A stretch of DNA of 64,000 nucleotides from positions 193 to 64,192 of the forward strand of contig MGDP01000039.1 of NCBI GenBank assembly GCA_001790955.1. The letters are read 5' to 3'. Below the pieces are notes generated by a model. It did not search any database. It had not been told where the DNA came from and saw only the letters and a program-made list of their open reading frames with translations. Origin of the DNA: Candidatus Tectomicrobia bacterium RIFCSPLOWO2_12_FULL_69_37 (GTDB lineage: Bacteria; UBA8248). Below, piece after piece: positions 1-64,000 of this stretch. Positions within the stretch are counted from its first letter, which is position 1; every line of letters begins with the position of its first letter. The translations under genes were made by a program, and so were the position numbers.

Positions 1-425
1 CTCTTCGCGGTCTTGAACACGAGGATCACGTCCGTGGACTGCACGCCGACCTGCCAGCCGAGGCTTCCGCCCGTGAGGGTGATCTCCAGAGGCTCCTTCC
101 AGCCTCCCGCCGGGTTGCGCACCAGCAGCACTCCCTTCCCGTACCTCCCGCCCACCACCAAGCCCACCTTGATGACGCCGGGGATGATGGCGACGCCGTG
201 GGCGTTCCTCAGGAGAGTCCCGGGCATCCCCTTCTCCGGGATGGCCGTGATCTCGCGGACGAGGGTGGCGGCCAGCCGGAGGGCGTCCGCGTCCTCCGGC
301 TCATCCCCGAATGCGGGTTGCGCATAGGCGGAAGGATCCCCCGGCAACGGCGCCCAAGAAGGCGCAGCCGCCTGCCAGGCAGCCAGGCCAAACAGCATTC
401 CGGCAGCGATCATCCATCGTCCCAT
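1..425 (-). CDS. SYLF/Ysc84-like (DUF500) lipid-binding domain protein, partial (C-terminus runs off window start)
   Basis: Minus-strand ORF starting at ATG 425..423 with signal-peptide-like N-terminus (MGRWMIAAGMLFGLAAWQAAA). Body motif 'GVAIIPGVIKVGLVVGGRYGKGVLLVRNPAGGWKEPLEITLTGGSLGWQVG' resembles the Ysc84/SYLF domain. No stop before position 1. Confidence 0.5.
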   Translation of the reverse strand, partial: MGRWMIAAGMLFGLAAWQAAAPSWAPLPGDPSAYAQPAFGDEPEDADALRLAATLVREITAIPEKGMPGTLLRNAHGVAIIPGVIKVGLVVGGRYGKGVLLVRNPAGGWKEPLEITLTGGSLGWQVGVQSTDVILVFKTAK

Positions 426-624
426 TGCGGATCTCCCCGGCGACGAACCGCAGCCCCCGCGTTTCCCGGGCCCGCCACAGCATATCATGCTTGAGGGGGC
501 GTGAGGCCTCCGCCGCGTCTCACCCCGTGACTGAGCCCGGGCCGGCCTTCTCTTGGCCCGCCGCAAGGTGCCATAATGCCGCAGGAGCGCTGACGCCGCG
601 CCGCCGCGGCCGGAGAAACCGCTC

Positions 625-1758
625 ATGCATGAAAAACTGGCCGCCCTGCCCGTTCTCCTGTGCCTCCTCGCTCCATCCCCTCTTTTCGGGGCCGAGGGGA
701 GCTCCTGCGGCGCCAAGCCAATCCCGGAACTCTACAAGGAGACTTCCCCGGCGGTGGTGTTCATCTCCTCCGTGGGGATCGACCCCTTCAAGATCACCGA
801 CCGGGTGACGAGCAGCATCGGATCGGGCTTCTTCATCGACCCGAAAGGCCTGATCCTCACCAACTCCCACGTCGTCTACCGCCGCAGGGCGATCACGGCG
901 ACGCTGGACGACGGCAAGACCCTCCCCGCCAAGCTCCTCGGCGCGGACCCCATTCTCGACCTGGCCGTCTTGAAGGTTCCGGCCCCGGATGCGGCCCATC
1001 CCGCCTTGAACCTGGGGAATTCGGACAAGGCCCAGGTGGGCGATGAGGTGTTCGCCATCGGGAATCCCCTGGGCCTCGACCAGACGCTGACGCGCGGGAT
1101 CATCTCGGGCCTGAACCGGCTGCTGCCAGACACCCCCACGAGCCGGATGCTCCCCTTCATCCAGACCGACGCCGCCATCAACCCCGGGAACTCGGGCGGG
1201 CCGCTCCTCAACCGCTGCGGCGAGGTGATGGGGCTGATCACGGCCATCCTCCCGGACGCGCAGAACCTGGGCTTCGCGATCCCCATCAACCTCGCCAAGA
1301 AGTTCGTGCCCCAGCTGATCGAGCACGGGCGCATCATCCGGCCCTGGCTCGGCTTCAGCGGAAGGGTGGTGGACAAGGGCATCAAGGAGCTCCTCCGCGC
1401 TCCCCTGGTGGACGGCTATCTGGTGGAGACCATCGAGCCGGGAAGCCCCGCCGAGAAGGAGGGTCTGCGGGGAGGCAGCTTCCCCCTCAAAGTGGCGGGG
1501 GACGAGTATCTCCTCGGCGGGGACATCGTGACCCACCTCAACGATCAGGAACTCAGCGACCCCGATAAGGTTCCCGACCTCTTCAATACCCTCAAAGTGG
1601 GAGACCAGGTGCGCCTGCGGATCTTCCGGGAGGGGGAAATCAAGGAGATGGAATTCTCCCTTCCCGAGCGGCCCATTCTGCCGGGGGATCTCCCGCCGGA
1701 GGACCGCCGCACCCTCTCGCCGACCCATCGGAGCCGTTTCCCCCGCCAGCTCCCCTGA
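625..1758 (+). CDS. HtrA/DegP-family periplasmic serine protease with PDZ domain
   Basis: Signal peptide, trypsin-like catalytic motifs (HVV..., DLAVLKV, GNSGGPLLN) and a C-terminal PDZ-like region. The 402-aa ORF on the opposite strand is an antisense artefact. Confidence 0.9.
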   Translation: MHEKLAALPVLLCLLAPSPLFGAEGSSCGAKPIPELYKETSPAVVFISSVGIDPFKITDRVTSSIGSGFFIDPKGLILTNSHVVYRRRAITATLDDGKTLPAKLLGADPILDLAVLKVPAPDAAHPALNLGNSDKAQVGDEVFAIGNPLGLDQTLTRGIISGLNRLLPDTPTSRMLPFIQTDAAINPGNSGGPLLNRCGEVMGLITAILPDAQNLGFAIPINLAKKFVPQLIEHGRIIRPWLGFSGRVVDKGIKELLRAPLVDGYLVETIEPGSPAEKEGLRGGSFPLKVAGDEYLLGGDIVTHLNDQELSDPDKVPDLFNTLKVGDQVRLRIFREGEIKEMEFSLPERPILPGDLPPEDRRTLSPTHRSRFPRQLP

Positions 1759-1853
1759 GGCTCAACCGGGGGGGGAGCAGTTTTACATCCTTGGATAAAA
1801 AGGACTAGAATTTCTGAAATTGGCCGTTGTTGGTCCCCTGTATAGGTCACCTT

Positions 1854-3266
1854 ATGATTCCAGTCCTCCGCGCAGCCGTGAATACGCTCGTCCATGTCCC
1901 CGACCTCGTCCGGTACGGCTCCAAACCCTTCCGCGAGGGGTCGCGGCCCGGTTCCTTCCTGGCCGATCTCAAGGCCCGGTTGAGAACCTTCGAGGATGCG
2001 GCCGCCTACCCCCCTCACCAGGCCTTCATCGGGAACCTGCGCCCGGAGTCACTGGCCGATATTCCCTCCCCCTGGTACGGCCATCCCCTGCCGGGTGCCT
2101 CCCATCAGGGGCCGTTCGGGGAGATCCTCGGCCAGGGACCTTTTTACTCCATGCTCGAAAAGGCTGATCAGTTCGGCCTCGTCTCACTGGACGCCGGTTG
2201 GACGCCTCCCGCGAACGGCGCCTCCGCCGCGGCGAAGGGGCTCATGAGCGCCGGGGCCAGGCGCGGGACGGAGAAGGAGATCCGCCGGCGCATCGGGTCG
2301 GGGGAAGCCCTGGCCCTGGAGCACGAGGGCGCCCTCATCGGCTGCATCCGCCGCGACCACGAGGAGGACGAATCCCTGGCCGCCCGCGTCCTGCTCGAGA
2401 ACCTGGCCGCCAAGGCGAGCGGGGCGCACGCCCTCCGCCTGCTGCTGGAGAAGGCCCGCCTCCCCGCCGAGGAGGTGGACTACATCCTCAGTTGCTCCGA
2501 GGAGGCCATCGGCGACCGCTACAACCGGGGCGGCGGGAACCTCGCCAAGGCCATCGGCGAGATGGCGGGCTGCCCGAACGCAGCCGGGACGGACATCAAA
2601 GCCTTCTGCGCCGCGCCGGTCTACGCCCTCGTGCACGCGGCGGCGCTCGTCCAGGCCGGGGTGGTGCGCAACGCCGTGGTCGTGGGGGGCGGCTCCCTTG
2701 CCAAGCTCGGGATGAAGTCCCACCGCCACATCGAGAAGCGGATGCCCGTGCTGGAGGACGTGCTGGGCGGAGTGGCCTTCTGGGTCGGCCCGGACGACGG
2801 CGAGAGCCCCCGGCTGAACCTGGAGATGGCGGGCCGTCACCCCTCGGGCCGCCCCTCGACCCCCCAGGGGATGATGGAAGCCCTCGTGTGCGAGCCCCTC
2901 GCCCGCGCGGGCCGGAAACTCCGGGAGATCGACAAGTACGCCGTCGAGCTCCACAACCCCGAGGTGACCCTCCCCGCCGGGGCGGGGGACGTCCCCCTCA
3001 CGAACTACCGCACCCTGGCCGCCCTGGCCGTCATCCGCGGCGAGATCGGGCGGGAGGAGATCCCGGCCTTCATCCGCGACCACGGGATGCCCGGCTTCGC
3101 TCCCACCCAGGGCCACATCCCCGCCGGAGTCCCCTACCTGGGCCACGCCCTCGCCGCCATGCGGGCGGGCACGATGAAGAGCGCCATGGTGGTGGCCAAG
3201 GGGAGCCTCTTCCTGGGGCGGATGACCCAGCAGGCGGACGGGGCGTCGATCGTGGTGGAATCATAG
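1854..3266 (+). CDS. glycine/sarcosine/betaine reductase component C-like protein (GrdC/GrdD family, thiolase fold)
   Basis: Immediately upstream of grdA in the same orientation. Thiolase-like nucleophile elbow 'AFCAAPVYALVHAAALVQAGVVRNAVVVGGGSLAKL'. Start is ambiguous (ATG 1854 or TTG 1827). A TTTACA-18-TAGAAT promoter-like element lies at 1782..1813. Confidence 0.5.
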   Translation: MIPVLRAAVNTLVHVPDLVRYGSKPFREGSRPGSFLADLKARLRTFEDAAAYPPHQAFIGNLRPESLADIPSPWYGHPLPGASHQGPFGEILGQGPFYSMLEKADQFGLVSLDAGWTPPANGASAAAKGLMSAGARRGTEKEIRRRIGSGEALALEHEGALIGCIRRDHEEDESLAARVLLENLAAKASGAHALRLLLEKARLPAEEVDYILSCSEEAIGDRYNRGGGNLAKAIGEMAGCPNAAGTDIKAFCAAPVYALVHAAALVQAGVVRNAVVVGGGSLAKLGMKSHRHIEKRMPVLEDVLGGVAFWVGPDDGESPRLNLEMAGRHPSGRPSTPQGMMEALVCEPLARAGRKLREIDKYAVELHNPEVTLPAGAGDVPLTNYRTLAALAVIRGEIGREEIPAFIRDHGMPGFAPTQGHIPAGVPYLGHALAAMRAGTMKSAMVVAKGSLFLGRMTQQADGASIVVES

Positions 3267-3311
3267 GGGCCGGCGTTCCGGCCCGCCCGGCCTCATAAGA
3301 GGAGGTGCGAG

Positions 3312-3776
3312 ATGTTCGACGGCAAGAAGGTGATCGCCCTGGGGGAGAGGGACGGCATCCCGGGCCCTGTCCTGGCCGAGTGCCTCCAGGCGGCGGGCAC
3401 GGAAGTCGTCTACCAGACGACGGCCTGCTTCGTCTGAACCTCCGCGGGAGCCATGGACCTGGACAACCAGGCCACCATCAAGCAGCTCGTGGATGCGCAC
3501 GGGGCGGAGAACTTGGTGGTGGTGCTGGGGATGAGCGGGGAGGGCGTCCGGATCGCCGCCGAGACGCTCACCACCGGCGACCCCAGCTGGGCCGGGCCCT
3601 TGGCGGGAGTCTCGTTGGGACTCCCGGTGTACCATATCTTGGAGGAGCGGGTCCGCACGCGTCTCCCGGCTGAGATCTACGCCGAGAAGGTGCAGCTCAT
3701 GGAGATGGTGCTCGACGTGGCGCAGATCGAGGACGCGCTCGCCGGGCTGCGCAAGACCCAGGCGAAGCGGAGCTGA
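3312..3776 (+). CDS. grdA: glycine reductase complex selenoprotein A (GrdA), in-frame TGA = Sec at 3435..3437
   Basis: Strong RBS GAGGAGG before ATG 3312. Translation '[61 protein letters not shown]...' matches the canonical GrdA Sec motif CFVUTAAGAMDLENQ. The track ORF 3453..3776 is the in-frame continuation. Confidence 0.9.
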
Positions 3777-3788
3777 GGGGGATCGGCC

Positions 3789-5066
3789 ATGCGGCTCGAA
3801 ATGGGAATCTTCCCGGTCAGGAAGGTCGCCTTCGGGAGCCGGACCGGCTACCGGGACGGCTCCCTCACCGTCAACGCCCAGGAGCTCAAGGAAGTGATGA
3901 TGGCCGAGGGCGGCTTTTTGGACGTGCGCTTCGACCTCGCCCACCCGGGCGAGAGCGTGCGCATCGTCCACAACGTGGACGCTGTCGAGCCCCTCTACAA
4001 GGTGAGCGGCCGCTCGTGCGCCTTCCCGGGGTTCCTGGGGCGCGCCCTGACCGCGGGAGAGGGCCGCACCCACAAGCTCGCCGGGATGTGCATTCTCAGC
4101 ACCACCCGCTACCCCGGCCCCCAGACGGGCATCATGACCTTCCGGGACAGCATCATCGACATGAGCGGGCCCGGCGCCCTCTACTGCGCGACCTCGGAGA
4201 CGGCGAACCTCGTCGCCTGCTACGAGCCCATCCCGACCGCCTCGAACGGCGAGCACGACGCGGCCATCCGGCTCGCCACCTTGCGGGGGGCCTCCTGCCT
4301 GGCCCGGTGCACCGCGGACCTGAAACCCGAGAAGATCGAGGTGTACGAGCTCGGCGAGGTGGGCCCCACCCTGCCCCGCATCGTGTACGTGGACCAGGTG
4401 ATGCACCAGGCGGTGATGGTGGCCACCTACGTCTACGGCAAGGACCTGGACGACTCCCTCCCCACCCTCATCCACCCCAACGAGATGCTGGACGGGGCGG
4501 TAGTCGGGGCGAACTACAAGACCGGCCAGAAGGTGCCGACCTACCTCCACTGCAACAAGCCGGTCCTCCTCGAGCTCTACCGCCGCCACGGCAAGGACGT
4601 GAACTTCGCCGGGGTGATCATCACCCGTGGGCACCGCGACAACCAGGCCCTCAAGGAGCGCTCGGCCCAGTACGTGGCCAAGCTGGCCAAGCTCCTCAAG
4701 GCGGACGGCGCCGTCCTCGCCCACGAGGGGGGGGGCAATTCCTCGGTGGACTACTTCCTGACCGTCCAGGCTCTTGAGCAGGCGGGCGTCAAGGCGGTGC
4801 CCATCATGTACGAGACGGCAGACCCGGGGAGCGGGGACTTCCCCCTCGTCTACACCGTCCCCGAGGCGGACGCCATCGTGAGCAAGGGGCTCCAGGGCCA
4901 GTCGATCGTCCTCCCCGCCGTCGAGCGCGTGATCGGCTCCCCCAAGTTCAAGCCCTACGGCGGGACCCTGGTCGACACGGCTTCGAGCTTCGAGGTGACC
5001 AACGCCGACCTCTACGCCGACGAATGGGGAATGGAGCTCAGCCACTTCACCGGGAAGGACTACTGA
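3789..5066 (+). CDS. grdE: glycine/betaine reductase protein B proprotein (GrdE family)
   Basis: N-terminus MRLEMGIFPVRKVAFG... is typical of GrdE/GrdG/GrdI proproteins. About 425 aa. Placed between grdA and grdB. Confidence 0.85.
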   Translation: MRLEMGIFPVRKVAFGSRTGYRDGSLTVNAQELKEVMMAEGGFLDVRFDLAHPGESVRIVHNVDAVEPLYKVSGRSCAFPGFLGRALTAGEGRTHKLAGMCILSTTRYPGPQTGIMTFRDSIIDMSGPGALYCATSETANLVACYEPIPTASNGEHDAAIRLATLRGASCLARCTADLKPEKIEVYELGEVGPTLPRIVYVDQVMHQAVMVATYVYGKDLDDSLPTLIHPNEMLDGAVVGANYKTGQKVPTYLHCNKPVLLELYRRHGKDVNFAGVIITRGHRDNQALKERSAQYVAKLAKLLKADGAVLAHEGGGNSSVDYFLTVQALEQAGVKAVPIMYETADPGSGDFPLVYTVPEADAIVSKGLQGQSIVLPAVERVIGSPKFKPYGGTLVDTASSFEVTNADLYADEWGMELSHFTGKDY

Positions 5067-5103
5067 GGCCCAGGCGCCCCTGGGCGAGCCAGGAGAGACC
5101 GGA

Positions 5104-6432
5104 ATGCCCACGAACAAGAAGATTCGCGTCGTCCACTACGTCAACCAGTTCTTCGCGGGGGTGGGAGGGGAGGAGAAGGGGGACCATCCCCTGACCTTCA
5201 GGGAGGGCCCCGTGGGCCCCGGCCTCCTGCTCCAGCGCCTGCTGGGGGCGGAGGGGGAGGTGGCCGGCACCCTCTTCTGCGGGGACAACGCCTACGCCGC
5301 CGATCCAGGGGCCGAAGCGGCCGCCCTCGACCACATCGAGCGGCTTGCGCCCGACCTCCTCGTGGCCGGGCCCGCCTTTAACGCGGGCCGCTACGGCCTG
5401 GCCTGCGCCCGCCTCTGCCTCGCCGTGAAGGCGGGCGGCAAGACGGCGGCGGTGACGGGGATGTACCCCGAAAACCCGGGGGTCTCGGCCTGCCGCCGCC
5501 AGGTGCACATCGTCCCCACCGGGGACACCGCCGGGGGGATGGGAGAAGCCCTTCCCAAGATCGTCCGCCTGGGCCTCAAGCTCGCGCGCGGGGAGGAGCT
5601 GGGCCCGGCCCAGGAGGAGGGCTACCTGCCCCGGGGGGTCCGCTACAACGCTTTCGCCGAGGTGCCCGCCGCCCAGCGGGCGGTGGACATGGTGCTCAAG
5701 AAGGTGCGAGGGGAGCCCTTCACCTCGGAGTTCACCTTCCTGGGCTTCGACCGGGTGGCCCCGCCCGCGCCCCTCAAGGGCCTCAAGGGCAAGAAGATCG
5801 CCGTGGTCACCGAGGCGGGGATGGTGCCCCCCGGGAACCCCGACCGCATCCCCGGCTCCCGGGCCTCCACCCATCACTGGAACAAGTACTCCTTCGGGGG
5901 GCGGACGGAGCTCCCCAAGGGCTCCTTCATCTGCATCCACGGGGGCTTCAACACCGTCTTCGTGAACGAGGACCCGGACCGGATGCTCGCCCTGGACGCC
6001 CTCAAGCAGCTCGAGCGGGAGGGCGTCTTCGAGAAGCTCCACGAGGAGTTCCTGAGCACCTGCGGGAACGGCGGCCCCGTCCACGTCATGAAGCAAGTGG
6101 GCCAGGCCATGGCCAAGGAGGCCCGCGCCGCCGGGGTGGAGGGAGTGGTCCTGCCCGCCACCTGAGGGACGGGCACGCGTAGCGGCGCTACGCTGGCGAA
6201 GGAGCTGGAGAGGGAAGGCATCCCCACCGTGCTGGTCACCTGCCTCCCCGACGTGGCGAAGGACGTGGGGGCCAACCGCATCCTCAAGACGCGGGCGGGC
6301 CACTTCCATCATCCCTTCGGGGATCCGAGCCGCCCCGAGGCCTCCGAGCGGCGGTGGCGCCTCGAAGCCACCAAGAAGGCCCTGGAGGTCCTGACCGAGC
6401 CCGTGACGGAGCCCACGGTCTTCGAGTACTAG
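5104..6432 (+). CDS. grdB: glycine/betaine reductase selenoprotein B (GrdB family), in-frame TGA = Sec at 6163..6165
   Basis: N-terminus MPTNKKIRVVHYVNQFFAGVGGEE is canonical GrdB. Track ORFs 5104..6165 and 6229..6432 are in the same frame. Reading through gives '...VLPAT-U-GTGTRSGATLAKELEREGIPTVLVTCLPDVAKDVGANRIL...', matching the GrdB Sec motif (UGTCTRCGAT...). Total 442 aa. Confidence 0.9.
6177..6193 (+). promoter_or_regulatory. candidate bacterial SECIS hairpin for grdB
   Basis: 17-nt perfect hairpin gcgtagc-ggc-gctacgc beginning exactly 11 nt after the UGA. This is the spacing and size of the E. coli fdhF minimal SECIS. Confidence 0.5.
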
Positions 6433-6445
6433 CCCCCCGCAGTAG

Positions 6446-6480
6446 CAAAGGGGGCGGAGGTCCTCCTCCGCCCCTTTGCT
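6446..6480 (+). terminator. GC-rich palindrome downstream of grdB (terminator-like, no T-run)
   Basis: gcaaagggggcggagg-tcct-cctccgcccctttgc, a ~15-bp stem, directly after the grdB stop. It is followed by an AT-rich intergenic region. Confidence 0.45.
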
Positions 6481-6629
6481 CCATCCATAAGATCCGAATA
6501 AGGCAATTTAAATCAATGGGTTAAAAAACATGCCAAAAATTTCCCCTGGATCTCGAATTTCGTCTTTATTTCGTGCTATATTTCGCTTTATATTTGTCTT
6601 CGTGAAATGTCCTCACAGGAGGCTCTGCC

Positions 6630-8171
6630 ATGCTGGCCAAGACGCAGGCGGCGGCGGTTCTCGGGGTGGACGCCCACCCGGTCGAGGTCGAGGTGGACCT
6701 CGCCTCGGGCCTTCCCTACTACTCCACCGTGGGTCTGCCGGACGCCGCCGTGAAGGAAAGCAAGGACCGCATCCGGGCGGCCATCTCGAACACGGGCTTC
6801 ATCTACCCCCTCGGGCGGATCACGGTGAGCCTCTCCCCCGCCGACATGCGGAAGGAGGGGAGCGCCTTCGACCTCCCCATCGCCTTGGGGCTCCTGCGCG
6901 CGAACGGCGCCCTGAACGGGGGCGGGGAGAGGACGCGGGGGCTGATGTTCCTGGGAGAGCTGGCGCTGGACGGCGCCCTCAAGCCCGTGCGCGGGGCGCT
7001 CAACATCGCCGTTCTGGCCAAGAAGCTGGAGATCGAGGGCCTGGTGCTCCCGGCCGAGAACGCTGGAGAAGCGGCCGTAGTGGAAGGGCTCCCCGTCTAT
7101 CCCGTCCGCACCCTGCCCCAGGTGGTGGGCTTCCTGCGGGGGGAGCTCACCATCCCGCCCACGAAGGAAGACCCGGCCTCCCCGGGGAACGCCTCCGGCG
7201 CGTGCGACGACTTCCGGGACATCCGGGGCCAGCACCACGCCAAGCGCGCCCTCGAGGTGGCGGCGGCGGGGGGCCACAACCTCCTCATGATCGGCCCCCC
7301 CGGCAGCGGCAAGAGCATGCTGGCGCGCCGCCTGCCCACCATCCTCCCCCGGCTCACCCTCGAGGAGGCCATCGAGACGAGCCAAGTCTGGAGCGTCCTC
7401 GGGAAGCTCGGGCCGGGGCGCTCGCTCATGGCCGAGCGCCCCTTCCGCGCTCCTCACCACACCATCAGCGACGCCGGGATGGTTGGGGGCGGGACCGTGC
7501 CCCTGCCCGGGGAGGCTTCCCTCGCCCACAACGGGGTGCTCTTCCTGGACGAGCTGCCCGAGTTCCGCAAGAACGTCCTGGAAACCCTGCGGAGCCCGAT
7601 GGAGGAAGGGAAGATCGTCATCAGCCGGGCCCAGGCCAGCCTGGCCTTCCCCGCCCGGTTCATGCTCACGGCGGCAATGAACCCCTGCCCCTGCGGCCAC
7701 CTGGGGGACACCGCGAAGTCATGCTCCTGCACTCCGAAGCTCGTCGAGCGCCACCGCTCGCGCATCTCGGGGCCGCTCCTGGACCGCATCGACATCCACA
7801 TCGAGGTGCCGAGGCTCCCCTGGAAGGAGCTCGCCGAGGAGCCCGAGGGAGAGGGCTCAGAAGCCATCCGCGCCCGGGTCGAGGCCGCCCGCACCAAACA
7901 GCGCGCGCGCTTCACCGGCATCCCGGGCGTCCACTCCAACGCCCACATGGGGGCCGGGCTCATCGGGCGGTTCTGCAAGACGGACGCGGAAGGGAAGCGG
8001 CTCATGCAGCTCGCCGTCCAGCGGCTGGGGCTCTCGGCCCGGGCCTACCACCGGGTGCTGAAGCTGGCGAGGACGATCGCGGATTTGGCGGGAGAGGAGA
8101 GCATCACGCCAGCGCATATCGCGGAGGCGATTCAGTACCGGCAGCTGGACAGGCCGGTGGGGGGGAAGTGA
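6630..8171 (+). CDS. comM: YifB/ComM-family Mg-chelatase-like AAA+ ATPase
   Basis: RBS aggagg. N-terminal Lon-like/ChlI domain, Walker A GPPGSGKS, 'LFLDELPEF', and zinc-ribbon CPCGHLGD...CSC. Confidence 0.9.
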   Translation: MLAKTQAAAVLGVDAHPVEVEVDLASGLPYYSTVGLPDAAVKESKDRIRAAISNTGFIYPLGRITVSLSPADMRKEGSAFDLPIALGLLRANGALNGGGERTRGLMFLGELALDGALKPVRGALNIAVLAKKLEIEGLVLPAENAGEAAVVEGLPVYPVRTLPQVVGFLRGELTIPPTKEDPASPGNASGACDDFRDIRGQHHAKRALEVAAAGGHNLLMIGPPGSGKSMLARRLPTILPRLTLEEAIETSQVWSVLGKLGPGRSLMAERPFRAPHHTISDAGMVGGGTVPLPGEASLAHNGVLFLDELPEFRKNVLETLRSPMEEGKIVISRAQASLAFPARFMLTAAMNPCPCGHLGDTAKSCSCTPKLVERHRSRISGPLLDRIDIHIEVPRLPWKELAEEPEGEGSEAIRARVEAARTKQRARFTGIPGVHSNAHMGAGLIGRFCKTDAEGKRLMQLAVQRLGLSARAYHRVLKLARTIADLAGEESITPAHIAEAIQYRQLDRPVGGK

Positions 8172-8302
8172 GCGCCTCGGGGTAAGGCAGTCCTTTAACG
8201 CTTCGTCGCCGCCGTGAGCTCTGCGAACCGGCGGAGGAAGCCAGGCGGCCTTCGGCGCGAGCACCCGGCCTCCCGCGTCCTCCACAGGGAAGGCTGCGAA
8301 GC

Positions 8303-8824
8303 TCAGAATCCCTGGATTTTCTGATACGCCCGGAGAATCTCCGCAGACTCTTCCGGCGCCATCCCCGAATCCGGCTTCTCCCTCATTCGCCGGATGATTT
8401 CCAGCCTCTCCGCCGTTCCCATCGGCGCGAGCTTCTTTAGATTGACCTCACCATGGCAACGCACGCACTTCAGCAACTCGAGAGAGGCGTGGACCCTGTC
8501 CCGCTCCTGGGCGGAAAGATGGACGTCCGGCAGCTTCTCCATCTTGGCAATGATTCCCTGCAATTCGCTGGATGTTCCGTGGACTCCCAAGAACTTGCGG
8601 TCGCTGTGACAGCTCACGCACTTCTCATCGAATACGGCGAACGGCTGGAGGGAGGCCTCACGGGCCTTTGGGTCGGTTCGTATCGCCTGGATCGCCGTCT
8701 TGACCCTGACAAGCTCGGAGCGCACCTCAAGGGTCAGCTGGGCCACGAAAACGACTACTATCGCGGTCACCAGGACCAGGAACATGGTCAGCATCTCTCT
8801 AAGCCTTGCGGTCATCTCCTTCAT
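8303..8824 (-). CDS. membrane-anchored diheme c-type cytochrome
   Basis: N-terminal TM helix (LTMFLVLVTAIVVVFVAQL). Two CxxCH motifs (CVSCH, CVRCH). Last gene of the fdh cluster. Confidence 0.75.
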   Translation of the reverse strand: MKEMTARLREMLTMFLVLVTAIVVVFVAQLTLEVRSELVRVKTAIQAIRTDPKAREASLQPFAVFDEKCVSCHSDRKFLGVHGTSSELQGIIAKMEKLPDVHLSAQERDRVHASLELLKCVRCHGEVNLKKLAPMGTAERLEIIRRMREKPDSGMAPEESAEILRAYQKIQGF

Positions 8825-8869
8825 GACAACACCCCTTTATGAGCGGTCATCTCCCTTCGGAAGCCGTCC

Positions 8870-10144
8870 TCAGGCCGGGTGAGGCGATTCGCCCTCCACA
8901 TGGATGGGCAGGTTGCGCATCGCCCACCGGAACGCGAGCAGCCCTACGGATATGATGCCGACGGTGATAAAGACCTCCGCCCAGTAGGGATAATAGGTCT
9001 CCCACGGGCGGACGATGACCCCGACCACCGCCACATTGAGGCGATTCCAGACGACGCCGGCAATCACCAGGACTGAGGTTCCGAACAGGCCGGCGCGGTT
9101 GCGAATCAACTCAGGGGTCATAAAGAGTACCAACGGGATGACCGCCCCGATGCCCATCTCCATCCACCACGAGACGGCTTGCGGGGTGAGAGCCAGCGCG
9201 TGGGGGACAGCGCCGCGTCCCACCAGGTCGGCCAGCTTCAGGAACAGGTACACCCCCAGCAGATAGGGCATGACCCTGGCCGCCGCGTGGAGCAGGTCGA
9301 GATGCGCTTTGTATCCGAGCGTTCGCTCGGTCACCAATGACTCAAAGATGACCATCGCTGGAGCGACCATCACGGCGGAGAAGAAGAAGAGCAGCGGCAG
9401 GATCGGGGTGTGCCACAAGGCGTGCAACTTGTGGGGCACGATCAAGAACAGCGACCCGAGCGAAGATTGGTGCAGCGTCGACAAGATCACCCCCGCGGCG
9501 ATCAGCAGGATGGACACCTCCGCGTGCCGCGGCATGATCCGGAGCCGAATCAGCCCCTCCCACACCAGCAGCACGGCGACCATGGCCAGCGCCCATTGGG
9601 GCGAATGGGTCATGGCCAGGGTGAACAGCCCGAGGATAAACACGATGAGCCAGGGAACCATCATCCGCCAGAGGGAATGAAGCTTCTCCAGCCGGTATCG
9701 CTCAAAGACCGACGGGAGCATCTCCAGAAACAGAACGAACGTATAGAGCATGACGCACCAGGATACTTCGAACATCGGGGACTCGTGCTGCCAATTGAAC
9801 ACCGGCTTCCAGATGTTCCAGGGGCGTCCCAGGTCGACGATCAGGCCGAAGATGAACAGGAGATACCCCAGGAAGGCCGTCAAGACGGCGGTCCGGGCCA
9901 TGACGTGGAACCTCTGCCCTCCCAGCAGATACACCGTGCCGGCCATCACGAACCCCCCGGCCGCCAGCGCGATCCCCGCGAGGATATCAAGCCCGATCCA
10001 AATGCCCCACGGGTACCCGTCGCTCAAGTTCGTCACGGCGCCGAGCCCCATCACGAACCGGTAGACGATCAGGACAAGTCCCAAGACCGCCAAAAACCAA
10101 ATCACGCTTTGCCCGGAGAGGAGATTCAGCGATTTGGCTTTCAT
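8870..10144 (-). CDS. NrfD/PsrC-family polytopic membrane subunit (quinone-interacting) of formate dehydrogenase
   Basis: 424 aa, about 10 predicted TM helices, NrfD-like composition. 4-nt overlap with the upstream FeS subunit gene. Confidence 0.8.
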   Translation of the reverse strand: MKAKSLNLLSGQSVIWFLAVLGLVLIVYRFVMGLGAVTNLSDGYPWGIWIGLDILAGIALAAGGFVMAGTVYLLGGQRFHVMARTAVLTAFLGYLLFIFGLIVDLGRPWNIWKPVFNWQHESPMFEVSWCVMLYTFVLFLEMLPSVFERYRLEKLHSLWRMMVPWLIVFILGLFTLAMTHSPQWALAMVAVLLVWEGLIRLRIMPRHAEVSILLIAAGVILSTLHQSSLGSLFLIVPHKLHALWHTPILPLLFFFSAVMVAPAMVIFESLVTERTLGYKAHLDLLHAAARVMPYLLGVYLFLKLADLVGRGAVPHALALTPQAVSWWMEMGIGAVIPLVLFMTPELIRNRAGLFGTSVLVIAGVVWNRLNVAVVGVIVRPWETYYPYWAEVFITVGIISVGLLAFRWAMRNLPIHVEGESPHPA

Positions 10145-10950
10145 GATTCACCTCCCGAGGAGGAGCCGTTCTTCTCATCGCGTCCATTTCGGATCCGCCG
10201 CTGGATGACCCACGAAACGGCCCCCAAAGCGACTGCCAGCCCGATCTTGACGTGGGGCACCACCTGCATGGCCGTCTTGGTGTACTCGCGCAGCGAAATC
10301 TTCGGGAGGTCGGTGCGGTAGCCCAGCACCTCGAACGGCACGTTGGACAGGTGAAGCACGCAGGTCCCGCCGACCTCGTCCTTCCCATAGATGTGGTGGA
10401 CGTACCCTCGCGGGTTGCGGTGGATCCGGTTCTCGGCCTCTGCGATGAGATCCTCCCGCTCGCCGAAGACGATGGCGTCCGTCGGGCAGACCTTCGCGCA
10501 GGCCGGCTCCTCCCCCGCCGCCACCCGGTCGGCGCACATGGTGCACTTGGTGATTTTGGGGATGGCCTTGTCCCACTCGAAGCGCGGGACCAGGAACGGG
10601 CAGGCAAGCTGGCAGTAGCGGCAGCCGAGACACCGATCCGGGTCGTAAACGACGGGACCCTCCTTGGTCTTCTGCAACGCGGACACAGGACATGCCGTGG
10701 CGCACGAAGGCTCAATGCAGTGGAAGCACTGAAGATGGCCGAACACCCACTCGAAGCGCCCGTTGGTCTGCGCTTCGTTGTAGGTCACGACCCGCCACGT
10801 CTTCGACGAAAGATCCCGCGGGTTTTGATACCCCTTGGGGGACGCGAAGAAGCGGGTCTTCTCGGCCGGAAGCTCGTTCCACTCCTTGCAGGCCACCTGG
10901 CAGCCCCGGCAGCCGACGCAGCGCGTCACGTCGATGAGGAGCGCTTTCAC
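10141..10950 (-). CDS. fdhB: formate dehydrogenase iron-sulfur subunit (FdnH-like, 4x[4Fe-4S], C-terminal TM anchor)
   Basis: Multiple CxxCxxCxxxCP ferredoxin motifs (CVGCRGCQVAC, CFHCIEPSCATACP, CLGCRYCQLACP, CTMCADR...CAKVCP). C-terminal hydrophobic helix. Overlaps fdhA by 4 nt. Confidence 0.85.
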   Translation of the reverse strand: MKALLIDVTRCVGCRGCQVACKEWNELPAEKTRFFASPKGYQNPRDLSSKTWRVVTYNEAQTNGRFEWVFGHLQCFHCIEPSCATACPVSALQKTKEGPVVYDPDRCLGCRYCQLACPFLVPRFEWDKAIPKITKCTMCADRVAAGEEPACAKVCPTDAIVFGEREDLIAEAENRIHRNPRGYVHHIYGKDEVGGTCVLHLSNVPFEVLGYRTDLPKISLREYTKTAMQVVPHVKIGLAVALGAVSWVIQRRIRNGRDEKNGSSSGGES

Positions 10951-13900
10951 GACGCACCTCCCTTCGCCTTATAGACGTTGCAGAGGAACGCCTTGTACTC
11001 CGGGATCATGGTGTTGGCGTCCCCCACGTGCGGCGTCAGGACGTTCGCGCTGTCGCCCTTGACGATGCCTTGGTAGCCGAAGTGCCAGATAACGCCGACC
11101 TCGTGGACGATCTTCCCGTTGTGCCGGAAGGGCTCGAAGCGGCGCGTCACCAGGGCGTAGCCGCTCATCTTGCCCCGCGCCGTCTCCAGGGTGACGCGGT
11201 CTCCGTTCTGAACGCCCTTCTGCCGGGCGAGGTCCACTCCCATCTCGACGAAGACATCCGGCACCAGCTCCGCCAGCCAGGGCAGGTTGCGCGTCATCGC
11301 CCCGGCCTGCCAGTGCTCGCTCACGCGGTAGGTCGTCCCCACGATCGGGAAGCGGTCGGCGGTCCCGACGGCGTTCATCTCGGGTGCGTCCTTGTGCCAG
11401 AGCTTGATGGCCGGGTTGACCTGCTGCCGCGACATCATGTTCGGCAGCGGGCTCTCCAAGGGCTCATAGTGCTCGGGCAGAGGCCCGTCGTTGAGGTTGC
11501 CAGCGAAGAGCCACGCGTGGCCGTCCGGCTTCATGATGAAGGGATGCTTCTCCCCCGGCGGCCACGGGCCGTCAGGCACGTCGCCCTCCCACTGTTTTTT
11601 CCCGGCGTTCCAGCGGATGACCCACCGCTTGGGGTTCCAGGGCTTGCCGGTGGGGTCGACCGAGGCGCGGTTGTAGAGGATCCGCCGGTTGACCGGCCAG
11701 CACCACGCCCAATCGGGGTAGAGGCCGATCCCGTTCATGGCGTCCCGTTTGCTCCGCCGGGCCATCTTGTTGTCCTTCTTCTCCGGGCCGGCGTAGCTGT
11801 TGCAGTAGAGCCAGTTGCCAGAGCAGGTGGAGCCGTCGTCCTGCAGCAGGGCGAAGCCGGGAACCTGCTCGCCCTTCTTGTACTGTCTGCCGCCGACGGT
11901 CTTCTCCTGGGTGAAGTAGCCGTTGATTTCCTTCGCCACCCGGTGCACGTCGGGCTCCTTGCGGACGTCGACCTCCTCGCCCGTGCCGTAGTCCCAGGCG
12001 AGGCGGGTGATGGGCTCGGGGAAGACGCCGCCCGCCGCGTACTCCTTCTTCACCGCCTTGCACAGGGCGTCCAGGATCCACAGGTCGGACCGGGAGTTCC
12101 CCACCGGATGGACCGCCGCGTAGCGCCACTGCGCCCAGCGGGCGCTGTTCGTGATGCTCCCTTCTTTCTCCACCGAAGACGCCGACGGTAGGAGGAATAT
12201 CTCGGTCTTGATGTCGGCGGGCTTCACGCCCGGGCGCTTCCAGATCGATGCCGTCTCCGTCTCCCAGAGATCGACGGCCACCATCCAATCGAGCTTCTCC
12301 AGCGCCTTGATCTCCTTGTTCGTGTTCGGCCCGCCGACCGCCGGGTTCTGACCGAAGAGCATGAGACCCTTGATCTGGCCTGCATACATCGCCTCGAACA
12401 GCGATATCCACGAGTAGTCGCCGCTGCGCTTGGGGATGTAGCTGAACGCGAAGTCGTTCTCCCGAGCGGCGTGGCCGCCGTACCAGGCTTTGAGCAGCGA
12501 GACGATGTACTTCGGATAGTTACCCCACCAGTTGGCCGATTTCGGGTCGTTCGTCCTGGGTGTGTTGCTCGCCAGGTAGGCCGCGAGCGATTGGTCGGCG
12601 GCGGTGGGCGAGGCCAGGTAGCCCGGCAGGATGTGGAAGAGCAGGGCCATGTCGGTGGAGCCCTGCACGTTGGACTCGCCCCGGAGGGCGTTCACCCCCC
12701 CGCCCGCCAAGCCGACGTTGCCCAGGAGGAGCTGGAGGATCGCGTAGGTCCGGATGTTCTGGGTCCCGTGCGTGTGCTGGGTCGCCCCCATGGCGTAAAG
12801 CCAGGTGCCCACGCGGTCGGGCGCCCAGGTCGAGGTGTAATGGCGGCAGACCTGGAGATAGACATCCCGCGGCGCGCCGGTGATGTTGCACACCGTGTCC
12901 ACGTCATAGCGCTGAAAATGTTTCTTCAACAGCTGGAACGCGCAGCGGGGGTGTTGGAGGGTCATGTCCCGCACCGGCATGCCTTTCCCATCGAGCTCGT
13001 ACGCCCAGTGGGACTTGTCGTAGCTGCGAGACGCCGGGTTGTAGCCCGTGAACAGGCCGTCATCGAATCCGTACTTTTCAGAGATGATGAACGAGGCATT
13101 CGTGTAGTTGAGGACGTAGTCCTTCTGGACGAAATCGTTCTGGAGAGCATAGTTGATCATCCCGCCCACGAAAGCGATGTCGGTGCCGCTACGGAACTTG
13201 CAGTAGACGTCGGCGAAGGAAGAGGTACGGGTGTAGCGCGGATCCGCACTGACGACGATGGCCCCCTTCTCTTTCGCGCGTGTTATCCATTTCGTGGCGA
13301 TGGGATGGTTCTCCGCCGCGTTCGAGCCCATGATCATGATCACGTCGGCGTGGACCATGTCGCTCCAGTGATTGGTCATCGCGCCCCGCCCGAAGGTCGC
13401 CGCCAAACTGGCGACGGTGGAGCTGTGTCATATCCGCGCCTGGTGCTCCAGGTAGGCGACCCCCAGCGCCCGGGCGAGCTTCGAGTAGAGGTAGCACTCC
13501 TCGTTGTCCAGCGCCGCGCCGCCGAGGCACGCGATGCCCTCGGTTCGGTTCACGGTCCTGCCCCCCTCCTCGCGGCGGAAGGTGGCGTCGCGGGTGCGCT
13601 TGATGCGCTTGGCGATCTCCGGGACGGCCCACTCCCAGGTCTTCTCCTCCCAGCGGCTACCCCCCGGGGCCCGGTAGAGGACGCTCCGCAGGCGCCGCTC
13701 GTTCACCGCCACCTGATAGAGGGCCATGCCCTTGGAGCAGAGCGAGCCTTCGTTGATGGGGTGATCGGGGTCGCCTTCGATGCTGACCACCTTCCCGTCC
13801 CTGGCAGAGACGATGAGCCCGCACCCCACCCCGCAGTACGGGCATATGGTCGTCGACTGCTTGGTGCGAACCGTCTTCATCGGGGGTGTTTGGGCGGCGT

Positions 13901-13994
13901 GGGCCCTCCCTTTTTGAGGGCCGAAAAGAGAGACGGCCGTCCCCAGTGCGCTTCCGCCCGTTGCCCCCAAAAAGGTACGCCGCGAAATCTTCAT
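10947..13994 (-). CDS. fdhA: formate dehydrogenase catalytic subunit (FdnG/FdoG-like, molybdopterin, TAT-exported), in-frame TGA = Sec at 13428..13430
   Basis: TAT signal MKISRRTFLGATGG. Fe-S cluster motif CPYCGVGCG. Track ORFs 13428..13994 and 10947..13406 are in frame, separated by TGA plus 7 codons. Read-through gives '...YLEHQARI-U-HSSTVASLAATFGRGAMTNHWSDM...', almost identical to E. coli FdnG 'NQARVUHGPTVASLAPTFGRGAMTNHW'. Total 1015 aa, the same length as FdnG. Confidence 0.9.
13396..13415 (-). promoter_or_regulatory. candidate SECIS hairpin for fdhA
   Basis: Minus-strand mRNA has stem gucgcc / ggcgac with a GU-containing loop, starting about 12 nt after the UGA. Confidence 0.4.
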
Positions 13995-14098
13995 CGCCCT
14001 CCCCTCCAGTCACGATTCACCTGGCACCGTCTTCGCTTGCAGCGATTCATCCTCACCTGCGTCATCCGCGCCCCAGGCCCGTGCGCCTCCTTTCCCCC

Positions 14099-14965
14099 TC
14101 AGGGGTCCACCGAAGCGGCCGCGAGGAGCGGATGCGGGGCAAATCCGGCGCTCGCCGCGAGGAGGTCGAGCGCGCGGGTCCCCAAGTAGAACACATCAAA
14201 GGAAAATGCTTCGGCCGATAAGGCGGACATGACCTCCTTGATGTATTTCCCGCAGCGGGCGCAGGTGTGCGCGCGGAAGGACGGCTCGGCCTCTGCGCTG
14301 ATCAAATTAAGCGCTTCCTGGTCCTCGTTGAGGCAATAAGGGCACTGAAGTCGGCCGTAGGGCCAGTGCGTCCCGCAGAGCAGGCACCACAGCGTCCGGC
14401 GGCCCTCCACCGACTGGATGTGCGCCAAGGCCGGCCAATTCCCGCACACCGGGCAATGGCCCCGGTGCCACTTCCCCAGGTCCACCTCCCGGGTCAGCTC
14501 CAGGGCCGCCTGCGCGCGGAATGGACGCGCCAGGTAGACCGCAATGAAAGTGAGCAAACCTTCATCCACGCCCAGTCTCTTCGCTGCCCCGAGAATCTCC
14601 TCAGACCGACCACGGAACACAAGCGAGACGAAATCTTTCGGCGGGATTTCCCCCGCCGCGAATGCCCCTTGGATCCGTCCGAGGGCGTCCTCGCGGTCAG
14701 GCAGACGCTTTCTCAGCAGGTCCAGCAAGACCGATGCAACTTCTTTGCAAGCTTTGGGAGCGAATCGATATTCTGAGGCGCGAAGAACAGAGCGTCCGCT
14801 TTCCAGAAAACCGGCGATTGAATCGGGAAATTCCTGAGGAGGCTGGGATTCAAACAGGGAGGCGCTGCGGAATTCCTGAAGAAAATTTCCTATTTCCGCA
14901 TGAATCGGTGGGAAGGCGGAAAGGCCTTTCTCGAGGGAAGAATCGTTGCGCGGTGGGGCTTTCAT
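14099..14965 (-). CDS. fdhE: formate dehydrogenase accessory protein FdhE
   Basis: C-terminal motifs 'WHRGHCPVCGNWP', 'LWCLLCGTHW', 'CPYC', 'CARCGKY' match FdhE. The track ORF extends to 15343 but would overlap fdhD. Start placed at the internal Met (MKAPPRND...). Confidence 0.7.
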   Translation of the reverse strand: MKAPPRNDSSLEKGLSAFPPIHAEIGNFLQEFRSASLFESQPPQEFPDSIAGFLESGRSVLRASEYRFAPKACKEVASVLLDLLRKRLPDREDALGRIQGAFAAGEIPPKDFVSLVFRGRSEEILGAAKRLGVDEGLLTFIAVYLARPFRAQAALELTREVDLGKWHRGHCPVCGNWPALAHIQSVEGRRTLWCLLCGTHWPYGRLQCPYCLNEDQEALNLISAEAEPSFRAHTCARCGKYIKEVMSALSAEAFSFDVFYLGTRALDLLAASAGFAPHPLLAAASVDP

Positions 14966-15203
14966 GGGCTCTGCCCCCTTCGGGAGGGGCCGGCTCCCTG
15001 AAAACCGCCAAAACCACCCTTGGGAGGAGCAATTTCCTTGCCACGCAGCCCAGCCATGTCCCCCAAGAAAGCGAGCCGCTGCCCGTGGTAAATACCCCAC
15101 GCTCCTGCAACCCGCGCGGGAAGATGAGACAAAAAATCCCTTCCCCGGGACTGAATGCCACATCTCCTTCGACCCCGGGACGAGCGAATTTCTGGTTCTC
15201 TCC

Positions 15204-16061
15204 TTACCGGACGCTCCTCTCCTTGGTACAACCAAAATTAAGGGATGAGGCGTCCGAGCATGCCCAGGCGGTTTTCCCTTCCCAGCACGAACCCGTGCCG
15301 GAGGCGAGACCCTCGGGGTGGGCGTAGACAGTAAATTGGTCATGTGTCACATAGCCGATGAGGGTGATCCCTAGGCGCTTCGCCAAGTCGATCGACAAGC
15401 TGGTCGGCGAGGTCCGGGAAATCACGAAGGGAACCTTCATCTGCGCCGCTTTCCGGAGCATTTCTGAAGAAATGCGCCCGCTGCTCGCCAGGATATGCTC
15501 GCGCGGATCAATTCCCCTCACGAGCACTTCCCCGCGGAGCTTGTCCAGGGTGTTGTGACGACCGATATCCTCTGCCACCGCGATCAGCCCTTCTCCGTCG
15601 AAGAGCGCCGCCGCGTGGATTCCGCGAGATTGGTGGTAGAGTTCGGCCGCTTCGATCAGCTGATGCATCAGCGACGGCACCGCATCCGGGTTTAGGACGC
15701 CTTCGGCGCGGATGGGAGCATAATCCCGAACATCCAGGTGGAACGTCACTCCGCCGGCGCAGCCCGAGGTCAAAATCCGCGGCCTCGATGACGGGAGAGG
15801 CCGATTCAGCTCGACATGGGCCTCGAATTCATTCTCGTCCACCTCAAGGCTCTTCACATCGCCAAGCGAATCAATGACCCGCTCGAAGGCAAGAAAGCCC
15901 AGAGCCAGCTCCCGGAGCTTCAGCGGGGTGCACATCAACGTCGCAAGCTCCTTGTTCTCCACCAAAATGCGGAAGGCGATTTCGCGCACCACGGGAATCT
16001 TGGCGGGTGAGAAAACTCCATTCGCATAGCGGTAGATAGTAAAGTCCATGTTGCCATCCAT
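15204..16061 (-). CDS. fdhD: formate dehydrogenase accessory sulfurtransferase FdhD
   Basis: Motifs 'SGCAGG', 'EDIGRHNTLDKLRG', 'ITLIGYV...FTVYAHPEGL' align with E. coli FdhD (EDVGRHVALDKL, LTLVGF, ATVYTHPQRL). Start chosen at MDGNMDF. Confidence 0.75.
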   Translation of the reverse strand: MDGNMDFTIYRYANGVFSPAKIPVVREIAFRILVENKELATLMCTPLKLRELALGFLAFERVIDSLGDVKSLEVDENEFEAHVELNRPLPSSRPRILTSGCAGGVTFHLDVRDYAPIRAEGVLNPDAVPSLMHQLIEAAELYHQSRGIHAAALFDGEGLIAVAEDIGRHNTLDKLRGEVLVRGIDPREHILASSGRISSEMLRKAAQMKVPFVISRTSPTSLSIDLAKRLGITLIGYVTHDQFTVYAHPEGLASGTGSCWEGKTAWACSDASSLNFGCTKERSVR

Positions 16062-16468
16062 CAATCGCTGCGGGCTTGCCAAGTCGTCCTTTCCGCAAGC
16101 CGCCAGAGAACTTCCCTCCACTCCATCACAGCCTTGTCATGCAAGTTTGCTGCCACGCGCTCCCCCATCGCTCATGAAGAACCAATCACCGAAACCCGGC
16201 TTTCCCCCGATCTCCTCTTTCCGGCCCAGCGATCGTGCAAACCACATCTTGAATCCTCCCTTGCGACAGCTCCCTTCCCGCCTCGCCAGGTCCACCTCCA
16301 GCTGCCGGGCCGCCTCTTTTCTGGGCGGGGCCCAGCTTCACCGGCACGTCTTGAGCAGTGCGCCGGGCGTCCGGGGCTTGTCCTCCAAAGCGTGTGTCCA
16401 AGGAGCTGGATTATTTTTGGAGCAGACGGGAAGCCCGAAGAGGGGAAGCCTCTAGAACCCCCCCCCGC

Positions 16469-16921
16469 TCACTTCTCCCGGGGAGGCATCAGGGTGCGGA
16501 TATAGGCGACCAGGGACCGGACCTCGTCTTCGCTGAGGGCCTCTCCCCAGGCGGGCATGGCGGGGGACTTCTGGACCGCGGCCCCTCCTCGCTTGATGAT
16601 CTCGAACATCGCCGCGTCCGTGATCCGGCTGGCGAACGCCTTGTCCGAGTAATTGCGCGGCTTGGGATTCAGGGCGGCGGCGGCCGGCCCATCCCCCCTG
16701 CCCGAGGGGCCGTGGCAAACGGCGCACAACTGCTGGAACTTCTCCTTCGCGAGCCTCAAATCCACCGGCGCGGCCGAGGCGGACACAGAGGGCCAGAACG
16801 CCAGGGCGAGGAGGCAGGCGAGGCCGCGCCGGCGAAGGAGGGAAACCCTCTTCTCATCGGGAAACTTGGCCAATGCGTCCCCCGCCTCCGGGCGGCAAGA
16901 AAATCCCCCGTGCAACTCCAT
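16469..16921 (-). CDS. monoheme class I c-type cytochrome (c551/c552-like)
   Basis: Signal peptide, single CAVCH, Met-rich C-terminal region (SPAMPAWG). Start set at the internal Met; upstream part of the track ORF is unlikely to be coding. Confidence 0.6.
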   Translation of the reverse strand: MELHGGFSCRPEAGDALAKFPDEKRVSLLRRRGLACLLALAFWPSVSASAAPVDLRLAKEKFQQLCAVCHGPSGRGDGPAAAALNPKPRNYSDKAFASRITDAAMFEIIKRGGAAVQKSPAMPAWGEALSEDEVRSLVAYIRTLMPPREK

Positions 16922-16998
16922 ACGAAGAAAAAGGCCCCTCGTCCAGCGCCTTCTCGAGCCGGACGAGGGGCAAGCAGACCGGGTCCCCCGATAAGCGT

Positions 16999-17343
16999 CT
17001 ATTTCTTCGCGGGATGGCACTTCACGCATTCGGTGATTGGGAAGGCCTTCTGCCCGTTGTGACAGGCGCCGCAGTATTTCCCCGCGAGGAGGTCGGCGAC
17101 CATGATTGGCTTCCCCTCGGTGGTCGCGCCCTTCTTCATCTGGAAGATCTGGACATGACAGGCCGTGCACTCCGGGTTTTTCGCCTGGTGCGTCTTATGG
17201 CTGAAGGTGACGGGCGTCTGGTCCTTGGTCTGCGTGTACTTGATGTCCTCGGGAACCGGCATCTGCGAGTAGGCCCACACCGCGCTCAAGGTGACCGCCA
17301 GAACGGCCGCCGCCGCCAAACCCCATCGCGTCCATTTGCCCAT
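16999..17343 (-). CDS. triheme cytochrome c7 (PpcA-like)
   Basis: Signal peptide MGKWTRWGLAAAAVLAV. Three CxxCH motifs (CTACH, CGACH, CVKCH). 'VTFSHKTHQ' is a c7/c3 hallmark. About 114 aa. Confidence 0.7.
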   Translation of the reverse strand: MGKWTRWGLAAAAVLAVTLSAVWAYSQMPVPEDIKYTQTKDQTPVTFSHKTHQAKNPECTACHVQIFQMKKGATTEGKPIMVADLLAGKYCGACHNGQKAFPITECVKCHPAKK

Positions 17344-17486
17344 GTTCAAAGCTCCTTCTCCTTGTTCCCGAGAGACACAACCCCAGACCCTGCAGCCTCG
17401 GCTCTCCTGAGACGAGAGAACTTCGGCGCCATGATACTCAACCCAAGCCCGTCTGCAACCGGGAACGACCGCCAGCGCCAATCGTC

Positions 17487-19037
17487 CTATCGAACTTTCT
17501 TCGCCTCGATATCCGCCTTCGTGCCCAGCCCCAGCGTGTACTCGAAGGAGACGTGGTGGCGGCGGGTGGTTACGTGATCGTCGTGGATAGCGAAGGCGAT
17601 GGGATAGGTCTCCCCGTCCTTCAGGATCACGTCATCCTCGGGATGGCCCGTGTCGAGCTTGCGCTTGAGGATGAGGGTATATTTGCCCATCTTCTCGCCG
17701 GCCTTCCTCAAGAAGACCCCGTAGGCCTGGATGTCGCCCCGGCTCCCGTCCGGCGCCCGGAGGACGCGCTGGTAGAGGATGTCTCCCTCCTTGGGCTTGT
17801 AGACCTTGGGATCATAGGGAACCGCATTCTTGCCCAGGGTCGTGAGGAAGGCGATGGTCTCCTGGTCCTTGATCACCGGCAGGGGGTTCTTCCCGCCCTG
17901 GATGGCATACTCGCCCCCGCCCAGCCGGCCGGAGGGAACCGCCTGGGGATTGAACATGAAGCCCTTGGGGGGGGTCGCGTTCAGGTCCGCGGGCCGCTGC
18001 ATCTGCCAGAGGCCCTTCCCCCTGTCGCCGTTCCGGTAATCGAAGATCCACATGTCGTCGGCGTAGCCGATGTGGCCTGCGCGCGCGGCCCGCCACATCC
18101 ACATGTCGAGGAACTGGCCCTTCTTCCGCATCCCGGCCAGCTCTTCCTTGCCCTTGAGGAGCGACCAGCGCCCCTCGGCCTCGGTCGCGCCCTTCTTCTC
18201 CTTGGGGTCGCCCGCCTGGGCCGCGTTGCGGGTGGCGAGGAGGTACTTCCGGATGTCGCTCTGCTTCGGGAAGACCGATTTCACGCCCTTGTTGTTGAGC
18301 GCGTCGTAGGGCATGTCCCGCATGCTGTTGTGGCAGGTGATGAAGCAGCCGGCCGACTGGAAGCCGGCGGGGGTGCCCGCGTCCGCCGGGACGTGGCCGG
18401 GGGCGCCCTGCTTGTAGCCGAGGAGGAAGGTGAGCCGGTCCTCATAGAGCCCGGGGGACTTATCGGGCTTGAACCCGCCGTAGCCCACCCACTTCTTGCC
18501 GTCGAAGCGCATCGCGTTGTGGTAGGCGCCGGGCTCCTCGCTCTCCCACTGGAGCCAGAAGTACATGTTCTGGGCGTCGTAGGCGGCCTTGACGGCGAGG
18601 TCGACGGTGGGGCGCTTGCCGGGGATCGGCTTGTCCTCGGCGGGCCCCTTGGGGACGAGCTTCTTGCCGAGCGCCTCTTCGTCCGGCCCCGCTCCTCCCG
18701 TCACATGGCAGGTGCGGCAGGCGACGCCCGTCTTGACCACCGGCCCGCCCAGATGCGTAAAGTCCTTCTGGGGGTTCACCAGGCGATCCCAGGAGGCTTG
18801 GCCGGGGTAGAAGAGACGGATGCTCCTCGCCGGGATACCTTCCCATTTCACGGGGACATCCTTAGGCTGAAACGTCGGGATCTCCGGCTTGACCTCACTT
18901 CTCGCGGCCGCCCAGGATGGAGCCGCACCTAGCAGAAGGACCGCCGTACTCACGAGGGCAAGCACGAAAGAGGCCAGGCCCCGACCCAGGCGCTGTTCAG
19001 CAACAGGTCCAGCATCTCGATGAAAAAATGCCATCAT
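17487..19037 (-). CDS. diheme c-type cytochrome fused to an EB_dh/DOMON-like heme-binding domain
   Basis: Signal peptide. CRTCH and CFITCH motifs. C-terminal ~200 aa resemble the ethylbenzene-dehydrogenase gamma-subunit-like (EB_dh) fold. Confidence 0.55.
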   Translation of the reverse strand: MMAFFHRDAGPVAEQRLGRGLASFVLALVSTAVLLLGAAPSWAAARSEVKPEIPTFQPKDVPVKWEGIPARSIRLFYPGQASWDRLVNPQKDFTHLGGPVVKTGVACRTCHVTGGAGPDEEALGKKLVPKGPAEDKPIPGKRPTVDLAVKAAYDAQNMYFWLQWESEEPGAYHNAMRFDGKKWVGYGGFKPDKSPGLYEDRLTFLLGYKQGAPGHVPADAGTPAGFQSAGCFITCHNSMRDMPYDALNNKGVKSVFPKQSDIRKYLLATRNAAQAGDPKEKKGATEAEGRWSLLKGKEELAGMRKKGQFLDMWMWRAARAGHIGYADDMWIFDYRNGDRGKGLWQMQRPADLNATPPKGFMFNPQAVPSGRLGGGEYAIQGGKNPLPVIKDQETIAFLTTLGKNAVPYDPKVYKPKEGDILYQRVLRAPDGSRGDIQAYGVFLRKAGEKMGKYTLILKRKLDTGHPEDDVILKDGETYPIAFAIHDDHVTTRRHHVSFEYTLGLGTKADIEAKKVR

Positions 19038-19096
19038 GTGCTACCTCCTTTTTCTTGGGACGGCCCAAAACCGCCCCCGAGAACCCGGCGGATGCC

Positions 19097-20356
19097 CTAA
19101 ACCCCGCCCGGGGACTTCCTCTCCATCTCCCGGAGCTTCAGGAAAAGAAGCAACGCCAGAACAACGGTCAGCACAATCGGAAGAATGACCCACCTCCTGC
19201 GGGCCTCAAACTCCTTCAGGGCGCCAAGCGCCGTTTGCAGGGCTCCCTGGGCCACTTTATTGCCAATCTGAGCCTCTTTCTCAACCTCCTTCAGCGCGAA
19301 GGAATGGACCTGAGTGCGCACCTTGATGAGCATCGTGCGGGCCTCCTTCATGCTGAACTTGGCCTCCGAGACTTCCATGCCCAGCCGCTCGGCCTTCTCC
19401 AGCTCTTCCGTCGCGCGGTGGATCAGGCTCTTGAGATCCTCGATCTGCTTGCGCATCCCGGCGGCCACCCGCAACTGCGGCGACCCCGCGGCGTGGCAGC
19501 TGACACACACCGCCGGGGACTTGTCGCCGATCATGGCCTCGGATACGCGCACCACCTTGTGGTTCGAGTGGCAGACCACGCACTCGGGAAGCTTCATCCG
19601 CTCGAACGCCGGCTTATGCGGGCTCTTCACGAAGAGATCCCGGTTGTTCACGTGGCACTGCCCGCACATCCCGCTCACCGAACTCACGGCCGGGGGGAAA
19701 GCGCCGTGGTTGCCGTGGCAGTCGTTGCAGGTGGGGGCCGAGAGCTCCCGCTTCTTGATCAAGAGATCGGCATGGACGCTCTGGAGGTAGTTCTCGAGCT
19801 GATTGGTCGGGATCTTGTAATCCTTCATGTATGCCTTGTCCGCGTGGCACTTGGAGCAAGTGCCGGCCACCTTCGGCGCGTAGACGGTGGAATTGGCATG
19901 CGCGGCGGGGAGGATGCCGTGCGCGTTATGGCAGCTCGCGCAAGTCGCGACCTTCACGTCCCCTTTCGCAAGGCGCTGCCCGTGCACGCTCGTCTGGTAG
20001 GCCTTGTGCTGATCGACCGCGATGGACGGGCTGAACCGGCGCATGAAGGCGAGATCCCCGTGGCACTTGTCGCACAGGGCGGGGATCTCGGCCGGCTTGG
20101 GCACGCCGGTGTAGCCCTTCTCCTTGGACATAGAGACTTTGACGTCGAAGGAGGCGGGATCCCCGCCGTGGCAATTCACGCAGGAGAAGCCCTTCTGCGC
20201 ATGGATGTCGGCCTCCAGCATCTTCGCGGGGGCGCCCAGCTTCCCCGGCAGCGCGCGGTGGCACTGAACGCAGGAGTCGGGCTGGGGCGCCGCCGCCCGG
20301 CTCTCCGGAGCCGCGAGGAGAAACACGGCCGCCGCCCCCAGGGCCGAAAACACCAT
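19097..20356 (-). CDS. nonaheme c-type cytochrome with C-terminal membrane anchor
   Basis: Start MVFSALGAAAVFLLAAP (signal peptide). Nine CxxCH motifs (CVQCH, CVNCH, CDKCH, CASCH, CSKCH, CNDCH, CGQCH, CVVCH, CVSCH). C-terminal TM helix. The 901-aa track ORF merges this gene with the antisense of cytochrome b. Confidence 0.75.
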   Translation of the reverse strand: MVFSALGAAAVFLLAAPESRAAAPQPDSCVQCHRALPGKLGAPAKMLEADIHAQKGFSCVNCHGGDPASFDVKVSMSKEKGYTGVPKPAEIPALCDKCHGDLAFMRRFSPSIAVDQHKAYQTSVHGQRLAKGDVKVATCASCHNAHGILPAAHANSTVYAPKVAGTCSKCHADKAYMKDYKIPTNQLENYLQSVHADLLIKKRELSAPTCNDCHGNHGAFPPAVSSVSGMCGQCHVNNRDLFVKSPHKPAFERMKLPECVVCHSNHKVVRVSEAMIGDKSPAVCVSCHAAGSPQLRVAAGMRKQIEDLKSLIHRATEELEKAERLGMEVSEAKFSMKEARTMLIKVRTQVHSFALKEVEKEAQIGNKVAQGALQTALGALKEFEARRRWVILPIVLTVVLALLLFLKLREMERKSPGGV

Positions 20357-20388
20357 CCGCCGCCAAGAATTTCCGCGCACCGCAGACC

Positions 20389-21480
20389 TCAATAAGGTTT
20401 GAAGTAGGCCAGCGATGTCATGGTGGCCAAAAAGACGATCACCGCCACTCCATACGCCGTCACCAGCCAGTGCCGCCTCCCCTCCCTCGACCAGCGGTCC
20501 CAGAAGGGTACCAGGAAGAAGATCAGCCCGCCCGCCCCGATGGCGTACACCCCCAGGGCCTCCCCCTCCATCCCCATGACCTTGGCCGGGATGTACTTGA
20601 GCGACTGGGACATGAACGTGAAGAACCATTCGGGGCGGATCCCCGCCGGGGCGGAGGCGAGCGGATCGGCCTTCTCGCCCACCTCCCAGGGGAGGTACAC
20701 CGAGAGCACGGCGAGCAGGCCGAGGACGACCACCCACACGATGCCTTCCCGCAGGACGAAGTTCGGGATGAAGGGAATTCCCCTCGCTTTCTGCTGGCCG
20801 AGGGGCTGGCTCATCCCCAGGAGCTGAATCAGGAGCAGATGAAGCCCCAGGAAAATCGTGAAGATGGGGGGAAGGATCGCGACATGAAGCGCGAAGAACC
20901 GGGTGAGGGTGGGCCCGCTGATCTCGCTCGCGCCGAGGAGGAAGTTGCGCATCCCCTCGCCCACGACGGGGATGACCTTCGTGACGTCGGTCCCGATCTT
21001 GGTGGCGAAATAGGAAAGCTTCGTCCAGGGGAGGAGATAGCCGGAGAAGCCGAACGTCATGGACAGCACGAGGAGGACGAACCCCGTCACCCAGACCAGC
21101 TCGCGGGGGGGGCGGTAGGCGCGCATGAAGTAGACGCTGAACATGTGGATGAACAGCGCCAGGATCATCAGATTGGCCGACCAGCTGTGGATGGATCGGA
21201 TCAGCCAGCCGAAGGGAACCTTGGCCGAGATGAGGAGCACGCTCTCGTACGCCCCCTCCGGCGCGGGGACGTAGTAGAACATGAGCAGGATTCCCGTCAT
21301 CACCTGCACGCAAAACAGCAACAGGGCGACCCCGCCGAAAAGATAGAAGAAAGTGCCCTTGTGCCAGGGAACCTCTTTGTGGCGGAGGAACTCGACGACG
21401 CCGGAGAGAGGGGCTCGGCTCTCCAGCCAGGAAGCGAGCCGCTCGGACCTGTTCCCGGGGGATTGGGCCATTTGCGTCAA
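20389..21480 (-). CDS. cytochrome b (long bc-complex type, b6 plus subunit IV fused)
   Basis: 363 aa polytopic protein. Conserved cytochrome b signatures (SIHSWSANLMI, heme-ligand histidines, PEWFF). 4-nt overlap with the Rieske gene. Confidence 0.85.
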   Translation of the reverse strand: MTQMAQSPGNRSERLASWLESRAPLSGVVEFLRHKEVPWHKGTFFYLFGGVALLLFCVQVMTGILLMFYYVPAPEGAYESVLLISAKVPFGWLIRSIHSWSANLMILALFIHMFSVYFMRAYRPPRELVWVTGFVLLVLSMTFGFSGYLLPWTKLSYFATKIGTDVTKVIPVVGEGMRNFLLGASEISGPTLTRFFALHVAILPPIFTIFLGLHLLLIQLLGMSQPLGQQKARGIPFIPNFVLREGIVWVVVLGLLAVLSVYLPWEVGEKADPLASAPAGIRPEWFFTFMSQSLKYIPAKVMGMEGEALGVYAIGAGGLIFFLVPFWDRWSREGRRHWLVTAYGVAVIVFLATMTSLAYFKPY

Positions 21481-21929
21481 ACCTTCCGCGCGGAGACGAA
21501 GATTTCCTCGCCGCGGACCGCCACATCATAGGCCGCCAGCGGCGTGGGGGGAGGGCCCGCGATGTTGCGGCCGAACAGATCGAAGTGGCCGTTGTGGCAG
21601 GCGCACCAGATGTGCTCCAGGTCGGCCCGGTATTGGACGGTGCAGGACAGATGGGTGCACGTGGCGCTGAAGGCGCGGTACTCGCCCCCGGGCGTCCGGA
21701 CCAGGATGCCGATCGACCCGCCGAAGCGGAACAGCTTCGCGGTATTGGGCTTGATCTCGGATGTCGAGGCCACCCGGACGGTGTCCACATGCGCGACGGC
21801 AAAGCGCGAAGGGAGAAGAAAGCGGAAAACTGGGTACACCATGGTGCCCAGGAGGGCCAGGATGCCGCCCCCCAGGAAGTAATCCAGGACGCTCCTTCGG
21901 GTCAGCGAGAACCGGCTTTCCGATGCCAT
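21477..21929 (-). CDS. Rieske [2Fe-2S] iron-sulfur protein
   Basis: TAT-like N-terminus (SLTRRSVLD), TM anchor, Rieske boxes CTHLSC and CACHNGHF. Start set at the internal Met (MASESRF...). Confidence 0.8.
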   Translation of the reverse strand: MASESRFSLTRRSVLDYFLGGGILALLGTMVYPVFRFLLPSRFAVAHVDTVRVASTSEIKPNTAKLFRFGGSIGILVRTPGGEYRAFSATCTHLSCTVQYRADLEHIWCACHNGHFDLFGRNIAGPPPTPLAAYDVAVRGEEIFVSARKV

Positions 21930-22590
21930 TCGGAATACCCCCTCCTTCAAGTCTCTCCACGGCAACATTCTATTCTTGGCGCTGCACCACCCCAAGGGAA
22001 AGCGGCCATTCCCGACGCGAGACGGCCCCATCCGGGCGGACGGGACCCCACGAACCTCGCTTTTCCCTCTGCGGCTGCCAGCCAAGCCGGGGAACGGGGG
22101 TCCCCCGAAACGGCAATCACATCACGTGCCTTGCCGATAAAGGCAAGAAGCACACGTCTGAGTTGAGAATTTCAACGGAGGGCCAAGTCGTAATATGAAA
22201 CGGTTCCCAGCCCCTGTCAACGAGAAAACCCCCGCTTGAGGCCAAGATTGCATCCGAAGGAACCACCCAAAAGTTAAGTATTGCTTAACACTCTCAGGTT
22301 GGTGAGAACTTTGACAATTTGGCCACCTTGCGGGCGCAGGGACCGAGAGAATATCGGATGCCGGTCAAAAAACTGTTGCATTGGATATCATAATCCCCTA
22401 TCTTTTATGGCGTGGTGATTATCAACACTTGAAGATTCATCGGCCCTCCCTGAATTTCCGGCAGATCTCCGAAGCGTGTCTTTGAGGCCCCTTTCGTGGG
22501 TTGGGGCCAGAAGTTCTTCTGCGCTCGCGGTCAACGGGCGCGGGAGAATCTGATATCTCATTGCGAAACTCACATCTCTCGGAGAGCTTC

Positions 22591-23595
22591 ATGGGGGCGA
22601 CACAGAAGCACCAGCGAAAGGGAAAGCAGATGGTTTTCCTTGTACTTGCTTTCGTTGCCCTTCTGGCCGCGGGCGGCTGCTCCTCCGGTGACCGAGCCCC
22701 CGCCGCCAAAGCCCCGCCCGCCGCAGCCGCAGCCGCTTCCCGCACGACGGCAACCCAGGCCCGCGCGCAGGCCGCCTCCGCCCAGTATGTGGGTGACAGA
22801 GCCTGCATCGCCTGCCACAAGGACGCCGCCGAGAAATACGCCAAGACCCTCATGGGCAAGACCCTGAGCGGCCCGGCCCGGCCCGGCGTCCAGCGGGTGG
22901 ACTGCGAGTCCTGCCATGGGCCCGCCTCGGCCCACGTCGCCGCCGGCGGCGGGAAAGGGAAGGGGATCCTGGTCACCTTCCGCAGCGGCATCGAGCTGGC
23001 CGCGGTCCAGAACCAGCCGTGCCTCAAGTGCCACGAGAGCGACGAGCGGCGCTACTGGAAGTCGAGCGCCCACGACTCGCGCGACGTCTCCTGCGTCAGC
23101 TGCCACAAGCTGATGGAGAACGTCTCGGACCGCTTCGCCCTCGCCAAGCCCACCCAGAACGACACCTGCGCCCAGTGCCACCTCGTCCGGAAGGCCCAGA
23201 GCTTCCGCAACGCCCACATGGCCGCGCGGGAGGGGGCGACGCAGTGCTCCAACTGCCACGCCCCGCACGGCTCGCCCACCGAGAAGCTCCTGAAGGGCAA
23301 CTCCGTCAACGAGAACTGCTACAACTGCCATCCCGAGAAGCGGGGGCCCTTCATCTTCGAGCACGCCCCCGTGCGCGAGAGCTGCACCAACTGCCACGAG
23401 CCCCACGGCACCCTCAACGACAACCTCCTGAAGATGCGGCGGCCCCGGCTGTGCCAATCGTGCCACGTGGAGGGGCGCCATCCCTCCTCGGCGGGCCTGG
23501 CCAATACGGTCTACACGTTCGGGGCCTCCTGCCTGAACTGCCACAGCCGTGTCCACGGGTCGAATCATCCCTCGGGGAACTTCTTCCTGAGGTAA
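22591..23595 (+). CDS. periplasmic decaheme c-type cytochrome, MtrA/DmsE/PioA family
   Basis: Signal peptide with a possible lipobox (LLAAGGC). Ten CxxCH motifs in about 330 aa. Followed 47 nt downstream by a large beta-barrel gene. Confidence 0.75.
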   Translation: MGATQKHQRKGKQMVFLVLAFVALLAAGGCSSGDRAPAAKAPPAAAAAASRTTATQARAQAASAQYVGDRACIACHKDAAEKYAKTLMGKTLSGPARPGVQRVDCESCHGPASAHVAAGGGKGKGILVTFRSGIELAAVQNQPCLKCHESDERRYWKSSAHDSRDVSCVSCHKLMENVSDRFALAKPTQNDTCAQCHLVRKAQSFRNAHMAAREGATQCSNCHAPHGSPTEKLLKGNSVNENCYNCHPEKRGPFIFEHAPVRESCTNCHEPHGTLNDNLLKMRRPRLCQSCHVEGRHPSSAGLANTVYTFGASCLNCHSRVHGSNHPSGNFFLR

Positions 23596-23642
23596 GGGAC
23601 TTCAGCCGGATTCATTTGGGGACGCCCCAGCCGTAAGGAGAC

Positions 23643-25835
23643 ATGAAGATGATGCCGAGGGCGGCGAGGACACCATTCATGCTTGGGCTGCTCGTGGCGG
23701 CGATTGCCCTGCTCGCCGCACCGGCCGACGCGCAAGAGCTCAAGCTCGGCGACTACACGATCTCGGGTGACTTGGAAGGCGGCGTCCGCCAGCTCTACGG
23801 CGAGCGCCGGGACAGCCGGTTCAACGAGTTCCGGGAAATCCCCCAGGGGCTGTTCTTCCCCGGCCTCCGGCTGGACGTCGGCAAGCCCGGCTACTATTAC
23901 GAGCTCCGGGCCGAGGACCTGCTGGAGAACGATCAGTCCCTCCGCTTCTCGCTGGGGTCGCCGGGCCTCTACCGCCTGGACGTGGAGTGGAACGAGCTCC
24001 AGCACATGTTCAAGAACCAGGCCATCACCCCCTACTCCGGCGTGGGGGGGAGCGACCTCACGATCGACTCCGCCGTCCGGACGGTGATTCAGGGCCAAAG
24101 CAGCTCCGCGCAGATCACCAGCGTGGACAGCCTCTTCCGAAGCGGGCACAGGGAGGTCATCGGTTTCGACCGCGACCGGGCCGAGGTGAAGTTCAGGACC
24201 ATGCTGGCGCCGGACTTCACCGTCAAGACGTATTACAAGAACGAGCGCTGGGACGGCACCCGGCCCATCAATATGCTGTTCGGCAGCAGCCCCGGCGGCC
24301 GCCCGTTCATCGAGCTCCCGATGCCCGTGGACTACCGCCACGACGTGGTCCGTCTCGCTCTCGAGTGGGCCCGGAACGGCAACTCCCTCGAGGTGGGCTA
24401 CGAGGGCTCCTTCTTCGAAAACCGCTACGGCAGCGTGACCTTCAGCAACCCCTTCCGGGGGACGGATGCCTCCAGCACCCCCGCCCGGGGCCGCTTCGCC
24501 CTGGACCCGGACAACCAGGCCCACTACCTCAACGTCCACGGCGCCTTCAACCTGCCGGCCGAGACCCGCCTGATGGGCACCTTCTCCTACGGCTGGCTGA
24601 CCCAGGACGAGACCTTCGTCCCCCACACCATCAACACCGCCCTCACCAGCTCGACCCTCACCCTCCCCCGGAACAGCCTGGACGGGGAGCTCAACCCGAC
24701 CCTCGTCAACCTCGTCCTGACCAACCGGGCGATCCACAACCTCACCATCACGGGCCGCTACCGCTACTACGACCTGGAGAACAACACCAAGCACATCGAG
24801 TTCCCGGGCCACACCGTGGGCGACGTGAGCCAGGTGACCACCTCGACCCTGGAGAACTCCCGCATCGAGTACACCCGCCAGAACGCGGGCGTGGACCTGA
24901 GCTACCGCCTCAGCAACAACCTCAAGCTGAGCGGCGGCTACGAGTGGAGGAAAGCGGACTACCACGAGCTCCACGCCAAGGAGAACCAAGAGGACCGGGC
25001 CAAGGTCAGCCTGGATATCAAGGCCAACAACTGGCTCATGATCCGGCCCGCCTACATCTACTCCGACCGGAGCGTCTCGGGCTACGTGGCCCAGAGCCTC
25101 CCCACGCAGGCGGAGCGGCGGGAGTTCAACCTGGCCGAGCGCGAGCGGCACGAGGGCAAGCTGATGGCCCGGATCATGCCCTCCGACAGGTTCTCCATCA
25201 CCTTCGAGGGCGGCCTCGGGACCGAGGACTACAACGCCAAGTACGGCCTGGACGAGGGCTACGTGTGGAACGCCTCCGTCGAGGTGGCGGTGACCCCCGT
25301 CGACTGGCTCAACATGTTCGCGAGCTACACCCACGAGAGGGTTTTCGGCAAGATCCACTCGGTCCAGAACAGCCGCGTCGGCGGCGTGGATACCTTCTTC
25401 GACGTGGACGCCTGGACGATGAAGTTCACGGACGACTACGACGTCATCCGCGCGGGCTTCGACCTCCTCCTCTACGAGAACAAGGAGAAGGGCCGGAAGG
25501 TCACCGCCCGGGCCGAGATGTCCTACGCCTACAGCAGCGGGGAGACGAGGAACTCCAAGGACGACCCCGCTTCTACCGTTGTTGCCACCGAGAACTGGCC
25601 CGACATCAAGGCCAAGCTGTGGGGGGTGTTCACCCGGGTGGACTACCACCTGAGCAAGCACTTCTCCATCGGCGCGGGCTACAACTACGAGCGCTACACC
25701 CTCGACGACTTCACGCAGCGGTGGGTGGACGTAGTCGTGCCCTCGCAGATCAGCACGCGGGTGTACTCCCTCGGCGACCGGCTGGACAACTACGAGGCCC
25801 ACACCGTGGCCATGTTCGCCCGCTGGCGCTTCTGA
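23643..25835 (+). CDS. MtrB/PioB-family outer-membrane beta-barrel (porin-cytochrome conduit)
   Basis: Signal peptide, 730 aa, alternating amphipathic composition rich in Y/G/N/D, C-terminal aromatic beta-signal '...ARWRF'. Sits immediately after the decaheme cytochrome. Confidence 0.65.
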   Translation: MKMMPRAARTPFMLGLLVAAIALLAAPADAQELKLGDYTISGDLEGGVRQLYGERRDSRFNEFREIPQGLFFPGLRLDVGKPGYYYELRAEDLLENDQSLRFSLGSPGLYRLDVEWNELQHMFKNQAITPYSGVGGSDLTIDSAVRTVIQGQSSSAQITSVDSLFRSGHREVIGFDRDRAEVKFRTMLAPDFTVKTYYKNERWDGTRPINMLFGSSPGGRPFIELPMPVDYRHDVVRLALEWARNGNSLEVGYEGSFFENRYGSVTFSNPFRGTDASSTPARGRFALDPDNQAHYLNVHGAFNLPAETRLMGTFSYGWLTQDETFVPHTINTALTSSTLTLPRNSLDGELNPTLVNLVLTNRAIHNLTITGRYRYYDLENNTKHIEFPGHTVGDVSQVTTSTLENSRIEYTRQNAGVDLSYRLSNNLKLSGGYEWRKADYHELHAKENQEDRAKVSLDIKANNWLMIRPAYIYSDRSVSGYVAQSLPTQAERREFNLAERERHEGKLMARIMPSDRFSITFEGGLGTEDYNAKYGLDEGYVWNASVEVAVTPVDWLNMFASYTHERVFGKIHSVQNSRVGGVDTFFDVDAWTMKFTDDYDVIRAGFDLLLYENKEKGRKVTARAEMSYAYSSGETRNSKDDPASTVVATENWPDIKAKLWGVFTRVDYHLSKHFSIGAGYNYERYTLDDFTQRWVDVVVPSQISTRVYSLGDRLDNYEAHTVAMFARWRF

Positions 25836-25863
25836 CCCGCCTTCACGGCCGCTGGACGCAAAA

Positions 25864-25896
25864 GGGGGGCCATCGAAAGATGGCCCCCCTTCTATT
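25864..25896. terminator. rho-independent terminator-like hairpin between convergent genes
   Basis: ggggggccatc-gaaa-gatggcccccc followed by ttctatt. Lies between the MtrB-like gene (+) and the cupin gene (-). Confidence 0.55.
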
Positions 25897-25911
25897 GTCT
25901 AATCCGGCGTC

Positions 25912-26241
25912 CTACGCCTCGGCCTTGATGACGGCCTCGCGCGGCGGGCTGTAGATGCCGATGTAGGTGATGGGAGTGTGGGCCTCGAGCTGATGGGGCA
26001 CCCCCGCCGGGATGTGCACCACCTGCCCCGCCTCGATCTCCCGGCTCTCTCCCGCCACCGTGAAGCGGGCCTTCCCCTTCTGGAGATAGACCAGCTGCTC
26101 GTTGTCGTGGCTGTGGCTCTGGGTGGTCCCCCCCTCGCGCTCGACGTAGACCATCATGACGTTCTTGCCGACCACGAGCCTCCGCTTCCGCCCTGGCATG
26201 TCCTGCGCGTCGACCTTGGCCAGATCGTAGAAGTATTGCAT
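25912..26241 (-). CDS. cupin-domain protein
   Basis: About 109 aa with cupin motifs (G...H.H...E..Y...G and PAGVPH). The upstream part of the track ORF is Gly/Arg-rich non-coding. Confidence 0.6.
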   Translation of the reverse strand: MQYFYDLAKVDAQDMPGRKRRLVVGKNVMMVYVEREGGTTQSHSHDNEQLVYLQKGKARFTVAGESREIEAGQVVHIPAGVPHQLEAHTPITYIGIYSPPREAVIKAEA

Positions 26242-26291
26242 GTCTGCCTCCCTGCCGGCGGCCCCCGCCCGGCCGGGGCCTGACGGATGCC

Positions 26292-27368
26292 TTAGCCTTC
26301 GAGTCGGACCGCCCTGCTCGTGCGGGCCGACTCCTCGATGGCGAGCGTGACCGCGAGCGTCCGCCGGCCCTCCCGGGCCGTGGTGTGGGGGCACGGCCGC
26401 CCCGTCGCGAGGTGATCCAGCCACGAGCGGGTCTCGTTGGCGATGGGGCCCCAGAAGTCCCCCATCGCCCAATCGCCCGAGGAGTTGGTCTGCATGAACA
26501 CCATGTTGGCCGTGTGCCCGGGGACGTAGGCGTGGGGTATCCCGGCGTCGGTGAACAGGATGCTGTCCTTGTTGTCCTGATCGAGAAGGATGACCCCGTC
26601 CGTCCCCAGCACCTCGAACCGGGCGCTCTGGCCGTGGGAGGGATACTTCGCGGGCAGGGCGTAGCAGACGCCCAGGTTCACCACGGCGCCATCCTCGAAG
26701 GTGACGATGGCCCAGGTCACGTCCTGGGCGGAGTACCCCATCTCCTTGAAAATGAGGGAGTTACCGCGGGCAACCACCTCTACCGGCCGGATGCCCTCCA
26801 GGAACCAGCAGGCCATGTCCACATAGTAGGTGAGGACGTCCAGGATGGGCGTCGCCTCGGGGGAGCGCTCGAGGATCTGGAGCATCTGGGCGCGCGTGTT
26901 GTAGACCCTGGCGGTCGCCCCCAGGATGCGGCCCAGACGGCCCCGGACGATCTGCTCCTTGGCGAGCATCCAGCGCCGGTCGTGGCGCCGGGAGTAGCCG
27001 ATACGGAGGTCCACCCCCGCCGCCTCCGCCGCGGCCACGATGCGGTCCGCGTCCTCCAGGGTTAGGGCGATGGGCTTCTCCACGAAGACGGGCTTGCCCA
27101 GCCGCAGCGCCTGGAGGATAGGCCCGGCGTGGTCGTGCTCCGGGGTGGAGACGAAGACGGCGTCCACCTCCGGGCGGGAGACGACCTCCTCGTTGTCCCC
27201 CGAGGAGAAGTTCGCCGCGACGCTCTCGGCCAAGGCGGAGGCGCGCGCCGGGTCCTTGTCCGAGACGGCGAGAAAGCGGACCGAGGGATGCCGGGCCGCC
27301 ATGTGGGCCCGGAGCGTGCCGATCCGCCCCGAGCCGACGACCGCGATCCCGATCTGCTTGTTCCTCAC
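26292..27368 (-). CDS. Gfo/Idh/MocA-family NAD(P)-dependent oxidoreductase
   Basis: N-terminal Rossmann motif IAVVGSGRIG and the characteristic EKP motif (VFVEKPIALT). Confidence 0.85.
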   Translation of the reverse strand: MRNKQIGIAVVGSGRIGTLRAHMAARHPSVRFLAVSDKDPARASALAESVAANFSSGDNEEVVSRPEVDAVFVSTPEHDHAGPILQALRLGKPVFVEKPIALTLEDADRIVAAAEAAGVDLRIGYSRRHDRRWMLAKEQIVRGRLGRILGATARVYNTRAQMLQILERSPEATPILDVLTYYVDMACWFLEGIRPVEVVARGNSLIFKEMGYSAQDVTWAIVTFEDGAVVNLGVCYALPAKYPSHGQSARFEVLGTDGVILLDQDNKDSILFTDAGIPHAYVPGHTANMVFMQTNSSGDWAMGDFWGPIANETRSWLDHLATGRPCPHTTAREGRRTLAVTLAIEESARTSRAVRLEG

Positions 27369-27387
27369 CGCTCCCCTCCCGCCCGCC

Positions 27388-28476
27388 TTACGCCTCGTCC
27401 GAGAGCGGCAGCCTCACCGCCTTCCCGGCCCGGGCGGAGCGCTCGATCGCCATCGTGACCTCGAGCGTCTGCCGGGCTTGCGCGGCCGTCGTGTGGGGGC
27501 ACGGCCTCCCCGTCGCGAGGTGGTCGAGCCAGGAGCGCGTCTCCTCCCCGAGGGGCCCCCAATAGCCCCCGAGGGCCGCGTTCCCCGAGGCGTTGCTGGT
27601 CAGGAAGACCATCTCCAGGCCGATGCCCGGCACGTAGGCGTGCGGGAACCCCTCCTCCGTGTAGAGGATGTTCTCCTTGTGGTCCTCGTCGAGGAGCGCC
27701 ACTCCCTTCTCCCCCAGGACCTCCACCCGCACCGCCCTTCCGTGGATGGGGTACTTCGGAGGGAGCGCATAGCCCACCCCGAGGCTCACCGAGGCCCCGT
27801 CGGCGAAAGTCACGATGGCCCAGGTGACCTCGTCCGCCTCGTAGCCTAAGCCCCGGTACACCACTCCGTGGCTCCGCGCATAAACCTCCACGGGGAGGTT
27901 CCCCTCCAGGTACCAGCCGAAGAGGTCCACGAGATAGGTCAGGGCGTCCCGGACAAAGGTGGCGTCGAGGGAGCGCTTGAGAATTTGGACGCCGTGCGCC
28001 CGGGTGTTGTAGAGCCTTCCCGTCCCGCCGACGATCCGCCCGAGCTTGCCCTGCGCGATCTGATCTTTCGTCAGGAGGTAGCGGCGCTGGAAGCGGATGC
28101 TGTAGCCCACCCGGAGGTCCACGCCGGTACGTTTGGCGGCGGCGAGCATCTCGTCGGCGTCCCGGAGGCGAAGGGCGATGGGCTTCTCCACCAGCACGGG
28201 CTTCCCCGCCTCCAGGGCCTGGATCACGGGGAGGGCGTGCTCGGGCTCGCTGCTGGAGACGATGACCGCGTTCACCTCGGGCCGGGAGATGACCTCCAGG
28301 TTGTCGCCCGAGCTGAAATTCGCGGCCACGCTCTCCGCCAGGACGGAAGCCCGAACCGGGTCCTTGTCGGAGACGGCGAGGAAATCCACCGAGGGATGGG
28401 AAGCCGCCATCCCCGCCCGGAGGGTGCCGATCCGGCCGGACCCGACTACCGCGATCCCCAACCGCTTCCCGCCCAT
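27388..28476 (-). CDS. Gfo/Idh/MocA-family oxidoreductase (tandem paralog)
   Basis: About 65% identical to the upstream neighbour over the full length (GIAVVGSGRIGTLRAGMAASHPSV...VLVEKPIAL). Confidence 0.85.
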   Translation of the reverse strand: MGGKRLGIAVVGSGRIGTLRAGMAASHPSVDFLAVSDKDPVRASVLAESVAANFSSGDNLEVISRPEVNAVIVSSSEPEHALPVIQALEAGKPVLVEKPIALRLRDADEMLAAAKRTGVDLRVGYSIRFQRRYLLTKDQIAQGKLGRIVGGTGRLYNTRAHGVQILKRSLDATFVRDALTYLVDLFGWYLEGNLPVEVYARSHGVVYRGLGYEADEVTWAIVTFADGASVSLGVGYALPPKYPIHGRAVRVEVLGEKGVALLDEDHKENILYTEEGFPHAYVPGIGLEMVFLTSNASGNAALGGYWGPLGEETRSWLDHLATGRPCPHTTAAQARQTLEVTMAIERSARAGKAVRLPLSDEA

Positions 28477-28507
28477 CCAGCCCCCTTGGCCCGTCCCGGG
28501 CCCCGCC

Positions 28508-29165
28508 CTATTCCGCCGGCCCGGGGAACGTCCGGGGCCAGCTCTCCACGAGGCCGGAGAGATAGCGCACCAGGTCCCCCGCGTCCTGCCGTCGGCTGTC
28601 CTTGGCGCGGTCGATGCTCTCCTGCGCCTCGAGCGGTATCCGGAGGGAGTCCTGAAACCGGTTCCGCATGTTGAAGTAGGTGATCACCATGGTCAGCTCG
28701 ACGAGTTCGGGCCGCGAGAAACGCCGGCTCACCTCCGCGAACACGTCATCCCGCGACTTGGCCGTGTTCCGGGTGACGTGCCCGGCCCAGAGGACTGCGG
28801 CCTTCTCCCGGGGAGAGAGGAGCGGCGAATCCATGTAGCGGTCCGTGCCGATGACCTGGATCTGCTCGTCCGTGATCCCGGCCGCCCGGCCGAGCGCCGT
28901 GTTGTGGGCGAGTCAGTAGTTGCACCCGTTCACCTGGCTCGTCTTGATGACGGCCATCTCCTTGAGCTTCGTCTTCAGGACAGACCCGAGCCCTTCCCGC
29001 ATCAGGGTCACCGTGAAGGGAAGCAGCACCCGCGCGGCGTAGGGCGCGTGGGCCATCACCCGCCAGGAGTTGGGGACCCGCCCCGAGCATCTTCTCGGCG
29101 CTCGCGTAAAAGCGCTTCATACCGCCCCCGGCTTCCTCCTCCGGGACTCCTGGGATTCGGGACAT
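28508..29165 (-). CDS. AhpD/carboxymuconolactone-decarboxylase-family selenoprotein (CxxU motif; Sec TGA at 28913..28915), with an apparent frameshift near the 5' end
   Basis: The minus-strand frame continuous with ORF 28508..28834 reads '...KEMAVIKTSQVNGCNY-U-LAHNTALGRAAGITDEQIQVIGTDRYMDSPLLSPREKAAVLW...'. The TGA sits where AhpD/CMD proteins have the second Cys of CxxC(xxH). The N-terminal 'MSRIPGVPEEEAGGGMKRFYASAEKMLG' lies in a different frame (track ORF 28746..29165), implying a 1-nt indel around 29070..29085. Confidence 0.55.
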
Positions 29166-29207
29166 CTCGCGCCCGCCGGCTCACAAGTCGTCATGCGGCG
29201 CGCAACC

Positions 29208-29609
29208 TCACGCCTTGCCCTTCCCTTGCGCCTGCTCGTCCGCGATCCGTTTCAGTGCGTAGAGGCCCTCCATGAGCACGGGGGCGCCCCCGCCGATGCT
29301 CGCCACCTCGAACGCCTCCAGGACTTCCTCCATGGTGGCCCCCAAGCGCAGGGCCTTCTTCGCGTGAGTATAGACCTCGTGCTTCATCCCCTTGAACGCC
29401 AGGATCCCCAGCTCGATCAATTCCCGGGTCTTGGGATCCAGGTGGCGCGGCTCCTCCTTGAAGAAACCCCAATGCATCTGGGCGTACACCTCGAAGTAGT
29501 CGGGGTCCAACTGCGCGCCAAAACCCAGCACGTCATAGACGAAGCCCCGGTCTCGGTGAATCCTCTCGGTGATCCGGCGGACCCGCTCCTCGCGCGTTTC
29601 AGGCGCCAT
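29208..29609 (-). CDS. carboxymuconolactone decarboxylase (CMD) family protein
   Basis: 133-aa C-terminal portion of the track ORF beginning at MAPETREERV. CMD-like helix pattern. Confidence 0.6.
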   Translation of the reverse strand: MAPETREERVRRITERIHRDRGFVYDVLGFGAQLDPDYFEVYAQMHWGFFKEEPRHLDPKTRELIELGILAFKGMKHEVYTHAKKALRLGATMEEVLEAFEVASIGGGAPVLMEGLYALKRIADEQAQGKGKA

Positions 29610-29942
29610 GGCCGTGTTCCTCCCATCTCGAAATGGAAAGCCCCACACACCCGGAAAGCGGATCATTACGCGGTTTGTGACAACCGTATGTTCGGCCCCG
29701 CGGCGGCCAATGTCAACGCTGCCCGTCCTCCGCGCGCGCTTCTCCGCCCCGGATCCGCCCCCTGGAAGGAGGGAGGGGACATCCCGACAAAAATCGGGCC
29801 GCCCATTCCCGGGGGGACGCGGCGCAGAAAGAGGAGCCGGGGAAGCCCGCGGACCTCCCTCCGCGCGCGTCCAGATTGACGGTCCGGGTGAACCCGGGCA
29901 TCCTGAAATCCCCAACACGTCAGCCAGCGTGCGAGGTGGGTC

Positions 29943-30875
29943 GTGGCCATCTATGTCCTCAAACGGCTGCTTTGGCTCGCGCCCGTCCTCTTCGGCGTTT
30001 CGCTCGTCATCTTCCTCTCCATCCGCCTGATCCCGGGAGACCCCGCCGAGGCCCTGGCCGGGGAGTACGCCACCCCGGAGTACGTCGAGGAAATCCGCCG
30101 CGAGTACGGCCTGGACAAGCCCATCCATGTCCAATACCTCGTTTTCCTCCGCCGCCTGGCGCGGGGGGACTTGGGCCGCTCCATCCGATCCGACCGGCCG
30201 GTGCTGGACGAAGTGCTCGCGCGCTTCATCAACACCCTCCACCTCGCGCTATGGTCCATGCTCCTCGCCACCTTGCTGGGCCTCATCGCCGGGGTGATCT
30301 CAGCCACGCGTCCCTACTCCAAGTTCGACTACGGCAGCATGACGGGGGCGCTCCTCGGAATCTCCATGCCCTCCTTCTGGCTCGGCCTCATCCTCATCTG
30401 GTTTTTTTCGGTTCAGCTCGGCTGGCTTCCCGCGGGAGGCAAGGGCACGGTGGCTCATCTGGTCATGCCCGTCTTCACCCTCGGGGCGACGGCGGCCGGC
30501 CTCGTGGCACGCATGACGCGCAATTCGATGCTGGAGATCATCCACAGCGAGTACATCATCACCGCCCGGGCAAAGGGCCTGGCGGATCCGGCGGTCCACT
30601 ACGTCCACGCCTTGAGAAACGCCCTCCTGCCCGTGGTGACCGTCATCGGCCTCCAGTCCGGCTACCTGCTCGGCGGATCGGTCATCACCGAGTCCGTCTT
30701 CGCCTGGCCGGGCCTCGGACGGCTCATCGTGGACGCCATCAAGCTGCGAGACTACCCGGTGGTCCAAGGCTCGCTCCTCGTCTTCGCGCTGAGCTTCGCC
30801 CTCGTGAACCTGGCCGTGGACCTCCTGTACGCCGTGATCAACCCGCGGATCCGCGTCGGGAGGGGAGGCCGGTGA
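29943..30875 (+). CDS. ABC transporter permease, DppB/OppB family
   Basis: GTG start with RBS gaggtggg. Typical N-terminus 'YVLKRLLWLAPVLFGVSLVIFL..IPGDP'. EAA-loop region present. Confidence 0.85.
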   Translation: MAIYVLKRLLWLAPVLFGVSLVIFLSIRLIPGDPAEALAGEYATPEYVEEIRREYGLDKPIHVQYLVFLRRLARGDLGRSIRSDRPVLDEVLARFINTLHLALWSMLLATLLGLIAGVISATRPYSKFDYGSMTGALLGISMPSFWLGLILIWFFSVQLGWLPAGGKGTVAHLVMPVFTLGATAAGLVARMTRNSMLEIIHSEYIITARAKGLADPAVHYVHALRNALLPVVTVIGLQSGYLLGGSVITESVFAWPGLGRLIVDAIKLRDYPVVQGSLLVFALSFALVNLAVDLLYAVINPRIRVGRGGR

Positions 30876-31771
30876 GCCGGGCGCTTGAGGCGGCCGCTGC
30901 CCCCCCGCAGGAAGAAGCGGAGCCCTCGCTTGGCTTGTGGGCCGTCGGCTGGAACCGCCTTTGCCGCCACCGGGTGGCTCTCGCCGGGGGCGTGTGCATC
31001 TTGATCTTCATCCTCGCCGCCCTCCTGGCACCCTTGCTCTCGCCCTACGATCCCCTCGAAACCAATCTGCACGCCACCCTGAAAAAGCCGTCGCTCGCCC
31101 ATTGGCTCGGGACGGACCACTTCGGGCGGGATGTCCTGAGCCGGATCATCTTCGGAGCCCGCACTTCGCTGGTCATCGGGGTCGTGGCGGTGCTGATCGG
31201 GGCCGTGGGGGGGATCCTGCTGGGGCTCGTCGGAGGCTATTTCGGAGGCACGCTCGACAATGCCATCATGCGGGTGGTGGACGTGGCGCTCACCTTCCCC
31301 CGAATCTTGCTGGCCATCCTCCTCATCGCCATCGTCGGCAGCGGAACGCAGAACATCATGCTGGCGGTGGGCCTCTTCTCCGTCCCCACCTTCGCCCGGC
31401 TCGTGCGCAGCTCCGTGCTCGCCCTGAAGGAGACCGAGTTCGTGGAAGCAGCGCGGGCCATCGGCAACGGCCACCGGCGCATCTTGCTCCACCACATCTT
31501 CCCCGGGACGCTGGGGCCCATCGTGGTGCAATCCACCTTCCTGATGGCCACTTCCATCCGCGTGGCGTCCGGCTTGAGCTTCCTCGGCATCGGGGTGACG
31601 CCGCCCACCCCGGAATGGGGAGCCATGCTGGCCGACGCGCGGAGCTACATGGCGCTCGCGCCCCATCTGCTCACCATTCCGGGCTCGGCCCTGATGATGG
31701 TGGTTCTCTCGTTCAACCTGCTGGGGGACGGGCTCCGGGACGCCCTAGACCCGCGCCTGAAGCGGATCTAG
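30872..31771 (+). CDS. ABC transporter permease, DppC/OppC family
   Basis: GTG start overlapping the dppB-like stop (GTGA). Conserved 'HWLGTDHFGRDVLSRIIFGAR'. Confidence 0.85.
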   Translation: MSRALEAAAAPPQEEAEPSLGLWAVGWNRLCRHRVALAGGVCILIFILAALLAPLLSPYDPLETNLHATLKKPSLAHWLGTDHFGRDVLSRIIFGARTSLVIGVVAVLIGAVGGILLGLVGGYFGGTLDNAIMRVVDVALTFPRILLAILLIAIVGSGTQNIMLAVGLFSVPTFARLVRSSVLALKETEFVEAARAIGNGHRRILLHHIFPGTLGPIVVQSTFLMATSIRVASGLSFLGIGVTPPTPEWGAMLADARSYMALAPHLLTIPGSALMMVVLSFNLLGDGLRDALDPRLKRI

Positions 31772-31796
31772 GGCGCCCCTCGCCGCAGAGGATTGA

Positions 31797-33335
31797 TCAG
31801 TCGTCCAGGCGCGCCTTGTGGAAATAAACGCGCTCGGACGGATGCAAGATCACGCCGTGCAGCTTCTTCGACTTCCCGACCAGCATCACCTCCTGCTTCA
31901 GGAAGACCCAGGGCGCGTCCTGGATGACGACCTTGACCGCTTCCTTGTAGAGCGCCTTGCGCTTCCCGGCGTCGACCGTCGAGCGGGCCTGCTCGAGCAG
32001 CTTGTCAACCACAGGGTTCTTGTAGCGGTCGTAGTTGCCCTGGGCGCCCCACATGGAAGAGTGGAACTTGAAGTACATGGCCATGTCGGCGTCGCCCGAC
32101 ATCACGCCCCAGCCGTAGAAGTAGACCGGCGCCTTGCCGTTGCGGATGGTCGGGGCGACCAAGCCCCAGTCTCCCGTCCGGAGCTTCGCCTTGACGCCCA
32201 CCTTCGCCAGCTGGGCCTGGATGGCCTCGGCGGCGATCTTGTCGGCGGTGTACTTCCCCGTGGGATGCCAGAGATCGGTCTCGAAGCCGCTGGGGAAGCC
32301 TGCCTCCTTGAGAAGCCTCTTGGCTTTCTCAGGGTCGTAGCTGTAGCCCATCTTTTCGAATTCGGGGTCGTACCCCCAGGTGGCTGGCCCGAAGGGCCCC
32401 CGGAGATGCTTGCCCGTCTTCATCATCAGCTTGTCCACGATGACCTGGGTGTCGATGGCGTAGTTCATGGCCCGGCGGACGAGCGGATTGTCGAAGGGCT
32501 TGATCAGGTTGTTCATCCCGATATACACGACCCGGAACAAAGGCGCGCTCACCAGGTCCAGCTTTGGATCCTTCTCCACCTCCTGCATCTGCGCGGGAGG
32601 CAGGTACATCGCCAAATGGGACTGGCCGGCCCGGAGCTGGAGCACCCGCGTGGTGTCCTCGGGGATCACGCGGAACTCCAGTTGATCGATGGCGGGTCTG
32701 CCGCCCCAATAGTTGGGATTGGCCTCGAACTGCATGTACTCGCCCGGCTCCCATTTCTTGAAGATGAAGGGCCCCGTCCCCACGGGACGGCGGCGGAAGT
32801 CCTTGCCGTGCTTCTTGACGGCCGCCGGGCTGGCCATCGCCGCCACCGGGATGGCCAGGTTCGCCAGGATGGGGCCGTAGGGGTTCTTGAGCTTGATCTC
32901 AACCGTCTGGTCGTCGAGCACCTTGACGGATTTGATCATCCGGATGTAGCCGGCCCAGCGGGCGGCCTTGTTGTTGATGACGCGCTCGAAGTTGAACTTC
33001 ACGTCCTCCGCCTTGAAGGGCGTCCCGTCATGGTACCGGACGCCCTTGCGGAGGGTGAACACCAGGGTGGTGTCGTCCTTGAATTTCCAGGAGGTGGCGA
33101 GATTCGGCTCGATCTTCCCATCCGGCGTCTGGAACACCAGGGTGTCGTAAAGGTCCACGTGGACCAAGGCGTCATACGTCCCGGTGGGGTGAAGGGACGG
33201 GTCGAGGCTCTGGGCGTCGGCACCCGCAGTGAAAATCACCTTCTTCTGTGCCGAGGCGGCGGGGGAAGCACCCAGGCTCAGGGCCAAGGAGAATGCCGCA
33301 CAGGCGAGCAAGGCGGTTCGGGCTGGGGACCTCAT
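31797..33335 (-). CDS. ABC transporter substrate-binding protein, family 5 (DppA/OppA-like)
   Basis: Signal peptide MRSPARTALLACAAFSLALSLGASPAASA. Family-5 solute-binding protein composition. Convergent with the permease genes. Confidence 0.8.
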   Translation of the reverse strand: MRSPARTALLACAAFSLALSLGASPAASAQKKVIFTAGADAQSLDPSLHPTGTYDALVHVDLYDTLVFQTPDGKIEPNLATSWKFKDDTTLVFTLRKGVRYHDGTPFKAEDVKFNFERVINNKAARWAGYIRMIKSVKVLDDQTVEIKLKNPYGPILANLAIPVAAMASPAAVKKHGKDFRRRPVGTGPFIFKKWEPGEYMQFEANPNYWGGRPAIDQLEFRVIPEDTTRVLQLRAGQSHLAMYLPPAQMQEVEKDPKLDLVSAPLFRVVYIGMNNLIKPFDNPLVRRAMNYAIDTQVIVDKLMMKTGKHLRGPFGPATWGYDPEFEKMGYSYDPEKAKRLLKEAGFPSGFETDLWHPTGKYTADKIAAEAIQAQLAKVGVKAKLRTGDWGLVAPTIRNGKAPVYFYGWGVMSGDADMAMYFKFHSSMWGAQGNYDRYKNPVVDKLLEQARSTVDAGKRKALYKEAVKVVIQDAPWVFLKQEVMLVGKSKKLHGVILHPSERVYFHKARLDD

Positions 33336-33630
33336 TTCGCCTCCCTCCAGATGATCGTTCGTGGTGGACGCCACTGGGGATTCACCCCTCCCGGGAGAAA
33401 CGGTGCGGGAGGATCACCCAGCCAAAAAAAGCCGCAGGAGTTATAATATATTCTTACGCCGCCGCGGCGGGAGCGTCAATATCGGCGGCCCAGAGAGGGC
33501 CGCTGGCCGGCACGTCCCATCCGGAGCGAGCGCCGCACGGGAGACTGGAATCATTCCAGGATCGTCCGGGCAATCATCATTCGATCCGAGCGGATTTTCG
33601 ATCCCGCTCACACCGTTGGGGTGAACTGAG

Positions 33631-34989
33631 ATGAACGCGACCGAGCGGATGGCGGAGTTCATAGTGACGACCCGTCTGGAGCGCATTCCGGACGCGGTGA
33701 TCGCCTCGGCGAAGCGGGCGATCCTGGACACCTTGGGCGTCACCGTGGCGGGCGCCTCGGAGCCGGTGGGGCGGACGATCGTCGAGTATGTCCGCGGCAT
33801 GGGAGCCGCCGGCGATGCGACCATCCTGGCGGCCGGGCTCAAGACCTCCCCGCCCTTGGCCGCCCTGGCCAACGGCGCCCAGGGGCACGCCCTCGACTTC
33901 GACGACTCGAACTGGTCGCTCAACGGCCACGCCAGCGTGGGCGTCCTACCCGCGGTCCTGGCCCAGGCCGAGGCCCAGGGAGCATCCGGCGGAGAGGCGC
34001 TCGAAGCCTACGTCATCGGCTTCGAAGTCTCTTCGAAGCTCGGGGCCGGGATGAACATGGGCTTGTACTACAACGGCTGGCACCCCACCGCGGCGCTGGG
34101 CGCCATGGGGGCCACGGCCGCCGCCGCCCGCCTCCGTGGGCTCGACGTCGAGCGGACGCGCGTTGCCCTGGGCTGCGCCGCCTCGCACGCCTCGGGGATC
34201 CGGGCCAACTTCGGAACGATGATGAAGCCCATGCACGCCGGCCTCGCCGCCGAGTCCGGCGTCCGCTCGGCCGCCCTGGCCGCGGCCGGAATATCGGCCA
34301 ACCGCCAAGTGCTGGAGGCTCCCAGCGGCTTCGGCGACACCTTCAGCGGGGCCGGGAAGCACCGCATCGGAGAGGCCGTGGAGGGGTTGGGGCGGCCCTT
34401 CGTTCTGGAGTCCCCGGGAAACAACATCAAGCCCTATCCCTGCTGCATGTCGGCCCATGCCGCGGTCGATACCCTGCGGGACCTGATGGCAGGTTCCGGC
34501 TTCGCCGCCGAGGATGTCGAGCGCATCGACGTGGAGCTTCCCGAGCCGAACGTCCTCAACTTGAGCTACCACCAGCCCAAGACGGGGCTCGAGGGGAAGT
34601 TCTCGGGCGAATACATCCTCTCCCGCCTGATGGTGGATGGAGAGCTGCGCTTGAGCACCTTCACCGACGCCGCCGTGAGCGACTCCCATATCCAGGGCCT
34701 GATGAAAAGGATTCACGTCCGCGTCGCCGAAAACCTCGAATGGGCCCAGGGCACCGGCCGGCCGGCCCTCGTCACCGTCCGCACGAGGGACGGCCGCACC
34801 CTCCAGAAGCGCAGGCAAGGCTCGCGCGGAAACGCCGCCTGGCCGCTGACGGACGAGGAGCTGCGCGCCAAATTCCGCGACTGCGCCGGCGCCCGCCTCG
34901 GCCCCGTGAAGACGGAGGCGGTCATCGAGCAGCTGGCCGGCCTGGAGAAGCTCGCGGATATCCGGACCCTGATATCCCTCCTGGCCTGA
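33631..34989 (+). CDS. MmgE/PrpD-family protein (2-methylcitrate dehydratase-like)
   Basis: 452 aa. N-terminal 'RLERIPDAVIASAKRAILDTLGVTVAGA', 'HALDFDD' and 'NGWHPTAALGAMGA' are characteristic. Confidence 0.85.
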   Translation: MNATERMAEFIVTTRLERIPDAVIASAKRAILDTLGVTVAGASEPVGRTIVEYVRGMGAAGDATILAAGLKTSPPLAALANGAQGHALDFDDSNWSLNGHASVGVLPAVLAQAEAQGASGGEALEAYVIGFEVSSKLGAGMNMGLYYNGWHPTAALGAMGATAAAARLRGLDVERTRVALGCAASHASGIRANFGTMMKPMHAGLAAESGVRSAALAAAGISANRQVLEAPSGFGDTFSGAGKHRIGEAVEGLGRPFVLESPGNNIKPYPCCMSAHAAVDTLRDLMAGSGFAAEDVERIDVELPEPNVLNLSYHQPKTGLEGKFSGEYILSRLMVDGELRLSTFTDAAVSDSHIQGLMKRIHVRVAENLEWAQGTGRPALVTVRTRDGRTLQKRRQGSRGNAAWPLTDEELRAKFRDCAGARLGPVKTEAVIEQLAGLEKLADIRTLISLLA

Positions 34990-35291
34990 GAGCGGCCGGC
35001 TCGACCCCGCTCCCGTCCAAGAGGAGACCAGCCCGAACCCCTGCCGCCCCGGAGAGGTCCCCGGCTCCTTCTACGAATCCATGAAGCTGGACGGGTATCC
35101 CCCGAACATCCGGTTTCATTGCTGGCGGAGCGAAAAAAGCGGCCACAAGCCGCCGGAGGCCGTCGTCCTCGCGAGAAGCCCGGAGGAAAGTATCATACGA
35201 GACGAAGGAGAGAGCTGCCTGCCGGGAAAGTGACGCCCGGCGGCCCCGTGGCAGCGGACTTCAATGCCTCGCGAATGGGAGGATCTGTGCG

Positions 35292-36263
35292 ATGAAGGCA
35301 GTGCGCGTGCATCAGTTGGGCTTGGATGTCCCGATGCACCTCGACGAAGTGGAAGATGCCCGGCCCGGGCCCGGCGAACTGCTGGTGAAGCTCGGCGCCG
35401 CGGGCGTGAACCCCTCCGACGTGGCCACGCGGATGGGGACTCACGTTCACGCCGGGGGCGGGCTCCCCTATATCCCCGGCCTCGAGGCGGCGGGCGAGGT
35501 GGTGGGCCTGGGGGAGGGCGTAAAGGAGTTCCGCGCCGGGCAGCGCGTCTTCGGCCGCTGCGCGGGAGGATCCTACGCCGAGCTCGTCCGGATGGACGCG
35601 GGGACCGCCGCCGTGCTGCCCGAGCCCTACAGCTACCGAGAGGGCGCCGGGATCACCCTGCCGTTCCGGACGGCCTGGAACGCCCTCTTCTTCAAGGCGC
35701 ACGCGGGCCCGGGCGAGACGGTGCTCGTCCAGGGAGGGGCCGGGGGCGTCGGGATGGCGGCCATCCAGCTGGCCAAGCTGACGGGCTGCCGCGTATTCGC
35801 CACGGCGAGCTCGGACGAGAAGGCGGCCTTCTGCCGGGACATGGGCGCGGACGTGGTGATCAACTACCGCACGGAGGACTTCGCGGCCCGCTGCAAGGAG
35901 CTGACGGGCGGCCGGGGGGTGGAGGTCATCGTTGAAGTCTCCGGGCGCGAGAACCTCGGGAAAGACCTCGACGCCCTCTGCGTGAACGGCCGCATCGTGG
36001 TCATGGCCGCGGGGCGGGGGGAAGGAGCGGCCGCCCTGCCCGTGCCCGCCCTGATGACGAAGGACGCGCAGGTCTTCGGGATCACGGGGGTCAATCTCGT
36101 CCCCAGAATGCCCGAGTACGTCCGCCGCCTCGTGCCGCTGCTACGCCAGAACCGATTGAAAATCTATGTGGATCGGGCTTTCTCCTTCGCCGACGCGGAG
36201 GCCGCCCATGCCCTCGCCCGCAGCGGGGATTTCTTGGGAAAGATCGTCCTGGTTCCCGCGTGA
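35292..36263 (+). CDS. zinc-binding dehydrogenase / NADPH:quinone oxidoreductase (MDR family)
   Basis: 323 aa. 'VLVQGGAGGVGMAAIQLAKLTG' cofactor-binding motif. Confidence 0.85.
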   Translation: MKAVRVHQLGLDVPMHLDEVEDARPGPGELLVKLGAAGVNPSDVATRMGTHVHAGGGLPYIPGLEAAGEVVGLGEGVKEFRAGQRVFGRCAGGSYAELVRMDAGTAAVLPEPYSYREGAGITLPFRTAWNALFFKAHAGPGETVLVQGGAGGVGMAAIQLAKLTGCRVFATASSDEKAAFCRDMGADVVINYRTEDFAARCKELTGGRGVEVIVEVSGRENLGKDLDALCVNGRIVVMAAGRGEGAAALPVPALMTKDAQVFGITGVNLVPRMPEYVRRLVPLLRQNRLKIYVDRAFSFADAEAAHALARSGDFLGKIVLVPA

Positions 36264-36399
36264 GGACTGCGCAACGGGCGCAGGTAGCTAGCCGCAGGGA
36301 TTCGCGGGCATGGCCGGCGGGGAGAGCTGAGTCACCCAAGCTCGGTTGATGCACGGGGGTGGAAAGTCAGCCTTAGCCTGCTTCGCAAGTTCCCGTGCG

Positions 36400-36560
36400 C
36401 CAAAATTTCCCAATGTGCGTACATGTTTGTCATTTTGCCCCAGGGCATTATCTCAGCAAAGCAATAAACCTTACAACTAATTGTTTTAATTACTGTAATA
36501 CATAATAACTCGCTCGCATATCTGGCATGGGGATTGCTTTCACTCAAGTGACGAAGCTGG
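36400..36560 (+). promoter_or_regulatory. AT-rich intergenic island (probable promoter/regulatory region for the cytochrome-rhodanese operon)
   Basis: About 160 nt with much lower GC than the surroundings (ttgtcattttgccccagggcattatctcagcaaagcaataaaccttacaactaattgttttaattactgtaatacataataactcgc). Lies inside a 400-nt intergenic gap upstream of 36668. Confidence 0.35.
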
Positions 36561-36667
36561 CCCTTCCCGCTCTTTGTGATCCGGCCCTCCCGTTACCGAA
36601 GCTTTTCCACCGTCCTCCGGAGGCCGGTTGGAGGACGCTGACGAAATCGGCCCATAGGAGTTGAGTG

Positions 36668-37948
36668 ATGCAAGGGCCGGTATTCATTCCGCGGGGAGGG
36701 CACCATCCGATGCGGCGAGTGTTCTGGTTCCCCTTAGCAGCCTTCTTGCTGCTTGCCTGGCCCCAGACGGGTCAAGCCGCGGGCCAGTGCGTGGCGTGCC
36801 ATACCGACGCCGCCAAGCTCAAGGCGCTGGTCCAGGCCCCTGCCGAAACCGCCGAAGAGGAAGGATCGAGCTGAGCGGCCCCCATCCCCCGGTCGGGGGA
36901 GCTCTGGGAGCGGTTCCTCGTGAAGAGCGAGTTCGTGCAGTCGACCCACGGGAAGCTCGGCTGCAGCAATTGCCACGGCGGCGACCCCGCCGCGGCGGAT
37001 AAGGAGAAGGCCCACGCCAAGCGGATCTCCCGCCCTTCCGAGGCGATGGAGAAGCAATGCGGCACCTGCCATGCGGAAACCGTGAAGCTCTACAAGACAT
37101 CCCTCCACTTCACGACCCGCGGCTACGATACGGTCATGAAGGCCAAGAGCGGCGCCAAGTGGCCGGAGGTCCACCCGATCGTGCAGCAGGCCTGCCACAC
37201 CTGCCACGCGAGCTGCGGCGACTGCCACGTGCGCTGGCCCAAGCCGGCCGGAGGCGGGCTCCTGAACGGCCACCTCTTCGTGAAAAAGCCTCCCGCCGAA
37301 TCCACCTGCAACGGCTGTCACAGCGGCCGGGTCAGCGCCGACTATTTCGGCTGGAACACGGACCAGCCGGCCGACGTCCATTGGAAGAAGGCCAAGATGG
37401 ATTGCATGGCCTGCCACCAAGTGAAGGACCTCCACGGCGACGGAACGGCCTATCCTTACCGGCTGGACCGCACCACCCAGCCGCGCTGCGTGGATTGCCA
37501 CCCGCAGGCGGCTCCGGGCAAGTCGCCCCTCTTGGCCCACAACGTCCACGGGGACAAGCTGCAGTGCAACGTCTGCCACTCGGTCAAGTACACCAATTGC
37601 TACGGCTGCCATCTGGGAAAAGGGGCAGAGCCCGAGCTGGACTTCCGCATCGGCCTGAACCAGCGGAAGGACCGTCCTTACGCCTACAACCTCGTCCGCC
37701 ACATCCCTACGACGAGGGAGATGCTGAGCGCCAAGGTGCCCGACGCGCTGCCCAACTACGACGACAACCCCACATGGCTGGCGACTTTCCCGCACAACAT
37801 CCAGCGGATCACGCCCCAGAACAAGACGTGCGACGGCTGCCACGGAAACGAAGGTTTGTTCCTCCTGAAAGAGAACCTCGATCCACGCTATCCGAAGGCC
37901 AATCTCAAGGTGGCGGTCCCCCGGGTGCCGCCGAAACTCACGAAATAA
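36668..37948 (+). CDS. putative 11-heme c-type cytochrome with in-frame TGA (candidate selenocysteine at 36872..36874)
   Basis: RBS AGGAG 9 nt before ATG 36668. Signal peptide (RRVFWFPLAAFLLLAWPQTGQAAG), then heme 1 CVACH, then '...AETAEEEGSS-U-AAPIPRSGELWERFLVKSEF...'. The downstream track ORF 36920..37948 is in the same frame, has ten CxxCH motifs and no signal peptide of its own. The hairpin ccccc-GGUC-ggggg begins exactly 11 nt after the TGA. Confidence 0.55.
36875..36908 (+). promoter_or_regulatory. candidate SECIS element (11-nt spacer plus CCCCC-GGUC-GGGGG hairpin with lower stem CCCA/UGGG)
   Basis: The apical loop GGUC is identical to the fdhF SECIS loop. The spacer length matches the E. 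coli rule. Confidence 0.45.
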
Positions 37949-37961
37949 GGAGAAGATAAAG

Positions 37962-38888
37962 ATGAGCAAGACGAGAGGAACGCAAAGAGGATGGATCCTC
38001 GCACTGGCGCTGTTCGCGATCATCGGGTGGGCAGGGCCCGCCGCGGCGGCGGGCTACGCCCGGCCGGAGCTTCTGATCTCGACCGAGGAGCTGGCGAAGC
38101 TCGCGAGCCAGCCGGGGATTAAGATCGTCGATGTCCGAGCCGCGGACGCCTATAAAGCCGGGCACATCCCGGGGGCGCTCTCCATGCCCCGGCCGTCCAC
38201 CCAGTACACGGCGGGGGGCGTCCCGGCGCTCATGGCGCCCGTCGAGAAGATGGAGGAAATCTTCGGCAAGCTCGGAATCAAGCCCACCGACACCCTGGTC
38301 CTCTATGACGAGTCGGCATCTCGGGAAGTGGCCCGCGTGTTCTGGACGGCCGACGTCCTGGGCCATGCCAAGATCCGGGTCCTGAACGGCGGCATGAGCA
38401 AGTGGGCCAAGGAGAAGCGCACCATCAGCAAGGAAGTCCCCCCGGTCACCGCCGCTGCCTACAAGGCCAAGCCGGACAAGAGCAAGGTCGCGGACGCCAA
38501 GTATGTCCAGGCGAGCATGAAAAAGCCCGCAACCGTGCTCCTGGATTCGCGGAGCGCCCGCGAGTGGACCGGCGCGGTGGCCAGTGGTGGCGTGAAGCGC
38601 GCAGGCAAGATCCCCGGGTCGGTGAACGTTGACTCCGATCTGGTGCTCGCTTCCTCGGGCGGGGTCAAGGTTTTCAAGAGCGCCGACGCCCTCGCCAAGC
38701 TTTTCGCGAAGGCCGGCGTGAGCAAGGACAAGGAGATCGTCATCTACTGCCTGACCGGCGTGCGGGCCTCCCACAATTACCTGGCCCTCAAGCTCCTGGG
38801 CTACAACAACCTCAAGAACTACGATGGATCGATGATCGAATGGGGCAACCGGCCGGAGCTGCCCATGGAGAAGTCCGCGAAGAATTAA
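37962..38888 (+). CDS. periplasmic tandem-rhodanese sulfurtransferase (thiosulfate sulfurtransferase-like)
   Basis: RBS AAGGAG. Signal peptide. Two rhodanese domains. Active-site loop 'CLTGVRA' (CxxGxR) in the C-terminal domain. Confidence 0.85.
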   Translation: MSKTRGTQRGWILALALFAIIGWAGPAAAAGYARPELLISTEELAKLASQPGIKIVDVRAADAYKAGHIPGALSMPRPSTQYTAGGVPALMAPVEKMEEIFGKLGIKPTDTLVLYDESASREVARVFWTADVLGHAKIRVLNGGMSKWAKEKRTISKEVPPVTAAAYKAKPDKSKVADAKYVQASMKKPATVLLDSRSAREWTGAVASGGVKRAGKIPGSVNVDSDLVLASSGGVKVFKSADALAKLFAKAGVSKDKEIVIYCLTGVRASHNYLALKLLGYNNLKNYDGSMIEWGNRPELPMEKSAKN

Positions 38889-38902
38889 CGCCTGACGCCC
38901 CA

Positions 38903-38937
38903 GCCGCCGCCGGGGGACCGGCGGCGGCCTTTTTTTC
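38903..38937. terminator. rho-independent terminator (bidirectional position)
   Basis: ccgccgccgg-ggga-ccggcggcgg followed by ccttttttt. Lies between the convergent rhodanese (+) and DUF296 (-) genes. Confidence 0.7.
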
Positions 38938-38977
38938 GCCCCTCAGTTGGCCTTCATGCCCAGCGCTTGAACAACCC

Positions 38978-39400
38978 CTAGACCAGCTCGTAGACGTCGG
39001 CGAACATCCCTTTCACGAGCCCCCCGCTCAGGTGCCCCGTGAGCACCTCTTCGTTCCTCCCCGGCGCTCCGCTCATGGCCATGTGGATGTGGACGTAGGG
39101 CTGGGGCTCGGTCCAGGTCACTCCCTCGCCGAGGGCCGCGGGGGGCTTGTCCGGCCAGGAGATGTTCCCCAGGCCCACCAGCTCCCGCCAGTCGCCGAAA
39201 TGGCGGCGGTCCACGTCGTAGCCCTTCATGCTCTTGAAGCCGGAGATCATGTCCATCTGGTTCATCGCCCCGAAGACGAAGACCGACCCCCCCCGGATGC
39301 TCTTCTCCTTCAGGAAGCGGTTGAACTCCCCGTAGAAGTCGTCTCCCGCCTCGAACCGCAGGTGGAACACCCGGCCCAGCTTCCGTTCCGTCGCTTGCAT
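38978..39400 (-). CDS. DUF296 (PPC-domain) protein
   Basis: 140 aa. 'GRVFHLRFEAGDDF' ... 'HIHMAMSGAPGRNEEVLTGHLSGGLV' fits the DUF296 pattern. Confidence 0.6.
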   Translation of the reverse strand: MQATERKLGRVFHLRFEAGDDFYGEFNRFLKEKSIRGGSVFVFGAMNQMDMISGFKSMKGYDVDRRHFGDWRELVGLGNISWPDKPPAALGEGVTWTEPQPYVHIHMAMSGAPGRNEEVLTGHLSGGLVKGMFADVYELV

Positions 39401-39452
39401 CTCGTCCCCTCCGGCTATGGAGAATTGATCCGGGGAATGCGGACGGCTCCCC

Positions 39453-40332
39453 TCAGCCCGCCATGGCGGCCTTCGCTTCCTTGTAGACGGTCTCCAGGCC
39501 CTTGCGGAAAGTCTCCTTCCGCTCCTGGGTCCAGAACGCGCCCTTGGTGGCGTCGGCCCAGAAGAACCTGTCGAACGCGGGATCCTTGATCGCCTCTTCC
39601 ATCGAGCGGCCCGCGCGCACGATTTTCTCCATGACGCCGCCCATGTCCTGGAGGTAGTTCCTGAGCTTGCGGACGACCTCCACCCCGCAGAGCTCGCCGT
39701 GGCCGGGGACGATGCGGCTGGGGTTCAGCTTCTCCACCCAGTCCAGCGCGGCGAGCCACTGCCTGACGTTGGCGTCCCTCATCCCGGGGGTGGGGCTGTC
39801 CATCACCACGTCGCCCGAGAAGAGCACGTTCTCCTCGGGCACGTAGACCACGCTGCAGGCGGGCGAGTGCCCCCCCAGCCGGCGGATCTCGAAGGTCAGC
39901 GGCGGCAGATGGAGGATCATGCTTTCCTCGAAGCAGATCTGGGGGGCGGGCACCACCGCCGCCTCGATCTGGTCCGCTTCCTTCGTGTGGCCCTGGTCGC
40001 GGAGGGTGTTCACGAAGAGGGCCTTGGCGAAGGGATGCTTGCCCGCGGTGCGGGAAATCTCCTCGTACACCCGCTGGGGAGCGATGAAGGTCACGTCCCC
40101 GACGAAGGCGGAGCCGGTGGTGTGATCCCCGTGATAGTCCGTCCCGATGAGGTACTTGAAGCCCTTCGGGCTGAGCGCCCGGATGTCCTTCTGCCAGTGC
40201 TGGGAGTCGGAGGGGCGCACCGGGCAGTCGATCAGCACGAGGCCCAGGTCGGTCACCGCCGCTCCGACGTTCGCCCAGTCGTATGCCGTCTCCGCGTACA
40301 GATGCTCGGTGAGTTGACGCACGGGAAGCCTC
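39453..40332 (-). CDS. MBL-fold metallo-hydrolase
   Basis: GTG start preceded by GGAGG. HxHxDH motif 'TDYHGDHTTG'. The 767-aa track ORF is an over-extension across two genes. Confidence 0.75.
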
Positions 40333-40354
40333 CTGTCTGGTCCGGTGGCTGGAG

Positions 40355-41377
40355 CTAAATCTTGTAAACGCGCCTCGCGTTGCCGGAGAGTATCTTCTCC
40401 TGATCCCCCCTGGACAAGCGGGAGAGGCCGGGAATCTCCGCCGCCCGGCCCAAGAGGCCCACGTCCCAGGGGTAATCCGTCCCGTAGAGGATGGCGTCCG
40501 CGCCGAGCGTCTTCACGGCGAACTCCAGGCAGTCCGCGTTGTGGATGACGGTGTCGTAGTACAGCTTCCCCAGGTAAGCGTCCGGGGCCTTGGCCCCTCG
40601 CACGCGGGTCTCCTCCCGCACCCCGTAGCCGTGCTGCCAGCGCCCCCGGATCCAGGGGGTGAAGCCGCCCAGGTGGGCGAGGACAACCTTGAGCCTCGGG
40701 AACCGGTCGAGCACCCCGCCGAAGATGAGGCAGGCCGCCGCGATGGTGGTGTCGAGCGGGTTGGCGATCAAGTTGTGCATGTAGAAATCCTTCATCCGGT
40801 CCCCGGCCCCGATGATGTCCCCCGGGTGGATGAAGACCGGCACGTCCAGCGACTCCGCCTGGGCCCAGAAGGCGTCCAGCGCCGGGTCGCTCAGGTTGAC
40901 GCCTGCCACGTTCGTGCCGATCTTCACCCCGATGTGGCCCCGCCTCACCGAGCGCTCCAGCTCGGCCGCGGCCGCCCCGGGATCCTGAAGGGGCACGTTG
41001 CACATGCAGTGGAACTTGTCCGGCATCCTCTCCGCCACGGCGGCGATCTCGTCGTTGTACATCGCCGAGATCTCCCGGTTGAGCCCGGCGTCGAGGCCGT
41101 AGAAGGTCATGTTCGTGATCGCGGAGAGGATCTGCCGGTCCACCCCCATGTTCCGCATGTGGGTCAGGCGGAGGTCGAGGTTGATGAGCTCCTCCGGCAG
41201 CCGGTTCCGCATGACCGTCCGCTTGCCGAGGACGGTGATGTTCGCGACGACCTCCTCGCCCCTCTTCCTGCCAGGCTGAACCGTCACGTGCGGGGCGAAA
41301 CGGCCGCTGCGGATCACGCCCAGGCACGTCTCCGGCAGGATATGCGCATGGAAATCGATGATCATGTTTCTCCTCAA
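40355..41377 (-). CDS. amidohydrolase-2 family (ACMSD-like) metal-dependent hydrolase
   Basis: N-terminus 'MIIDFHAHILPE', about 340 aa, TIM-barrel amidohydrolase signature. Confidence 0.75.
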   Translation of the reverse strand: MRRNMIIDFHAHILPETCLGVIRSGRFAPHVTVQPGRKRGEEVVANITVLGKRTVMRNRLPEELINLDLRLTHMRNMGVDRQILSAITNMTFYGLDAGLNREISAMYNDEIAAVAERMPDKFHCMCNVPLQDPGAAAAELERSVRRGHIGVKIGTNVAGVNLSDPALDAFWAQAESLDVPVFIHPGDIIGAGDRMKDFYMHNLIANPLDTTIAAACLIFGGVLDRFPRLKVVLAHLGGFTPWIRGRWQHGYGVREETRVRGAKAPDAYLGKLYYDTVIHNADCLEFAVKTLGADAILYGTDYPWDVGLLGRAAEIPGLSRLSRGDQEKILSGNARRVYKI

Positions 41378-41613
41378 ACTGCGGCGCGCTTCGGAAAGGA
41401 GTCAACCATCCTATCACGGGCTCGTGGAACCAAGGGAGCCGTGCGGCCTCCTTTCCCCGCGCGTCCCAGGCTCCAGGCGAAGACACTCCGCAGGGCGGGA
41501 CGGCCGAATCCCATTGCCGGATCCGCCGGAAGGCCATACCATCGAGGCGGCCCCCAATTGCGGCTGACGCCAGGTGCCTTGTGCCGCCCGGGCAGCCATC
41601 AGGAGATCCCACG

Positions 41614-42171
41614 ATGGAAGAAAAACCCTTGAACCCCTTCGAACAAAGCACCGTCGCCGGCGAGCGCATCACCGACAAGCCGGAGCTGCCCCGCCAGGGG
41701 TTCGCCATGCACCTCGTGGCCGACGCCGAGACCATCGAGGGGGAGGCCCACCTCAAGCTGGGGAAGTCCCGGGGCTTCGAGGTCTACTCGGACGAGCCGC
41801 CGCACATCGGCGGGACCAACAAGTTCCCTCCGCCGATGAGCTACCTCGCCATGGGCATCGGCTTCTGACTGCTCACCCAGGTGGCGCGGTACGCGTCCAT
41901 GATGAAGCTGAAGGTCAAAAAGGCCAGCTGCCACGTGGAGTTCGACTACATGCTTTCCGGGTCGGTCCTCAAAGGCACCGTCAAGACCACTTGGAAGGGG
42001 GTTTCCACCCGCCTCGACATCGACTCGGAGGAGCCCGCCGCGAAGATAGCCGCCCTGGTCCGGAACGCCAAGGGGGGCTGCTTCGCGGAGAACTTGGTGG
42101 TCCAGCAGGTCCCGCTCCACGGCGCGGTCTTCCTCAAAGGCCAGCCGGTCGAACCGAACGAGGCACCCTGA
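41614..42171 (+). CDS. OsmC/Ohr-family peroxiredoxin-like selenoprotein (Sec TGA at 41866..41868 replacing the peroxidatic Cys)
   Basis: RBS aggag 8 nt before ATG 41614. Translation '...DEPPHIGGTNKFPPPMSYLAMGIGF-U-LLTQVARYASMMKL...GGCFAENL...'. The in-frame downstream track ORF 41881..42171 is the continuation. The TGA aligns with the conserved 'LAGC' Cys of OsmC. Confidence 0.75.
41881..41898 (+). promoter_or_regulatory. candidate SECIS hairpin for the OsmC-like gene
   Basis: guggcgcg-GUA-cgcguc stem-loop with G/U-rich apical loop, beginning 12-14 nt after the UGA. Confidence 0.35.
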
Positions 42172-42184
42172 GGCCCCCCCCGCC

Positions 42185-43861
42185 CTACTCGGCGTAAGCC
42201 CCCGGCGCCAGGGCCTCGATGTCGGAAACCACCTCCACCACCACGGGGCCGCCCTTGATGGAGAGGGCCTTCTGGAGGGCGCCCTTCAGCTCGCCCGGCT
42301 TCTCCACGCGGATGGCCGCCGCGCCCATGGACTCGGCCACCTTGGAGAGGTTCGTCTGCTTGAAGGTCCAGAGCTGGCGCGAGTTCGCCTGCTGCTTCCC
42401 GCCGTAGGCCCGGGAGTAGATGTTGGTCTCCTGGTTCTGGGCGCAGTTGTTGTTCACCACGATGATCGCGTTGATGTTCCAGCGGACGGCCGTCTCGAGC
42501 TCCCCGATGTGGTACCAGAAGCCCGCGTCCCCCGAGAAGAGGACCACCGGCCGGTCTGGCAGGGCGCACTTGGCGCCGAGCGTGGCCGGGAAGCCCCACC
42601 CCAGGTGCCCGGCGCAGCGGATGTAGCCCTGGCCCGGGTGGTTGAGGTCGAGGTAACCCCCGGTCCACATGCCCGAGTGCCCGGTGTCCGAGACCACGAA
42701 GGCGTCGGGAGGCAGGTTGTCGCTCAGCTCCTTGATGATGCGGACGGGGTGGATGGGGGAGCTGTCCGAGTGGTAGAGGGGGGCGAACTCCGCCCGCCAG
42801 TCCGCCACCATCTTCTGGCAGTGGGCCACCCACTCCTTGCGGGAGGCCGCCGTCGAGGCGTCCGCCGCTTCGATGAGCTTGCGGAGCGAAACCTTGGCGT
42901 CCCCCAGGATGCTCCCCCGGAGGGGATAGTTGCGCCCCAGATCCTCGGGGTTGATGTCCAGCTGGACGGCGGGAACTCCAATCTTCGGCACGCGCCATGT
43001 GTGCGTCGTCATGCCTCCCGCCCGCGTGCCGGCGAAGAACACCAGGTCCGCCTGCCCCACCAGCACGTTCGCGCTCCGGCGGGAGTAGGTCCCCACCACG
43101 CCGAGCGAGAGCGGATGGTTGCCCGGGATGAGCTCCTTGCCGGTCAGGGAGGTGGCCACCGGGATCTGGAGCTTCTCCGCCAGCTCCACCAGCTCTCGCT
43201 TCGCGCCCGAGCTCCGCACCCCGCCGCCCGCCACGATGATGGGCTTCTTCGCCCCCGCCAGCGCCTTGGCCACCTGCCGGACGTGCTCCGGCTGGGGCTC
43301 CGGCCGGAAGGGGGGGTAGCGGCTGAACTGCTCCTCGGCCAAGACCTCGAGGTCGGCCGCCTCCTCCTCGATCTGGCCGAGCTTGCCGCGGAGGCGCAGG
43401 TGCACCGGCCCCGGATTGCCCGTCGTGGCCGTCCGGAAGGCCTGGCGGATGAGGTCGGGGAAGCGCCGCACGTCGTCGATATAGGCGTTGAACTTGGTCA
43501 CGCTCTCGAAGGCGTCGAAGTCCTCCGCCTCCTGGTAGTCGTGGCGGTAGCGGTACATGGGGTCGTATCCGCCCGTGAAGGCGATGACCGGCGAGCCCGC
43601 CAGATGGGCGTCCCGCAGGCCGGCGGCCAGGTTCAGCCCGCCCACGATCTGGGCCATGGTGATCCCAGGGCGGCCGGAGGCCCGGGCGAAACCGTCGGCC
43701 ATGTAGACGGCCGCCTTCTCGCCGTGGGTGATGACGCGCGAGATGCCCGTCCCCTCGAGATCCATCACCGCGAGGGCCCGGCTCAGCACGGTGGGCACGA
43801 AGAAGATATGGGTCACCCCGTACGCCTTCAGCGCCCGCGACACGTATTCCGCTCCGCTCAT
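42185..43861 (-). CDS. thiamine-pyrophosphate enzyme (acetolactate synthase large-subunit / sulfoacetaldehyde acetyltransferase-like)
   Basis: Start MSGAEYVSRALKAYGVTHIFFVP. TPP-binding 'GDAGFWYHIGELETAV...NNN'. About 558 aa. Upstream part of the track ORF is non-coding. Confidence 0.8.
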   Translation of the reverse strand: MSGAEYVSRALKAYGVTHIFFVPTVLSRALAVMDLEGTGISRVITHGEKAAVYMADGFARASGRPGITMAQIVGGLNLAAGLRDAHLAGSPVIAFTGGYDPMYRYRHDYQEAEDFDAFESVTKFNAYIDDVRRFPDLIRQAFRTATTGNPGPVHLRLRGKLGQIEEEAADLEVLAEEQFSRYPPFRPEPQPEHVRQVAKALAGAKKPIIVAGGGVRSSGAKRELVELAEKLQIPVATSLTGKELIPGNHPLSLGVVGTYSRRSANVLVGQADLVFFAGTRAGGMTTHTWRVPKIGVPAVQLDINPEDLGRNYPLRGSILGDAKVSLRKLIEAADASTAASRKEWVAHCQKMVADWRAEFAPLYHSDSSPIHPVRIIKELSDNLPPDAFVVSDTGHSGMWTGGYLDLNHPGQGYIRCAGHLGWGFPATLGAKCALPDRPVVLFSGDAGFWYHIGELETAVRWNINAIIVVNNNCAQNQETNIYSRAYGGKQQANSRQLWTFKQTNLSKVAESMGAAAIRVEKPGELKGALQKALSIKGGPVVVEVVSDIEALAPGAYAE

Positions 43862-43943
43862 CTTCGGCACTTTCCGATCCTCCCAGAATGATTCCGCGCG
43901 AAGGCGCGCCCGCTTCAGGTCCTCCGCCGCTCCCCGCGGCCCG

Positions 43944-44747
43944 TCACCGGGCCGGGATCTGGAGCTTCGCCCGGGCCTCTTCCACCGAGGCGACCTCCCG
44001 GCCCACTTCCTTCGCGATGCGGGCGATGCGGGAGACGTGGTCCACGTTGTCTCCCAGCACGCCAGGGTAGAGATAGGGCTCGTCCTCCGTCCCCACGCGG
44101 ACGTGGCCGCCCTGCATGACGGCCATGGTCTCCAGCGCGATGTGGGTGGGGCCGGTGCAGCTCGTGACATATACCGCGTGCGGCGGGAGCGCCTCCACCC
44201 GGTGCAGGAACTCCTTCATCGTGGGAGGGGACCACGCCCCGCCGGGCCGGCCGAAGAAGCAGGTCATGAGGACGGGAGGCTTGAGGAGACCTTTCTGCAT
44301 CACGTCGTCGATCAGCCAGAGCTCGCCTATCGAAAAGACCTCGAACTCGGGCTTCACCCCGTAGTCCGCGCACAGGCGCATCATGTCGGCGATCTCCTGG
44401 CGGGGGTGGAGCATCATCATGTCCCGCTCCAGGAAGGCCATGTTGTGGGCCCCGGCCGCCACCGACATCATCTCGGGCCGGTTCTTCACCACCTCGCGGC
44501 GCTGGTCCAGGGTCTGGGTGGAGATCCCGTACTGGAGCATGACGCCCGACCGGCCGCGGATGGCCTTGGAGTGGCTCTCCCACGCCTTGAAGTCGGCCGG
44601 GGGGGCGTGGATGTGGGCGATGGCGGCCCCCGCCTTCCAAGCCTTCTCGACGGAGACGGCGAGGGGCTCCGACTCCTTGAAGCGGGGGGGAACGCCGGCG
44701 TGCATCGAGGTGTCCGCTGCGCAGGTGGTGATGATGAGCTTGTCCAT
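43944..44747 (-). CDS. BKACE-family enzyme (3-keto-5-aminohexanoate cleavage enzyme-like, DUF849)
   Basis: N-terminus 'MDKLIITTCAADTSMHAGVPP...AGAAIAHIHA' is typical of beta-keto acid cleavage enzymes. Confidence 0.7.
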   Translation of the reverse strand: MDKLIITTCAADTSMHAGVPPRFKESEPLAVSVEKAWKAGAAIAHIHAPPADFKAWESHSKAIRGRSGVMLQYGISTQTLDQRREVVKNRPEMMSVAAGAHNMAFLERDMMMLHPRQEIADMMRLCADYGVKPEFEVFSIGELWLIDDVMQKGLLKPPVLMTCFFGRPGGAWSPPTMKEFLHRVEALPPHAVYVTSCTGPTHIALETMAVMQGGHVRVGTEDEPYLYPGVLGDNVDHVSRIARIAKEVGREVASVEEARAKLQIPAR

Positions 44748-44779
44748 TCGTTCTCCCCTGGGGGCGTCGCCGCCCCGGA

Positions 44780-45556
44780 TTAGTCCAGGCTCCCCTCCGA
44801 GTAGAGCAGGCGCCGGATGCGCTGGTTGTATTCCACGAACTTGGGATCCCCCATGGTGGCCATGGAGCGCGGGCGGGGAAGGCCGACGGGGATGACCTCG
44901 CGGATCCGCCCGGGCCGCGCCGTCATCACGACGACGCGGTCGGCGAGGAAGACCGCCTCGGGGATGCTGTGGGTGATGAAAAAGACGGTCTTCCGGCTCT
45001 CGAGCCAGATGCGCTGGAGCTCCAGGTTCATCTGCTCGCGGGTCATGGCGTCGAGCGCCCCGAACGGCTCATCCATCAGGAGCACGGCGGGATCGTGGAT
45101 GAGCGCCCGGATGATCGCGTTGCGCTGGCGCATGCCTCCCGAGAGCTCCATCGGGTACTTGTCCTCGAACCCATCGAGGCCGACCAGCTTGATCAGATCA
45201 CGCGCGCGCGCCTCCGAGGCCCTCCGGTCGAGGCGCAGGATCTCGGCGGGGAGCAGGGTGTTCTGGAGCACCGTCCGCCAGCCCAGCAGGACGGGATCCT
45301 GGAAGACGATGCCCACGTCGCCGCGGGGGCCCTCGATCGGGGTGCCCATGATCGACACCTTCCCCGACGACCGGGGGAGGAGGCCCCCCAGGATCTTGAG
45401 GAGGGTGCTCTTCCCGCAGCCGCTCGGCCCCACCACGCTGACGAACTCGCCCACCCCCACCTCCAGGCTGACCGGGGCCAGGGCGTAGACCTTCTCGCGC
45501 CGGGTGGTGAGGTAGATCTTCTCGACTTCTTCCAGCGTGATGCAGGGGTTCATCAC
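44780..45556 (-). CDS. ABC transporter ATP-binding protein (NitT/TauT family)
   Basis: Walker A GPSGCGKST, signature LSGGMRQR, Walker B LLMDEPFGALD. Confidence 0.85.
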   Translation of the reverse strand: MMNPCITLEEVEKIYLTTRREKVYALAPVSLEVGVGEFVSVVGPSGCGKSTLLKILGGLLPRSSGKVSIMGTPIEGPRGDVGIVFQDPVLLGWRTVLQNTLLPAEILRLDRRASEARARDLIKLVGLDGFEDKYPMELSGGMRQRNAIIRALIHDPAVLLMDEPFGALDAMTREQMNLELQRIWLESRKTVFFITHSIPEAVFLADRVVVMTARPGRIREVIPVGLPRPRSMATMGDPKFVEYNQRIRRLLYSEGSLD

Positions 45557-45605
45557 AGCGGTTCCCGCCGGTCGGCCCGGGCTCCCCTTCCCGGGCGCTG
45601 AAGGC

Positions 45606-47465
45606 TCATGCGGCTCGCTTTCCCTTGAACCTCATCCACTGCAAGGCATAGACCAGGGCGAAGCCGGCCAGCCCCAGCGCATCGGTGACCAGGCCCGGCT
45701 TGATCAGGGCGAACGCGGCCCCGACCAGGATCGCCCGCTCCAGCCACGTCGCCGGACCCAGCATCCACCCTTGCAGCCCGGAGGCCAGGCATATCACTCC
45801 CAGGACTGACGTCAGGGAGGCCCAAATGATCTCCGGGACGCTTCCCTTGAGAAGCAGCGCGGGGCCATACACGAAGAGGAACGGGACCAGAAAGCCGGTG
45901 AAGGCCAGCTTGGAGGCGATCATTCCCGTGCGGAGCATGGGGCTCCCCGCGATGCTCGCCGCGGCGTAGGCGGCCATCGCGACCGGCGGGGTCACGTTCG
46001 AGAGGACGGCGAAATAGAAGGCGAACATGTGCGCCGCCAGCGTGGAGACGCCTAGTTCGATCAGGGACGGAATGGCCAGCGCCGCCACGATGATGTAGGC
46101 CGGGGCCGCGGGCATGCCCATCCCCAGGATCAGGCAAGCCACCATCGTCAGCCCCATGGGGAAGATGAGCCCCGCGCCGGAGAAGGAGAGGACGAGCGAG
46201 GTGAAGCGCAGGGCGAGGCCGGTCAGAGCAACCATACCGATGATGATGCCGGAGGCGGCCGTCGTCAGGGCGATCAGCACCATGTCTTTCCCGCCCTGGT
46301 CGAGCGCCTCCAGGGCCTTGCCCGGCGTCAGGCGGGTTTCCTTGCGGATGAAGCTCACCGCGATGGACAGCACCACCGCGATGAAGGCGGCCCGGAAAGC
46401 CGTAAATCCCGATGACAAGGTGTAGACGAGCCCGACCAGAGGAATGGCGAGGTATAGGTTGCGCATCACCTGGCGGCCGCTCGGGATCTCCTCCGGAGGG
46501 AGGCCTTTCAAGTCCTCCTTCACCGCCTCATAATGGACCATCAGGCCGACGGCGAAATAATAGAGGACGGCCGGGAGGGCCGCGGACAGGGCGATGGACG
46601 CGTAGGGGATGCCCGTGATGTCCGCCATGAGGAACGCGACCGCCCCCATGACGGGGGGCATGATGGCCCCTCCGGTGGAAGCGGCCGCCTCGACCGCCGC
46701 GGAGAACGCCCGCTTGTAGCCCAGGCGGATCATCATGGGGATGGTGAAGCTCCCCGTCCCGTACACGTTGGCGACCGGGGAGCCCGAGACCGAGCCGAAG
46801 AGCGCGCTCGAGAGCACAGCGATCTTCGCCGGTCCCCCGCGGGTCCCTCCCGCGACGGAGCACGCCAGGTCGATAAAGAACCTGCCCGCCCCCGTGATGT
46901 TCAGGAACGAGCCAAAGAGGATGAACAGCGCCGCGTAGGTGGCCGAGACGCCCAGGGGCACCCCGAAGATGGCGTCCTGATCCAGGTACATGGAGGCGAC
47001 GATGAGCCTCCAGCTCCACCCGCGGTGCGCCAAGAGCCCGGGCAGGTAGGGCCCCGCCCAGGTGTAGACCAGCGCGCTCAGGGTTACCAGCACGAGGGGC
47101 CAGCCCGCCACCCGCCGGAGGCCCTCCAGGATCAGGGCGAATGTCGCCATCCCGAGGAGAAGCTCGCCATCCGAGACGGGGCTCGCCAATCCCTCCCGGT
47201 TCACGACGTAGTCGTAGTTGCCGGCGACGTAACCGATACAGACGACGGAGCCCAGCGCGAGCAGCACATCCAGCGCCACCACGGCGGGGTGGTCCTCATG
47301 GCGCTTGGACGCCGGGTAGAGCAGGAACACCAGCACCATCGTGAGCAGGAGATGGACGGAACGCTGCAGCAGCGCCACGAGCACGCCGAAGTAGCCGGTA
47401 TACAGATGGAACAGCGAGAGCGCGATCGAAATGACAACAGCGACCCCCGCGAGACGCTTCCGCAT
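45606..47465 (-). CDS. TRAP transporter fused 4TM/12TM permease (TAXI-type)
   Basis: 619 aa polytopic protein with typical N-terminus 'MRKRLAGVAVVISIALSLFHLYTGYFG'. Confidence 0.8.
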   Translation of the reverse strand: MRKRLAGVAVVISIALSLFHLYTGYFGVLVALLQRSVHLLLTMVLVFLLYPASKRHEDHPAVVALDVLLALGSVVCIGYVAGNYDYVVNREGLASPVSDGELLLGMATFALILEGLRRVAGWPLVLVTLSALVYTWAGPYLPGLLAHRGWSWRLIVASMYLDQDAIFGVPLGVSATYAALFILFGSFLNITGAGRFFIDLACSVAGGTRGGPAKIAVLSSALFGSVSGSPVANVYGTGSFTIPMMIRLGYKRAFSAAVEAAASTGGAIMPPVMGAVAFLMADITGIPYASIALSAALPAVLYYFAVGLMVHYEAVKEDLKGLPPEEIPSGRQVMRNLYLAIPLVGLVYTLSSGFTAFRAAFIAVVLSIAVSFIRKETRLTPGKALEALDQGGKDMVLIALTTAASGIIIGMVALTGLALRFTSLVLSFSGAGLIFPMGLTMVACLILGMGMPAAPAYIIVAALAIPSLIELGVSTLAAHMFAFYFAVLSNVTPPVAMAAYAAASIAGSPMLRTGMIASKLAFTGFLVPFLFVYGPALLLKGSVPEIIWASLTSVLGVICLASGLQGWMLGPATWLERAILVGAAFALIKPGLVTDALGLAGFALVYALQWMRFKGKRAA

Positions 47466-47505
47466 CCCTTCCCCCGATGACGATTGGCAGTCTGGGCCCT
47501 TGCAG

Positions 47506-48489
47506 CTACTTCAGCAGACCCTTCTCCTTGTAGAAGCGGACCGCGCCCGGATGGAAGGGCCCGGGGACGTCGGAAATCAGCTTCTTCACGTCATAGCTGG
47601 CCAGTGAGGAATGCAGCTTCCGGATGCGACCGGCGTTCTCGTAGAGGCTCTTCGTCATGTCGTACACGATCTGGGCCGGGGTTTGTGCCCGGGTCAGGAT
47701 GTAGCCCGACCACCCGAACGACGGGAGGTCTTCCTTCGCGACGTTGTAGGTCCCCTTGGGGATGGTCACGGGAATGTAGCCGTACTTATCGACCATCTTC
47801 TTGATCATCGGCCCGGGAACGGGCAGCAGGTCCACGCTGCGGGCGCTCGCCACCTCAGCGTGGAAGGGCGAGGGCAGGCCTGTCCCCCCGATGATGGCGT
47901 CCACATGGCCGTCGCGCGCGAGGGAGACGCAGTTCGCCCAATCCATGTAGTTGATCTTCCCGCCCCACGCGGAGATGTCCGCCTCCTTGACGCCGTACTC
48001 CTCGAAGAGGCGCAGCGCCGAGACGGCGGGGGGGCCGGCCTTGCGGAAGGTGCAGAACCGCAGGGGCATCTTCTTCTCCGCGTACTCCTTGATCGACTTT
48101 ATGCCCTTTGCCTTGTCGACCATGAAGTAGTAGACGCTCACCGATTGTATATTCGCCACGCCCAGAACGCTCTTGTGCGGCTTCTTGTAGGGAGCGGCCC
48201 CCTTGAGGGCGGCTACGTACAGATCGGTCGAGGTGAGGCCGAAGTCGATGGTCCCCTGGTCCAGCAGGTTGACGTTCGCGACCCCGCCGCCCGCCATGAC
48301 CGTGATCTGGGTGCCGCCGTACATCTTCTTCAGGTTCTCGCCCAGCAGCGCGGCCAGCATGTACCAGTTCTGGCCGATGGCGCCCGCGCTCAGGGTGATG
48401 GACTTGGGCTGGGCCTGAACGGGAGAGGCCAGCGCCAGGGCCAGGCAAGCGGCCAACAGCGCGGTTCCGGCTTTTCGCACGAGCTTCAT
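47506..48489 (-). CDS. TAXI-family TRAP transporter solute-binding protein
   Basis: Signal peptide, 327 aa, 'ITLSAGAIGQNWYMLAALLGENL' is typical of TAXI receptors. Confidence 0.75.
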   Translation of the reverse strand: MKLVRKAGTALLAACLALALASPVQAQPKSITLSAGAIGQNWYMLAALLGENLKKMYGGTQITVMAGGGVANVNLLDQGTIDFGLTSTDLYVAALKGAAPYKKPHKSVLGVANIQSVSVYYFMVDKAKGIKSIKEYAEKKMPLRFCTFRKAGPPAVSALRLFEEYGVKEADISAWGGKINYMDWANCVSLARDGHVDAIIGGTGLPSPFHAEVASARSVDLLPVPGPMIKKMVDKYGYIPVTIPKGTYNVAKEDLPSFGWSGYILTRAQTPAQIVYDMTKSLYENAGRIRKLHSSLASYDVKKLISDVPGPFHPGAVRFYKEKGLLK

Positions 48490-48582
48490 CGTTTCCCTCC
48501 TTTCCCATGATTGGCCCGCCCCGCCCGGAGGATCCCACTCCCTCCCCGGCGGGACGGCGCGCAGGCTGCAAAATCCCCTGCT

Positions 48583-49497
48583 CTACGTCCCGAAAGTCCG
48601 GCTGGTTTCGGGCGACCAGAACAAGACCTTCCGCCTCAGGACCTTGACCGCCCTGTGCATCGCCACCCCCATCACCGCCAGGATGATCAGGACGGCGAAG
48701 GTGCCGGTGGTGTCGCTGCTGAAGCTCATCTGCATGAGGAGGACGCCCAGCCCGCACTGCCCCCTCCCCCCCCACATGCACTGGCCCGCGCCCACGAACT
48801 CGCCCAGGAGCGCCCCCAGCAGGCTGAAGACGACGGCGAGCTCGATGCCCGCGAAGATGAAGGGCATGGCGTTCGGGAACTGGAGCTTCCAGAACATCTG
48901 CCAGCGCGAGGCCGAGAGGGAGCGCAGCAGGTCCAGCTGATCGGCCTGGGCGGACTTGAGGCCGACCATCGTGTTGACCAGCAGCGGGAAGAAGGCCACC
49001 AGCCCCGCCAGCAGCACCTTCGACTCGATCTCGTAGCCGAACCAGATCACGAACAGGGGGGCGATCGCCAGCTTGGGCAGGGTCTGGAACGCCACGACGT
49101 AGGGGAGGACGATCTCCTCGATGACCTCCGACTGCATGAAGAGGAGCCCGAGCCCGAAGCCGATGAAGCTCCCGATCAGGAACCCGATGAGAGCCTCGAT
49201 GAAGGTGTGGGCGATGTGCAGGTAGTAGCTGTTCTGCATGGCCCCGAAGAAGTCGACGGAGCCCACCCCTCCTCCCGCCCCGAGAAAGAAGAGGCCCTGC
49301 AGGAGGGCCACCCCCACCGCCGAGGGTGCGGGCAGGATGAACGAGGGAACTTCGAAGGCGCGCACGAACCATTCCCACGCGCCCACGAAGATCACGAACG
49401 AGATCGGGAACACCACGTACCTGCGGTGGGCGCGGAGGAAGCCCGCTGGATCCAGCCGCGCCTCCTGGAGCGCCCCCCGGATTCCTTCGCCGATCAT
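48583..49497 (-). CDS. ABC transporter permease (NitT/TauT family)
   Basis: Start MIGEGIRGAL... and 6 TM helices. The N-terminal 78 aa of the track ORF are non-coding. Confidence 0.8.
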   Translation of the reverse strand: MIGEGIRGALQEARLDPAGFLRAHRRYVVFPISFVIFVGAWEWFVRAFEVPSFILPAPSAVGVALLQGLFFLGAGGGVGSVDFFGAMQNSYYLHIAHTFIEALIGFLIGSFIGFGLGLLFMQSEVIEEIVLPYVVAFQTLPKLAIAPLFVIWFGYEIESKVLLAGLVAFFPLLVNTMVGLKSAQADQLDLLRSLSASRWQMFWKLQFPNAMPFIFAGIELAVVFSLLGALLGEFVGAGQCMWGGRGQCGLGVLLMQMSFSSDTTGTFAVLIILAVMGVAMHRAVKVLRRKVLFWSPETSRTFGT

Positions 49498-49535
49498 GAC
49501 GCGATCCTCCCCGCCGCCCTTGAGCCGCCGCCCGC

Positions 49536-50669
49536 CTATTTGCCCCTTGCCGCCATGCGGGCCTTGAATTTCTTGAGCTCGGCCTCGAAGTTGAATTTCC
49601 TGGCCTGATTCTCGACCTCCTTGGGGTCGAAGTTGTTCACCTCGGAGATCAGATCGTTCGTCCAAAGCGCGTTCACCTTGCCCACCGGGAGCTCTTTCTC
49701 GAGGCCGAGGAACCGGACGTACGCCTCCCATTTCTTCGGAGAGAACTCACCGAAGCGCGTGGCGTTCTTGTCCTTCCGGAGCTTGGGGGCGCGTGACTCC
49801 AGCACCTGCCGGAAGAGCTTGGTCGCGTTTTCCTTGCTCATCCCCTTGGGGAGGGATTCGGGGTAGAGCACCCAGTGGATCTCGAGGGCCGCGTCGAGAT
49901 TACTGTAGAAAAAAATGCTCCCCTTGGCCAGGCCCCTGAGGAAGCCGACAACTGCCCCGCGGTTGTTCCCGAAATACTGCCGGTTGACCCATATGGTATT
50001 TCCGAACAGATCGCCGAGGAAATTCCCGTAGGGGATCACTCGGAACTCGAAGCCCCGCGCCTTGGCGAGCGAGAATTGGACATCCACCGACGCCCAGGCG
50101 TCCACCCGCCCCAGCCTCATGGCGGCGGCGGACTTGTCGGCCACCCCCGTGGGGAGGAAGGTCACGTCCTGGGCCTTCAGGCCGCAGTCCTTGAGGGCGC
50201 GGGCGACGAAGGCGATGCCTGCGTCGTTGGGAGCCAGGATACCGACCTTCTTCCCCTTGAGGTCGCAGAGCGTCTTGATAGGGCTGTTCGGCGGCACGGC
50301 GACCCCTTCATAAATCGGCTGGTTGTTGAACACGTACACCCCTGTCACCCCCACGTCCTCGCCCCGGGCCGCCCGGAACAGGATCGGGAAGGGCCGGGGC
50401 ATGGCGATGTCCGTCCGTCCGGCCACCGCCCACCCCAGCGACTGGCCCTCGCCCTGGGCACCGACGAACTGGGCGTCCACCCCCTCTTCCTCGAACCAGC
50501 CCATGAAGCTGCCGATCCAGAGGAACGAGATGCCGGGGTTGAAAATGGGATTCGCGAGGGTCACCTTGATCGGGGTCAGCTTCTTCGGAGCCCCGAGAGC
50601 GGGCCAGGCCCCCGCCGCAACGAACAGAAGGCACATCAGTGCTCCCAACCACACCCGCAAAGGCTTCAT
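49536..50669 (-). CDS. ABC transporter substrate-binding protein (NMT1/THI5-like, NitT/TauT family)
   Basis: Signal peptide MKPLRVWLGALMCLLFVAAGAWPALGA. 377 aa. Confidence 0.75.
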   Translation of the reverse strand: MKPLRVWLGALMCLLFVAAGAWPALGAPKKLTPIKVTLANPIFNPGISFLWIGSFMGWFEEEGVDAQFVGAQGEGQSLGWAVAGRTDIAMPRPFPILFRAARGEDVGVTGVYVFNNQPIYEGVAVPPNSPIKTLCDLKGKKVGILAPNDAGIAFVARALKDCGLKAQDVTFLPTGVADKSAAAMRLGRVDAWASVDVQFSLAKARGFEFRVIPYGNFLGDLFGNTIWVNRQYFGNNRGAVVGFLRGLAKGSIFFYSNLDAALEIHWVLYPESLPKGMSKENATKLFRQVLESRAPKLRKDKNATRFGEFSPKKWEAYVRFLGLEKELPVGKVNALWTNDLISEVNNFDPKEVENQARKFNFEAELKKFKARMAARGK

Positions 50670-50811
50670 GGCCGTCCCCCTTCGCTAGAGAGGCATGACG
50701 CGGCGAAACCCGCCATCTTTCCCCAGATCCCCAGGCCCGCGGACCATCGAACGGCCACGCGCGCGGAGAAAACCCCCGCAGGGCGCCCTTTGTCCCCTCC
50801 GGCTCCCCCGC

Positions 50812-51990
50812 CTAAAGATACGGCATCGAGCGGACGTGCTGGGCCTCGTTCGTGCCCGCCGAGTGCAGGAAGCTCGTCACGTCGCGCAGGTATTTCTCCA
50901 TCGGGGCCTCGGTCATGTAGCCCATCCCGCCCCAGACCTCCAGGGCGCGCTTGGCGATGCGGAAGCAGGCCTCCGAGGCGTAGGCCTTCGCCATGTAGCC
51001 GAGCTTGGGGTCGTAGCCCTCGTCCTTCATGGCCATCCAGGCGGCGTAGTGCAGGGTCTGGCGCGCGGAGACGTACTCGATGTAGCAGTCGGCCAGCGCG
51101 AAGCCGATCGCCTGGTGCTGGATGATGGGCTTGCCGCCCTGGACGCGGTTCTTGGCGTACTCGACAGCGTCCTCGTAGGCCGCCCGGGCCGGCCCCAGGG
51201 CCGTCGCCGCGGACTCGATGACCGAACCGCGCGAGAAAGAGCCCGCGCGGGCCCTGGCCCCGCCGCCCACCTCGGTGATCCGGTCCCTGTCCGGGACGCG
51301 GCAGTTCTCGAAGATGAGCTCGGCGTTCTGGGAGAGGCGCTGGCCCATCTTGTCGTGGACCTCGCCGATGGTGAACCCCTTCGTGCCCGGGGCGACCATG
51401 AAGTAGGTCATCCCCTTCAAGGCCGCTACCTTGGGGTCCGTCCGCGTGACGAGGACGTAGAGCTTCGCGATCCCCCCATTGCTGATGAAGTGCTTCATCC
51501 CGTTCAGGACCCAGCCGTCGCCGTCCCGGACCGCCCGCAGCCGGACGCCGTGGTCCGCCCGGTCGGCGGGGATGAAGTTCTCCGAGCCGGCGTCCGGCTC
51601 GGTCATCCCCACGGCGAGGTGGAAGCGGTGATCCTCGAGGAAGGCCTGGAGGAAGCGGCCGCGCTGCTCCTCATTCCACATGCGGTCGAGGAAGTGGCTG
51701 ATCTTCCAGGTCTGGTCGAAGGTGACGGCCACGCCCAGGTCGCCCCAGGCCAGCTCCTCCCCCACGACGCACAAGTCGAGGATGGTCGCCCCGGCCCCGC
51801 CCCTCTCCTCCGGCAAGGAGAGCGTCCGCAGCCCGAGCCGGCTGCCCTTCTCGAGGATCTCCCAGGGGAAGCGCTCCTTCGGGTCCCGGATCCGCTCCCG
51901 CTCCCGGGCGACGGGGCGGATCTCCTTCTCGGCGAACTCGTGCGCCAGCCGCTGGAGCGAAAGCTGGGTTTCGGTGAGGCTGAAGTCCAT
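50812..51990 (-). CDS. acyl-CoA dehydrogenase family protein
   Basis: 392 aa with the ACAD N-terminal, middle and C-terminal domain pattern (MDFSLTETQ..., GMTEPDAGS). Confidence 0.85.
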   Translation of the reverse strand: MDFSLTETQLSLQRLAHEFAEKEIRPVARERERIRDPKERFPWEILEKGSRLGLRTLSLPEERGGAGATILDLCVVGEELAWGDLGVAVTFDQTWKISHFLDRMWNEEQRGRFLQAFLEDHRFHLAVGMTEPDAGSENFIPADRADHGVRLRAVRDGDGWVLNGMKHFISNGGIAKLYVLVTRTDPKVAALKGMTYFMVAPGTKGFTIGEVHDKMGQRLSQNAELIFENCRVPDRDRITEVGGGARARAGSFSRGSVIESAATALGPARAAYEDAVEYAKNRVQGGKPIIQHQAIGFALADCYIEYVSARQTLHYAAWMAMKDEGYDPKLGYMAKAYASEACFRIAKRALEVWGGMGYMTEAPMEKYLRDVTSFLHSAGTNEAQHVRSMPYL

Positions 51991-52007
51991 GGCCCGTCCC
52001 TATCCTC

Positions 52008-52781
52008 TCACCTGCCGTCGTCCACGATCGCCACCGGCCGCACCCACGCGCCGGACGCCTTCTCGACGTTGATCGGGAAGCAGGCGATCTTGAAGCCGTG
52101 CGCCCTGGGGATCTTCCCGAAGTTGGCCATCTGCTCGATCTGGAGGTACTCGCGCCGGCGCCCCAGGATGTGGTGGCAGGGCATGAGGGCCCGGCGGTTC
52201 CCCGCCTTGAACTCGGGGATCTGGAAGCTGAAGGGGCGGTCGTAGCCGAAGGCGTCGATGCCGATGATCCGGACCCCCCGGTCCAGGAGGTACTCGGTCG
52301 CCTCGATGCTCATGCCCGGGTGCAGCTCGGGGTAGTTGGGGTCCGGCCGCTTCTCGTCCGTCCCCGTCCAGAGGAGGACGATGTCCCCCGCCTTGATTTG
52401 GTAGCCGATCTTCTTCAGGCAGGCCTCGACGTCGGCGGCGGTGATGGAGTCCCCCGTCTTCTTGTGGCGCAGGTCGAGCACCACCCCGTCGGCGAAGCAC
52501 CACTCGAGCGGCACCTGGTCGATGGAGCGGGAGGGCTTCCCCGCCACGGTGGGGCCGTAGTGCAGGGGGGCGTCCATGTGGGTGGCCGAGTGGGTGGAGA
52601 CCTTGACGAACTCCGTCTGGCTGCCCACCCCGTCGTGCAGCTCCTCCGGCTTGATGCCCCAGCCCGCGGCCGTCTTGGCGCCGAACTCCTTGTGGTCCAT
52701 GTAGTAGATGTCGGGGGGCCTCGGCTCGTGGGCGCCGTTGGCCATGGGGGTGCTCAGGTCGATGCATCGGATGGCGCACAT
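52008..52781 (-). CDS. cyclase-family protein (kynurenine formamidase-like)
   Basis: Motif 'VSTHSATHMDAPLHY' (HxGTHxDxPxH). Confidence 0.8.
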   Translation of the reverse strand: MCAIRCIDLSTPMANGAHEPRPPDIYYMDHKEFGAKTAAGWGIKPEELHDGVGSQTEFVKVSTHSATHMDAPLHYGPTVAGKPSRSIDQVPLEWCFADGVVLDLRHKKTGDSITAADVEACLKKIGYQIKAGDIVLLWTGTDEKRPDPNYPELHPGMSIEATEYLLDRGVRIIGIDAFGYDRPFSFQIPEFKAGNRRALMPCHHILGRRREYLQIEQMANFGKIPRAHGFKIACFPINVEKASGAWVRPVAIVDDGR

Positions 52782-52842
52782 GATGCGGATCCTCTTCGGC
52801 GAGCCGGGAAACCTCCGGCCAGGAAAGACTCCCCTCGCCCCG

Positions 52843-54081
52843 CTAGGCCGGCCTCACCCAGAGCTTGCGCTCCTGGGGATAGATGGGCTCCCAGCCGTTG
52901 CGGGTCACCACCACCGTCTTCTCGATCTGGGTGCCTCCCACCCCGAAGATCTGGGTGGGGTTCTCCACGCAGATCGTCGTCCCCGCCTCGAGCGGGAAGT
53001 CGCTCGAGGGCGGCAGGAACTGGCTCTTGATCGGCGCGGGGTCGGCCAGCACGTAGGGCACCTCCCGCTGCTCGAGGCCGATGGCGTGGCCCGCGAAGTT
53101 GCCGTTGTGCCCGGGCAGGAGGGCCTTGGTGGCGTCGAGCATGGCGCGGTAGATCTTGGAGCCCATGACGCCCGCCTTCACCTCCGCCATCGCGGCATCG
53201 AAGCCCGCCTCGGTCGCCTTCCACATGTCGAGCTGCTGCTTCGCGGGCTCGCCCAGCACTCCTCCCCAGCCCGTGTCGGCCTGGTAGTTGCCCAGCACCA
53301 CGCCCGCGTCGAACTTCCACATCTCGCCCTTGGCGATCTTCTTGCCGGTGGGCGGGAAGATGCCCGTCGCGCGCCGGCCCGAGCAGAAGTGGAACCACTG
53401 CCACATGCCTCCGCCCCTGCCCACCTCGGCGCGGAACACCGAGGAGACCTCGTTCTCGGTCGCCCCCTCGCGGACCGCCAGCGAGGCGCACGAGCAGGCC
53501 CGCTCGTTCAGCTCGGCCGCCGCCCGCATGGCCTTGAGCTCGTCGGGGGTCTTCACCATCCGGATCAGGCGGAAAAGGTCGGCCCCATCCACGATCGTCG
53601 CCTGGGGGAGCGCCTCCCCGATCTGCCTGCGCACCTCCGGCATGACGCGCTCCTGGTCCAGGGCGATTTTGCCCTTGTCCAGCCCCCGCTCGCGGAGCGC
53701 CTGCCCTACCGCCGCCCCCGCGCTCTTGGCCCGGCGGGCGTCGTTGTTGTACATGCCGAGGTAGGTCTCCTCCTCGGGCGTCTGGGCCTTGGCGCCCGGG
53801 GGGATGATGAGGGCGCTCCTCCCGCCGAAGGTGTAGTGCTCCTTGATCCAGGACTGCTGCATGGAGACGTAGGTGACCTCCTGGCCGGGGACGACGAGGG
53901 CCGGGGGCCGGTTCGCGTCTTGGGGGAAGACGGCGAACATGTGGACGGAGTAAACGTACACCTTGTTCGACCACCCCACCGTGCCCGCCAGGTAGGTGAC
54001 GTTCTCGGGCGTGCTCGCCACGAGGGCGTCGATGCCGAAGTCCTTCATGAGGCCGCGCGCGCGTTCCGCATTCAGATACAT
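52843..54081 (-). CDS. M24-family metallopeptidase (Xaa-Pro aminopeptidase / creatinase-like)
   Basis: Creatinase_N-like N-terminus (MYLNAERARGLMKDFGIDALV) plus a pita-bread catalytic domain. 412 aa. Confidence 0.75.
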   Translation of the reverse strand: MYLNAERARGLMKDFGIDALVASTPENVTYLAGTVGWSNKVYVYSVHMFAVFPQDANRPPALVVPGQEVTYVSMQQSWIKEHYTFGGRSALIIPPGAKAQTPEEETYLGMYNNDARRAKSAGAAVGQALRERGLDKGKIALDQERVMPEVRRQIGEALPQATIVDGADLFRLIRMVKTPDELKAMRAAAELNERACSCASLAVREGATENEVSSVFRAEVGRGGGMWQWFHFCSGRRATGIFPPTGKKIAKGEMWKFDAGVVLGNYQADTGWGGVLGEPAKQQLDMWKATEAGFDAAMAEVKAGVMGSKIYRAMLDATKALLPGHNGNFAGHAIGLEQREVPYVLADPAPIKSQFLPPSSDFPLEAGTTICVENPTQIFGVGGTQIEKTVVVTRNGWEPIYPQERKLWVRPA

Positions 54082-54090
54082 GGAAACCCC

Positions 54091-54879
54091 CTACCGAAGT
54101 CCCGCCGCCCGCTTCCGCCGCCTGCCCTCGGGCGCCCCGATCCGTCTCACGCCCCGTCCTTGCTCCTCCGGGGCGGGGAAAAGTCTCGCCCAATCCTGGC
54201 CGGTCCACGTCCTGGACTTGAACTGCCTGCGGAGAGAGCGCTCGGCGTTCTCCCGCTGGACGACCAGCATCCTCTCCGCCCGCTTGAGATCGCCCTTCCG
54301 GAGGTGGCCCACGAGCCGGCGGTGCTCCGAGAGGTTCTGGGCAGCCCGGCTGGGGTCGAAGAAGTAGAGCAGGTTGCTGCTCATGGAGGACTCGTCCCAA
54401 AGGTCCAGGATCATCTTCTTCAGGCGGGGCAGCGGGCAGGGATCGAAGAGGCGGAGGTGAAACATCCGGTTCAGGCGGTTCAGCTCCGGCGTCTCCCCTC
54501 GCGCGCAGGCGTCCTCGGAGTCCCGGATGATCCGTTCGAGCGCCCGGAAGTCCTCCTCCGCCATCTCGGGGGCGGACAAGCGGAGGGCGAGCGACTCAAG
54601 GCAGGCCCGGATGGTGAGGGTCTCGGTGATGCGCTCCAGGTCCGGGAAGACGATCCGGGCGCCGACGTGGGGCGAGGAGATGACGAAGCCCTCCCCCTCG
54701 AGCCGCTGGATGGCCTCTCGCACGGGCAGGAGGCTTGTGCCCAGCCGGGCGGCCACCTCGCGGAGGATGAGCCTCTCGCCGGGCCGGACGGCGCCGGAGA
54801 CGATCTCCGCGCGCAGCCGCTCGTACACCAAGTCCTTCTTGGTCTTGTAGGCGAACACGCCCCCCAGCGCCCTCTCCAT
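54091..54879 (-). CDS. GntR-family transcriptional regulator (FadR/FCD-like)
   Basis: wHTH 'LVYERLRAEIVSGAVRPGERLILREVAARLGTSLLPVREAIQRLEGEGFV' plus an FCD-like C-terminal domain. Start at the internal Met. Confidence 0.75.
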   Translation of the reverse strand: MERALGGVFAYKTKKDLVYERLRAEIVSGAVRPGERLILREVAARLGTSLLPVREAIQRLEGEGFVISSPHVGARIVFPDLERITETLTIRACLESLALRLSAPEMAEEDFRALERIIRDSEDACARGETPELNRLNRMFHLRLFDPCPLPRLKKMILDLWDESSMSSNLLYFFDPSRAAQNLSEHRRLVGHLRKGDLKRAERMLVVQRENAERSLRRQFKSRTWTGQDWARLFPAPEEQGRGVRRIGAPEGRRRKRAAGLR

Positions 54880-55092
54880 CCCGGATTCCGCTCCCGTGTG
54901 CTGGACGATCTTGGCCGAGCCGGCGAGTCGACTGTTTGGATACCTATTATATTTAATCACATATCACATCGCCTGCAACCGAAAGTCCTTGCGAATCCCG
55001 CCGGGCGGAATCTTTTCCTCGCGCGCGTCTCGCCCCGGAGACGAAGGCCGTCCCAATATGCGGGATGCGGCCGCGCCCCCCGCGCGAAGGAG

Positions 55093-55128
55093 AAAAAAAG
55101 AGGGGTCTTCCGCCCGGCGGAAGGCCCC
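55093..55128 (-). terminator. rho-independent terminator for the minus-strand TPP-enzyme gene
   Basis: Minus-strand transcript ggggccttccgcc-ggg-cggaagacccc followed by tcttttttt. Confidence 0.55.
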
Positions 55129-55159
55129 GTGGGGGAGGGGACCGGAGCCCGGAACGAGG

Positions 55160-56968
55160 TCAGGGCTTCTGGCAGATCACGTTGAGGAGGGCCTGGCGCC
55201 CCTCCTCGCGCACGGCGCGCAGGGCCCGCTGGAGGGCGGGCCGGATCTGGTCCGGGTCCTCCACCCTCTCGCCGTAGCCGCCGCAGGACTCGCAGATCTT
55301 CTCGAAGGCGGGCGAGGGCTCGAGGGCGGTGAAGGCGAAGTCGTTCTGCCCGACGGCCCAGCCGTCCGGGTGGAGGGCCCGGGCGTTGCGCTTCACCGAG
55401 CCCCAGGTGCGGTTGTTGAAGACCACCACCAGGACGGGGAGCTTGTGGGCGTTCGAGGCGAAGTGGCAGGCGGCCGGGTTGCTGAAGATGTAGGAGCCGT
55501 CCCCCAGGGTGACGAAGACGGTGCGGCCCTTGGCGGCCAGCTTGGCGCCGAGCGCCGCCCCGAAGCCCCAGCCGAGGCCGGCCGCGGGCGGGTGGTCGAA
55601 GTAGGTCCCGGGCTTGGTGCGGACGAGCTGGGTGCCCACCATGTCGTACTCGTTCACCAGGATGTCGTCCTCCCCCAGCACCTCGGCGATGCACTTGGAG
55701 AGCCAGACGTACTCGATGGGCATGCTCGTGGAGGCCTTTTCGGCCTCCTCCTTCCACCGCGCGCGCATGGCCTTGTGGGACTTCTCCAGGGCCTCGCGCC
55801 GCCTGGCGATCTCCTTCTCCTTGCCCGCGAGGCGGGGCTTGAGGGCCTCTCGCAGCGCCGCCAAGGCGGGGCCGGGCTCGGACTGGATGGGAAGGTCCGA
55901 GGGGAAACCGCGCACGGGGTAGCGCGAGAAGTTCGGGTCGACCGCGAGCTGGATGAACATGGTCTCCGGGCGCGGCTGCACCTGGGCGGGGATCCAGGGC
56001 ACGCAGGACTCGATGGTGAGGACGACGTCCGCCTCCTTGAAGTGATCCCACAGCGCGTAGCCCTGGTGGAGGGGATGGTTCGAGGGGAAGTTCACGAACT
56101 CGCGGAAGCGGTCCTCCACCACGGGAAAGGCGCCCAGTTCGGCCAGGGCGACGAGCTCGGGCACCGCCGCCGGGTCGTGGCCCATGGCGCCCACGTGGAG
56201 GACGGGGTGCAGCGCCCCCGCGATCAGATCGGCCGCGCGCCCGACCGCCCCGAGGTCCGGGTAGAGGCGGGCGGGGCGGGTGGTGCGGGGCTCCGCCCAG
56301 TAGGTGAACTCCTTCTGGGGCGCGGCCAGCACCTCGCGCGGGAGGGTGAGGTAGACGGGGCCCTGGGGGTGGGAGGTGGCGATGCCCAGGGCGCGGTCCA
56401 CCACGGTCTCCACCTGCTCGAAGGCGCGCAGCTCGTAGTCCCACTTCACGAACTCGCGCACCATGGCCCCCTGGTCGAAGGACTCCTGGGCCCAGTGGAT
56501 GTAGACGCTGCGGCTCCCCCGCAGGCCGCTCTCGGTGAGGGGGGTGCGGCCCGCGGTGAAGAGCATGGGTATGTTGAGGCGGTTGGCGTTGATGAGGCCC
56601 AGGAGGGAGTTGGCCGTGCCCACCGAGACGTGGACCATCACCAGCTGGGGCCGGCCCGTCACCATGGCGTAGCCGTGGGCCATGCTCACCGCCGTCATCT
56701 CGTGCGGGGCCAGGATGGGGATGGGGGAGGGGCGTTTCTCCGCCTTGAGCTTCGCCAAGGCTTCGATGATGGAAGGGAAGTCCGTGCCGCCGTTGCCGAA
56801 GAAATACTCGACCCCGCGCTCGGCGAGCAGGGTGAGATAGGCCTCGGCCGTGGTCTCCACGGCCACGCGCTTCCTCTCCACAGAGATCCCTCCCCCCCGG
56901 CGCGGGGCGCGCGGGGTCCGGCTGCTTGTGGACGAAAAAAGGTCGGTGCTAAGATTCCGGCGCTTCAT
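55160..56968 (-). CDS. thiamine-pyrophosphate enzyme (acetolactate synthase / benzoylformate decarboxylase-like), second copy
   Basis: TPP N-terminal (GVEYFFGNGGTDF) and C-terminal (GDGSYIFSNP...NN) domains. About 600 aa. Confidence 0.8.
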   Translation of the reverse strand: MKRRNLSTDLFSSTSSRTPRAPRRGGGISVERKRVAVETTAEAYLTLLAERGVEYFFGNGGTDFPSIIEALAKLKAEKRPSPIPILAPHEMTAVSMAHGYAMVTGRPQLVMVHVSVGTANSLLGLINANRLNIPMLFTAGRTPLTESGLRGSRSVYIHWAQESFDQGAMVREFVKWDYELRAFEQVETVVDRALGIATSHPQGPVYLTLPREVLAAPQKEFTYWAEPRTTRPARLYPDLGAVGRAADLIAGALHPVLHVGAMGHDPAAVPELVALAELGAFPVVEDRFREFVNFPSNHPLHQGYALWDHFKEADVVLTIESCVPWIPAQVQPRPETMFIQLAVDPNFSRYPVRGFPSDLPIQSEPGPALAALREALKPRLAGKEKEIARRREALEKSHKAMRARWKEEAEKASTSMPIEYVWLSKCIAEVLGEDDILVNEYDMVGTQLVRTKPGTYFDHPPAAGLGWGFGAALGAKLAAKGRTVFVTLGDGSYIFSNPAACHFASNAHKLPVLVVVFNNRTWGSVKRNARALHPDGWAVGQNDFAFTALEPSPAFEKICESCGGYGERVEDPDQIRPALQRALRAVREEGRQALLNVICQKP

Positions 56969-57095
56969 TCTCCCATGAACGGGTGGGCGGTGCCAGCGCC
57001 GGACGTGACTCCGCAGGGAGGGAACGGCGCCGCCCCCCGCGGCCTCGCCTGACGGCAGCAATCAGCGCAGGCATCACCTTCCGGCCGGAGGAACC

Positions 57096-58136
57096 TTGAT
57101 GAGACACATTGCGGGCAAGAAGCTGACTTTCATGGCATTGTCGATCGCGTTCCTGGCGGCGCTGGCCGTCCCCCATCCGGAGGCGGCCGCCGCGCCCGTC
57201 AAGATCCGCATCGCCCACGGCATCCCCCCCGCCCACCTGACCCCCCTTCTCTTCCAGAAGAAGGAGCTCTTGAAAAACTACGGGAAAACCTACGAGGTGC
57301 AGCTCATCTACGTCGCCAACACCTCGGCGCAGATCCCGATGCTGGCCGCGAAGGAGATCGACATCACCTGGACCGCCTACTCCAGCTTCGCGGCCGCCGT
57401 CATGAACGCGAAGCTCGACCTCAAGCTCATCCTGGACATCCTCTCCTACGGAGAGCCGGGGCACTTCACCTCGTACTGGTCCGTGATGAAGGAATCCCCC
57501 ATCAAGTCCATCAAGGACGTCAAGGGGAAGCGGATCGCCGTCCCCGCCTTCGGCACCGCGCTCGACATCGCGGCCCGGATCGCGCTCAAGAAGGCGGGGC
57601 TGGAGGCGAACAAGGATTACACCCCCGTCGAGGTCAACTTCCCCAACATGTTCGCCATGCTGAGCCAGGGGAAGGTGGACATCGCGGCCATCACGACCCC
57701 GTTCATCTACGACCCGAAGATCTCCTCGAAGGTCAGGAAGGTCTTCGGCGCCGAGGCCGCCATGGGGAAGATCCAGGCCCTGATGCACGCCGTCCGGGGA
57801 GATTTCCTGGCGAAGAACCGGGCCGCCGTCCAGGACATGGCGGAAGACTACGTCCGCGCCTGGCGCTGGTTCTTGACCCCGGCGAACCGCGAGGAGGCGC
57901 TGAACATCGCCGCCAAGTTCACCAAGCGCCCCCGCGCGGCCTATGAATGGGCTCTGACGAGGGACAAGGACTCCTACCGCGACCCCTACGCCCAGGTCGA
58001 CATCAAGGTCCTCCAGGGCAACCTCGACGTGATGCACCAGATGGGCTACCTCAAGGAGCGGCTCGACATCTCCAAGTTCGCCGACACCTCCATCGCCGCG
58101 GAGGCACGCCGGCGCGTCATGGCCGCAAAGAACTAG
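57096..58136 (+). CDS. ABC transporter substrate-binding protein (NMT1-like, NitT/TauT family)
   Basis: Signal peptide. 346 aa. Confidence 0.75.
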   Translation: MMRHIAGKKLTFMALSIAFLAALAVPHPEAAAAPVKIRIAHGIPPAHLTPLLFQKKELLKNYGKTYEVQLIYVANTSAQIPMLAAKEIDITWTAYSSFAAAVMNAKLDLKLILDILSYGEPGHFTSYWSVMKESPIKSIKDVKGKRIAVPAFGTALDIAARIALKKAGLEANKDYTPVEVNFPNMFAMLSQGKVDIAAITTPFIYDPKISSKVRKVFGAEAAMGKIQALMHAVRGDFLAKNRAAVQDMAEDYVRAWRWFLTPANREEALNIAAKFTKRPRAAYEWALTRDKDSYRDPYAQVDIKVLQGNLDVMHQMGYLKERLDISKFADTSIAAEARRRVMAAKN

Positions 58137-58162
58137 GCCCGCCGGGGAGGCGCGGGCGGGCC

Positions 58163-58921
58163 CTAGCGGCCCGCCTGCGCCTCCTCATGCCATTGCAGGA
58201 GCAGCCGCCTCAACTGGGCCATGAGGCTCATCGAGAAGGCCCCGACGACGGCCAGCACGATCAGGTAGACGAAGACGCGCGGCATCAGCGCGAAGCGCGC
58301 GCTCTCCATCATGGAGGCCCCCACGCCCCCTCCCCCTCCCAGCATCTCCGTCACCGACGTCACGATGAGCGAGACGGGGAAGGCGATCTGGAGGCCGTTG
58401 AAGATCTGGGGCAGCGCCGCCGGCAGCACGACCTTCCAGAGGATCTTCCGCTCCCCCGTGCCCATGTTCCGCGCCGACCAGATGAGATAACGGTCGATGC
58501 CGACCGTCCCGAGATACGTCATGTTGATGAGCGGAAACGTGCAGGCCACGAAGATGAGGGCGATCTTCGACGCACTGCCGAAACCGAACCAGATGACGAA
58601 GAGGGGGAAGAAGGTAACCTTCGGCGCCGGCAGCCAGATCGAGACGAGGGGGTCGAGGAACCAGCGCACGGCCTTCACCCTCCCCATCGCCGCGCCCAGG
58701 GGCACCCCCACGAGGACGGCCATCGAAAGGCCCGTCAGGGCGCGGAACATGGAGAGCGCGATGTCCATGGGGAGCTGGCCCGAGGCGGTATCCACCCACG
58801 CCTGCTGGCCGATGGACACCCAGGAGGGGAGGAAGAATTCGGGCACCAGCTTCAGTTGGCTGGCCGCCTCCCACGCCAGGAGGAAGAACAGCACCGAGCC
58901 GTACCGCCGCGCGCGGGTCAT
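58163..58921 (-). CDS. ABC transporter permease (NitT/TauT family)
   Basis: Start MTRARRYGSVLFFLLAWEAA. 6 TM helices. Upstream part of the 400-aa track ORF is non-coding. Confidence 0.8.
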   Translation of the reverse strand: MTRARRYGSVLFFLLAWEAASQLKLVPEFFLPSWVSIGQQAWVDTASGQLPMDIALSMFRALTGLSMAVLVGVPLGAAMGRVKAVRWFLDPLVSIWLPAPKVTFFPLFVIWFGFGSASKIALIFVACTFPLINMTYLGTVGIDRYLIWSARNMGTGERKILWKVVLPAALPQIFNGLQIAFPVSLIVTSVTEMLGGGGGVGASMMESARFALMPRVFVYLIVLAVVGAFSMSLMAQLRRLLLQWHEEAQAGR

Positions 58922-58941
58922 TCCTCTCCTCCGGAGGCCGC

Positions 58942-59754
58942 CTACTCCTGGTCTTCCCGCTGCCAGATGAGGATCCGCCGCATGAAGCGGAGGTAGAGCC
59001 GGTCGGCGAGAAAGCCAAGCAGCGTCAGCGTGAAGATGGCGGCGAACATGCCCGCCAGGTCCCCCGCCTCGCTCAGGAAATAGGTGAGGAACCCCAGGCC
59101 GGTGTTCCCGGCCAGCATCTCCGAGCCCACGAGGAGGACAAAGGAGACCGCCAGGGCCAGCCTCGTCCCGCTCAGGATGTCCGGCAGGGCGCCCGGGATG
59201 ATCACCCGCCACAGGAGCTTCCGCTTCCCCGTCCCCATGATGAGCGCCGACCAGACGAGGTGGCGGTCCACCCCCCGGGCCCCGTTGAACGAGCTCACGA
59301 TCACGGGGAGGATGCACCCGAGGAAGATCACGGCGATCTTGGAGAGGTGGCCGATGCCCAGCCACACGATGAGGATGGGGATCAGGGCGGACTTGGGCAG
59401 GGGGAACAAGAGCCTGAGCAGCGGCTCGAAGAGGTCGCGCAGCACCCGGAAGCGGGCCATCGCGATGCCCACCGTGATCCCGAACACCACGCTCGAGGAG
59501 AAGCCCGCCGCCTCCCGCCAGATGGAGGACAGCGCGTGCTCGGGCAGCTCGCCCGAGAGCATCATCCGGGCCCAGGCCGCCATGACGTCGGAGAAGCGCG
59601 GCAGTAGCAGCTCCGGGATGAGGCCCGCCGCAGTGGCCAGCTCCCAGGCCGCGATCATGTAGGCGAGGGGCGAATACTTCCCGAGGAAGAGGACCTGCGC
59701 CGGGCTGCGCCGCTCGCCTACGAGATGACCACTTCGTCCCGCACCAGCGACCAT
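58942..59754 (-). CDS. ABC transporter permease (NitT/TauT family), second permease
   Basis: 270 aa. Start uncertain: ATG 59754 overlaps the ATPase gene by 37 nt, and an internal ATG at 59658 is an alternative. Confidence 0.75.
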   Translation of the reverse strand: MVAGAGRSGHLVGERRSPAQVLFLGKYSPLAYMIAAWELATAAGLIPELLLPRFSDVMAAWARMMLSGELPEHALSSIWREAAGFSSSVVFGITVGIAMARFRVLRDLFEPLLRLLFPLPKSALIPILIVWLGIGHLSKIAVIFLGCILPVIVSSFNGARGVDRHLVWSALIMGTGKRKLLWRVIIPGALPDILSGTRLALAVSFVLLVGSEMLAGNTGLGFLTYFLSEAGDLAGMFAAIFTLTLLGFLADRLYLRFMRRILIWQREDQE

Positions 59755-60512
59755 ATCTCGTTCACCTTCTCGACGAACTCCTGGGTCTCGACGTGCTCGC
59801 GCCCCGCGGAGGAGCCGGGCGCCCTCGTCTCCACGATCCTCTTGATCCGGCCCGGCCGCGCCGTCATGACCGCCACGCGGTCCGAGAGGTAGACCGCCTC
59901 GCGCACGTCGTGGGTGATGAAGATGACCGTCTTCTTCCTCTCGCTCCAGAGCTCCAGCAGCTCCTCCTGCATGAGCAGCCGGGTCTGGGCGTCGAGGGCG
60001 CCGAAGGGCTCGTCCATCAGCAGCACCTCGGGATCGTAGGCCAGGGTCCGCGCCAGCGCCACCCGCTGCTTCATCCCGCCCGAGAGCTGGTTGGGGTAGA
60101 CGTTCTCGAAGCCCTTGAGGCCGACGCGCTGGATGAGCTCCCTCGCCCGGCCGGTCCGCTCAGGCCGGGGAAGCCCCTGCTCCTCCAGCCCGTAGCACAC
60201 GTTCCCCATCACCGTCCGCCAGGGGAAGAGGGCGAAGTGCTGGAACACCAGCCCCCGGTCCGGCCCCGGGCCCCGGATGGCGGCCCCGTCCTTCACCAGC
60301 TCTCCGCCAGTGACCTCCAGGACCCCCGCCACGAGGTAGAGGAAAGTGCTCTTGCCGCACCCGCTGGGCCCGACGATCGAGAGGAACTCGTTCTCCCGCA
60401 CCTCGAGGTCCACCCCATCGATGGCCAGGACGGATTCCCCGCCCGGGGAGATGTAGGTCTTGGAGACACCCGCGGCCCGGATCTTGACCCGAGACTCGCT
60501 CATTCCGGACAA
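59718..60512 (-). CDS. ABC transporter ATP-binding protein (NitT/TauT family)
   Basis: Walker A GPSGCGKST, LSGGMKQR, LLMDEPFGALD. Confidence 0.85.
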   Translation of the reverse strand: MSGMSESRVKIRAAGVSKTYISPGGESVLAIDGVDLEVRENEFLSIVGPSGCGKSTFLYLVAGVLEVTGGELVKDGAAIRGPGPDRGLVFQHFALFPWRTVMGNVCYGLEEQGLPRPERTGRARELIQRVGLKGFENVYPNQLSGGMKQRVALARTLAYDPEVLLMDEPFGALDAQTRLLMQEELLELWSERKKTVIFITHDVREAVYLSDRVAVMTARPGRIKRIVETRAPGSSAGREHVETQEFVEKVNEIWSLVRDEVVIS

Positions 60513-60790
60513 GCCTCCAGGGCCGCCCCGGCGGGGCCCACATCAAGAGGGGGGAACTCTCGAGCGCGAGAGCTGGATCGGGCCAAGTTGTCCCTACCCA
60601 TAGCACGAGACGAACCGCGGGTAAACGCCGGCGGCGGGCCACCCTCTCCCGCAGAACGCCCCCCTGCCTTTACGGGGGGAACGGCTTCCTCTACAAGAAA
60701 CGGCAAGGGGCCGGACGGCGGTATCGGCATGTGGAACTCCCCCATTTCAAACCCGGCCCCGGCCTCATACCACCTGGAGGATTGGCGATC

Positions 60791-61987
60791 ATGGAATTCA
60801 CCCTGACCGAAGAACAGAGGGCTGTTCAAGAGCTGGCGCGCGACTTCGCCCGGCGGGAGATCGAGCCCGCCGCGGCGGAGCTCGACCGCGAGCCCGATTG
60901 GAAGAAGCGGATGCCCTGGGCGCTGGTGGAGAAGGCGAGCGCCGTGGGCCTGCGCCAGCTCCCCTACCCGGAGGAATACGGCGGGGGCGGCGCCGATGTC
61001 CTCACCTGCTGCCTGGCGGGCGAGGAGCTGGCGGTGGGCGACCTGGGGATGGCCGTCAACCTGGACCAGACCTGGAAGCTCGCTCACATCCTCGACCACA
61101 TGGCCCCCCAGCTGAAGGACCATTGGCTGCGCCGCCTGTGCGCCGAGCCCCGCTTCCTGACCGCCATCTCCATCACCGAGCCCGGCGTGGGGAGCGACCA
61201 CCAGGGCTACTACGACGACCCCTCCATCGCCTTCTACACCCGCGCCGAGCGGCGGAACGGCCGCTGGGCCATCAACGGCATGAAGCACTACATCAGCAAC
61301 GGCCCCGTCGCCTCCCTCTACGTGGTCGGCGCCCGGACGGACATGTCCAAGAAGCTGCGCGACGGGCTCACCGGCTTCCTCGTCCCCCGCGAGACGGCCG
61401 GCCTCGCCGTCGGGAAGGTCCACGAGAAGATCGGCCAGCGCCTCTCCATGAACTCCGAGCTCCTCTTCAAGGACGCCGAAGTGAACGAGGAGAACGTCAT
61501 CCTCGGCGCCGGCAAGTTCTGGGAGATCCGGGGGCGGCTCCTCGCCTGCGGCAAGCCCGAGGCGGCGGCCAACTGCGTGGGAGTCGGGCGGGCCGCCTTC
61601 GAGCGGGCGCTCGCCCACGCCCGCGAGCGCGTCCAGGGCGGCAAGCCCATCGCGGAGCACCAGGCCGTCGCCGCCATGCTGGCCGACATGGCGATCGGCC
61701 TCGACCTCGCCCGGAGCTTCGTCTGGCGGTGCGCCTGGGCGGTGAACCACCAGAAGCCCTACGACTTCACCCTGGGCTGGAAGGCCAAGATCTTCGCCTC
61801 CGAGACCGCCTTCAACTGCGCCCGCTGGGGCATGGAGATCTTCGGCGGGGCGGGCATCATGCAGGAGGCCCCCATGGAGAAGCTGATGCGCGACGCGAGC
61901 ACCTTCCTCCACTCCGACGGCACCAACCAGGTCCTGCGGCTGCGCACCGCCAGCGCCTACGCCCAGGGCACGGTTTCGGCATTTTAG
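60791..61987 (+). CDS. acyl-CoA dehydrogenase family protein (paralog of 50812..51990)
   Basis: Start MEFTLTEEQRAV. ACAD three-domain pattern. Shares motifs with the other ACAD (GMKHYISNG, GGKPI..HQA). Confidence 0.85.
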   Translation: MEFTLTEEQRAVQELARDFARREIEPAAAELDREPDWKKRMPWALVEKASAVGLRQLPYPEEYGGGGADVLTCCLAGEELAVGDLGMAVNLDQTWKLAHILDHMAPQLKDHWLRRLCAEPRFLTAISITEPGVGSDHQGYYDDPSIAFYTRAERRNGRWAINGMKHYISNGPVASLYVVGARTDMSKKLRDGLTGFLVPRETAGLAVGKVHEKIGQRLSMNSELLFKDAEVNEENVILGAGKFWEIRGRLLACGKPEAAANCVGVGRAAFERALAHARERVQGGKPIAEHQAVAAMLADMAIGLDLARSFVWRCAWAVNHQKPYDFTLGWKAKIFASETAFNCARWGMEIFGGAGIMQEAPMEKLMRDASTFLHSDGTNQVLRLRTASAYAQGTVSAF

Positions 61988-62053
61988 GCGGCCCCGCCGG
62001 ATGAGGTAAGATAGGGGCGTCCCGCCCATCCATGCCTTCAGGGGGCGCCCCAG

Positions 62054-62812
62054 ATGCTGGAGCTACGCAGCGTCTCCAAGCGGTTCGGCGGCACGGTGGC
62101 CCTCCAGCCCACCAGCCTCCAGATCCCCGCCGGCAAGACGGCCGCCCTCATCGGCCCGAGCGGCTGCGGCAAGAGCACCCTCCTCCGCGTGATGATCGGC
62201 CTCGTGCGGGCGGACGCGGGCGAGGTCCTCTTCGAGGACCGGCCCGTCCTCCCCGAGAACGTGCTCGAGGCGCGCCGCAGGATGGGCTACGTCATCCAGA
62301 GCGGCGGCCTCTTCCCCCACCTGACCGTGCGCGGCAACATCACCTTCATGGCGAGGTACCTGGGCTGGCCCCCCGACCGGACGGCGCGGCGGGTGGAAGA
62401 GCTCGTGGAGCTCACCAAGTTCCCCGCGGAGGGGCTGGACCGCTACCCGGCCCAGGTCTCGGGCGGCCAGCGCCAGCGCGTGAGCCTGATGCGGGCCCTC
62501 ATGCTCGACCCCCACATGCTCCTCCTCGACGAGCCCTTCGGCGCCCTCGACCCCCTCATCCGCTCCGACCTCCAGAAGGACCTGAAGGAGATCTTCGCGC
62601 GGCTCAAGAAGACCGTGATCATCGTGACCCACGACATCGGGGAGGCGGGCTTCCTCGCCGACCTCATCTTCCTGCTGAAGGATGGCGCCGTCCTCCAGGG
62701 CGGCACCCTGGAGGACCTGGTGCTGCGGCCCCGGCACCCCTTCGTCACCCATTTCATCAACGCCCAGCGGAGCCCCCTGGAGAGCCTCCGCCCGGCCGAG
62801 GGGGCGCCGTGA
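62054..62812 (+). CDS. ABC transporter ATP-binding protein (quaternary-amine/QAT-type)
   Basis: Walker A GPSGCGKST, 'VSGGQRQRV', 'LLLDEPFGALD'. Confidence 0.8.
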   Translation: MLELRSVSKRFGGTVALQPTSLQIPAGKTAALIGPSGCGKSTLLRVMIGLVRADAGEVLFEDRPVLPENVLEARRRMGYVIQSGGLFPHLTVRGNITFMARYLGWPPDRTARRVEELVELTKFPAEGLDRYPAQVSGGQRQRVSLMRALMLDPHMLLLDEPFGALDPLIRSDLQKDLKEIFARLKKTVIIVTHDIGEAGFLADLIFLLKDGAVLQGGTLEDLVLRPRHPFVTHFINAQRSPLESLRPAEGAP

Positions 62813-64000
62813 TCCCCCGCCTCCTCCTCGCGCTCGCCGGGGCCGCCGCGCTCGCCTTCGCGGCGCCCGCCGGGGGCGCCACCCTGCGGATCGGCTCCAA
62901 GAAGTTCACCGAGTCGGTCATCCTCGGGGAGATCATCACCCACCTCTCCCGCCACGCCGGGGACCAGCCCACCCACCGCAAGGAGGTGGGCGGCACCCGG
63001 GTGCTCTGGAACGCCCTCCTCTCGGGCGAGATCGACGCCTACCCCGAGTACACGGGCACCATCTCCCAGGAGCTGCTCGCGGGCCAGGGGCTGACGACCG
63101 AGGACCAGATCCGCGCCGCCCTGGAGCGGGCGGGGGTCCGCATGAGCCGCTCCCTGGGCTTCAACAACACCTACGCCATCGGGATGAAGGAGGAGACCGC
63201 CCGGCGCCTGGGCATCCGAGCCATCTCGGACCTGCGGAGCCACCCCGGGCTCAGGCTCTTCCTCACCAACGAGTTCATGGACCGCAAGGACGGCTGGCCC
63301 AGCCTGCGCGAGCGCTACCGGCTCCCCCACGCCGCCGTGCGGGGGCTGGACCACGACCTGGCCTACCGCGCCCTCGAGACGGGCAGCATCCAGGCGACGG
63401 ACCTCTACTCGACCGACGCCGAGATCCTCGAGCACAGGCTCCGGGTGCTCGCAGACGACCTGAGCCACTTCCCGGCCTACCGCGCCGTGCTGCTGTACCG
63501 GGCCGGCCTGGAGCGGCGCGCCCCCGCGACGGTGCGCGCCATGCTCTCCCTCGAAGGGAAGATCGCCGAGGCCGACATGATCCGCATGAACGCCCAGGCC
63601 AAGATCGAGCGCGCCCCCGAGGAGGTGGTGGCCGTTCGCTTCCTCGCGCAGAAGATGGGCGTCCAGTCCAGGGCCGAGGTCGAGACGGCCTGGGGCCGCT
63701 TCCTGCGCCACACGCGCGAGCACCTCCTCCTCGTGGCCGTCTCGCTCGGCGCGGCGGTGCTGGTGGCCCTGCCCCTGGGCGTCCTGGCCGCCAAGCGGCC
63801 CGCAGCGGGCCAGGCCATCCTGGCGGGGGTGGGGATCGTCCAGACCATCCCCTCCCTGGCCCTGCTCGTGTTCATGATCCCCTTCCTGGGGATCGGGGGG
63901 CCCCCCGCGGTGGTGGCCCTCTTCCTCTACAGCCTCCTCCCCATCGTCCGGAACACCTACACGGGCCTGACCGACATCCCCGTCGAGGTGCGCGAGTCCT
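62809..64000 (+). CDS. fused substrate-binding/permease protein of a glycine-betaine/choline-type (QAT) ABC transporter, partial (runs off window end)
   Basis: GTG start overlapping the ATPase stop (GTGA). Signal peptide, then an OpuAC-like binding domain (RIGSKKFTESVILGEII..., TDLYSTDAEI). A permease domain begins about 63720. No stop within the window, so it is absent from the ORF track. Confidence 0.65.
   Translation, partial: MIPRLLLALAGAAALAFAAPAGGATLRIGSKKFTESVILGEIITHLSRHAGDQPTHRKEVGGTRVLWNALLSGEIDAYPEYTGTISQELLAGQGLTTEDQIRAALERAGVRMSRSLGFNNTYAIGMKEETARRLGIRAISDLRSHPGLRLFLTNEFMDRKDGWPSLRERYRLPHAAVRGLDHDLAYRALETGSIQATDLYSTDAEILEHRLRVLADDLSHFPAYRAVLLYRAGLERRAPATVRAMLSLEGKIAEADMIRMNAQAKIERAPEEVVAVRFLAQKMGVQSRAEVETAWGRFLRHTREHLLLVAVSLGAAVLVALPLGVLAAKRPAAGQAILAGVGIVQTIPSLALLVFMIPFLGIGGPPAVVALFLYSLLPIVRNTYTGLTDIPVEVRES

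Follow-up and report, generated by a model that had tools for sequence, protein, structure and literature searches.

Results

A four-gene cluster with two selenoproteins in a Tectomicrobia genome

The window that we analyzed, a 64-kb stretch of DNA from a Candidatus Tectomicrobia MAG whose nearest relatives are Nitrospinota, holds at positions 1854–6432 a genuine relative of glycine reductase made up of four genes, two of which encode selenoproteins. From the DNA letters alone, an operon of the Grd family with two selenoproteins had been proposed here (hereafter the sequence-only reading), and we recover all four ORFs with two in-frame UGA codons. The genes are co-directional, separated by 12–45 nt, and arranged in the order grdC, grdA, grdE-like, grdB-like (C-A-E′-B′, E′ and B′ being the products of the last two). 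The features of the locus are as follows.

1782..1811, + strand: candidate promoter of sigma-70-like type, TTTACA-18-TAGAAT, within the AT-rich DNA that separates htrA from grdC
1854..3266, + strand: grdC, protein C beta subunit, 470 aa (NF040746, PF19364, ACP_syn_III)
3312..3776, + strand: grdA, selenoprotein A, 154 aa (NF040748, PF04723)
3789..5066, + strand: grdE-like, protein B subunit E′, 425 aa (PF09338, 378 bits)
5104..6432, + strand: grdB-like, selenoprotein B′, 442 aa (TIGR01918, PF07355)
6177..6193, + strand: SECIS hairpin of the grdB-like gene, 7-bp stem and GGC loop, in both MFE and centroid structures
6442..6482, + strand: GC-rich long inverted repeat, candidate terminator, 10 nt past the grdB-like stop codon

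None of the four ORFs is disrupted, their coding bias is strong (GC3 0.91–0.96), and the same C-A-E′-B′ block is common to about 10 Nitrospinota and Tectomicrobia species (GrdC identity 57–86%). The promoter-like element previously noticed upstream is present and agrees with the sigma-70 consensus at 10/12 positions; it is the sole such match in 5.2 kb (1500–6700), where shuffled sequences give an expectation of 0.3, and by this consensus match we consider it a candidate promoter. The downstream inverted repeat forms a perfect hairpin in the cmscan alignment. It carries no U-tract, and a simple terminator scan misses it because there is no T run.

The products of grdC and grdA are recognized by curated models. 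GrdA has the redox motif C39-F-V-U42, with Sec42 encoded by the UGA at 3435–3437, and passes NF040748 (204 bits, cut-off 130) as well as matching PF04723, which bears out its earlier identification as a selenoprotein. The UGA occupies the same position in all related loci with a readable grdA motif; the stem-loop predicted beside it has no Rfam match. GrdC shows a thiolase/KAS III-like fold, carries an invariant Cys252, and is a true GrdC rather than an unrelated thiolase or KAS protein, scoring 589 bits on the GrdC equivalog NF040746 (cut-off 450) and also matching PF19364 and ACP_syn_III. It is the single component-C gene that the sequence-only reading described, but the 479 aa given there include codons read from an upstream TTG; beginning with the ATG at 1854, the protein has 470 aa.

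With glycine reductase of Peptoclostridium acidaminophilum and Acetoanaerobium sticklandii, the cluster shares the C-x-x-U of GrdA, the invariant Cys of GrdC, the operon organization, and a protein B pair of the PF09338/PF07355 type whose Sec lies at the homologous position. Relative to GrdABCDE (reference locus A. noterae L015), however, it lacks GrdD, a ~35-aa GrdC tail, and an adjacent trxB or trxA, and its protein B departs at residues detailed below.

GrdD is absent from a large class of Grd loci outside clostridia

Neither Pfam scans nor tblastn detected GrdD (the acetyl phosphate-producing subunit), thioredoxin, or thioredoxin reductase in the 64-kb window, and a GrdD profile HMM run on its six-frame segments gave no match. 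The absence of trxAB, first reported for the genes adjacent to the cluster, holds throughout these 64 kb. A complete grdCD pair just outside the window had been envisaged as a possibility, yet the next 1.4 kb upstream, available in a sister contig, contains neither such a pair nor GrdD, thioredoxin, or thioredoxin reductase. Comparison of the neighborhoods of relatives likewise revealed no conserved neighboring gene able to stand in for GrdD.

The composition of the cluster had been read as atypical, but a single component C without GrdD proves to be the rule at 58/85 loci. A genome scan with GrdC yielded 80 loci; together with reference loci and earlier relatives, 85 were classified, excluding the window, from features and sequence within at most 10 kb on either side, or as much as a shorter contig offered. 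Among them, 27 are GrdD-linked, with a GrdC tail of at least 54 aa and GrdD adjacent (fused to GrdC in 2 of the 27), and are mostly from Clostridia with TrxB/Trx. The other 58, which we call class II, have a GrdC tail of 22–36 aa where measurable and no GrdD within up to 10 kb per side (58/58), and span Nitrospinota, Tectomicrobia, Desulfobacterota, Chloroflexota, Binatia, and others. The GrdD HMM matches 27/27 GrdD-linked loci, 0/58 class II loci, and not the window. In 52/58 class II loci grdA directly follows grdC; the position of grdC upstream of grdA was thus correctly noted in the sequence-only reading, but it is usual in this class rather than unusual.

Eight GrdC positions separate the two classes, including Q367H, N288K, and T24K. 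For class II membership we asked for no more than 36 aa of tail beyond KGSLF, grdA as the next gene downstream, the absence of GrdD from the vicinity, and the eight class residues, and the window locus agrees on every count: its tail is 22 aa, without the ~35-aa C-terminal tail of all 27 GrdD-linked GrdCs, grdA starts 45 nt downstream, and 8/8 class II residues are present (K24, Y223, K249, K288, L323, L366, H367, A448). Lack of GrdD is a systematic feature shared by many Grd systems outside clostridia, which make up a large class, and not a local oddity; the cluster belongs to a widespread uncharacterized variant there.

Some GrdD-less modules include bona fide GrdE/GrdB. Examples come from Desulforhabdus sp. 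TSK and from MAGs of Syntrophobacterales (L026, L028, L033), where a short-tail GrdC gene is directly followed by grdA, as in the window, GrdD is likewise absent (up to 10 kb per side), and the GrdCs are 53–55% identical to that of the window. Unlike the window's, their protein B is of the glycine type (SGN-C-VSACDK, U-GTCTRC, GrdB motif passed); their genes run in the order E-B-C-A, and in related class II loci a thioredoxin gene precedes grdC. Such modules, with their canonical GrdE and GrdB, lend some support to the alternative that the window encodes a conventional glycine (or sarcosine) reductase, with grdD and trxAB at other places in the genome. The passing scores of GrdA and GrdC fit that account too, and the GrdD search covered the window and at most 10 kb per side of relatives, so that GrdD could lie elsewhere. 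However, the tail found together with GrdD in 27/27 cases is missing from the window GrdC, and both protein B subunits differ from those of glycine and sarcosine reductases, as shown in the next section. We consider this alternative very unlikely.

Protein B has lost the pyruvoyl-forming cysteine and the CxxC beside selenocysteine

Motif comparison with GrdG of P. acidaminophilum and both GrdE and GrdI of A. noterae shows that E′ is not the canonical GrdE it had been taken for. At the N-C autoprocessing site of GrdE and GrdG, the pyruvoyl precursor, E′ reads N242-Y243 (Tyr codon 4515–4517; GAN-Y-KTGQ, vs. SGN-C-VSAC in the canonical references), and the second conserved Cys is also missing. 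Two Cys are required for autoprocessing to pyruvoyl, and they are absent from GrdI and FarE (PMC10838667). Judged by its residues, E′ is unable to form a Cys-derived pyruvoyl group, and we predict that it stays a single uncleaved polypeptide. In trees it forms its own clade apart from GrdE, GrdG, and GrdI, and it falls below NCBIfam cut-offs (GrdG, 273 vs. 780; FarE, 145 vs. 675). An AF2 model of E′ has pLDDT 91, with Tyr243 in a lower-confidence loop (pLDDT ~72).

N242 and Y243 are each at least 90% conserved, and Tyr is the dominant residue at position 243 across the family. This conservation would suit an amine (glycine-type) reductase in which N242-Y243 gives rise to a Tyr-derived quinone carbonyl cofactor replacing pyruvoyl. 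Topaquinone precursors sit in an N-Y-D/E motif, and many carriers are aerobic or microaerophilic. The argument is one of analogy, however: we identified no copper site or maturation gene, the N-Y type also occurs in anaerobic Desulfobaccales (L011, L065), where O2-dependent quinone biogenesis is unlikely, and B′ fails the glycine and sarcosine motifs. A quinone cofactor thus seems highly improbable.

B′ is a selenoprotein, with Sec354 encoded by the in-frame UGA at 6163–6165, and passes the broad model TIGR01918 (422 bits, cut-off 65; PF07355, 397). The Sec motif is not the textbook one that had been reported: A-T-U-G-T-G-T-R-S replaces both Cys of U-x-x-C-x-x-C, compared with ST-U-GTCTRC in the GrdB, GrdF, and GrdH references. 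The CxxC protects Sec, and FarB lacks it (PMC10838667). B′ lies below the cut-offs for GrdB (TIGR01917, 399 vs. 602), GrdF (438 vs. 800), and GrdH (371 vs. 775). It fails the GrdB motif AHGGxD..RV[IL]PxD..TxGNxTxV (PMC9751293), having IHGGFNT and TCGNGGPV in place, as well as the GrdF motif IHGGYDR..TTGTGT, while the controls, GrdB of A. noterae and of Desulforhabdus and GrdF of P. acidaminophilum, all behave as expected. Residues specific to its class are E237, R253, G324, A352, G357, S360, L368, and F401.

A 17-nt hairpin had been noted 11 nt after this UGA. We find it at exactly that distance (6177–6193), with 100% pairing across 10 distinct relatives and compensatory double changes in 2/7 pairs (GC/AU/UA and CG/UA/UG). 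Its covariation score is reached by only 1/500 shuffles, and Rfam SECIS_4 gives a subthreshold match at 6166–6203 (21.7 bits, E 0.62).

Covariation of the SECIS bears on whether the cluster might be a remnant in decay, or whether its selenoproteins might have a nonreductase role such as thiol peroxidase. Peroxidase activity of GrdB is reported in the title of a work cited in PMC3091704, and a Burkholderiales MAG has E′B′ pairs without nearby GrdA or GrdC. Against this stand the intact, strongly biased ORFs, a four-gene block kept across about 10 species, the covarying SECIS, and the retention of the catalytic residues Cys252, Sec42, and Sec354, which together make such a role or decay scarcely credible.

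The substrate is most likely an alpha-substituted acetate other than glycine or sarcosine

We agree with the sequence-only reading that the substrate cannot be read from sequence alone, and comparison of neighborhoods shows no hint of it among neighboring genes. A transporter at the far end of the window had been called a QAT betaine/choline system, but it is of the SsuA/NMT1 (sulfonate/taurine-like) type, not QAT/OpuA, and with this the hint toward betaine falls away. Because B′ fails the GrdB and GrdF motifs and E′ branches apart, glycine and sarcosine are effectively excluded as substrates. Membership in sarcosine reductase GrdF/GrdG (models NF040794 and NF040793) was rejected on the GrdF and GrdG scores and the failed motif.

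Betaine reductase offers a parallel at the N-Y position of E′. Neither GrdI nor E′ has the N-C site, both carry an aromatic residue there, and GrdI is reported as unprocessed (PMC10838667). A GrdHI-like enzyme that reduces betaine or some other quaternary ammonium or sulfonium acetate, forming no Schiff base and contacting the onium group through an aromatic residue, would accommodate these features, and Tyr could offer a cation–pi contact similar to that of Phe. The Enterococcus gilvus pCR1A betaine cluster (L014; the other reference is A. noterae L013) also resembles the window in having grdA and grdC upstream of the protein B genes. Unlike the window cluster, it has grdD, trxB, trx, and a BCCT transporter. 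GrdI has S-F (SGS-F-MPCSSK) where E′ has N-Y, and the two form separate clades; GrdH retains the CxxC lost from B′, whose score on the GrdH model (NF040795) is far below cut-off. GrdHI orthology is therefore not supported. Furthermore, no BCCT or OpuA transporter lies nearby, the distant binding proteins are SsuA/TAXI-like, and no trimethylamine-related genes were seen within the window. We regard a GrdHI-like activity as rather unlikely.

Fluoroacetate reductase FarE/FarB of Cloacibacillus porcorum MFA1 (NF053623) shows the same losses as E′/B′, namely the two processing Cys and the CxxC (PMC10838667), and provides a precedent for a Grd-type enzyme acting on nonamine X-CH2-COO- substrates. 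FarE is moreover the second-best NCBIfam match of E′, which might suggest a haloacetate reductive dehalogenase analogous to FarEB. Yet the match misses the FarE cut-off, so that FarE membership was rejected, and is weaker than the GrdG match. Because the canonical Desulforhabdus GrdE scores higher on the same model (169 bits), it reflects family-level similarity only; the likeness is one of motif losses. Synergistota FarE/FarB rely on shared GrdA, GrdC, and GrdD of a canonical system, and no radical SAM or other Far-cluster genes lie near the window cluster. A dehalogenase is accordingly improbable. The residues of protein B point to an alpha-substituted acetate other than glycine or sarcosine, handled without Schiff-base chemistry, as the most likely substrate.

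A proposed GrdD-independent reductase with a nonglycine protein B

We favor, with a probability of roughly 60%, the reading that the four-gene operon encodes a Grd-type two-selenoprotein reductase of the GrdD-independent class with a nonglycine protein B. A broader proposition, that GrdD-free Grd systems dominate outside clostridia with GrdC alone generating acetyl-CoA, and that the Tyr-type B′ cleaves C–X bonds of substrates other than glycine, sarcosine, and betaine, is more doubtful, and we offer it tentatively. If true, a metabolism that depends on selenium would have gone unrecognized in lineages known chiefly as aerobic nitrite oxidizers and their relatives; acetyl-CoA, not acetyl phosphate, would be the most plausible acetyl product of nonclostridial Grd systems, and in Tectomicrobia and Nitrospinota the GrdD-free module would be coupled to a Tyr-type, CxxC-less selenoprotein B.

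Under the favored reading, a hypothetical alpha-substituted acetate, X-CH2-COO-, would bind the uncleaved E′/B′ pair, with no Schiff base because there is no pyruvoyl precursor; Tyr243, at the place of the missing carbonyl, might be a general acid or might make an aromatic contact with the leaving group. By homology, Sec354 of B′ would displace X to give Se-carboxymethyl-B′, and the carboxymethyl group would move to Sec42 of GrdA. With GrdC, Cys39 of GrdA would then attack selenium, yielding acetyl-S-Cys252 on GrdC and leaving GrdA as a Se–S species.

With no GrdD present and no GrdD-associated tail on GrdC, the acetyl group would need another exit, most plausibly to CoA. CoA is favored because the fold of GrdC is that of acyl-CoA-using enzymes, and acetyl-CoA is perhaps the product, as this fold and the absence of GrdD suggest; phosphorolysis by GrdC itself or hydrolysis are alternatives. 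Structural relatives of GrdC in the thiolase superfamily include HMG-CoA synthase, KAS III/FabH, OleA, and type III PKS. Compared with these, GrdC adds a ~170-residue N-terminal region and a DUF5940 C-terminal region, and its acyl donor is a protein-bound Se-carboxymethyl group, its use of CoA being putative.

Finally, GrdA would by homology be re-reduced by a housekeeping thioredoxin system, an assumption made because the window has no thioredoxin system of its own; Trx or TrxB is present at some class II loci.

Operon Structure and Selenocysteine Decoding

The grd region of the window (1782–6482) consists of a promoter-like site and four co-directional genes that are separated by 45, 12, and 37 nt, with GC3 between 0.91 and 0.96.

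Features of the grd region
1782–1811: promoter-like TTTACA-18-TAGAAT, the sole such match in 5.2 kb versus 0.3 expected
1854–3266: grdC, 470 aa counted from the ATG; NF040746 589 bits, cut-off 450
3312–3776: grdA, UGA at 3435–3437, C39-F-V-U42; NF040748 204, cut-off 130
3789–5066: grdE-like protein B subunit (E′), 425 aa; PF09338
5104–6432: grdB-like selenoprotein (B′), UGA at 6163–6165 (Sec354); PF07355; TIGR01918 422, cut-off 65
6442–6482: GC-rich inverted repeat 3′ of the last stop codon

As a sole match in its surroundings, the promoter-like element that a sequence-only reading had placed upstream of the cluster holds up. Several assemblies from the Rifle aquifer contain this locus too, as do GenBank MAGs under the name Candidatus Tectomicrobia bacterium, where its proteins are annotated “hypothetical protein.” Between the hairpin following grdB′ and yifB (6630–8171), a strongly AT-rich stretch (6485–6625, against a mean GC of ~67% across the window) may have a promoter or regulatory role.

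Each UGA falls, on alignment, at the Sec position of known GrdA or GrdB, and both are kept in the related loci recovered. Because folding-energy z-scores of the post-UGA regions were not significant in this GC-rich sequence, we turned to covariation to test the hairpin of grdB′. The grdB′ hairpin noted at first reading is real: it lies at 6177–6193, beginning 11 nt 3′ of the UGA, its pairing is kept in 100% of cells across 10 distinct relatives, and 2/7 pairs show two-sided changes (GC/AU/UA and CG/UA/UG). Its covariation score was reached by 1/500 shuffles, and every slid register scores lower. Rfam SECIS_4 matches at exactly this hairpin, below threshold (21.7 bits, E 0.62), and no Rfam SECIS match was found for grdA.

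A Widespread Class of Grd Loci Lacks a Nearby GrdD

Pfam scans of all plausible ORFs, with which gene calls agree, found no GrdD, thioredoxin, or thioredoxin reductase in the window's 64 kb. Searching the window by tblastn with Enterococcus GrdD, Trx, and TrxB gave no match, nor did a GrdD profile HMM (26 GrdD sequences) run on all six-frame window segments, and a sister contig reaching a further 1.4 kb upstream adds only Ysc84 and a hypothetical gene. The sequence-only reading was thus right about a single component-C gene and no adjacent trxAB; what it took for an unusual composition is instead, as regards GrdD, a trait of 58 loci.

A GrdC alignment served to scan GTDB species, each represented by one genome, and the best 80 loci were kept. 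Canonical reference loci came from PLSDB: E. gilvus (trxB-trx-grdA-grdC-grdD-grdI-grdH-BCCT), A. noterae (trxB-trxA-grdE-grdA-grdB-grdC-grdD), Photobacterium, and P. acidaminophilum (grdG and grdF). Together with these and two earlier relatives, and not counting the window, 85 GrdC loci were classified, and they split cleanly into class I (long GrdC tail, GrdD adjacent; n = 27) and class II (short tail, no GrdD nearby; n = 58).

The two classes of GrdC loci
GrdC tail after KGSLF: class I, at least 54 aa; class II, 22–36 aa where measurable
Gene after grdC: class I, GrdD, 7–148 nt downstream or fused (L092, L093); class II, grdA in 52/58, mostly <80 nt away
GrdD within the locus (up to 10 kb per side): class I, yes; class II, none
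TrxB/Trx upstream: class I, nearly all loci with enough flank; class II, a minority
Taxa, class I: Clostridia, Treponema, Calditrichales, Photobacterium, Enterococcus
Taxa, class II, include: Nitrospinota, Tectomicrobia, Syntrophobacterales, other Desulfobacterota, Chloroflexota, Binatia, Acidimicrobiia, Acetothermia, Armatimonadota, Methylomirabilales, Dehalococcoidia

The GrdD HMM matches 27/27 class I loci and 0/58 class II loci (up to 10 kb per side), and the GrdD-less class makes up 56/80 of the nearest GrdC loci, spread over at least 10 phylum-level groups. Eight GrdC positions split the classes (I to II: T24K, N223Y, R249K, N288K, T323L, M366L, Q367H, G448A), while Cys252 is invariant in both. 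The 120 closest GrdC homologs in a large protein collection all have class II length except for two artifacts, one a truncated sequence and the other P0334, a candidate GrdC-GrdA fusion that we rejected as a frameshifted read-through. Clustering of all class II locus ORFs returned no conserved neighbor able to replace GrdD or reveal the substrate; recurrent neighbors (ABC ATPase, thioredoxin, macro-domain, and SDR families) occur in subsets only. In Desulforhabdus sp. TSK and Syntrophobacterales, the class II module is coupled to a fully canonical protein B (SGN-C-VSACDK, U-GTCTRC, published GrdB motif passed). Because class II loci lack GrdD (up to 10 kb per side) even where protein B is canonical, its absence characterizes an entire class of Grd systems, whatever the substrate type. 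Complete genomes with the class II module include OY843592.1, OZ244799.1, OZ244713.1, OZ241390.1, OZ241866.1, and OY762721.1, besides Desulforhabdus sp. TSK (NZ_BQXM01); Desulforhabdus and Syntrophobacter are cultured class II organisms whose GrdE/B are canonical. According to the literature, D. desulfuricans G11 has both C subunits.

Two class I loci, L092 (Syntrophomonas sp. UBA1376) and L093 (Terrisporobacter sp.), carry GrdC and GrdD in one ORF of 845–857 aa and, unless these are sequencing frameshifts, would fit a long class I GrdC tail that contacts GrdD. Residues 219–227 of the window GrdC (about 2508–2534) form a nearly invariant loop, G-D-R-Y-N-R-G-G-G, that holds the class II-specific Tyr223; as the sole stretch of the AlphaFold model with pLDDT <50, it suggests a mobile functional loop.

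Protein B Departs from the Glycine, Sarcosine, Betaine, and Fluoroacetate Reductase Types

At the canonical Asn-Cys processing site, GrdE reads SGN-C-VSACDK and GrdG reads SGN-C-VAPCDK, while GrdI has SGS-F-MPCSSK. The window E′ reads GAN-Y-KTGQK, and therefore both conserved Cys are lost. According to PMC10838667, autoprocessing to the pyruvoyl group needs these two Cys, which GrdI and FarE lack, and the CxxC shields the Sec that precedes it and is not present in FarB. The grdB Sec motif had been called textbook, a description that does not survive comparison: B′ has A-T-U-G-T-G-T-R-S versus the canonical S-T-U-G-T-C-T-R-C, so that the CxxC is gone. Other type-specific residues of B′ are E237, R253, G324, L368, and F401. 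B′ scores below cut-off for GrdB (TIGR01917, 399 bits versus 602), GrdF (NF040794, 438 versus 800), and GrdH (NF040795, 371 versus 775), as does E′ for GrdG (NF040793, 273 versus 780) and FarE (NF053623, 145 versus 675). B′ also fails the GrdB and GrdF motifs of Nobu et al. (PMC9751293), with positive controls behaving as expected.

The window system thus differs from glycine reductase in four defining features (pyruvoyl precursor, GrdB motif and cut-off, CxxC, and GrdD), and it does not pass as a sarcosine, betaine, or fluoroacetate reductase either. Like FarEB, it has lost the Cys and the CxxC, and like GrdI, E′ carries an aromatic residue where the cleavage site used to be. In a neighbor-joining tree of E subunits with GrdE, GrdG, and GrdI as references, subunits with Asn-Tyr at this site (N-Y type; N242-Y243 in the window) form their own clade outside that holding GrdE, GrdG, and GrdI. 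Members of the N-Y clade are the window E′, a Burkholderiales MAG, Desulfobaccales, and ~10 Nitrospinota/Tectomicrobia species; a Chloroflexota VY/NY group is sister to it. Among 42 relatives, conservation of N242 and Y243 is at least 90%. We rejected the conserved H-C-N (Cys255, 12 residues downstream) as an alternative processing site, since Tyr-type relatives have Thr, Gln, or Leu there. The predicted structure of E′ is confident (pLDDT 91); PDB sequence searches with E′ and B′ gave no match at E up to 1, and no solved structure resembling E′ was found.

Surveying the E family (265 clusters at 50% identity, E ≤ 1e-30), we examined the nearest 150 representatives. The canonical N-C site is rare (6/150), N-Y occurs in 24/150, and many more have another residue plus Tyr or Phe, so that Tyr dominates the former Cys position in these PF09338-family proteins. 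Most PF09338/PF07355 sequence space, as sampled by these representatives, is other than the canonical pyruvoyl enzyme, and with N-C rare and Tyr dominant, automated “glycine/sarcosine/betaine reductase” annotation is probably wrong for many of these proteins. Nobu et al. deliberately excluded non-motif GrdB homologs (PMC9751293); the field is therefore aware of such uncharacterized sequences. Within the searchable literature, we found no paper on Grd genes in Nitrospinota or on GrdD-less systems.

Proposed Mechanism and Metabolic Implications

The window system probably operates as other Grd reductases do, on the pattern known for glycine reductase (summarized in PMC9908766, PMC10838667). By homology, Sec354 of B′ would displace a leaving group X from an alpha-substituted acetate and the carboxymethyl group would be handed to Sec42 of GrdA. 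GrdA Cys39, together with GrdC, would then resolve the selenoether, forming acetyl-S-Cys252 on GrdC, and thioredoxin would re-reduce GrdA. No Schiff base would be possible, and glycine and sarcosine are therefore implausible substrates. The acetyl group would have to leave GrdC without GrdD; the fold leads us to favor its transfer to CoA over phosphorolysis by GrdC, hydrolysis, or an unlinked GrdD.

Only the four grd genes are conserved across N-Y-type loci. The supposed QAT betaine transporter at the far end of the window turned out to have an SsuA/NMT1-type binding protein (SsuA_fam 115 bits versus only 27 for OpuAC), >50 kb from the grd cluster, and a look-up of this protein found no record.

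Metabolic reconstructions usually take any grd cluster to yield acetyl phosphate and then ATP via acetate kinase, an assumption underlying reconstructions of the reductive glycine pathway and of Stickland-type and lithotrophic glycine reduction. If the GrdD-less class makes no acetyl phosphate, the energy and carbon balances drawn up on this assumption have to be reconsidered. Noncanonical B proteins are a pool of selenoenzymes for substrates yet to be found, with fluoroacetate reductase as sole precedent, and the window operon offers a compact, intact four-gene example that is directly testable.

Other Arrangements and Neighboring Genes

In 13 loci of other phyla (L036, L038, L041–L045, L048, L051, L052, L053, L067, L087), the partners of GrdD-less GrdC-GrdA modules represent at least five additional E/B motif types: GHHTIRSLD/U-GSSTRC, GPYRSPFAM/U-GTCNRC, SGVYVYGCY/U-GTGTRC, SGNYEMPPC/U-GTGTRC, and SPLPALNVQ/U-GTSTRC. 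This motif variety suggests that substrate-specific B components form a family plugging into one A/C module.

Ten GrdC-GrdA loci have no E or B up to 10 kb per side (L027, L032, L037, L046, L049, L054, L057, L058, L063, L070). They include Binatia with the GrdA variant ...UTAAGAMNFE; neighbors at L054 are a macro-domain protein, NMT1 binding protein, HAD hydrolase, and pyridine-nucleotide disulfide oxidoreductase. Conversely, at L010 (Burkholderiales MAG GCA_020854035.1) and P0382, an N-Y-type E′/B′ pair adjoins a TctC binding protein, and neither GrdA nor GrdC is close by; this MAG has a class II GrdC on another contig and a second E′ paralog, P0077. In four Nitrospinota loci (L008, L020, L021, L022), a ~2-kb insertion between grdE′ and grdB′ splits the operon; at L008, its annotation lists two ORFs, one hypothetical and the other weakly N6_N4 methylase-like. 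At L009 (Ardenticatenaceae GCA_027493995.1), a flavin amine oxidase gene lies between a Tyr-type E (SGN-Y-VYACF) and a Sec-B (U-GTGTRC), followed by hydantoinase A/B and an NMT1-type ABC transporter; GrdA and GrdC are both absent within 10 kb.

Next to grd in the window lies a second selenoprotein system (8303–16121, − strand), a molybdopterin formate-dehydrogenase-type oxidoreductase. An in-frame UGA interrupts its catalytic subunit, and Rfam SECIS_3 matches at 13375–13433 (40.5 bits, E 2e-6).

Genes of the formate-dehydrogenase-type operon (− strand)
8306–8824: small CxxCH protein
8873–10144: NrfD membrane subunit
10144–10950: 4Fe-4S subunit
10950–13406: catalytic subunit, main part
13431–13994: catalytic subunit, N-terminal part
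15207–16121: FdhD

A respiratory and extracellular-electron-transfer-like set (17490–25832) includes an EB_dh heme-domain protein, c-type cytochromes, cytochrome b plus Rieske, a multiheme cytochrome (22501–23592), and an MtrB/PioB outer-membrane porin (23643–25832). Finally, 44783–62809, unrelated by distance to the grd cluster, holds several SsuA/NMT1- and TAXI-type binding proteins with ABC and TRAP components, two TPP enzymes, a BKACE enzyme, a creatinase/M24-like peptidase, acyl-CoA dehydrogenases, and a GntR regulator, and resembles an island devoted to the catabolism of small organic acids or sulfonates.

Follow-up and report, generated by a model that had tools for sequence, protein, structure and literature searches.

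The 64-kb stretch of DNA analysed here (the window) belongs to a Candidatus Tectomicrobia genome that was assembled from Rifle aquifer metagenomes and represents an uncultured bacterium. Six of its genes contain an in-frame TGA, at the very places given in a first-pass annotation of the same DNA: 3435 (+), 6163 (+), 13430-13428 (-), 28915-28913 (-), 36872 (+) and 41866 (+). These genes, named as predicted when TGA is read as selenocysteine (Sec), and the neighbours of relevance are:

1827..3266, + strand: grdC (component C, beta subunit), in the same cluster as grdA and grdB
3312..3776, + strand: grdA, selenoprotein A of glycine/sarcosine/betaine reductase; Sec codon 3435-3437, motif CFV-U-T
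3789..5066, + strand: grdE-like, divergent proprotein of component B
5104..6432, + strand: grdB-family selenoprotein B (TIGR01918); Sec codon 6163-6165
8870-10144: NrfD-like subunit, fdhA neighbour
10141-10950: 4Fe-4S subunit, fdhA neighbour
10947..13994, - strand: fdhA, periplasmic formate dehydrogenase alpha subunit with Tat signal; Sec codon 13430-13428 (HQARI-U-HSSTV)
14099-15343: FdhE-like, fdhA neighbour
15204-16121: FdhD, fdhA neighbour
28508..29165, - strand: AhpD/CMD-like selenoprotein gene (CxxU); Sec codon 28915-28913, TGA at the second Cys of CxxC
36668..37948, + strand: undecahaem c-type cytochrome selenoprotein; Sec codon 36872-36874 (EEEGSS-U-AAPIPRSG)
37962..38888, + strand: tandem-rhodanese sulfurtransferase with signal peptide and active-site Cys (CLTGVR), matched twice by PF00581
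41614..42171, + strand: OsmC-related selenoprotein, peroxidase-like; Sec codon 41866-41868 (GIGF-U-LLTQ)

Reading of the six in-frame TGA codons

A six-frame scan of the window for in-frame TGAs flanked on either side by 25 or more open codons returned 408 codons, only 11 of which passed a coding-signature filter. These are the six candidates, the true stop of grdA, where the next gene lies in frame, and four antisense shadows. At the resolution of the scan, that is for TGAs at least 25 codons away from gene ends, the list of six is complete. In all six genes the UGA is aligned with a Cys or Sec of homologues and has coding sequence on both sides, the GC1/GC2/GC3 signature running on across each of the six TGAs, and UGA-Sec decoding at Sec/Cys-aligned positions is the best reading of all six. 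The earlier statement that the positions are family-specific holds to this extent, although the Sec of the cytochrome does not coincide with that of any described family. The same TGAs recur in three other assemblies of the region (two ENA analyses and NCBI) and are therefore not read artefacts. As had also been predicted, gene callers fragment such genes: public gene calls yield pieces of 68 + 342, 47 + 108 and 84 + 90 aa.

Several in-frame TGAs within one window could likewise be taken as a sign that TGA codes for an amino acid such as Trp or Gly throughout the genome, a reassignment known from some uncultured lineages. However, TGA is the commonest true stop in the window. It ends 21 of the 43 confident genes, at positions where the family models end too, and the genetic code is therefore not reassigned; in addition, the residue aligned with an in-frame TGA is in each case Cys or Sec and in none Trp or Gly. 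Given this usage of stop codons, we regard reassignment as effectively refuted.

With UGA thus read as Sec, this residue would replace a redox-active Cys in each of the six genes, and SelB carrying Sec-tRNA(Sec) would be recruited at each of them by a stem-loop starting 10-20 nt past the UGA. Genes for selA, selB, selD and tRNA-Sec do not occur within the 64-kb window, so that the decoding capacity can only be inferred. Relatives of the source genome carry the label Nitrospinota, and Nitrospinota-labelled genomes of phylum UBA8248 rank among the ten richest selenoproteomes in BSepDB. We infer that the source genome is a member of this phylum. The suggestion that the bacterium is selenocysteine-using and selenoprotein-rich fits with this origin, and the lineage agrees with what is known of anaerobes rich in selenoproteins; the richest known selenoproteomes comprise 54-63 genes (PMC13188914; BSepDB).

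[quoted passage not shown] The hairpins originally noted for grdB, the cytochrome (loop GGUC) and the OsmC-related gene are real but constitute weak evidence in DNA of 67% GC. When p is taken as the share of ordinary in-frame positions whose SECIS-model hairpin is at least as good, it amounts to 0.40 for grdA (a weak CCUG/CAGG stem, 3458-3471), 0.07 for grdB (GCGUAGC-GGC-GCUACGC, 6177-6193; 7 bp, loop GGC, -10.8 kcal/mol), 0.034 for fdhA (13398-13416; -13.2 kcal/mol), 0.034 for the AhpD-like gene (28877-28894; 7 bp, loop GGGC), 0.053 for the cytochrome (UCCCCC-GGUC-GGGGGA, 36885-36900) and 0.18 for the OsmC-related gene (GGCGCG-GUA-CGCGUC, 41883-41897; 6 bp, loop GUA). Four sites thus exceed the background modestly (p = 0.03-0.07), and grdA and the OsmC-related gene are unremarkable. 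Taken together, the six sites are enriched in SECIS-shaped hairpins (Fisher's combined p = 0.0028); the folding energy of the 52 nt downstream of the six TGAs is not enriched (Fisher p = 0.40). Singly, the hairpins are weak evidence; homology carries the weight, joined in the case of the cytochrome by covariation.

Five of the six genes belong, as judged from their sequences, to known selenoprotein families, namely GrdA, GrdB-family, FdhA, AhpD/CMD-like CxxU and OsmC-related proteins: they fit by curated model or Cys alignment, with Sec at the motif catalogued (PMC13188914). The read-through translation of grdA is matched by PF04723 over positions 1-147 of 147 and by the equivalog NF040748 in one stretch across the TGA (204 bits, cutoff 130). 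Its neighbour grdC reaches 589 bits with NF040746 (cutoff 450). The grdB-family product is matched by TIGR01918 across the TGA (422 bits, 1-431 of 431) and stays below the cutoffs of the specific equivalogs GrdB (399/602 bits), GrdF (438/800) and GrdH (371/775). The grdE-like protein is a clear PF09338 member (E = 4e-113), whose best NCBIfam matches are GrdG (273 bits, cutoff 780) and then FarE (145 bits). Unlike catalogued Grd systems, the GrdB/GrdE pair in the window therefore lies below every substrate-specific cutoff; grdD or thioredoxin genes were not found near the cluster. FdhA matches TIGR01553 over its full length (1313 bits, cutoff 814, 1-1009 of 1009), its TGA aligning to the Sec position (Mo/W ligand) in 1h0h and in the FdhA structure from D. 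vulgaris. The OsmC-related protein meets NF041052, the model for OsmC-related (seleno)proteins (163 bits, cutoff 95, 3-144 of 144), and its TGA aligns to the Cys of 3cje, with Sec at the position of the first catalytic Cys.

The AhpD-like protein meets TIGR00778 (41 bits, cutoff 28), and its NGCNY-U aligns with the second Cys of NGCAYC in PA0269. The position of this TGA is as first reported, but the reading frame is also broken upstream by a +1 frameshift, one extra G in a GGGG run near 29081-29084, 38 codons before the TGA. The in-frame part comprises 28508-29059, and the homologous N-terminus (ATG at 29165) lies in another frame, so the window copy has no intact frame from the conserved N-terminus. 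Because of this frameshift, which is the same in assemblies L081, L082 and L084, the copy may be a pseudogene. Its relatives, on the other hand, possess an intact N-terminus of 83-87 aa followed by the TGA and carry C-x-Y-U, and databases contain full-length Cys forms as well as many C-terminal fragments cut at the TGA.

Density of Sec genes in the window

The density of such genes had been called exceptional. Five independent Sec loci in 39 kb indeed give a density about 7-9-fold the average for the richest selenoproteomes known, with a Poisson P (at least five) of about 1e-3 per window; an operon with six selenoprotein genes has, however, been described before (PMC13188914). The same figures, together with the precedent of multi-selenoprotein operons in that review, are what would speak for a functional selenium or selenoprotein island, co-regulated or acquired together by horizontal transfer. 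Against an island, the six genes form five unlinked transcription units, situated on both strands and parted by unrelated transporters, dehydrogenases and respiratory genes. Genes for selenium handling (selD, selA, selB, yedF and the like) are missing from the window, and its GC content is even throughout (0.63-0.71). Moreover, the cytochrome loci of relatives lack other Sec genes in the immediate downstream ORF, as do the short flanks of the relatives' AhpD-like loci. An island is consequently improbable in our view, and the density would rather reflect a large genome-wide selenoproteome combined with local chance.

We consider it highly probable that the situation as a whole is explained by six genuine UGA-Sec genes in five units, comprising members of known families and a cytochrome for which a function can be proposed, at a density owed to a large selenoproteome and local chance. 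While five of the genes are ordinary representatives of selenoprotein families already catalogued, the point of interest is the cytochrome, which has a much higher haem count than MccSep, is unrelated to it in sequence and occurs in hundreds of species-level genomes.

The undecahaem cytochrome

The cytochrome starts with a signal peptide and a first haem-binding motif (haem 1, CVACH), followed by the Sec and then by ten further CxxCH motifs. Its TGA aligns at, or at most one column from, a Cys of full-length homologues. At least 568 relatives are present among GTDB species genomes. Among the best 80 related loci, the TGA is kept in 78, distributed over about ten phylum-level labels and embedded in the motif EG(E/V)G-U-(G/A)G. 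Most of these 80 loci carry Anaerolineae or other Chloroflexota labels; the others include Methylomirabilota, Nitrospirota, Nitrospinota, Desulfobacterota, Actinomycetota and Tectomicrobia. In nine diverse read-through cytochromes the number of CxxCH motifs is always 11, and a signal peptide or lipobox is present in every one.

In the family, a hairpin is situated 12-13 nt past the TGA; 95.6% of its cells are paired, and in 34 cells both sides have changed. At pair 25-37, 38 sequences have CG and 21 have GC; at pair 27-35, UA (49 sequences) alternates with CG (10). None of 500 shuffles reached the observed covariation score, and slid controls were paired in at most 56% of cells. The SECIS hairpin is therefore strongly supported by covariation for the cytochrome, the only one of the six genes for which this is the case.

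It could be argued that some of the TGAs are true stops and that the pieces are separate small genes or decayed pseudogenes, mainly with regard to the cytochrome (68-aa and 342-aa pieces) and the frameshifted AhpD-like gene. Public annotation does present the pieces as separate ORFs, the frameshift is found in all assemblies, and the hairpins are not significant individually. Yet the 342-aa piece of the cytochrome has no signal peptide; signal peptide and haem 1 reside on the upstream piece. Attachment of c-type haem requires export. The conservation of TGA, frame and hairpin in 78 of 80 loci, with compensatory changes, also speaks against true stops, as does the fact that the Cys forms of the cytochrome are contiguous. 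The AhpD-like relatives are intact across the TGA, which limits the pseudogene option to the window copy. Termination at these codons thus appears quite unlikely, and we adhere to decoding of the UGA as Sec.

A few family members lack both Sec and Cys at this position (L034 with GTG at the aligned position, P0058 with an alignment gap beside GEGWG), so that Sec is not strictly required for folding. In the structure model of the cytochrome, the Sec/Cys loop has a pLDDT below 50. The NCBIfam selenoprotein models do not match the protein, nor does any NCBIfam family come near its cutoff. Besides full-length Cys forms, databases contain many fragments truncated at the TGA. The public records examined present the gene as two pieces divided at the UGA, under the name "hypothetical protein" or, in the case of JGI, "sulfurtransferase". 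The cytochrome represents a widespread family that is absent as a selenoprotein from current catalogues and is normally mis-called as two ORFs, and its recognition would correct many annotations.

Relation to known multihaem systems and proposed sulfur chemistry

A close parallel in design is MccSep/ExtKL. MccSep, a five-haem Sec polysulfide reductase of Geobacter sulfurreducens, was identified only in 2026 as the sulfur reductase that had been missing in Geobacter (PMC13510729), and its gene cluster also encodes the rhodanese-like ExtH (PMC5877670). MccSep and the window protein are both exported multihaem c-type cytochromes with a single UGA-Sec that is closely followed by a SECIS-like stem-loop, both have in the past been divided into two ORFs, both families include Sec as well as Cys forms, and a rhodanese-like protein is encoded close by, ExtH there and a tandem rhodanese here. 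MccSep, however, has five haems, and its Sec325 lies in a C-terminal Ig-like domain (PDG-U-PTP), whereas the window cytochrome has 11 CxxCH motifs and a Sec about 25 residues past haem 1, in the family motif given above. Membership in MccSep/ExtKL was rejected on account of these 11 rather than five motifs, the N-terminal Sec and the lack of a match to NF040886 (window protein at E <= 0.01, four relatives at E <= 1).

Some members of TIGR04315, the tetrathionate reductase family octahaem cytochromes, are annotated as selenoproteins (PMC13188914); the window cytochrome scores 13 bits with this model (cutoff 375) and was not assigned to it. The sequence of the window cytochrome itself matches no solved chain of the PDB copy searched. 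The family profile matches octahaem tetrathionate reductase (OTR, 1sp3) at E = 1.3e-6. OTR is likewise an extracytoplasmic enzyme with several haems, eight as opposed to 11, and its substrates are sulfur and nitrogen oxyanions. In a weak HMM alignment, haems 1-2 of OTR fall on haems 3-4 of the family, which would make haem 1 and the Sec segment an N-terminal addition. A further candidate, the GSU2204 family CXXCH (seleno)proteins (NF041027), gave no match to the cytochrome. A separate MtrB/PioB gene in the window reaches 56 bits with NF041027, the cutoff being 350.

The rhodanese gene starts 14 nt past the stop codon of the cytochrome gene. Its product scores 69 bits with the ExtH model, below the cutoff. 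A rhodanese domain is encoded in the next ORF at 40 of 63 related cytochrome loci, about a third being without it; loci L001 and L002 have the rhodanese beside the cytochrome as well, and cytochrome-rhodanese fusions exist (P0086). The rhodanese is a probable partner of the cytochrome.

The proposal of sulfur chemistry draws on the parallel with MccSep, the polysulfide reductase whose gene cluster includes the rhodanese-like ExtH. By this analogy, the most likely activity of the cytochrome, together with the adjoining rhodanese, is extracytoplasmic and directed at sulfane sulfur or a similar chalcogen substrate, for instance polysulfide, thiosulfate, tetrathionate or possibly selenite. Attack on the S-S (or Se) bond would fall to the Sec, with the haem chain delivering or withdrawing electrons. 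The full proposal, a new and widespread family of multihaem selenoenzymes that stands apart from MccSep/ExtKL, GSU2204 and octahaem tetrathionate reductase and works with a rhodanese in the extracytoplasmic redox conversion of sulfane sulfur or selenium compounds, is put forward tentatively, and we rate its chances at somewhat below even.

The cytochrome offers a testable candidate for sulfur/selenium redox chemistry in Anaerolineae and other uncultured groups. If this reading is true, abundant bacteria of the subsurface and of sludge would gain a sulfur- or selenium-cycling activity that current annotation conceals because the gene is split at the UGA. Cultured carriers of the gene are Thermanaerothrix daxensis (L039) and T. 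solaris (L012).

In-frame TGA codons and downstream hairpins

Read-through translation confirmed an in-frame TGA codon in each of the six genes for which the first-pass annotation had proposed selenocysteine (Sec) insertion, at exactly the positions it had put forward.

In-frame TGA codons located by read-through translation, each with the fraction of ordinary in-frame positions carrying an equal or better hairpin
3435, + strand: grdA; 0.40
6163, + strand: grdB-family gene; 0.07
13430-13428, - strand: fdhA; 0.034
28915-28913, - strand: AhpD/CMD-like gene; 0.034
36872, + strand: multihaem cytochrome; 0.053
41866, + strand: OsmC-like gene; 0.18

The GC content of the window is 63-71%. A six-frame scan that required at least 25 open codons on either side of a TGA as well as the coding pattern of the genome (GC1 ~0.65, GC2 ~0.45, GC3 ~0.9) retained 11 of 408 TGA sites, namely the six candidates, one true grdA stop, after which the next gene continues in frame, and four antisense shadows. 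The five sites other than the candidates, at 3774, 13369, 17156, 41277 and 49606, were rejected on these grounds. The list of six Sec genes is complete for TGA codons located at least 25 codons from gene ends. A genome-wide reassignment of TGA as a sense codon was rejected on the basis of stop codon usage, because TGA terminates 21 of the 43 confident genes in the window.

The hairpins following the UGA codons, originally taken as evidence of SECIS geometry, were scored under bSECIS constraints (a 3-9 nt loop with G in its first two positions, at a distance of 16-37 nt from the UGA; quoted in PMC13188914) against a background of 4,301 ordinary in-frame positions from the window's own genes. 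For the six hairpins, Fisher's combined p is 0.0028. In plain minimum free energy, the 52-nt stretches that follow the six UGA codons show no enrichment over ordinary coding positions (Fisher p = 0.40), and the argument that these regions are more structured than background was discarded on that account. The hairpins first described are real, and jointly they are better placed than chance, but in DNA of 67% GC they do not decide the matter by themselves. With this refinement and a second one, a frameshift in the AhpD-like copy, the initial observation is confirmed and its interpretation as a selenoprotein-rich organism is supported. Five of the six genes are ordinary members of known selenoprotein families; it is the cytochrome and its rhodanese partner that are worth following up.

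An undecahaem selenocytochrome linked to rhodanese

In the cytochrome gene (36668..37948, + strand), UGA is recoded as Sec at a conserved site and a conserved SECIS element follows; the protein has an export signal and eleven haem motifs, and the linkage of its gene to rhodanese is likewise conserved. The signal peptide and haem motif 1 (CVACH) are encoded upstream of the TGA, and ten more CxxCH motifs follow downstream; read as separate open reading frames, the large piece is left without an export signal. Of the 813 homologues returned by a protein search, the best 120 are, with few exceptions, 340-380 aa long and cover about 83% of the query, because these proteins are cut at the TGA. Eight of the 120 are full length, seven of them with Cys at or beside the TGA column. 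Among GTDB species genomes at least 568 relatives were found, and in 78 of the best 80 loci, the ones examined, an in-frame TGA lies in the motif EG(E/V)G-U-(G/A)G. One further locus, labelled Thermotogae, has TGT (Cys) and one has neither TGA nor a Cys codon. Anaerolineae and other Chloroflexota make up the majority of the labels in these 80 loci, which also include Methylomirabilota/Rokubacteria, Nitrospirota, Nitrospinota, Desulfobacterota, Actinomycetota and Bacilli. Two of the loci, L039 and L012, belong to Thermanaerothrix daxensis GNS-1 and T. solaris. In a set of nine diverse read-through proteins, the CxxCH count is 11 without exception, and every protein has either a signal peptide or a lipobox.

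In this family the hairpin is a conserved element of 6 bp, lying 12-13 nt after the UGA and occurring in the compensatory variants GGCUCC/GGAGCC, GCCUCC/GGAGGC and CCCCC/GGGGG. Pairing is preserved in 95.6% of the alignment cells, and 34 cells are changed on both sides. None of 500 column shuffles reached the observed score, and sliding the hairpin partner by 1-3 columns lowered pairing to 56% or less. The compensatory changes are non-synonymous on both arms, which argues for selection on RNA structure.

Two family members carry neither Sec nor Cys at the conserved site. In the homologue P0058 there is an alignment gap at the Sec column beside GEGWG, which makes Trp a candidate for the site (its codon TGG differs from TGA by one base); the genomic locus L034 is without the motif and has GTG where the Sec codon aligns. 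Both may be natural variants that have lost Sec, or else the product of sequencing errors. In the predicted structure of P0070, a Cys-form homologue, confidence is low over the first 80 residues, the Cys loop among them.

The gene following the cytochrome in the window encodes a tandem rhodanese of 308 aa with its own signal peptide. A rhodanese domain was found in the next open reading frame at 40 of 63 loci tested and also downstream in the loci L001 and L002, and cytochrome-rhodanese fusion proteins exist (homologue P0086). The form of the partner varies. Immediately downstream of the Sec cytochrome, Anaerolineae encode a protein with several rhodanese domains that is about 570-596 aa long (best Pfam E = 7e-121; loci L012, L015, L020-L024, L030, L032, L035-L051 and others, at about 5200-7050), loci of the Methylomirabilota type have just one rhodanese, about 147 aa long, and four loci have a 4Fe-4S dicluster protein in the place of the rhodanese.

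Three selenoprotein families related to cytochromes appear in a 2026 review of prokaryotic selenoproteomes: ExtKL (NF040886), GSU2204 (NF041027) and octahaem tetrathionate reductase, OTR (TIGR04315) (PMC13188914). The window cytochrome and four diverse relatives reached none of these models, the best TIGR04315 score being 13 bits versus a cutoff of 375, and no other NCBIfam model came near its cutoff for these five proteins. The architecture also differs from that of MccSep/ExtKL, the polysulfide reductase of Geobacter sulfurreducens characterized in 2026, a five-haem protein whose Sec325 lies in a C-terminal domain (PMC13510729). A single-sequence search matched no solved chain to the window cytochrome, NCBI records call its fragments "hypothetical protein", and a full-text literature search yielded no description of such a cytochrome, which does not prove that the literature as a whole contains none. 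We conclude that, with respect to the libraries searched, the protein represents a distinct, uncatalogued Sec-containing branch of multihaem OTR/NrfA-like enzymes.

By analogy with MccSep, whose gene cluster is shared with the rhodanese-like protein ExtH, and with the OTR-like fold, Sec would act as a nucleophile on a sulfane-sulfur or other chalcogen substrate. The rhodanese would deliver or buffer this substrate, and the haem chain would carry the electrons.

Members of established selenoprotein families

GrdA matches its NCBIfam equivalog with 204 bits (cutoff 130) in a single stretch that spans the TGA, with the motif CFV-U-T, and GrdC also exceeds its equivalog cutoff (589 versus 450 bits). 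The GrdB-like protein matches the selenoprotein-B subfamily model TIGR01918 from end to end (422 bits) and stays under the glycine, sarcosine and betaine equivalog cutoffs. Its partner, the grdE-like proprotein, is likewise divergent: GrdG scores 273 bits versus a cutoff of 780, and the fluoroacetate reductase subunit FarE is second best with 145 bits. The B-component pair as a whole is below every substrate-specific NCBIfam cutoff. The cluster (1827-6432) is non-canonical in its order of grdC, grdA, divergent grdE-like and divergent grdB-like genes, and neither grdD nor a thioredoxin gene lies adjacent to it. In the grdB-like gene Sec is followed by G-T-G-T-R-S (U-G-T-G-T-R-S), a stretch devoid of cysteines.

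FdhA, a formate dehydrogenase alpha subunit exported through the Tat pathway, scores 1313 bits with TIGR01553. In alignments, the U of its HQARI-U-HS motif coincides with the Sec position of both the D. gigas enzyme (1h0h) and the D. vulgaris FdhA structure. Its gene is accompanied by those for a 4Fe-4S subunit, an NrfD-like subunit, FdhE-like and FdhD proteins. The OsmC-like protein scores above the curated "OsmC-related (seleno)protein" cutoff (163 versus 95 bits), and its TGA aligns to the Cys of 3cje.

The TGA of the AhpD-like gene corresponds to the second of the two Cys in the CxxC motif of PA0269. A database search gave full-length Cys forms of 212-245 aa along with about 100 C-terminal fragments of 108-135 aa, a pattern typical of families whose genes are split at TGA. 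In four related contigs the N-terminal part, 83-87 aa long, is intact and leads into C-x-Y-U and the remainder of the protein; the hairpin loop is often GGUC. In the window copy the homologous N-terminus, MSRIPGVPEEEAGGGMKRFYASAEKMLG (ATG 29165), is in a different frame from the remainder of the gene. What separates the two frames is an additional G within a run of four (GGGG) near 29081-29084 (- strand, span 29056-29165), 38 codons upstream of the TGA. Deletion of one G from ctc-gggg-cgg restores perfect alignment to the relatives, and the frameshift sequence is identical in three assemblies. The copy may be a recent pseudogene, may be expressed through a +1 slip on GGG-G, or may start at GTG 29059 and so keep the CMD core. 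The Sec assignment stands at the level of the family; the window copy itself may or may not be functional. A second, Cys-free CMD-family gene of 133 aa (29208-29609, - strand) adjoins the selenoprotein gene. In the related contigs L085-L088 one or two CMD paralogues likewise flank the Sec copy, which suggests a conserved CMD pair or triplet.

Density of Sec genes and neighbouring haem proteins

By exact-protein look-up, the window maps to NCBI contig MGDO01000106.1 of GCA_001790935.1, for which NCBI gives the organism as Candidatus Tectomicrobia bacterium and the sample names indicate the Rifle aquifer study. Near-identical contigs (99.8-100% identity) occur in other ENA assemblies. Here, too, the genes are split: those for the AhpD-like protein, the cytochrome and the OsmC-like protein in L081, the latter two in L083, and the AhpD-like and cytochrome genes in L084. 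selA, selB and selD were not found within the 64-kb window; ARAGORN detected no tRNA gene in it, hence no tRNA-Sec, and an Rfam scan matched no family.

The richest reported bacterial selenoproteomes comprise 54-63 genes (PMC13188914; BSepDB), that is about 0.7-0.9 Sec genes per 64 kb if genomes of 4.5-6 Mb are assumed. Six Sec genes in five loci amount to a 7-9-fold local excess over this mean, with a Poisson probability of about 1e-3 per window for at least five loci and some 70-90 such windows per genome. Such an excess could be taken for a selenium island. The genes are, however, found on both strands with unrelated genes between them, and selenium-metabolism genes are absent from the window; for these reasons we read the excess as a local chance accumulation in a Sec-rich genome.

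An apparent gene gap at 19040-20389 was rejected, as an intact octahaem cytochrome without TGA is encoded there. Its surroundings are as follows.

Haem and Rieske proteins around the octahaem cytochrome
~19100-20350, - strand: octahaem c-type cytochrome, intact, C-terminal membrane helix
20389-21480, - strand: cytochrome b, adjoining the octahaem cytochrome
21477-22085, - strand: Rieske protein
17487-19037: EB_dh-domain haem protein, upstream of the octahaem cytochrome
16469-17194: monohaem cytochrome c, upstream of the octahaem cytochrome

Together with the upstream haem proteins, the region ~19100-22085 (- strand) looks like an unusual Rieske/cytochrome b respiratory module. At 22501-25835 a DmsE-family decahaem cytochrome (TIGR03508, 242 bits) precedes an outer-membrane barrel of the MtrB/PioB type (TIGR03509, 344 bits) that resembles the GSU2204 (seleno)protein family only weakly and has no in-frame TGA. 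This porin-cytochrome pair suggests extracellular electron transfer in a bacterium labelled Tectomicrobia.

Follow-up and report, generated by a model that had tools for sequence, protein, structure and literature searches.

A minus-strand locus in a contig from Candidatus Tectomicrobia probably encodes a periplasm-facing, membrane-bound selenocysteine formate dehydrogenase (FDH) composed of four structural proteins. In the window, the whole stretch of 64,000 nucleotides that was analyzed, the locus comprises fdhD, an fdhE-like gene, fdhA, fdhB, an NrfD-family membrane gene (nrfD), and a gene for a di-heme cytochrome c, here termed cytc2 (Table 1). This is an uncharacterized, new form of NrfD-anchored formate dehydrogenase, and its wiring recurs in several bacterial phyla.

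Table 1. Positions in the window of the genes and sequence elements of the formate dehydrogenase locus
Feature	Position	Strand	Description	Basis
fdhD	15204..16049	-	Sulfurtransferase accessory gene, 281 aa	Pfam FdhD-NarQ, 231.8 bits; TIGR00129, 177.6 bits (cut-off 140.9)
fdhE-like gene	14099..14965	-	Accessory gene, 288 aa, four CxxC pairs	Sub-threshold FdhE matches only
fdhA	10947..13994	-	Catalytic Mo/W-bisPGD subunit, 1015 codons including Sec189	TIGR01553, PDB relatives, FdnG identity
Tat signal peptide of FdhA	13896..13994	-	MKISRRTFLG...RAHA	Sequence motif; weak Pfam TAT_signal match (E = 0.0046)
Selenocysteine codon	13428..13430	-	Single in-frame TGA, read as residue 189	Alignment to known Sec positions
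SECIS hairpin	13398..13416	-	7-bp stem and 5-nt loop AGUUU, beginning 11 nt past the UGA	Covariation
fdhB	10141..10950	-	Four-[4Fe-4S] ferredoxin subunit, 269 aa, C-terminal TM tail anchor	Pfam Fer4_11, 84 bits
nrfD	8870..10144	-	HybB-like integral membrane subunit, 424 aa, 12 predicted TM helices, presumed quinone site	Pfam NrfD, 62.8 bits (cut-off 25.8)
Insertion in the NrfD-family subunit	9545..9691	-	Clade-specific, 48 residues (about 152-200), two extra TM helices predicted	Hydropathy and AF2
cytc2	8303..8824	-	Membrane-anchored di-heme cytochrome c, 173 aa, unannotated family	N-terminal TM segment; CVSCH and CVRCH
cytc2 signal anchor	8729..8794	-	N-terminal TM helix	Sequence, AF2, family alignment
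Heme motif 1	8606..8620	-	CVSCH (C69, C72, H73)	28/28 family members
Heme motif 2	8453..8467	-	CVRCH (C120, C123, H124)	26/28 family members

RESULTS

All genes described in an earlier note on this DNA were found where it had placed them. The ORF coordinates also contain the 4-nt overlaps that it described, one between fdhA and fdhB (10947-10950), where the GTG start of fdhB overlaps the fdhA stop, and one between fdhB and nrfD (10141-10144). A 45-nt gap separates nrfD from cytc2, which is preceded by a Shine-Dalgarno-like AAAGGGG, and no terminator-like site was found between these two genes. The same note had placed fdhD and fdhE upstream; fdhD was recovered with matches above cut-off, its start position following the public annotation of identical contigs, whereas the second gene proved to be FdhE-like only, scoring 46 bits against TIGR01562 (cut-off 187.65) and remaining below the cut-offs of Pfam FdhE_central and FdhE_C. 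Homologs of the fdhE-like gene are kept beside the corresponding operon in L010, L011, L014-L017, and L092. More c-type cytochrome genes lie just upstream of the locus on the same strand, and its neighbors in the window include a PioAB/MtrAB-like porin-cytochrome pair and a Rieske/cytochrome b cluster. The locus contains no hydrogenase genes.

The sequence evidence strongly supports FdhA as a Tat-exported subunit that is predicted to oxidize formate at a Sec-ligated Mo/W-bisPGD center. Its C-terminal part alone reached 1092 bits against NCBIfam TIGR01553 (FDH-N alpha; cut-off 814), and its closest solved relatives are the W-FDH of D. gigas (1h0h), FdhAB of D. vulgaris (6sdr), and FdnG of E. 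coli (1kqf; 47% identity). The in-frame TGA is in register with the selenocysteine ("X") of 1h0h and with TGA codon 196 of E. coli fdnG, and a TGA occupies the same position in all five homologous loci (L010, L011, L014, L015, and L017). The earlier description of a 1015-residue Tat-exported FdnG homolog with an in-frame UGA is therefore upheld, as is the register of that UGA with the FdnG selenocysteine; the residue in question is Sec196, and not Sec140 as it had been labeled, a number that belongs to FdhF.

Recoding of UGA189 through a predicted hairpin 11 nt downstream is likewise strongly supported. The interval earlier suggested for SECIS prediction (13396..13427) does enclose a covarying hairpin, with the narrower span given in Table 1. 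Every cell of its stem is paired across six homologous sequences, with compensatory changes at two pairs, 15:33 (GC/AU/CG/UA) and 18:30 (CG/GC/GU). None of 500 shuffles reached its score and slid registers performed much worse, while the single-sequence fold on its own was not significant.

FdhB is, with strong support, a four-cluster ferredoxin that would be held at the membrane by its C-terminal tail. Its top NCBIfam matches were HmcB, HybA (235 bits), and FDH-beta, all under their cut-offs, and it shares 42% identity with E. coli FdnH. Because FdhB carries no signal peptide of its own, it is probably exported alongside the Tat-borne FdhA.

Neither membrane protein resembles FdnI, and no FdnI-type cytochrome b is present in the locus, in agreement with what had been proposed for the membrane module. 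Instead, the larger of the two passed the NrfD profile search, and its best NCBIfam matches were HybB (286.6 bits) and HmcC (262.4 bits), both below cut-offs. We regard this third subunit as a strongly supported, cofactor-less NrfD-family protein of the HybB/HmcC/QrcD type, with the proposed quinone-site and cytoplasm-side proton-channel residues of HybB. It shares 30% identity with E. coli HybB and keeps most of those residues (D53, D104, S122, E126, S231, R84, Y94, Y134, E141, E148, H225, S227, S228, K239, E329, and R368), which are also kept in all 16 copies of the cytc2-linked type and in 73 other copies (89 homologs). In HybB, R89, Y99, E148, and H184 were reported to be important for H2 oxidation (PMC8076601), and QrcD was reported to draw protons from the cytoplasm by a pathway common to HybB and HmcC (PMC6303296).

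Where 10 transmembrane (TM) helices had been counted earlier, hydropathy and AF2 predict 12, and the AF2 model, of moderate confidence (mean pLDDT 75), displays 12 long helices. Two of these, at residues 153-179 and 182-200 (pLDDT 83-88), form the insertion, which is missing from E. coli HybB in the alignment. All 16 NrfD genes that have cytc2 downstream carry the insertion and none of the 73 other NrfD copies does, a perfect co-occurrence that may stem from a single ancestral event within one clade rather than from repeated selection.

The cytc2 product is strongly supported as a signal-anchored cytochrome c with two small, predicted class-I-like heme lobes. Its AF2 model is confident, contains a continuous helix at residues 2-50, and matches the class-I cytochrome fold, and a hydrophobic N-terminal segment is common across the family alignment. 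Positively charged residues precede the TM helix, and the heme domains would therefore face the periplasm. Candidate distal ligands were identified for both hemes, M95 for heme 1 (27 of 28 family members) and M147 for heme 2 (25 of 28), and from these conserved Met residues and the likeness in fold both hemes appear to be His/Met-ligated and of fairly high potential. The family comprises 112 clusters, the named ones all being "hypothetical protein," and has diverged to about 25% identity; that the heme motifs and Met residues are conserved despite this divergence argues for a redox role of cytc2.

In each of the 16 distinct loci, a cytc2 gene comes immediately after the NrfD gene; these loci represent at least six phyla and extend down to 42% NrfD identity. 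Look-ups from cytc2 found an NrfD gene directly upstream in seven of nine cases, the other two being one uninformative case and one truncated copy, and look-ups from NrfD found cytc2 downstream in all eight loci with at least 49% identity. This conserved position, together with the co-occurring insertion, supports the assignment of cytc2 to the predicted module, where the earlier note had placed a membrane-anchored diheme cytochrome c. The FDH-linked form was found in Tectomicrobia, Planctomycetota, Chromatiales, Zixibacteria, and unclassified MAGs. An FeS–NrfD–cytc2 trio without FdhA occurs in five cases (L013, L094, L095, and two in L096), in which the FeS protein bears its own Tat signal; a Rieske/cytochrome b cluster adjoins the locus in L094 and L095 too, and no Rieske or porin genes lie within 8 kb of the FDH-linked loci other than the present one. 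Three Dehalococcoidia loci (L018, L020, and L023) carry NrfD-anchored FDHs but no accompanying cytochrome. The nearest relative, L001, whose flank shares 85% DNA identity, has a cytc2 copy beside NnrS and comM with no FDH; this copy lacks the membrane-anchor region and starts exactly where DNA homology to the window begins, as expected of a deletion remnant.

DISCUSSION

In the mechanism that we propose, electrons would pass from FdhA along the FeS wire of FdhB to a quinone bound close to the periplasmic surface of the NrfD-like subunit, and the protons for quinone reduction would be drawn from the cytoplasm. Such uptake would make the quinone step electrogenic, a property demonstrated for QrcD and suggested for HybB. 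The TM helix of cytc2 may dock on the clade-specific two-helix insertion, and cytc2 could serve as a second port, through which periplasmic c-type cytochromes would connect to either the FeS wire or the quinol site. Since its putative His/Met hemes would have a relatively high potential, the favored flow would be outward, with formate or quinol as the donor and cytochrome c as the acceptor. As the earlier note suggested, the enzyme may thereby pass electrons to both quinone and cytochrome c. The FeS–NrfD–cytc2 trio would best be seen as a self-sufficient quinone/cytochrome-c module onto which the FDH catalytic subunit has been plugged, and standing alone it has the parts that a minimal quinol:cytochrome c oxidoreductase needs.

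It is unlikely that the enzyme is simply a formate:quinone oxidoreductase like those predicted as FdhABD and FqoABC. All electrons would then reach quinone via the NrfD-like subunit, with cytc2 as a stabilizing or assembly subunit or a safety valve of no major electron role. The conserved quinone-site residues and the cytochrome-free enzymes of Dehalococcoidia are consistent with this scheme, and both FqoABC (PMC8076601) and FdhABD (PMC4046663) are described as three-subunit enzymes. However, it leaves unexplained why both heme motifs and the candidate Met ligands persist in so divergent a family, and the FdhA-less trio has no obvious electron entry or exit other than the cytochrome.

We consider it improbable that the complex is a formate:cytochrome c oxidoreductase, with cytc2 as the main exit and the NrfD-like protein as a mere anchor or proton path without quinone turnover. 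The monoheme cytochrome c553 is described as an FDH electron-transfer partner in sulfate-reducing bacteria (Yagi 1979, cited in PMC4782131), FdhABC3 has a dedicated cytochrome subunit (PMC13397495), and the additional c-type cytochrome genes upstream would suit such an exit; yet HybB/QrcD-type quinone-site and channel residues strictly conserved in 89 homologs would be unexpected in a mere anchor.

Electron flow in the opposite sense is very unlikely, whether as a Qrc-like input, with periplasmic cytochromes reducing quinone via cytc2, the FeS protein, and NrfD, or as a complex running in reverse, in which the pmf would drive CO2 reduction or an iron-oxidizing conduit would supply reverse electron flow. 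Qrc, Hmc, and Nhc do feed cytochrome c electrons into the same FeS/NrfD pair (PMC6303296, PMC8076601). The adjoining porin-cytochrome pair and Rieske/cytochrome b cluster in the window, and the Rieske/cytochrome b cluster beside the L094 and L095 trios, would fit as well, but neither Rieske nor porin genes accompany the other FDH-linked loci within 8 kb, and the presumed His/Met hemes would be too high in potential for menaquinone reduction without energy input. With FdhA attached, moreover, formate, with a potential of about -420 mV, is the obvious donor.

That cytc2 is just a neighboring gene for an independent anchored cytochrome outside the FDH system is hardly credible, because the 45-nt gap (as opposed to the 4-nt overlaps upstream) and the FDH-free L001 copy are outweighed by synteny across the 16 loci, by the co-variation of the NrfD insertion with cytc2, and by the anchorless, remnant-like start of the L001 copy at the homology edge.

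COMPARISON WITH KNOWN SYSTEMS

The preferred reading, a four-protein NrfD-anchored enzyme with cytc2 as a second port, can be set against several known complexes. As in E. coli formate dehydrogenase-N (FdnGHI), a Tat-exported Sec alpha subunit with the Sec in register is joined to a beta subunit that has four clusters and a C-terminal TM tail, and the active site would be periplasmic. Unlike FdnGHI, the locus replaces the di-heme cytochrome b FdnI with an NrfD-family protein and a cytochrome c. In FdnI, transmembrane hemes deliver electrons to quinone on the cytoplasmic side, whereas the NrfD-type site is near the periplasmic side.

An NrfD-anchored FDH, "FdhABD," was reportedly predicted by Pereira et al. 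in 2011. That name is in use (PMC4046663), and FqoABC comes from Calisto and Pereira 2021 (PMC8076601); in both, as here, FdnGH homologs are encoded beside a cofactor-less NrfD-family gene, and both were proposed to be formate:quinone oxidoreductases. FqoC has 8 TMH in a three-subunit complex of Actinobacteria, Chlorobi, Crenarchaeota, Chloroflexi, and Deltaproteobacteria, and the NrfD family as a whole has 8-10 TMH (PMC8076601), whereas the present HybB-like subunit has a predicted 12 and is accompanied by a conserved fourth subunit, the cytochrome c. The HybA-HybB module of E. coli hydrogenase-2 is close to FdhB and the membrane subunit in NCBIfam matches and in the proposed quinone-site and proton-channel residues, but the scores fall under the equivalog cut-offs, and the locus differs in its lack of hydrogenase genes, its 48-residue two-helix insertion, and its cytochrome c partner.

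QrcABCD of sulfate reducers likewise unites an anchored cytochrome c, a molybdopterin-family subunit, a four-cluster FeS protein, and an NrfD protein of the 10-TMH clade. In Qrc, however, QrcB no longer has its cofactor, and QrcA is a multiheme c3-type entry point, whereas the molybdopterin subunit here is, by sequence, a bona fide Sec-FDH and the cytochrome has two class-I-like hemes; QrcD and QrcC NCBIfam scores for the locus proteins were far below cut-offs. Qrc reduces quinone with proton uptake from the cytoplasm (PMC6303296). The resemblance to Qrc and Alternative complex III (ACIII; ActABCDEF) drawn in the earlier note holds for fold and architecture: among PDB structures, ActC matches the fold of the NrfD-family subunit best (TM-score 0.62-0.68), with no sequence-level match to any PDB chain, and ACIII also combines an FeS subunit with anchored periplasmic c-type cytochromes. 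In contrast to ACIII, the locus has no ActF (a second NrfD-like subunit), ActD, pentaheme ActA, or lipid-anchored ActE, and its FeS protein lacks a fused, degenerate molybdopterin domain.

FdhABC3/FdhM of Desulfovibrio/Nitratidesulfovibrio shares with the locus a periplasmic Sec-FDH and a dedicated, operon-encoded c-type cytochrome, but FdhC3 is a soluble tetraheme c3, whereas cytc2 has two hemes, conserved Met residues, and a TM anchor. The hemes of FdhC3 are bis-His, and FdhABC3 has no membrane subunit. In the FdhM cluster, a cytochrome c gene and one for an unidentified membrane protein were reported (PMC13397495). The four modules of the present locus parallel those of Qrc and ACIII, but its molybdopterin subunit is predicted to be catalytically active.

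Gene cluster and its surroundings

The formate dehydrogenase (FDH) genes share the minus strand, running from fdhD and an fdhE-like gene through fdhA, for the catalytic selenocysteine (Sec) subunit, and fdhB, for the four-cluster FeS subunit, to an NrfD-family gene and a small cytochrome c gene, here called cytc2, in a window with a G+C content of about 66%. Overlaps of 4 nt join fdhA to fdhB (GTGA) and fdhB to nrfD (ATGA), and the 45-nt gap between nrfD and cytc2 holds a purine-rich ribosome-binding stretch before cytc2 and no terminator-like site that we could find. The respiratory genes at 16469-22085 adjoin fdhD directly on the same strand and are candidate redox partners for the FDH complex; together with the FDH genes they may constitute one large electron-transport cluster. 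Divergent from the Rieske/cytochrome b cluster, and beyond it, the PioAB/MtrAB-like pair makes up a conduit of the porin-cytochrome type for extracellular electron transfer. The idea that the Rieske/cytochrome b and porin-cytochrome genes always accompany the FDH-linked operon was rejected, as this neighbourhood is not conserved in other FDH-linked loci. A 901-aa open reading frame listed at 19097-21802 (-) was an artefact: the GC3 profile, by which the coding frame was picked out, pointed to a real nona-haem gene of about 419 aa, its frame being spuriously open through the cytochrome b gene.

Features of the window discussed in the text, in order of position
Feature	Position	Strand	Remarks
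grdA	3312-3776	+	In-frame TGA at 3435-3437, motif CFV-U-TSAGAMD
Gly_reductase gene	3789-5066	+	
GrdB-like gene	5104-6432	+	In-frame TGA at 6163-6165, then 89 more in-frame codons
comM/yifB-like gene	6630-8171	+	Convergent; bounds the FDH cluster
cytc2, small cytochrome c gene	8303-8824	-	
NrfD-family gene	8870-10144	-	
fdhB	10141-10950	-	
fdhA	10947-13994	-	
fdhE-like gene	14099-14965	-	
fdhD	15204-16049	-	
Mono-haem cytochrome c	16469-16873	-	Upstream of fdhD
c7-like tri-haem cytochrome	16999-17343	-	Upstream of fdhD
EB_dh-domain protein	17487-19037	-	Upstream of fdhD; one CxxCH
Nona-haem cytochrome c	about 19097-20356	-	Upstream of fdhD; C-terminal TM helix
Cytochrome b	20389-21480	-	Upstream of fdhD
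Rieske protein	21477-22085	-	Upstream of fdhD, same strand
Deca-haem cytochrome, then MtrB/PioB-type outer-membrane porin	22501-25835	+	10 CxxCH, Paired_CXXCH; porin 397.9 bits
Second deca-haem cytochrome, then tandem-rhodanese protein	36920-38888	+	Cytochrome of 342 aa, 10 CxxCH

Formate dehydrogenase and its selenocysteine

FdhA comprises 1015 codons with a single in-frame TGA at codon 189 (13428-13430) and carries at its N-terminus a twin-arginine motif (SRRTFL) and a Pfam Molybdop_Fe4S4 domain (76.9 bits). Against TIGR01553, the profile of FDH-N alpha subunits, the C-terminal 826 aa alone scored 1092.4 bits (cut-off 814.2), and the N-terminal 188 aa scored 193.8 bits over profile positions 1-194. 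This score, the predicted Sec and His at the Mo/W ligand position, and the Tat signal with a 4Fe-4S site place the encoded protein among the FDH-N-type alpha subunits (FdnG/FdhA). The nearest solved structures were the D. gigas W-FDH (1h0h) and D. vulgaris FdhAB (~1140 bits), with E. coli FdnG (1kqf) at 944 bits. Within the motif HQARI-U-HSS, the TGA stands in register with the Sec of 1h0h and with the codon 196 TGA of E. coli fdnG; the earlier note was thus right to read FdhA as a Sec-containing FdnG homologue with an in-frame UGA, and its label of 140 for the Sec of FdnG is corrected to 196 by the alignment. The TGA recurs at the same position in five homologous fdhA genes of the same operon type from other phyla.

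Work on E. coli fdhF places the minimal helix of a bacterial SECIS element about 11 nt from the UGA. Our alignment of six homologues revealed a hairpin with a 7-bp stem and a 5-nt loop at 13398-13416 that begins 11 nt past the UGA, its stem columns (15-21/27-33) being 100% paired in all six sequences. Compensatory changes were found at two pairs in third codon positions (15:33 as GC, AU, CG, and UA; 18:30 as CG, GC, and GU), the covariation score was reached by none of 500 shuffles, and shifted registers collapsed. The comparative evidence for a putative SECIS element after UGA189 is therefore good, and the region downstream of the UGA, which the earlier note had proposed for such a prediction, yielded a hairpin backed by covariation in six sequences. 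The single-sequence fold of this region was not significant relative to shuffles (z = -0.56), and the 8-nt-loop register it gave was dropped because covariation in the six homologues supports the register with a 7-bp stem and 5-nt loop. At gathering thresholds, Rfam gave no match anywhere in the window, including none to a curated SECIS family; within the window, ARAGORN detected no tRNA, hence no tRNA-Sec, and selA, selB, and selC were not seen. The in-frame TGA codons of grdA and of the GrdB-like gene, which with the Gly_reductase gene make up a glycine/sarcosine/betaine reductase cluster, argue that the organism decodes Sec and that its use of selenocysteine extends beyond FdhA. Public gene calls split or shorten both grdA and the GrdB-like gene.

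A four-cluster ferredoxin with 42% identity to FdnH, FdhB lacks a signal peptide and ends in a hydrophobic C-terminal tail followed by basic residues. Being encoded directly 5' of the overlapping NrfD gene, it supplies the FeS partner of the "dimeric redox module".

The NrfD-family membrane subunit

The large membrane protein (424 aa) matched Pfam PF03916 (NrfD) rather than Ni_hydr_CYTB, with 62.8 bits (threshold 25.8) over residues 37-376 and profile positions 2-309 of 313, and BLASTP of both membrane proteins against FdnI gave E values above 2 only. The proposals that 8870-10144 encodes an NrfD protein and that the membrane module is not the FdnI cytochrome b both held up, and the ten helices first counted in this NrfD/PsrC-like protein were revised to 12 predicted transmembrane (TM) helices on the basis of hydropathy and an AlphaFold model (mean pLDDT, 75). 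Relative to E. coli HybB, the protein contains a 48-residue insertion (about residues 152-200) with two extra predicted TM helices, where the pLDDT rises to 83-88. The NrfD family is described as having 8-10 TM helices (PMC8076601), so the 12 predicted here would put the subunit outside the stated range.

The best NCBIfam matches of the subunit were HybB (286 bits) and HmcC (262 bits), both under cut-off; the HybB equivalog NF008133 reached 286.6 bits against a cut-off of 450, and neither HybO nor HybC is present at the window locus. Identity to E. coli HybB was 30%. Among 25 quinone-site and proton-pathway positions listed for HybB (PMC8076601), 18 were identical and 2 were conservatively replaced (K303, D306), the retained residues comprising D53, D104, S122, E126, and S231 of the quinone site and H80, R84, Y94, Y134, E141, E148, H225, S227, S228, K239, H241, E329, and R368 of the proton pathway. 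Four of these (R84, Y94, E141, H225) correspond to HybB R89, Y99, E148, and H184, at which mutation impairs Hyd-2 (PMC8076601). Most of the HybB-type residues are conserved across 89 homologues, H80 and H241 excepted. A Foldseek search of the model returned, as the closest solved folds, the ActC chains 6btm_C, 8k9e_C, 6f0k_C, and 6lod_C (probability, 1.00; TM-score, 0.62-0.68). The NrfD profile matched no chain among the PDB sequences, so that the comparison by fold alone was informative. Close homologues of the subunit carry varied labels, among them "Ni/Fe-hydrogenase cytochrome b subunit", "HybB-like protein", and, at JGI, "formate dehydrogenase iron-sulfur subunit".

The di-haem cytochrome and its linkage to the NrfD gene

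The product of cytc2 (173 aa) has basic residues, a hydrophobic helix, and then the motifs CVSCH and CVRCH; it thus shows the two CxxCH motifs of a c-type cytochrome with an N-terminal signal-anchor helix that predicts export, and all its cytochrome matches in Pfam and NCBIfam were under cut-off. The view of cytc2 as an orphan, based on a word-indexed search that returned two proteins only, was overturned by an exhaustive HMMER search (55 cluster representatives, of which about 30 were full-length) and a profile search (112 clusters, all source-named ones being called "hypothetical protein"). Of the 28 sequences in the family alignment, all have the first CxxCH and 26 have the second, and a conserved Met follows about 25 residues past each (M95, 27/28; M147, 25/28). 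The AlphaFold model (pLDDT, 89) consists of a long N-terminal helix, serving as anchor and stalk, and two small helical lobes. Profile matches included reaction-centre cytochrome subunits and cyt cz, and the fold resembled those of cyt cz and SorB. From the two Met residues and this likeness of fold, we infer two class-I-like His/Met-ligated haems, which, because of this apparent ligation, would probably be of fairly high potential.

Nine relatives of cytc2 were looked up in their genomic context; one contig begins at the gene and is uninformative. In seven of the nine, the NrfD gene lies directly upstream (L008, L009, L091, L092, L094, L095, L096), although only its C-terminus is on the contig in L092. 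The exception, L001 (Logan SRR22388342 contig, 2145-6969), is closely related (85% DNA identity in the flank); there, an NnrS gene on the opposite strand replaces the stretch from fdhD to nrfD, and cytc2 is 5'-truncated, without its anchor. Because DNA homology to the window starts inside the gene and the anchor is absent, we read this cytc2 as the remnant of a deletion or replacement, and its position beside NnrS without an FDH was set aside as evidence against the linkage. In L001, comM is split by an element that carries a large serine recombinase; together with the missing fdhD-nrfD stretch, this implies that the region around the FDH operon is variable.

When 185,579 species genomes were scanned with the NrfD protein, 80 loci emerged. 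Eight of these, found in Planctomycetota, Chromatiales, Ignavibacteriaceae, Gemmatimonadales, Zixibacteria, and unclassified MAGs, have NrfD identities of at least 49%, and in each a cytc2 homologue directly follows the NrfD gene. The other 72, which are more distant, all lack a cytc2 homologue there. The two-helix insertion was found in 16/16 cytc2-linked NrfD genes versus 0/73 others, a contrast that does not amount to 16 independent events, since insertion and cytc2 may have arisen once in one clade.

Modules with and without FdhA

The order FdhA(Sec)-FdhB-NrfD-cytc2 occurs in the window and in the homologous loci L010, L011, L014-L017, and L091; in L092, fdhE and fdhD lie downstream of cytc2. 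The FeS, NrfD (with insertion), and cytc2 genes also occur as a trio without FdhA in L013, L094, and L095 and twice in L096 (NCBI GCA_046497505.1; 7656-10555 and 14115-16993, about 3.5 kb apart), whose two NrfD proteins share 54% and 45% identity with that of the window. Where the trio's FeS protein was read (L013, L094), it is longer and has its own twin-arginine signal. The occurrence of the trio alone, with a Tat signal on its FeS protein, suggests a self-contained, periplasm-facing unit, for which quinone and c-type cytochromes are the only redox partners in evidence. The trio stands beside a Rieske/cytochrome b pair in L094 and beside a cytochrome b gene in L095 (Gemmatimonadota), and in both its neighbours include several multihaem cytochromes of very large size, some of them with a fused Ni_hydr_CYTB domain.

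Three Dehalococcoidia loci (L018, L020, L023) have FdhA-FdhB-NrfD without cytc2 or the full insertion, the spacing at the insertion site being 38 residues in L018 and L023 versus 27 or 75 elsewhere. Their FdhA proteins lack the HQARI-U-H motif and show two in-frame stops in the BLAST-delimited frame; these enzymes may be Ome-like or otherwise divergent. HybO and HybC were nearby in only 1 of the 72 other NrfD loci. A c7-like tri-haem cytochrome gene, homologous to that at 16999-17343 of the window, directly follows the NrfD gene in 12 loci of the 10-helix type, and a thirteenth, L079, has the gene upstream. Such genes beside 10-helix NrfD genes make the combination of an FeS protein, a HybB-like NrfD protein, and a small cytochrome c seem a broader theme and point to a wider class of FeS-NrfD-small-cytochrome complexes, for the most part undescribed. 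The loci noted with a c7-like tri-haem gene were L024, L028, L030, L031, L040-L042, L048, L051, L055, L069, and L079. Many 10-helix HybA-like/HybB-like pairs have neither an FDH nor a hydrogenase nearby and, in the loci just listed, come with the c7-like gene.

Proposed mechanism and its implications

NrfD-family subunits have a central place in numerous complexes of anaerobic respiration, in which they would couple redox chemistry to a proton gradient. As read from its sequence, the operon encodes a predicted Tat-exported Sec-FDH, a tail-anchored FeS wire, and a HybB-type subunit with its functional residues intact, along with a putatively periplasm-facing, anchored di-haem cytochrome genetically locked to the NrfD subunit. 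From formate, electrons would travel by way of FdhB to a quinone close to the periplasmic side of the NrfD subunit. The protons would come from the cytoplasm by analogy with QrcD, HybB, and HmcC; uptake from that side has been demonstrated for QrcD, and for HybB and HmcC it has been proposed (PMC6303296). The strict co-occurrence of insertion and cytc2 leads to a specific hypothesis, namely that the inserted helix pair may be the docking site for the cytochrome anchor. Probably docked there, cytc2 would offer a second port to periplasmic cytochromes, through which electrons would most likely move outward because of the apparent His/Met haems.

On a more speculative and less likely reading, the trio may serve as a previously unrecognised quinol:cytochrome-c (or cytochrome-c:quinone) oxidoreductase of minimal size, a small functional alternative to bc1 and ACIII, with the FDH-linked form as an active-enzyme counterpart of Qrc and ACIII. 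Were this so, the FDH-linked form would exemplify, in living bacteria, the presumed ancestor of these complexes, an active molybdoenzyme already wired to both quinone and c-type cytochromes, and in this organism formate electrons could bypass complex III and go directly to oxidases, nitrogen-oxide reductases, or the adjacent porin-cytochrome conduit. The dehydrogenase-free trio may represent a small free-standing quinone-cytochrome link in Gemmatimonadota and other poorly studied phyla. Mislabelled NrfD homologues, together with cytc2 proteins named "hypothetical protein", would mislead metabolic reconstructions from metagenomes.

Comparison with known systems

Our literature searches turned up no account of an FDH that combines a di-haem cytochrome with an NrfD subunit, nor any of a 12-helix NrfD variant or the cytc2 family. 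What appears new is the combination, a Sec-FDH that its sequence predicts to be active, placed on a HybB-type quinone module with a dedicated di-haem cytochrome c, and the insertion that would, by prediction, carry the NrfD family past the 8-10 helices given in reviews. An NrfD-anchored FDH, "FdhABD", was reportedly predicted from genomes by Pereira et al. in 2011. The name FdhABD is used in PMC4046663, and the link between NrfD and FDH was restated for SAR324 (PMC4782131). Cytochrome-bearing NrfD complexes are well known (Qrc, ACIII, Hmc, Nhc, and Nrf; PMC8076601, PMC6303296), as are FDHs with a dedicated cytochrome, namely FdhABC3 and possibly FdhM (PMC13397495).

The operon differs from FdnGHI in lacking the di-haem cytochrome b gamma subunit FdnI, and from FdhABC3 in that the tetrahaem cytochrome c3 subunit is not matched: cytc2 has two haem motifs, and its sole c7/c3-type match in Pfam was marginal (E = 0.009). 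The HybB, HmcC, and Qrc systems use the same parts, but equivalog scores were under the cut-offs (QrcD, 103 vs 570; QrcC, 74 vs 400; QrcB, 25-33 vs 440) and the partners are the wrong ones. With ACIII, the ActC-like fold of the quinol-binding subunit is shared (TM-score, 0.62-0.68), whereas the rest of its subunit set, ActA (pentahaem), ActB (fused), ActD, ActE, and ActF, is absent from the operon, which instead has a single NrfD-like gene, an FdhA that is encoded separately and predicted to be active, and a single di-haem cytochrome. FqoABC/FdhABD shares with the window the assembly of FdnG and FdnH homologues and an NrfD-like gene in one operon; however, FqoABC, likewise a prediction from genomes, is described with three subunits and an 8-TM-helix FqoC (PMC8076601), whereas the window operon has a fourth conserved gene, cytc2, and a HybB-like subunit with 12 predicted TM helices.
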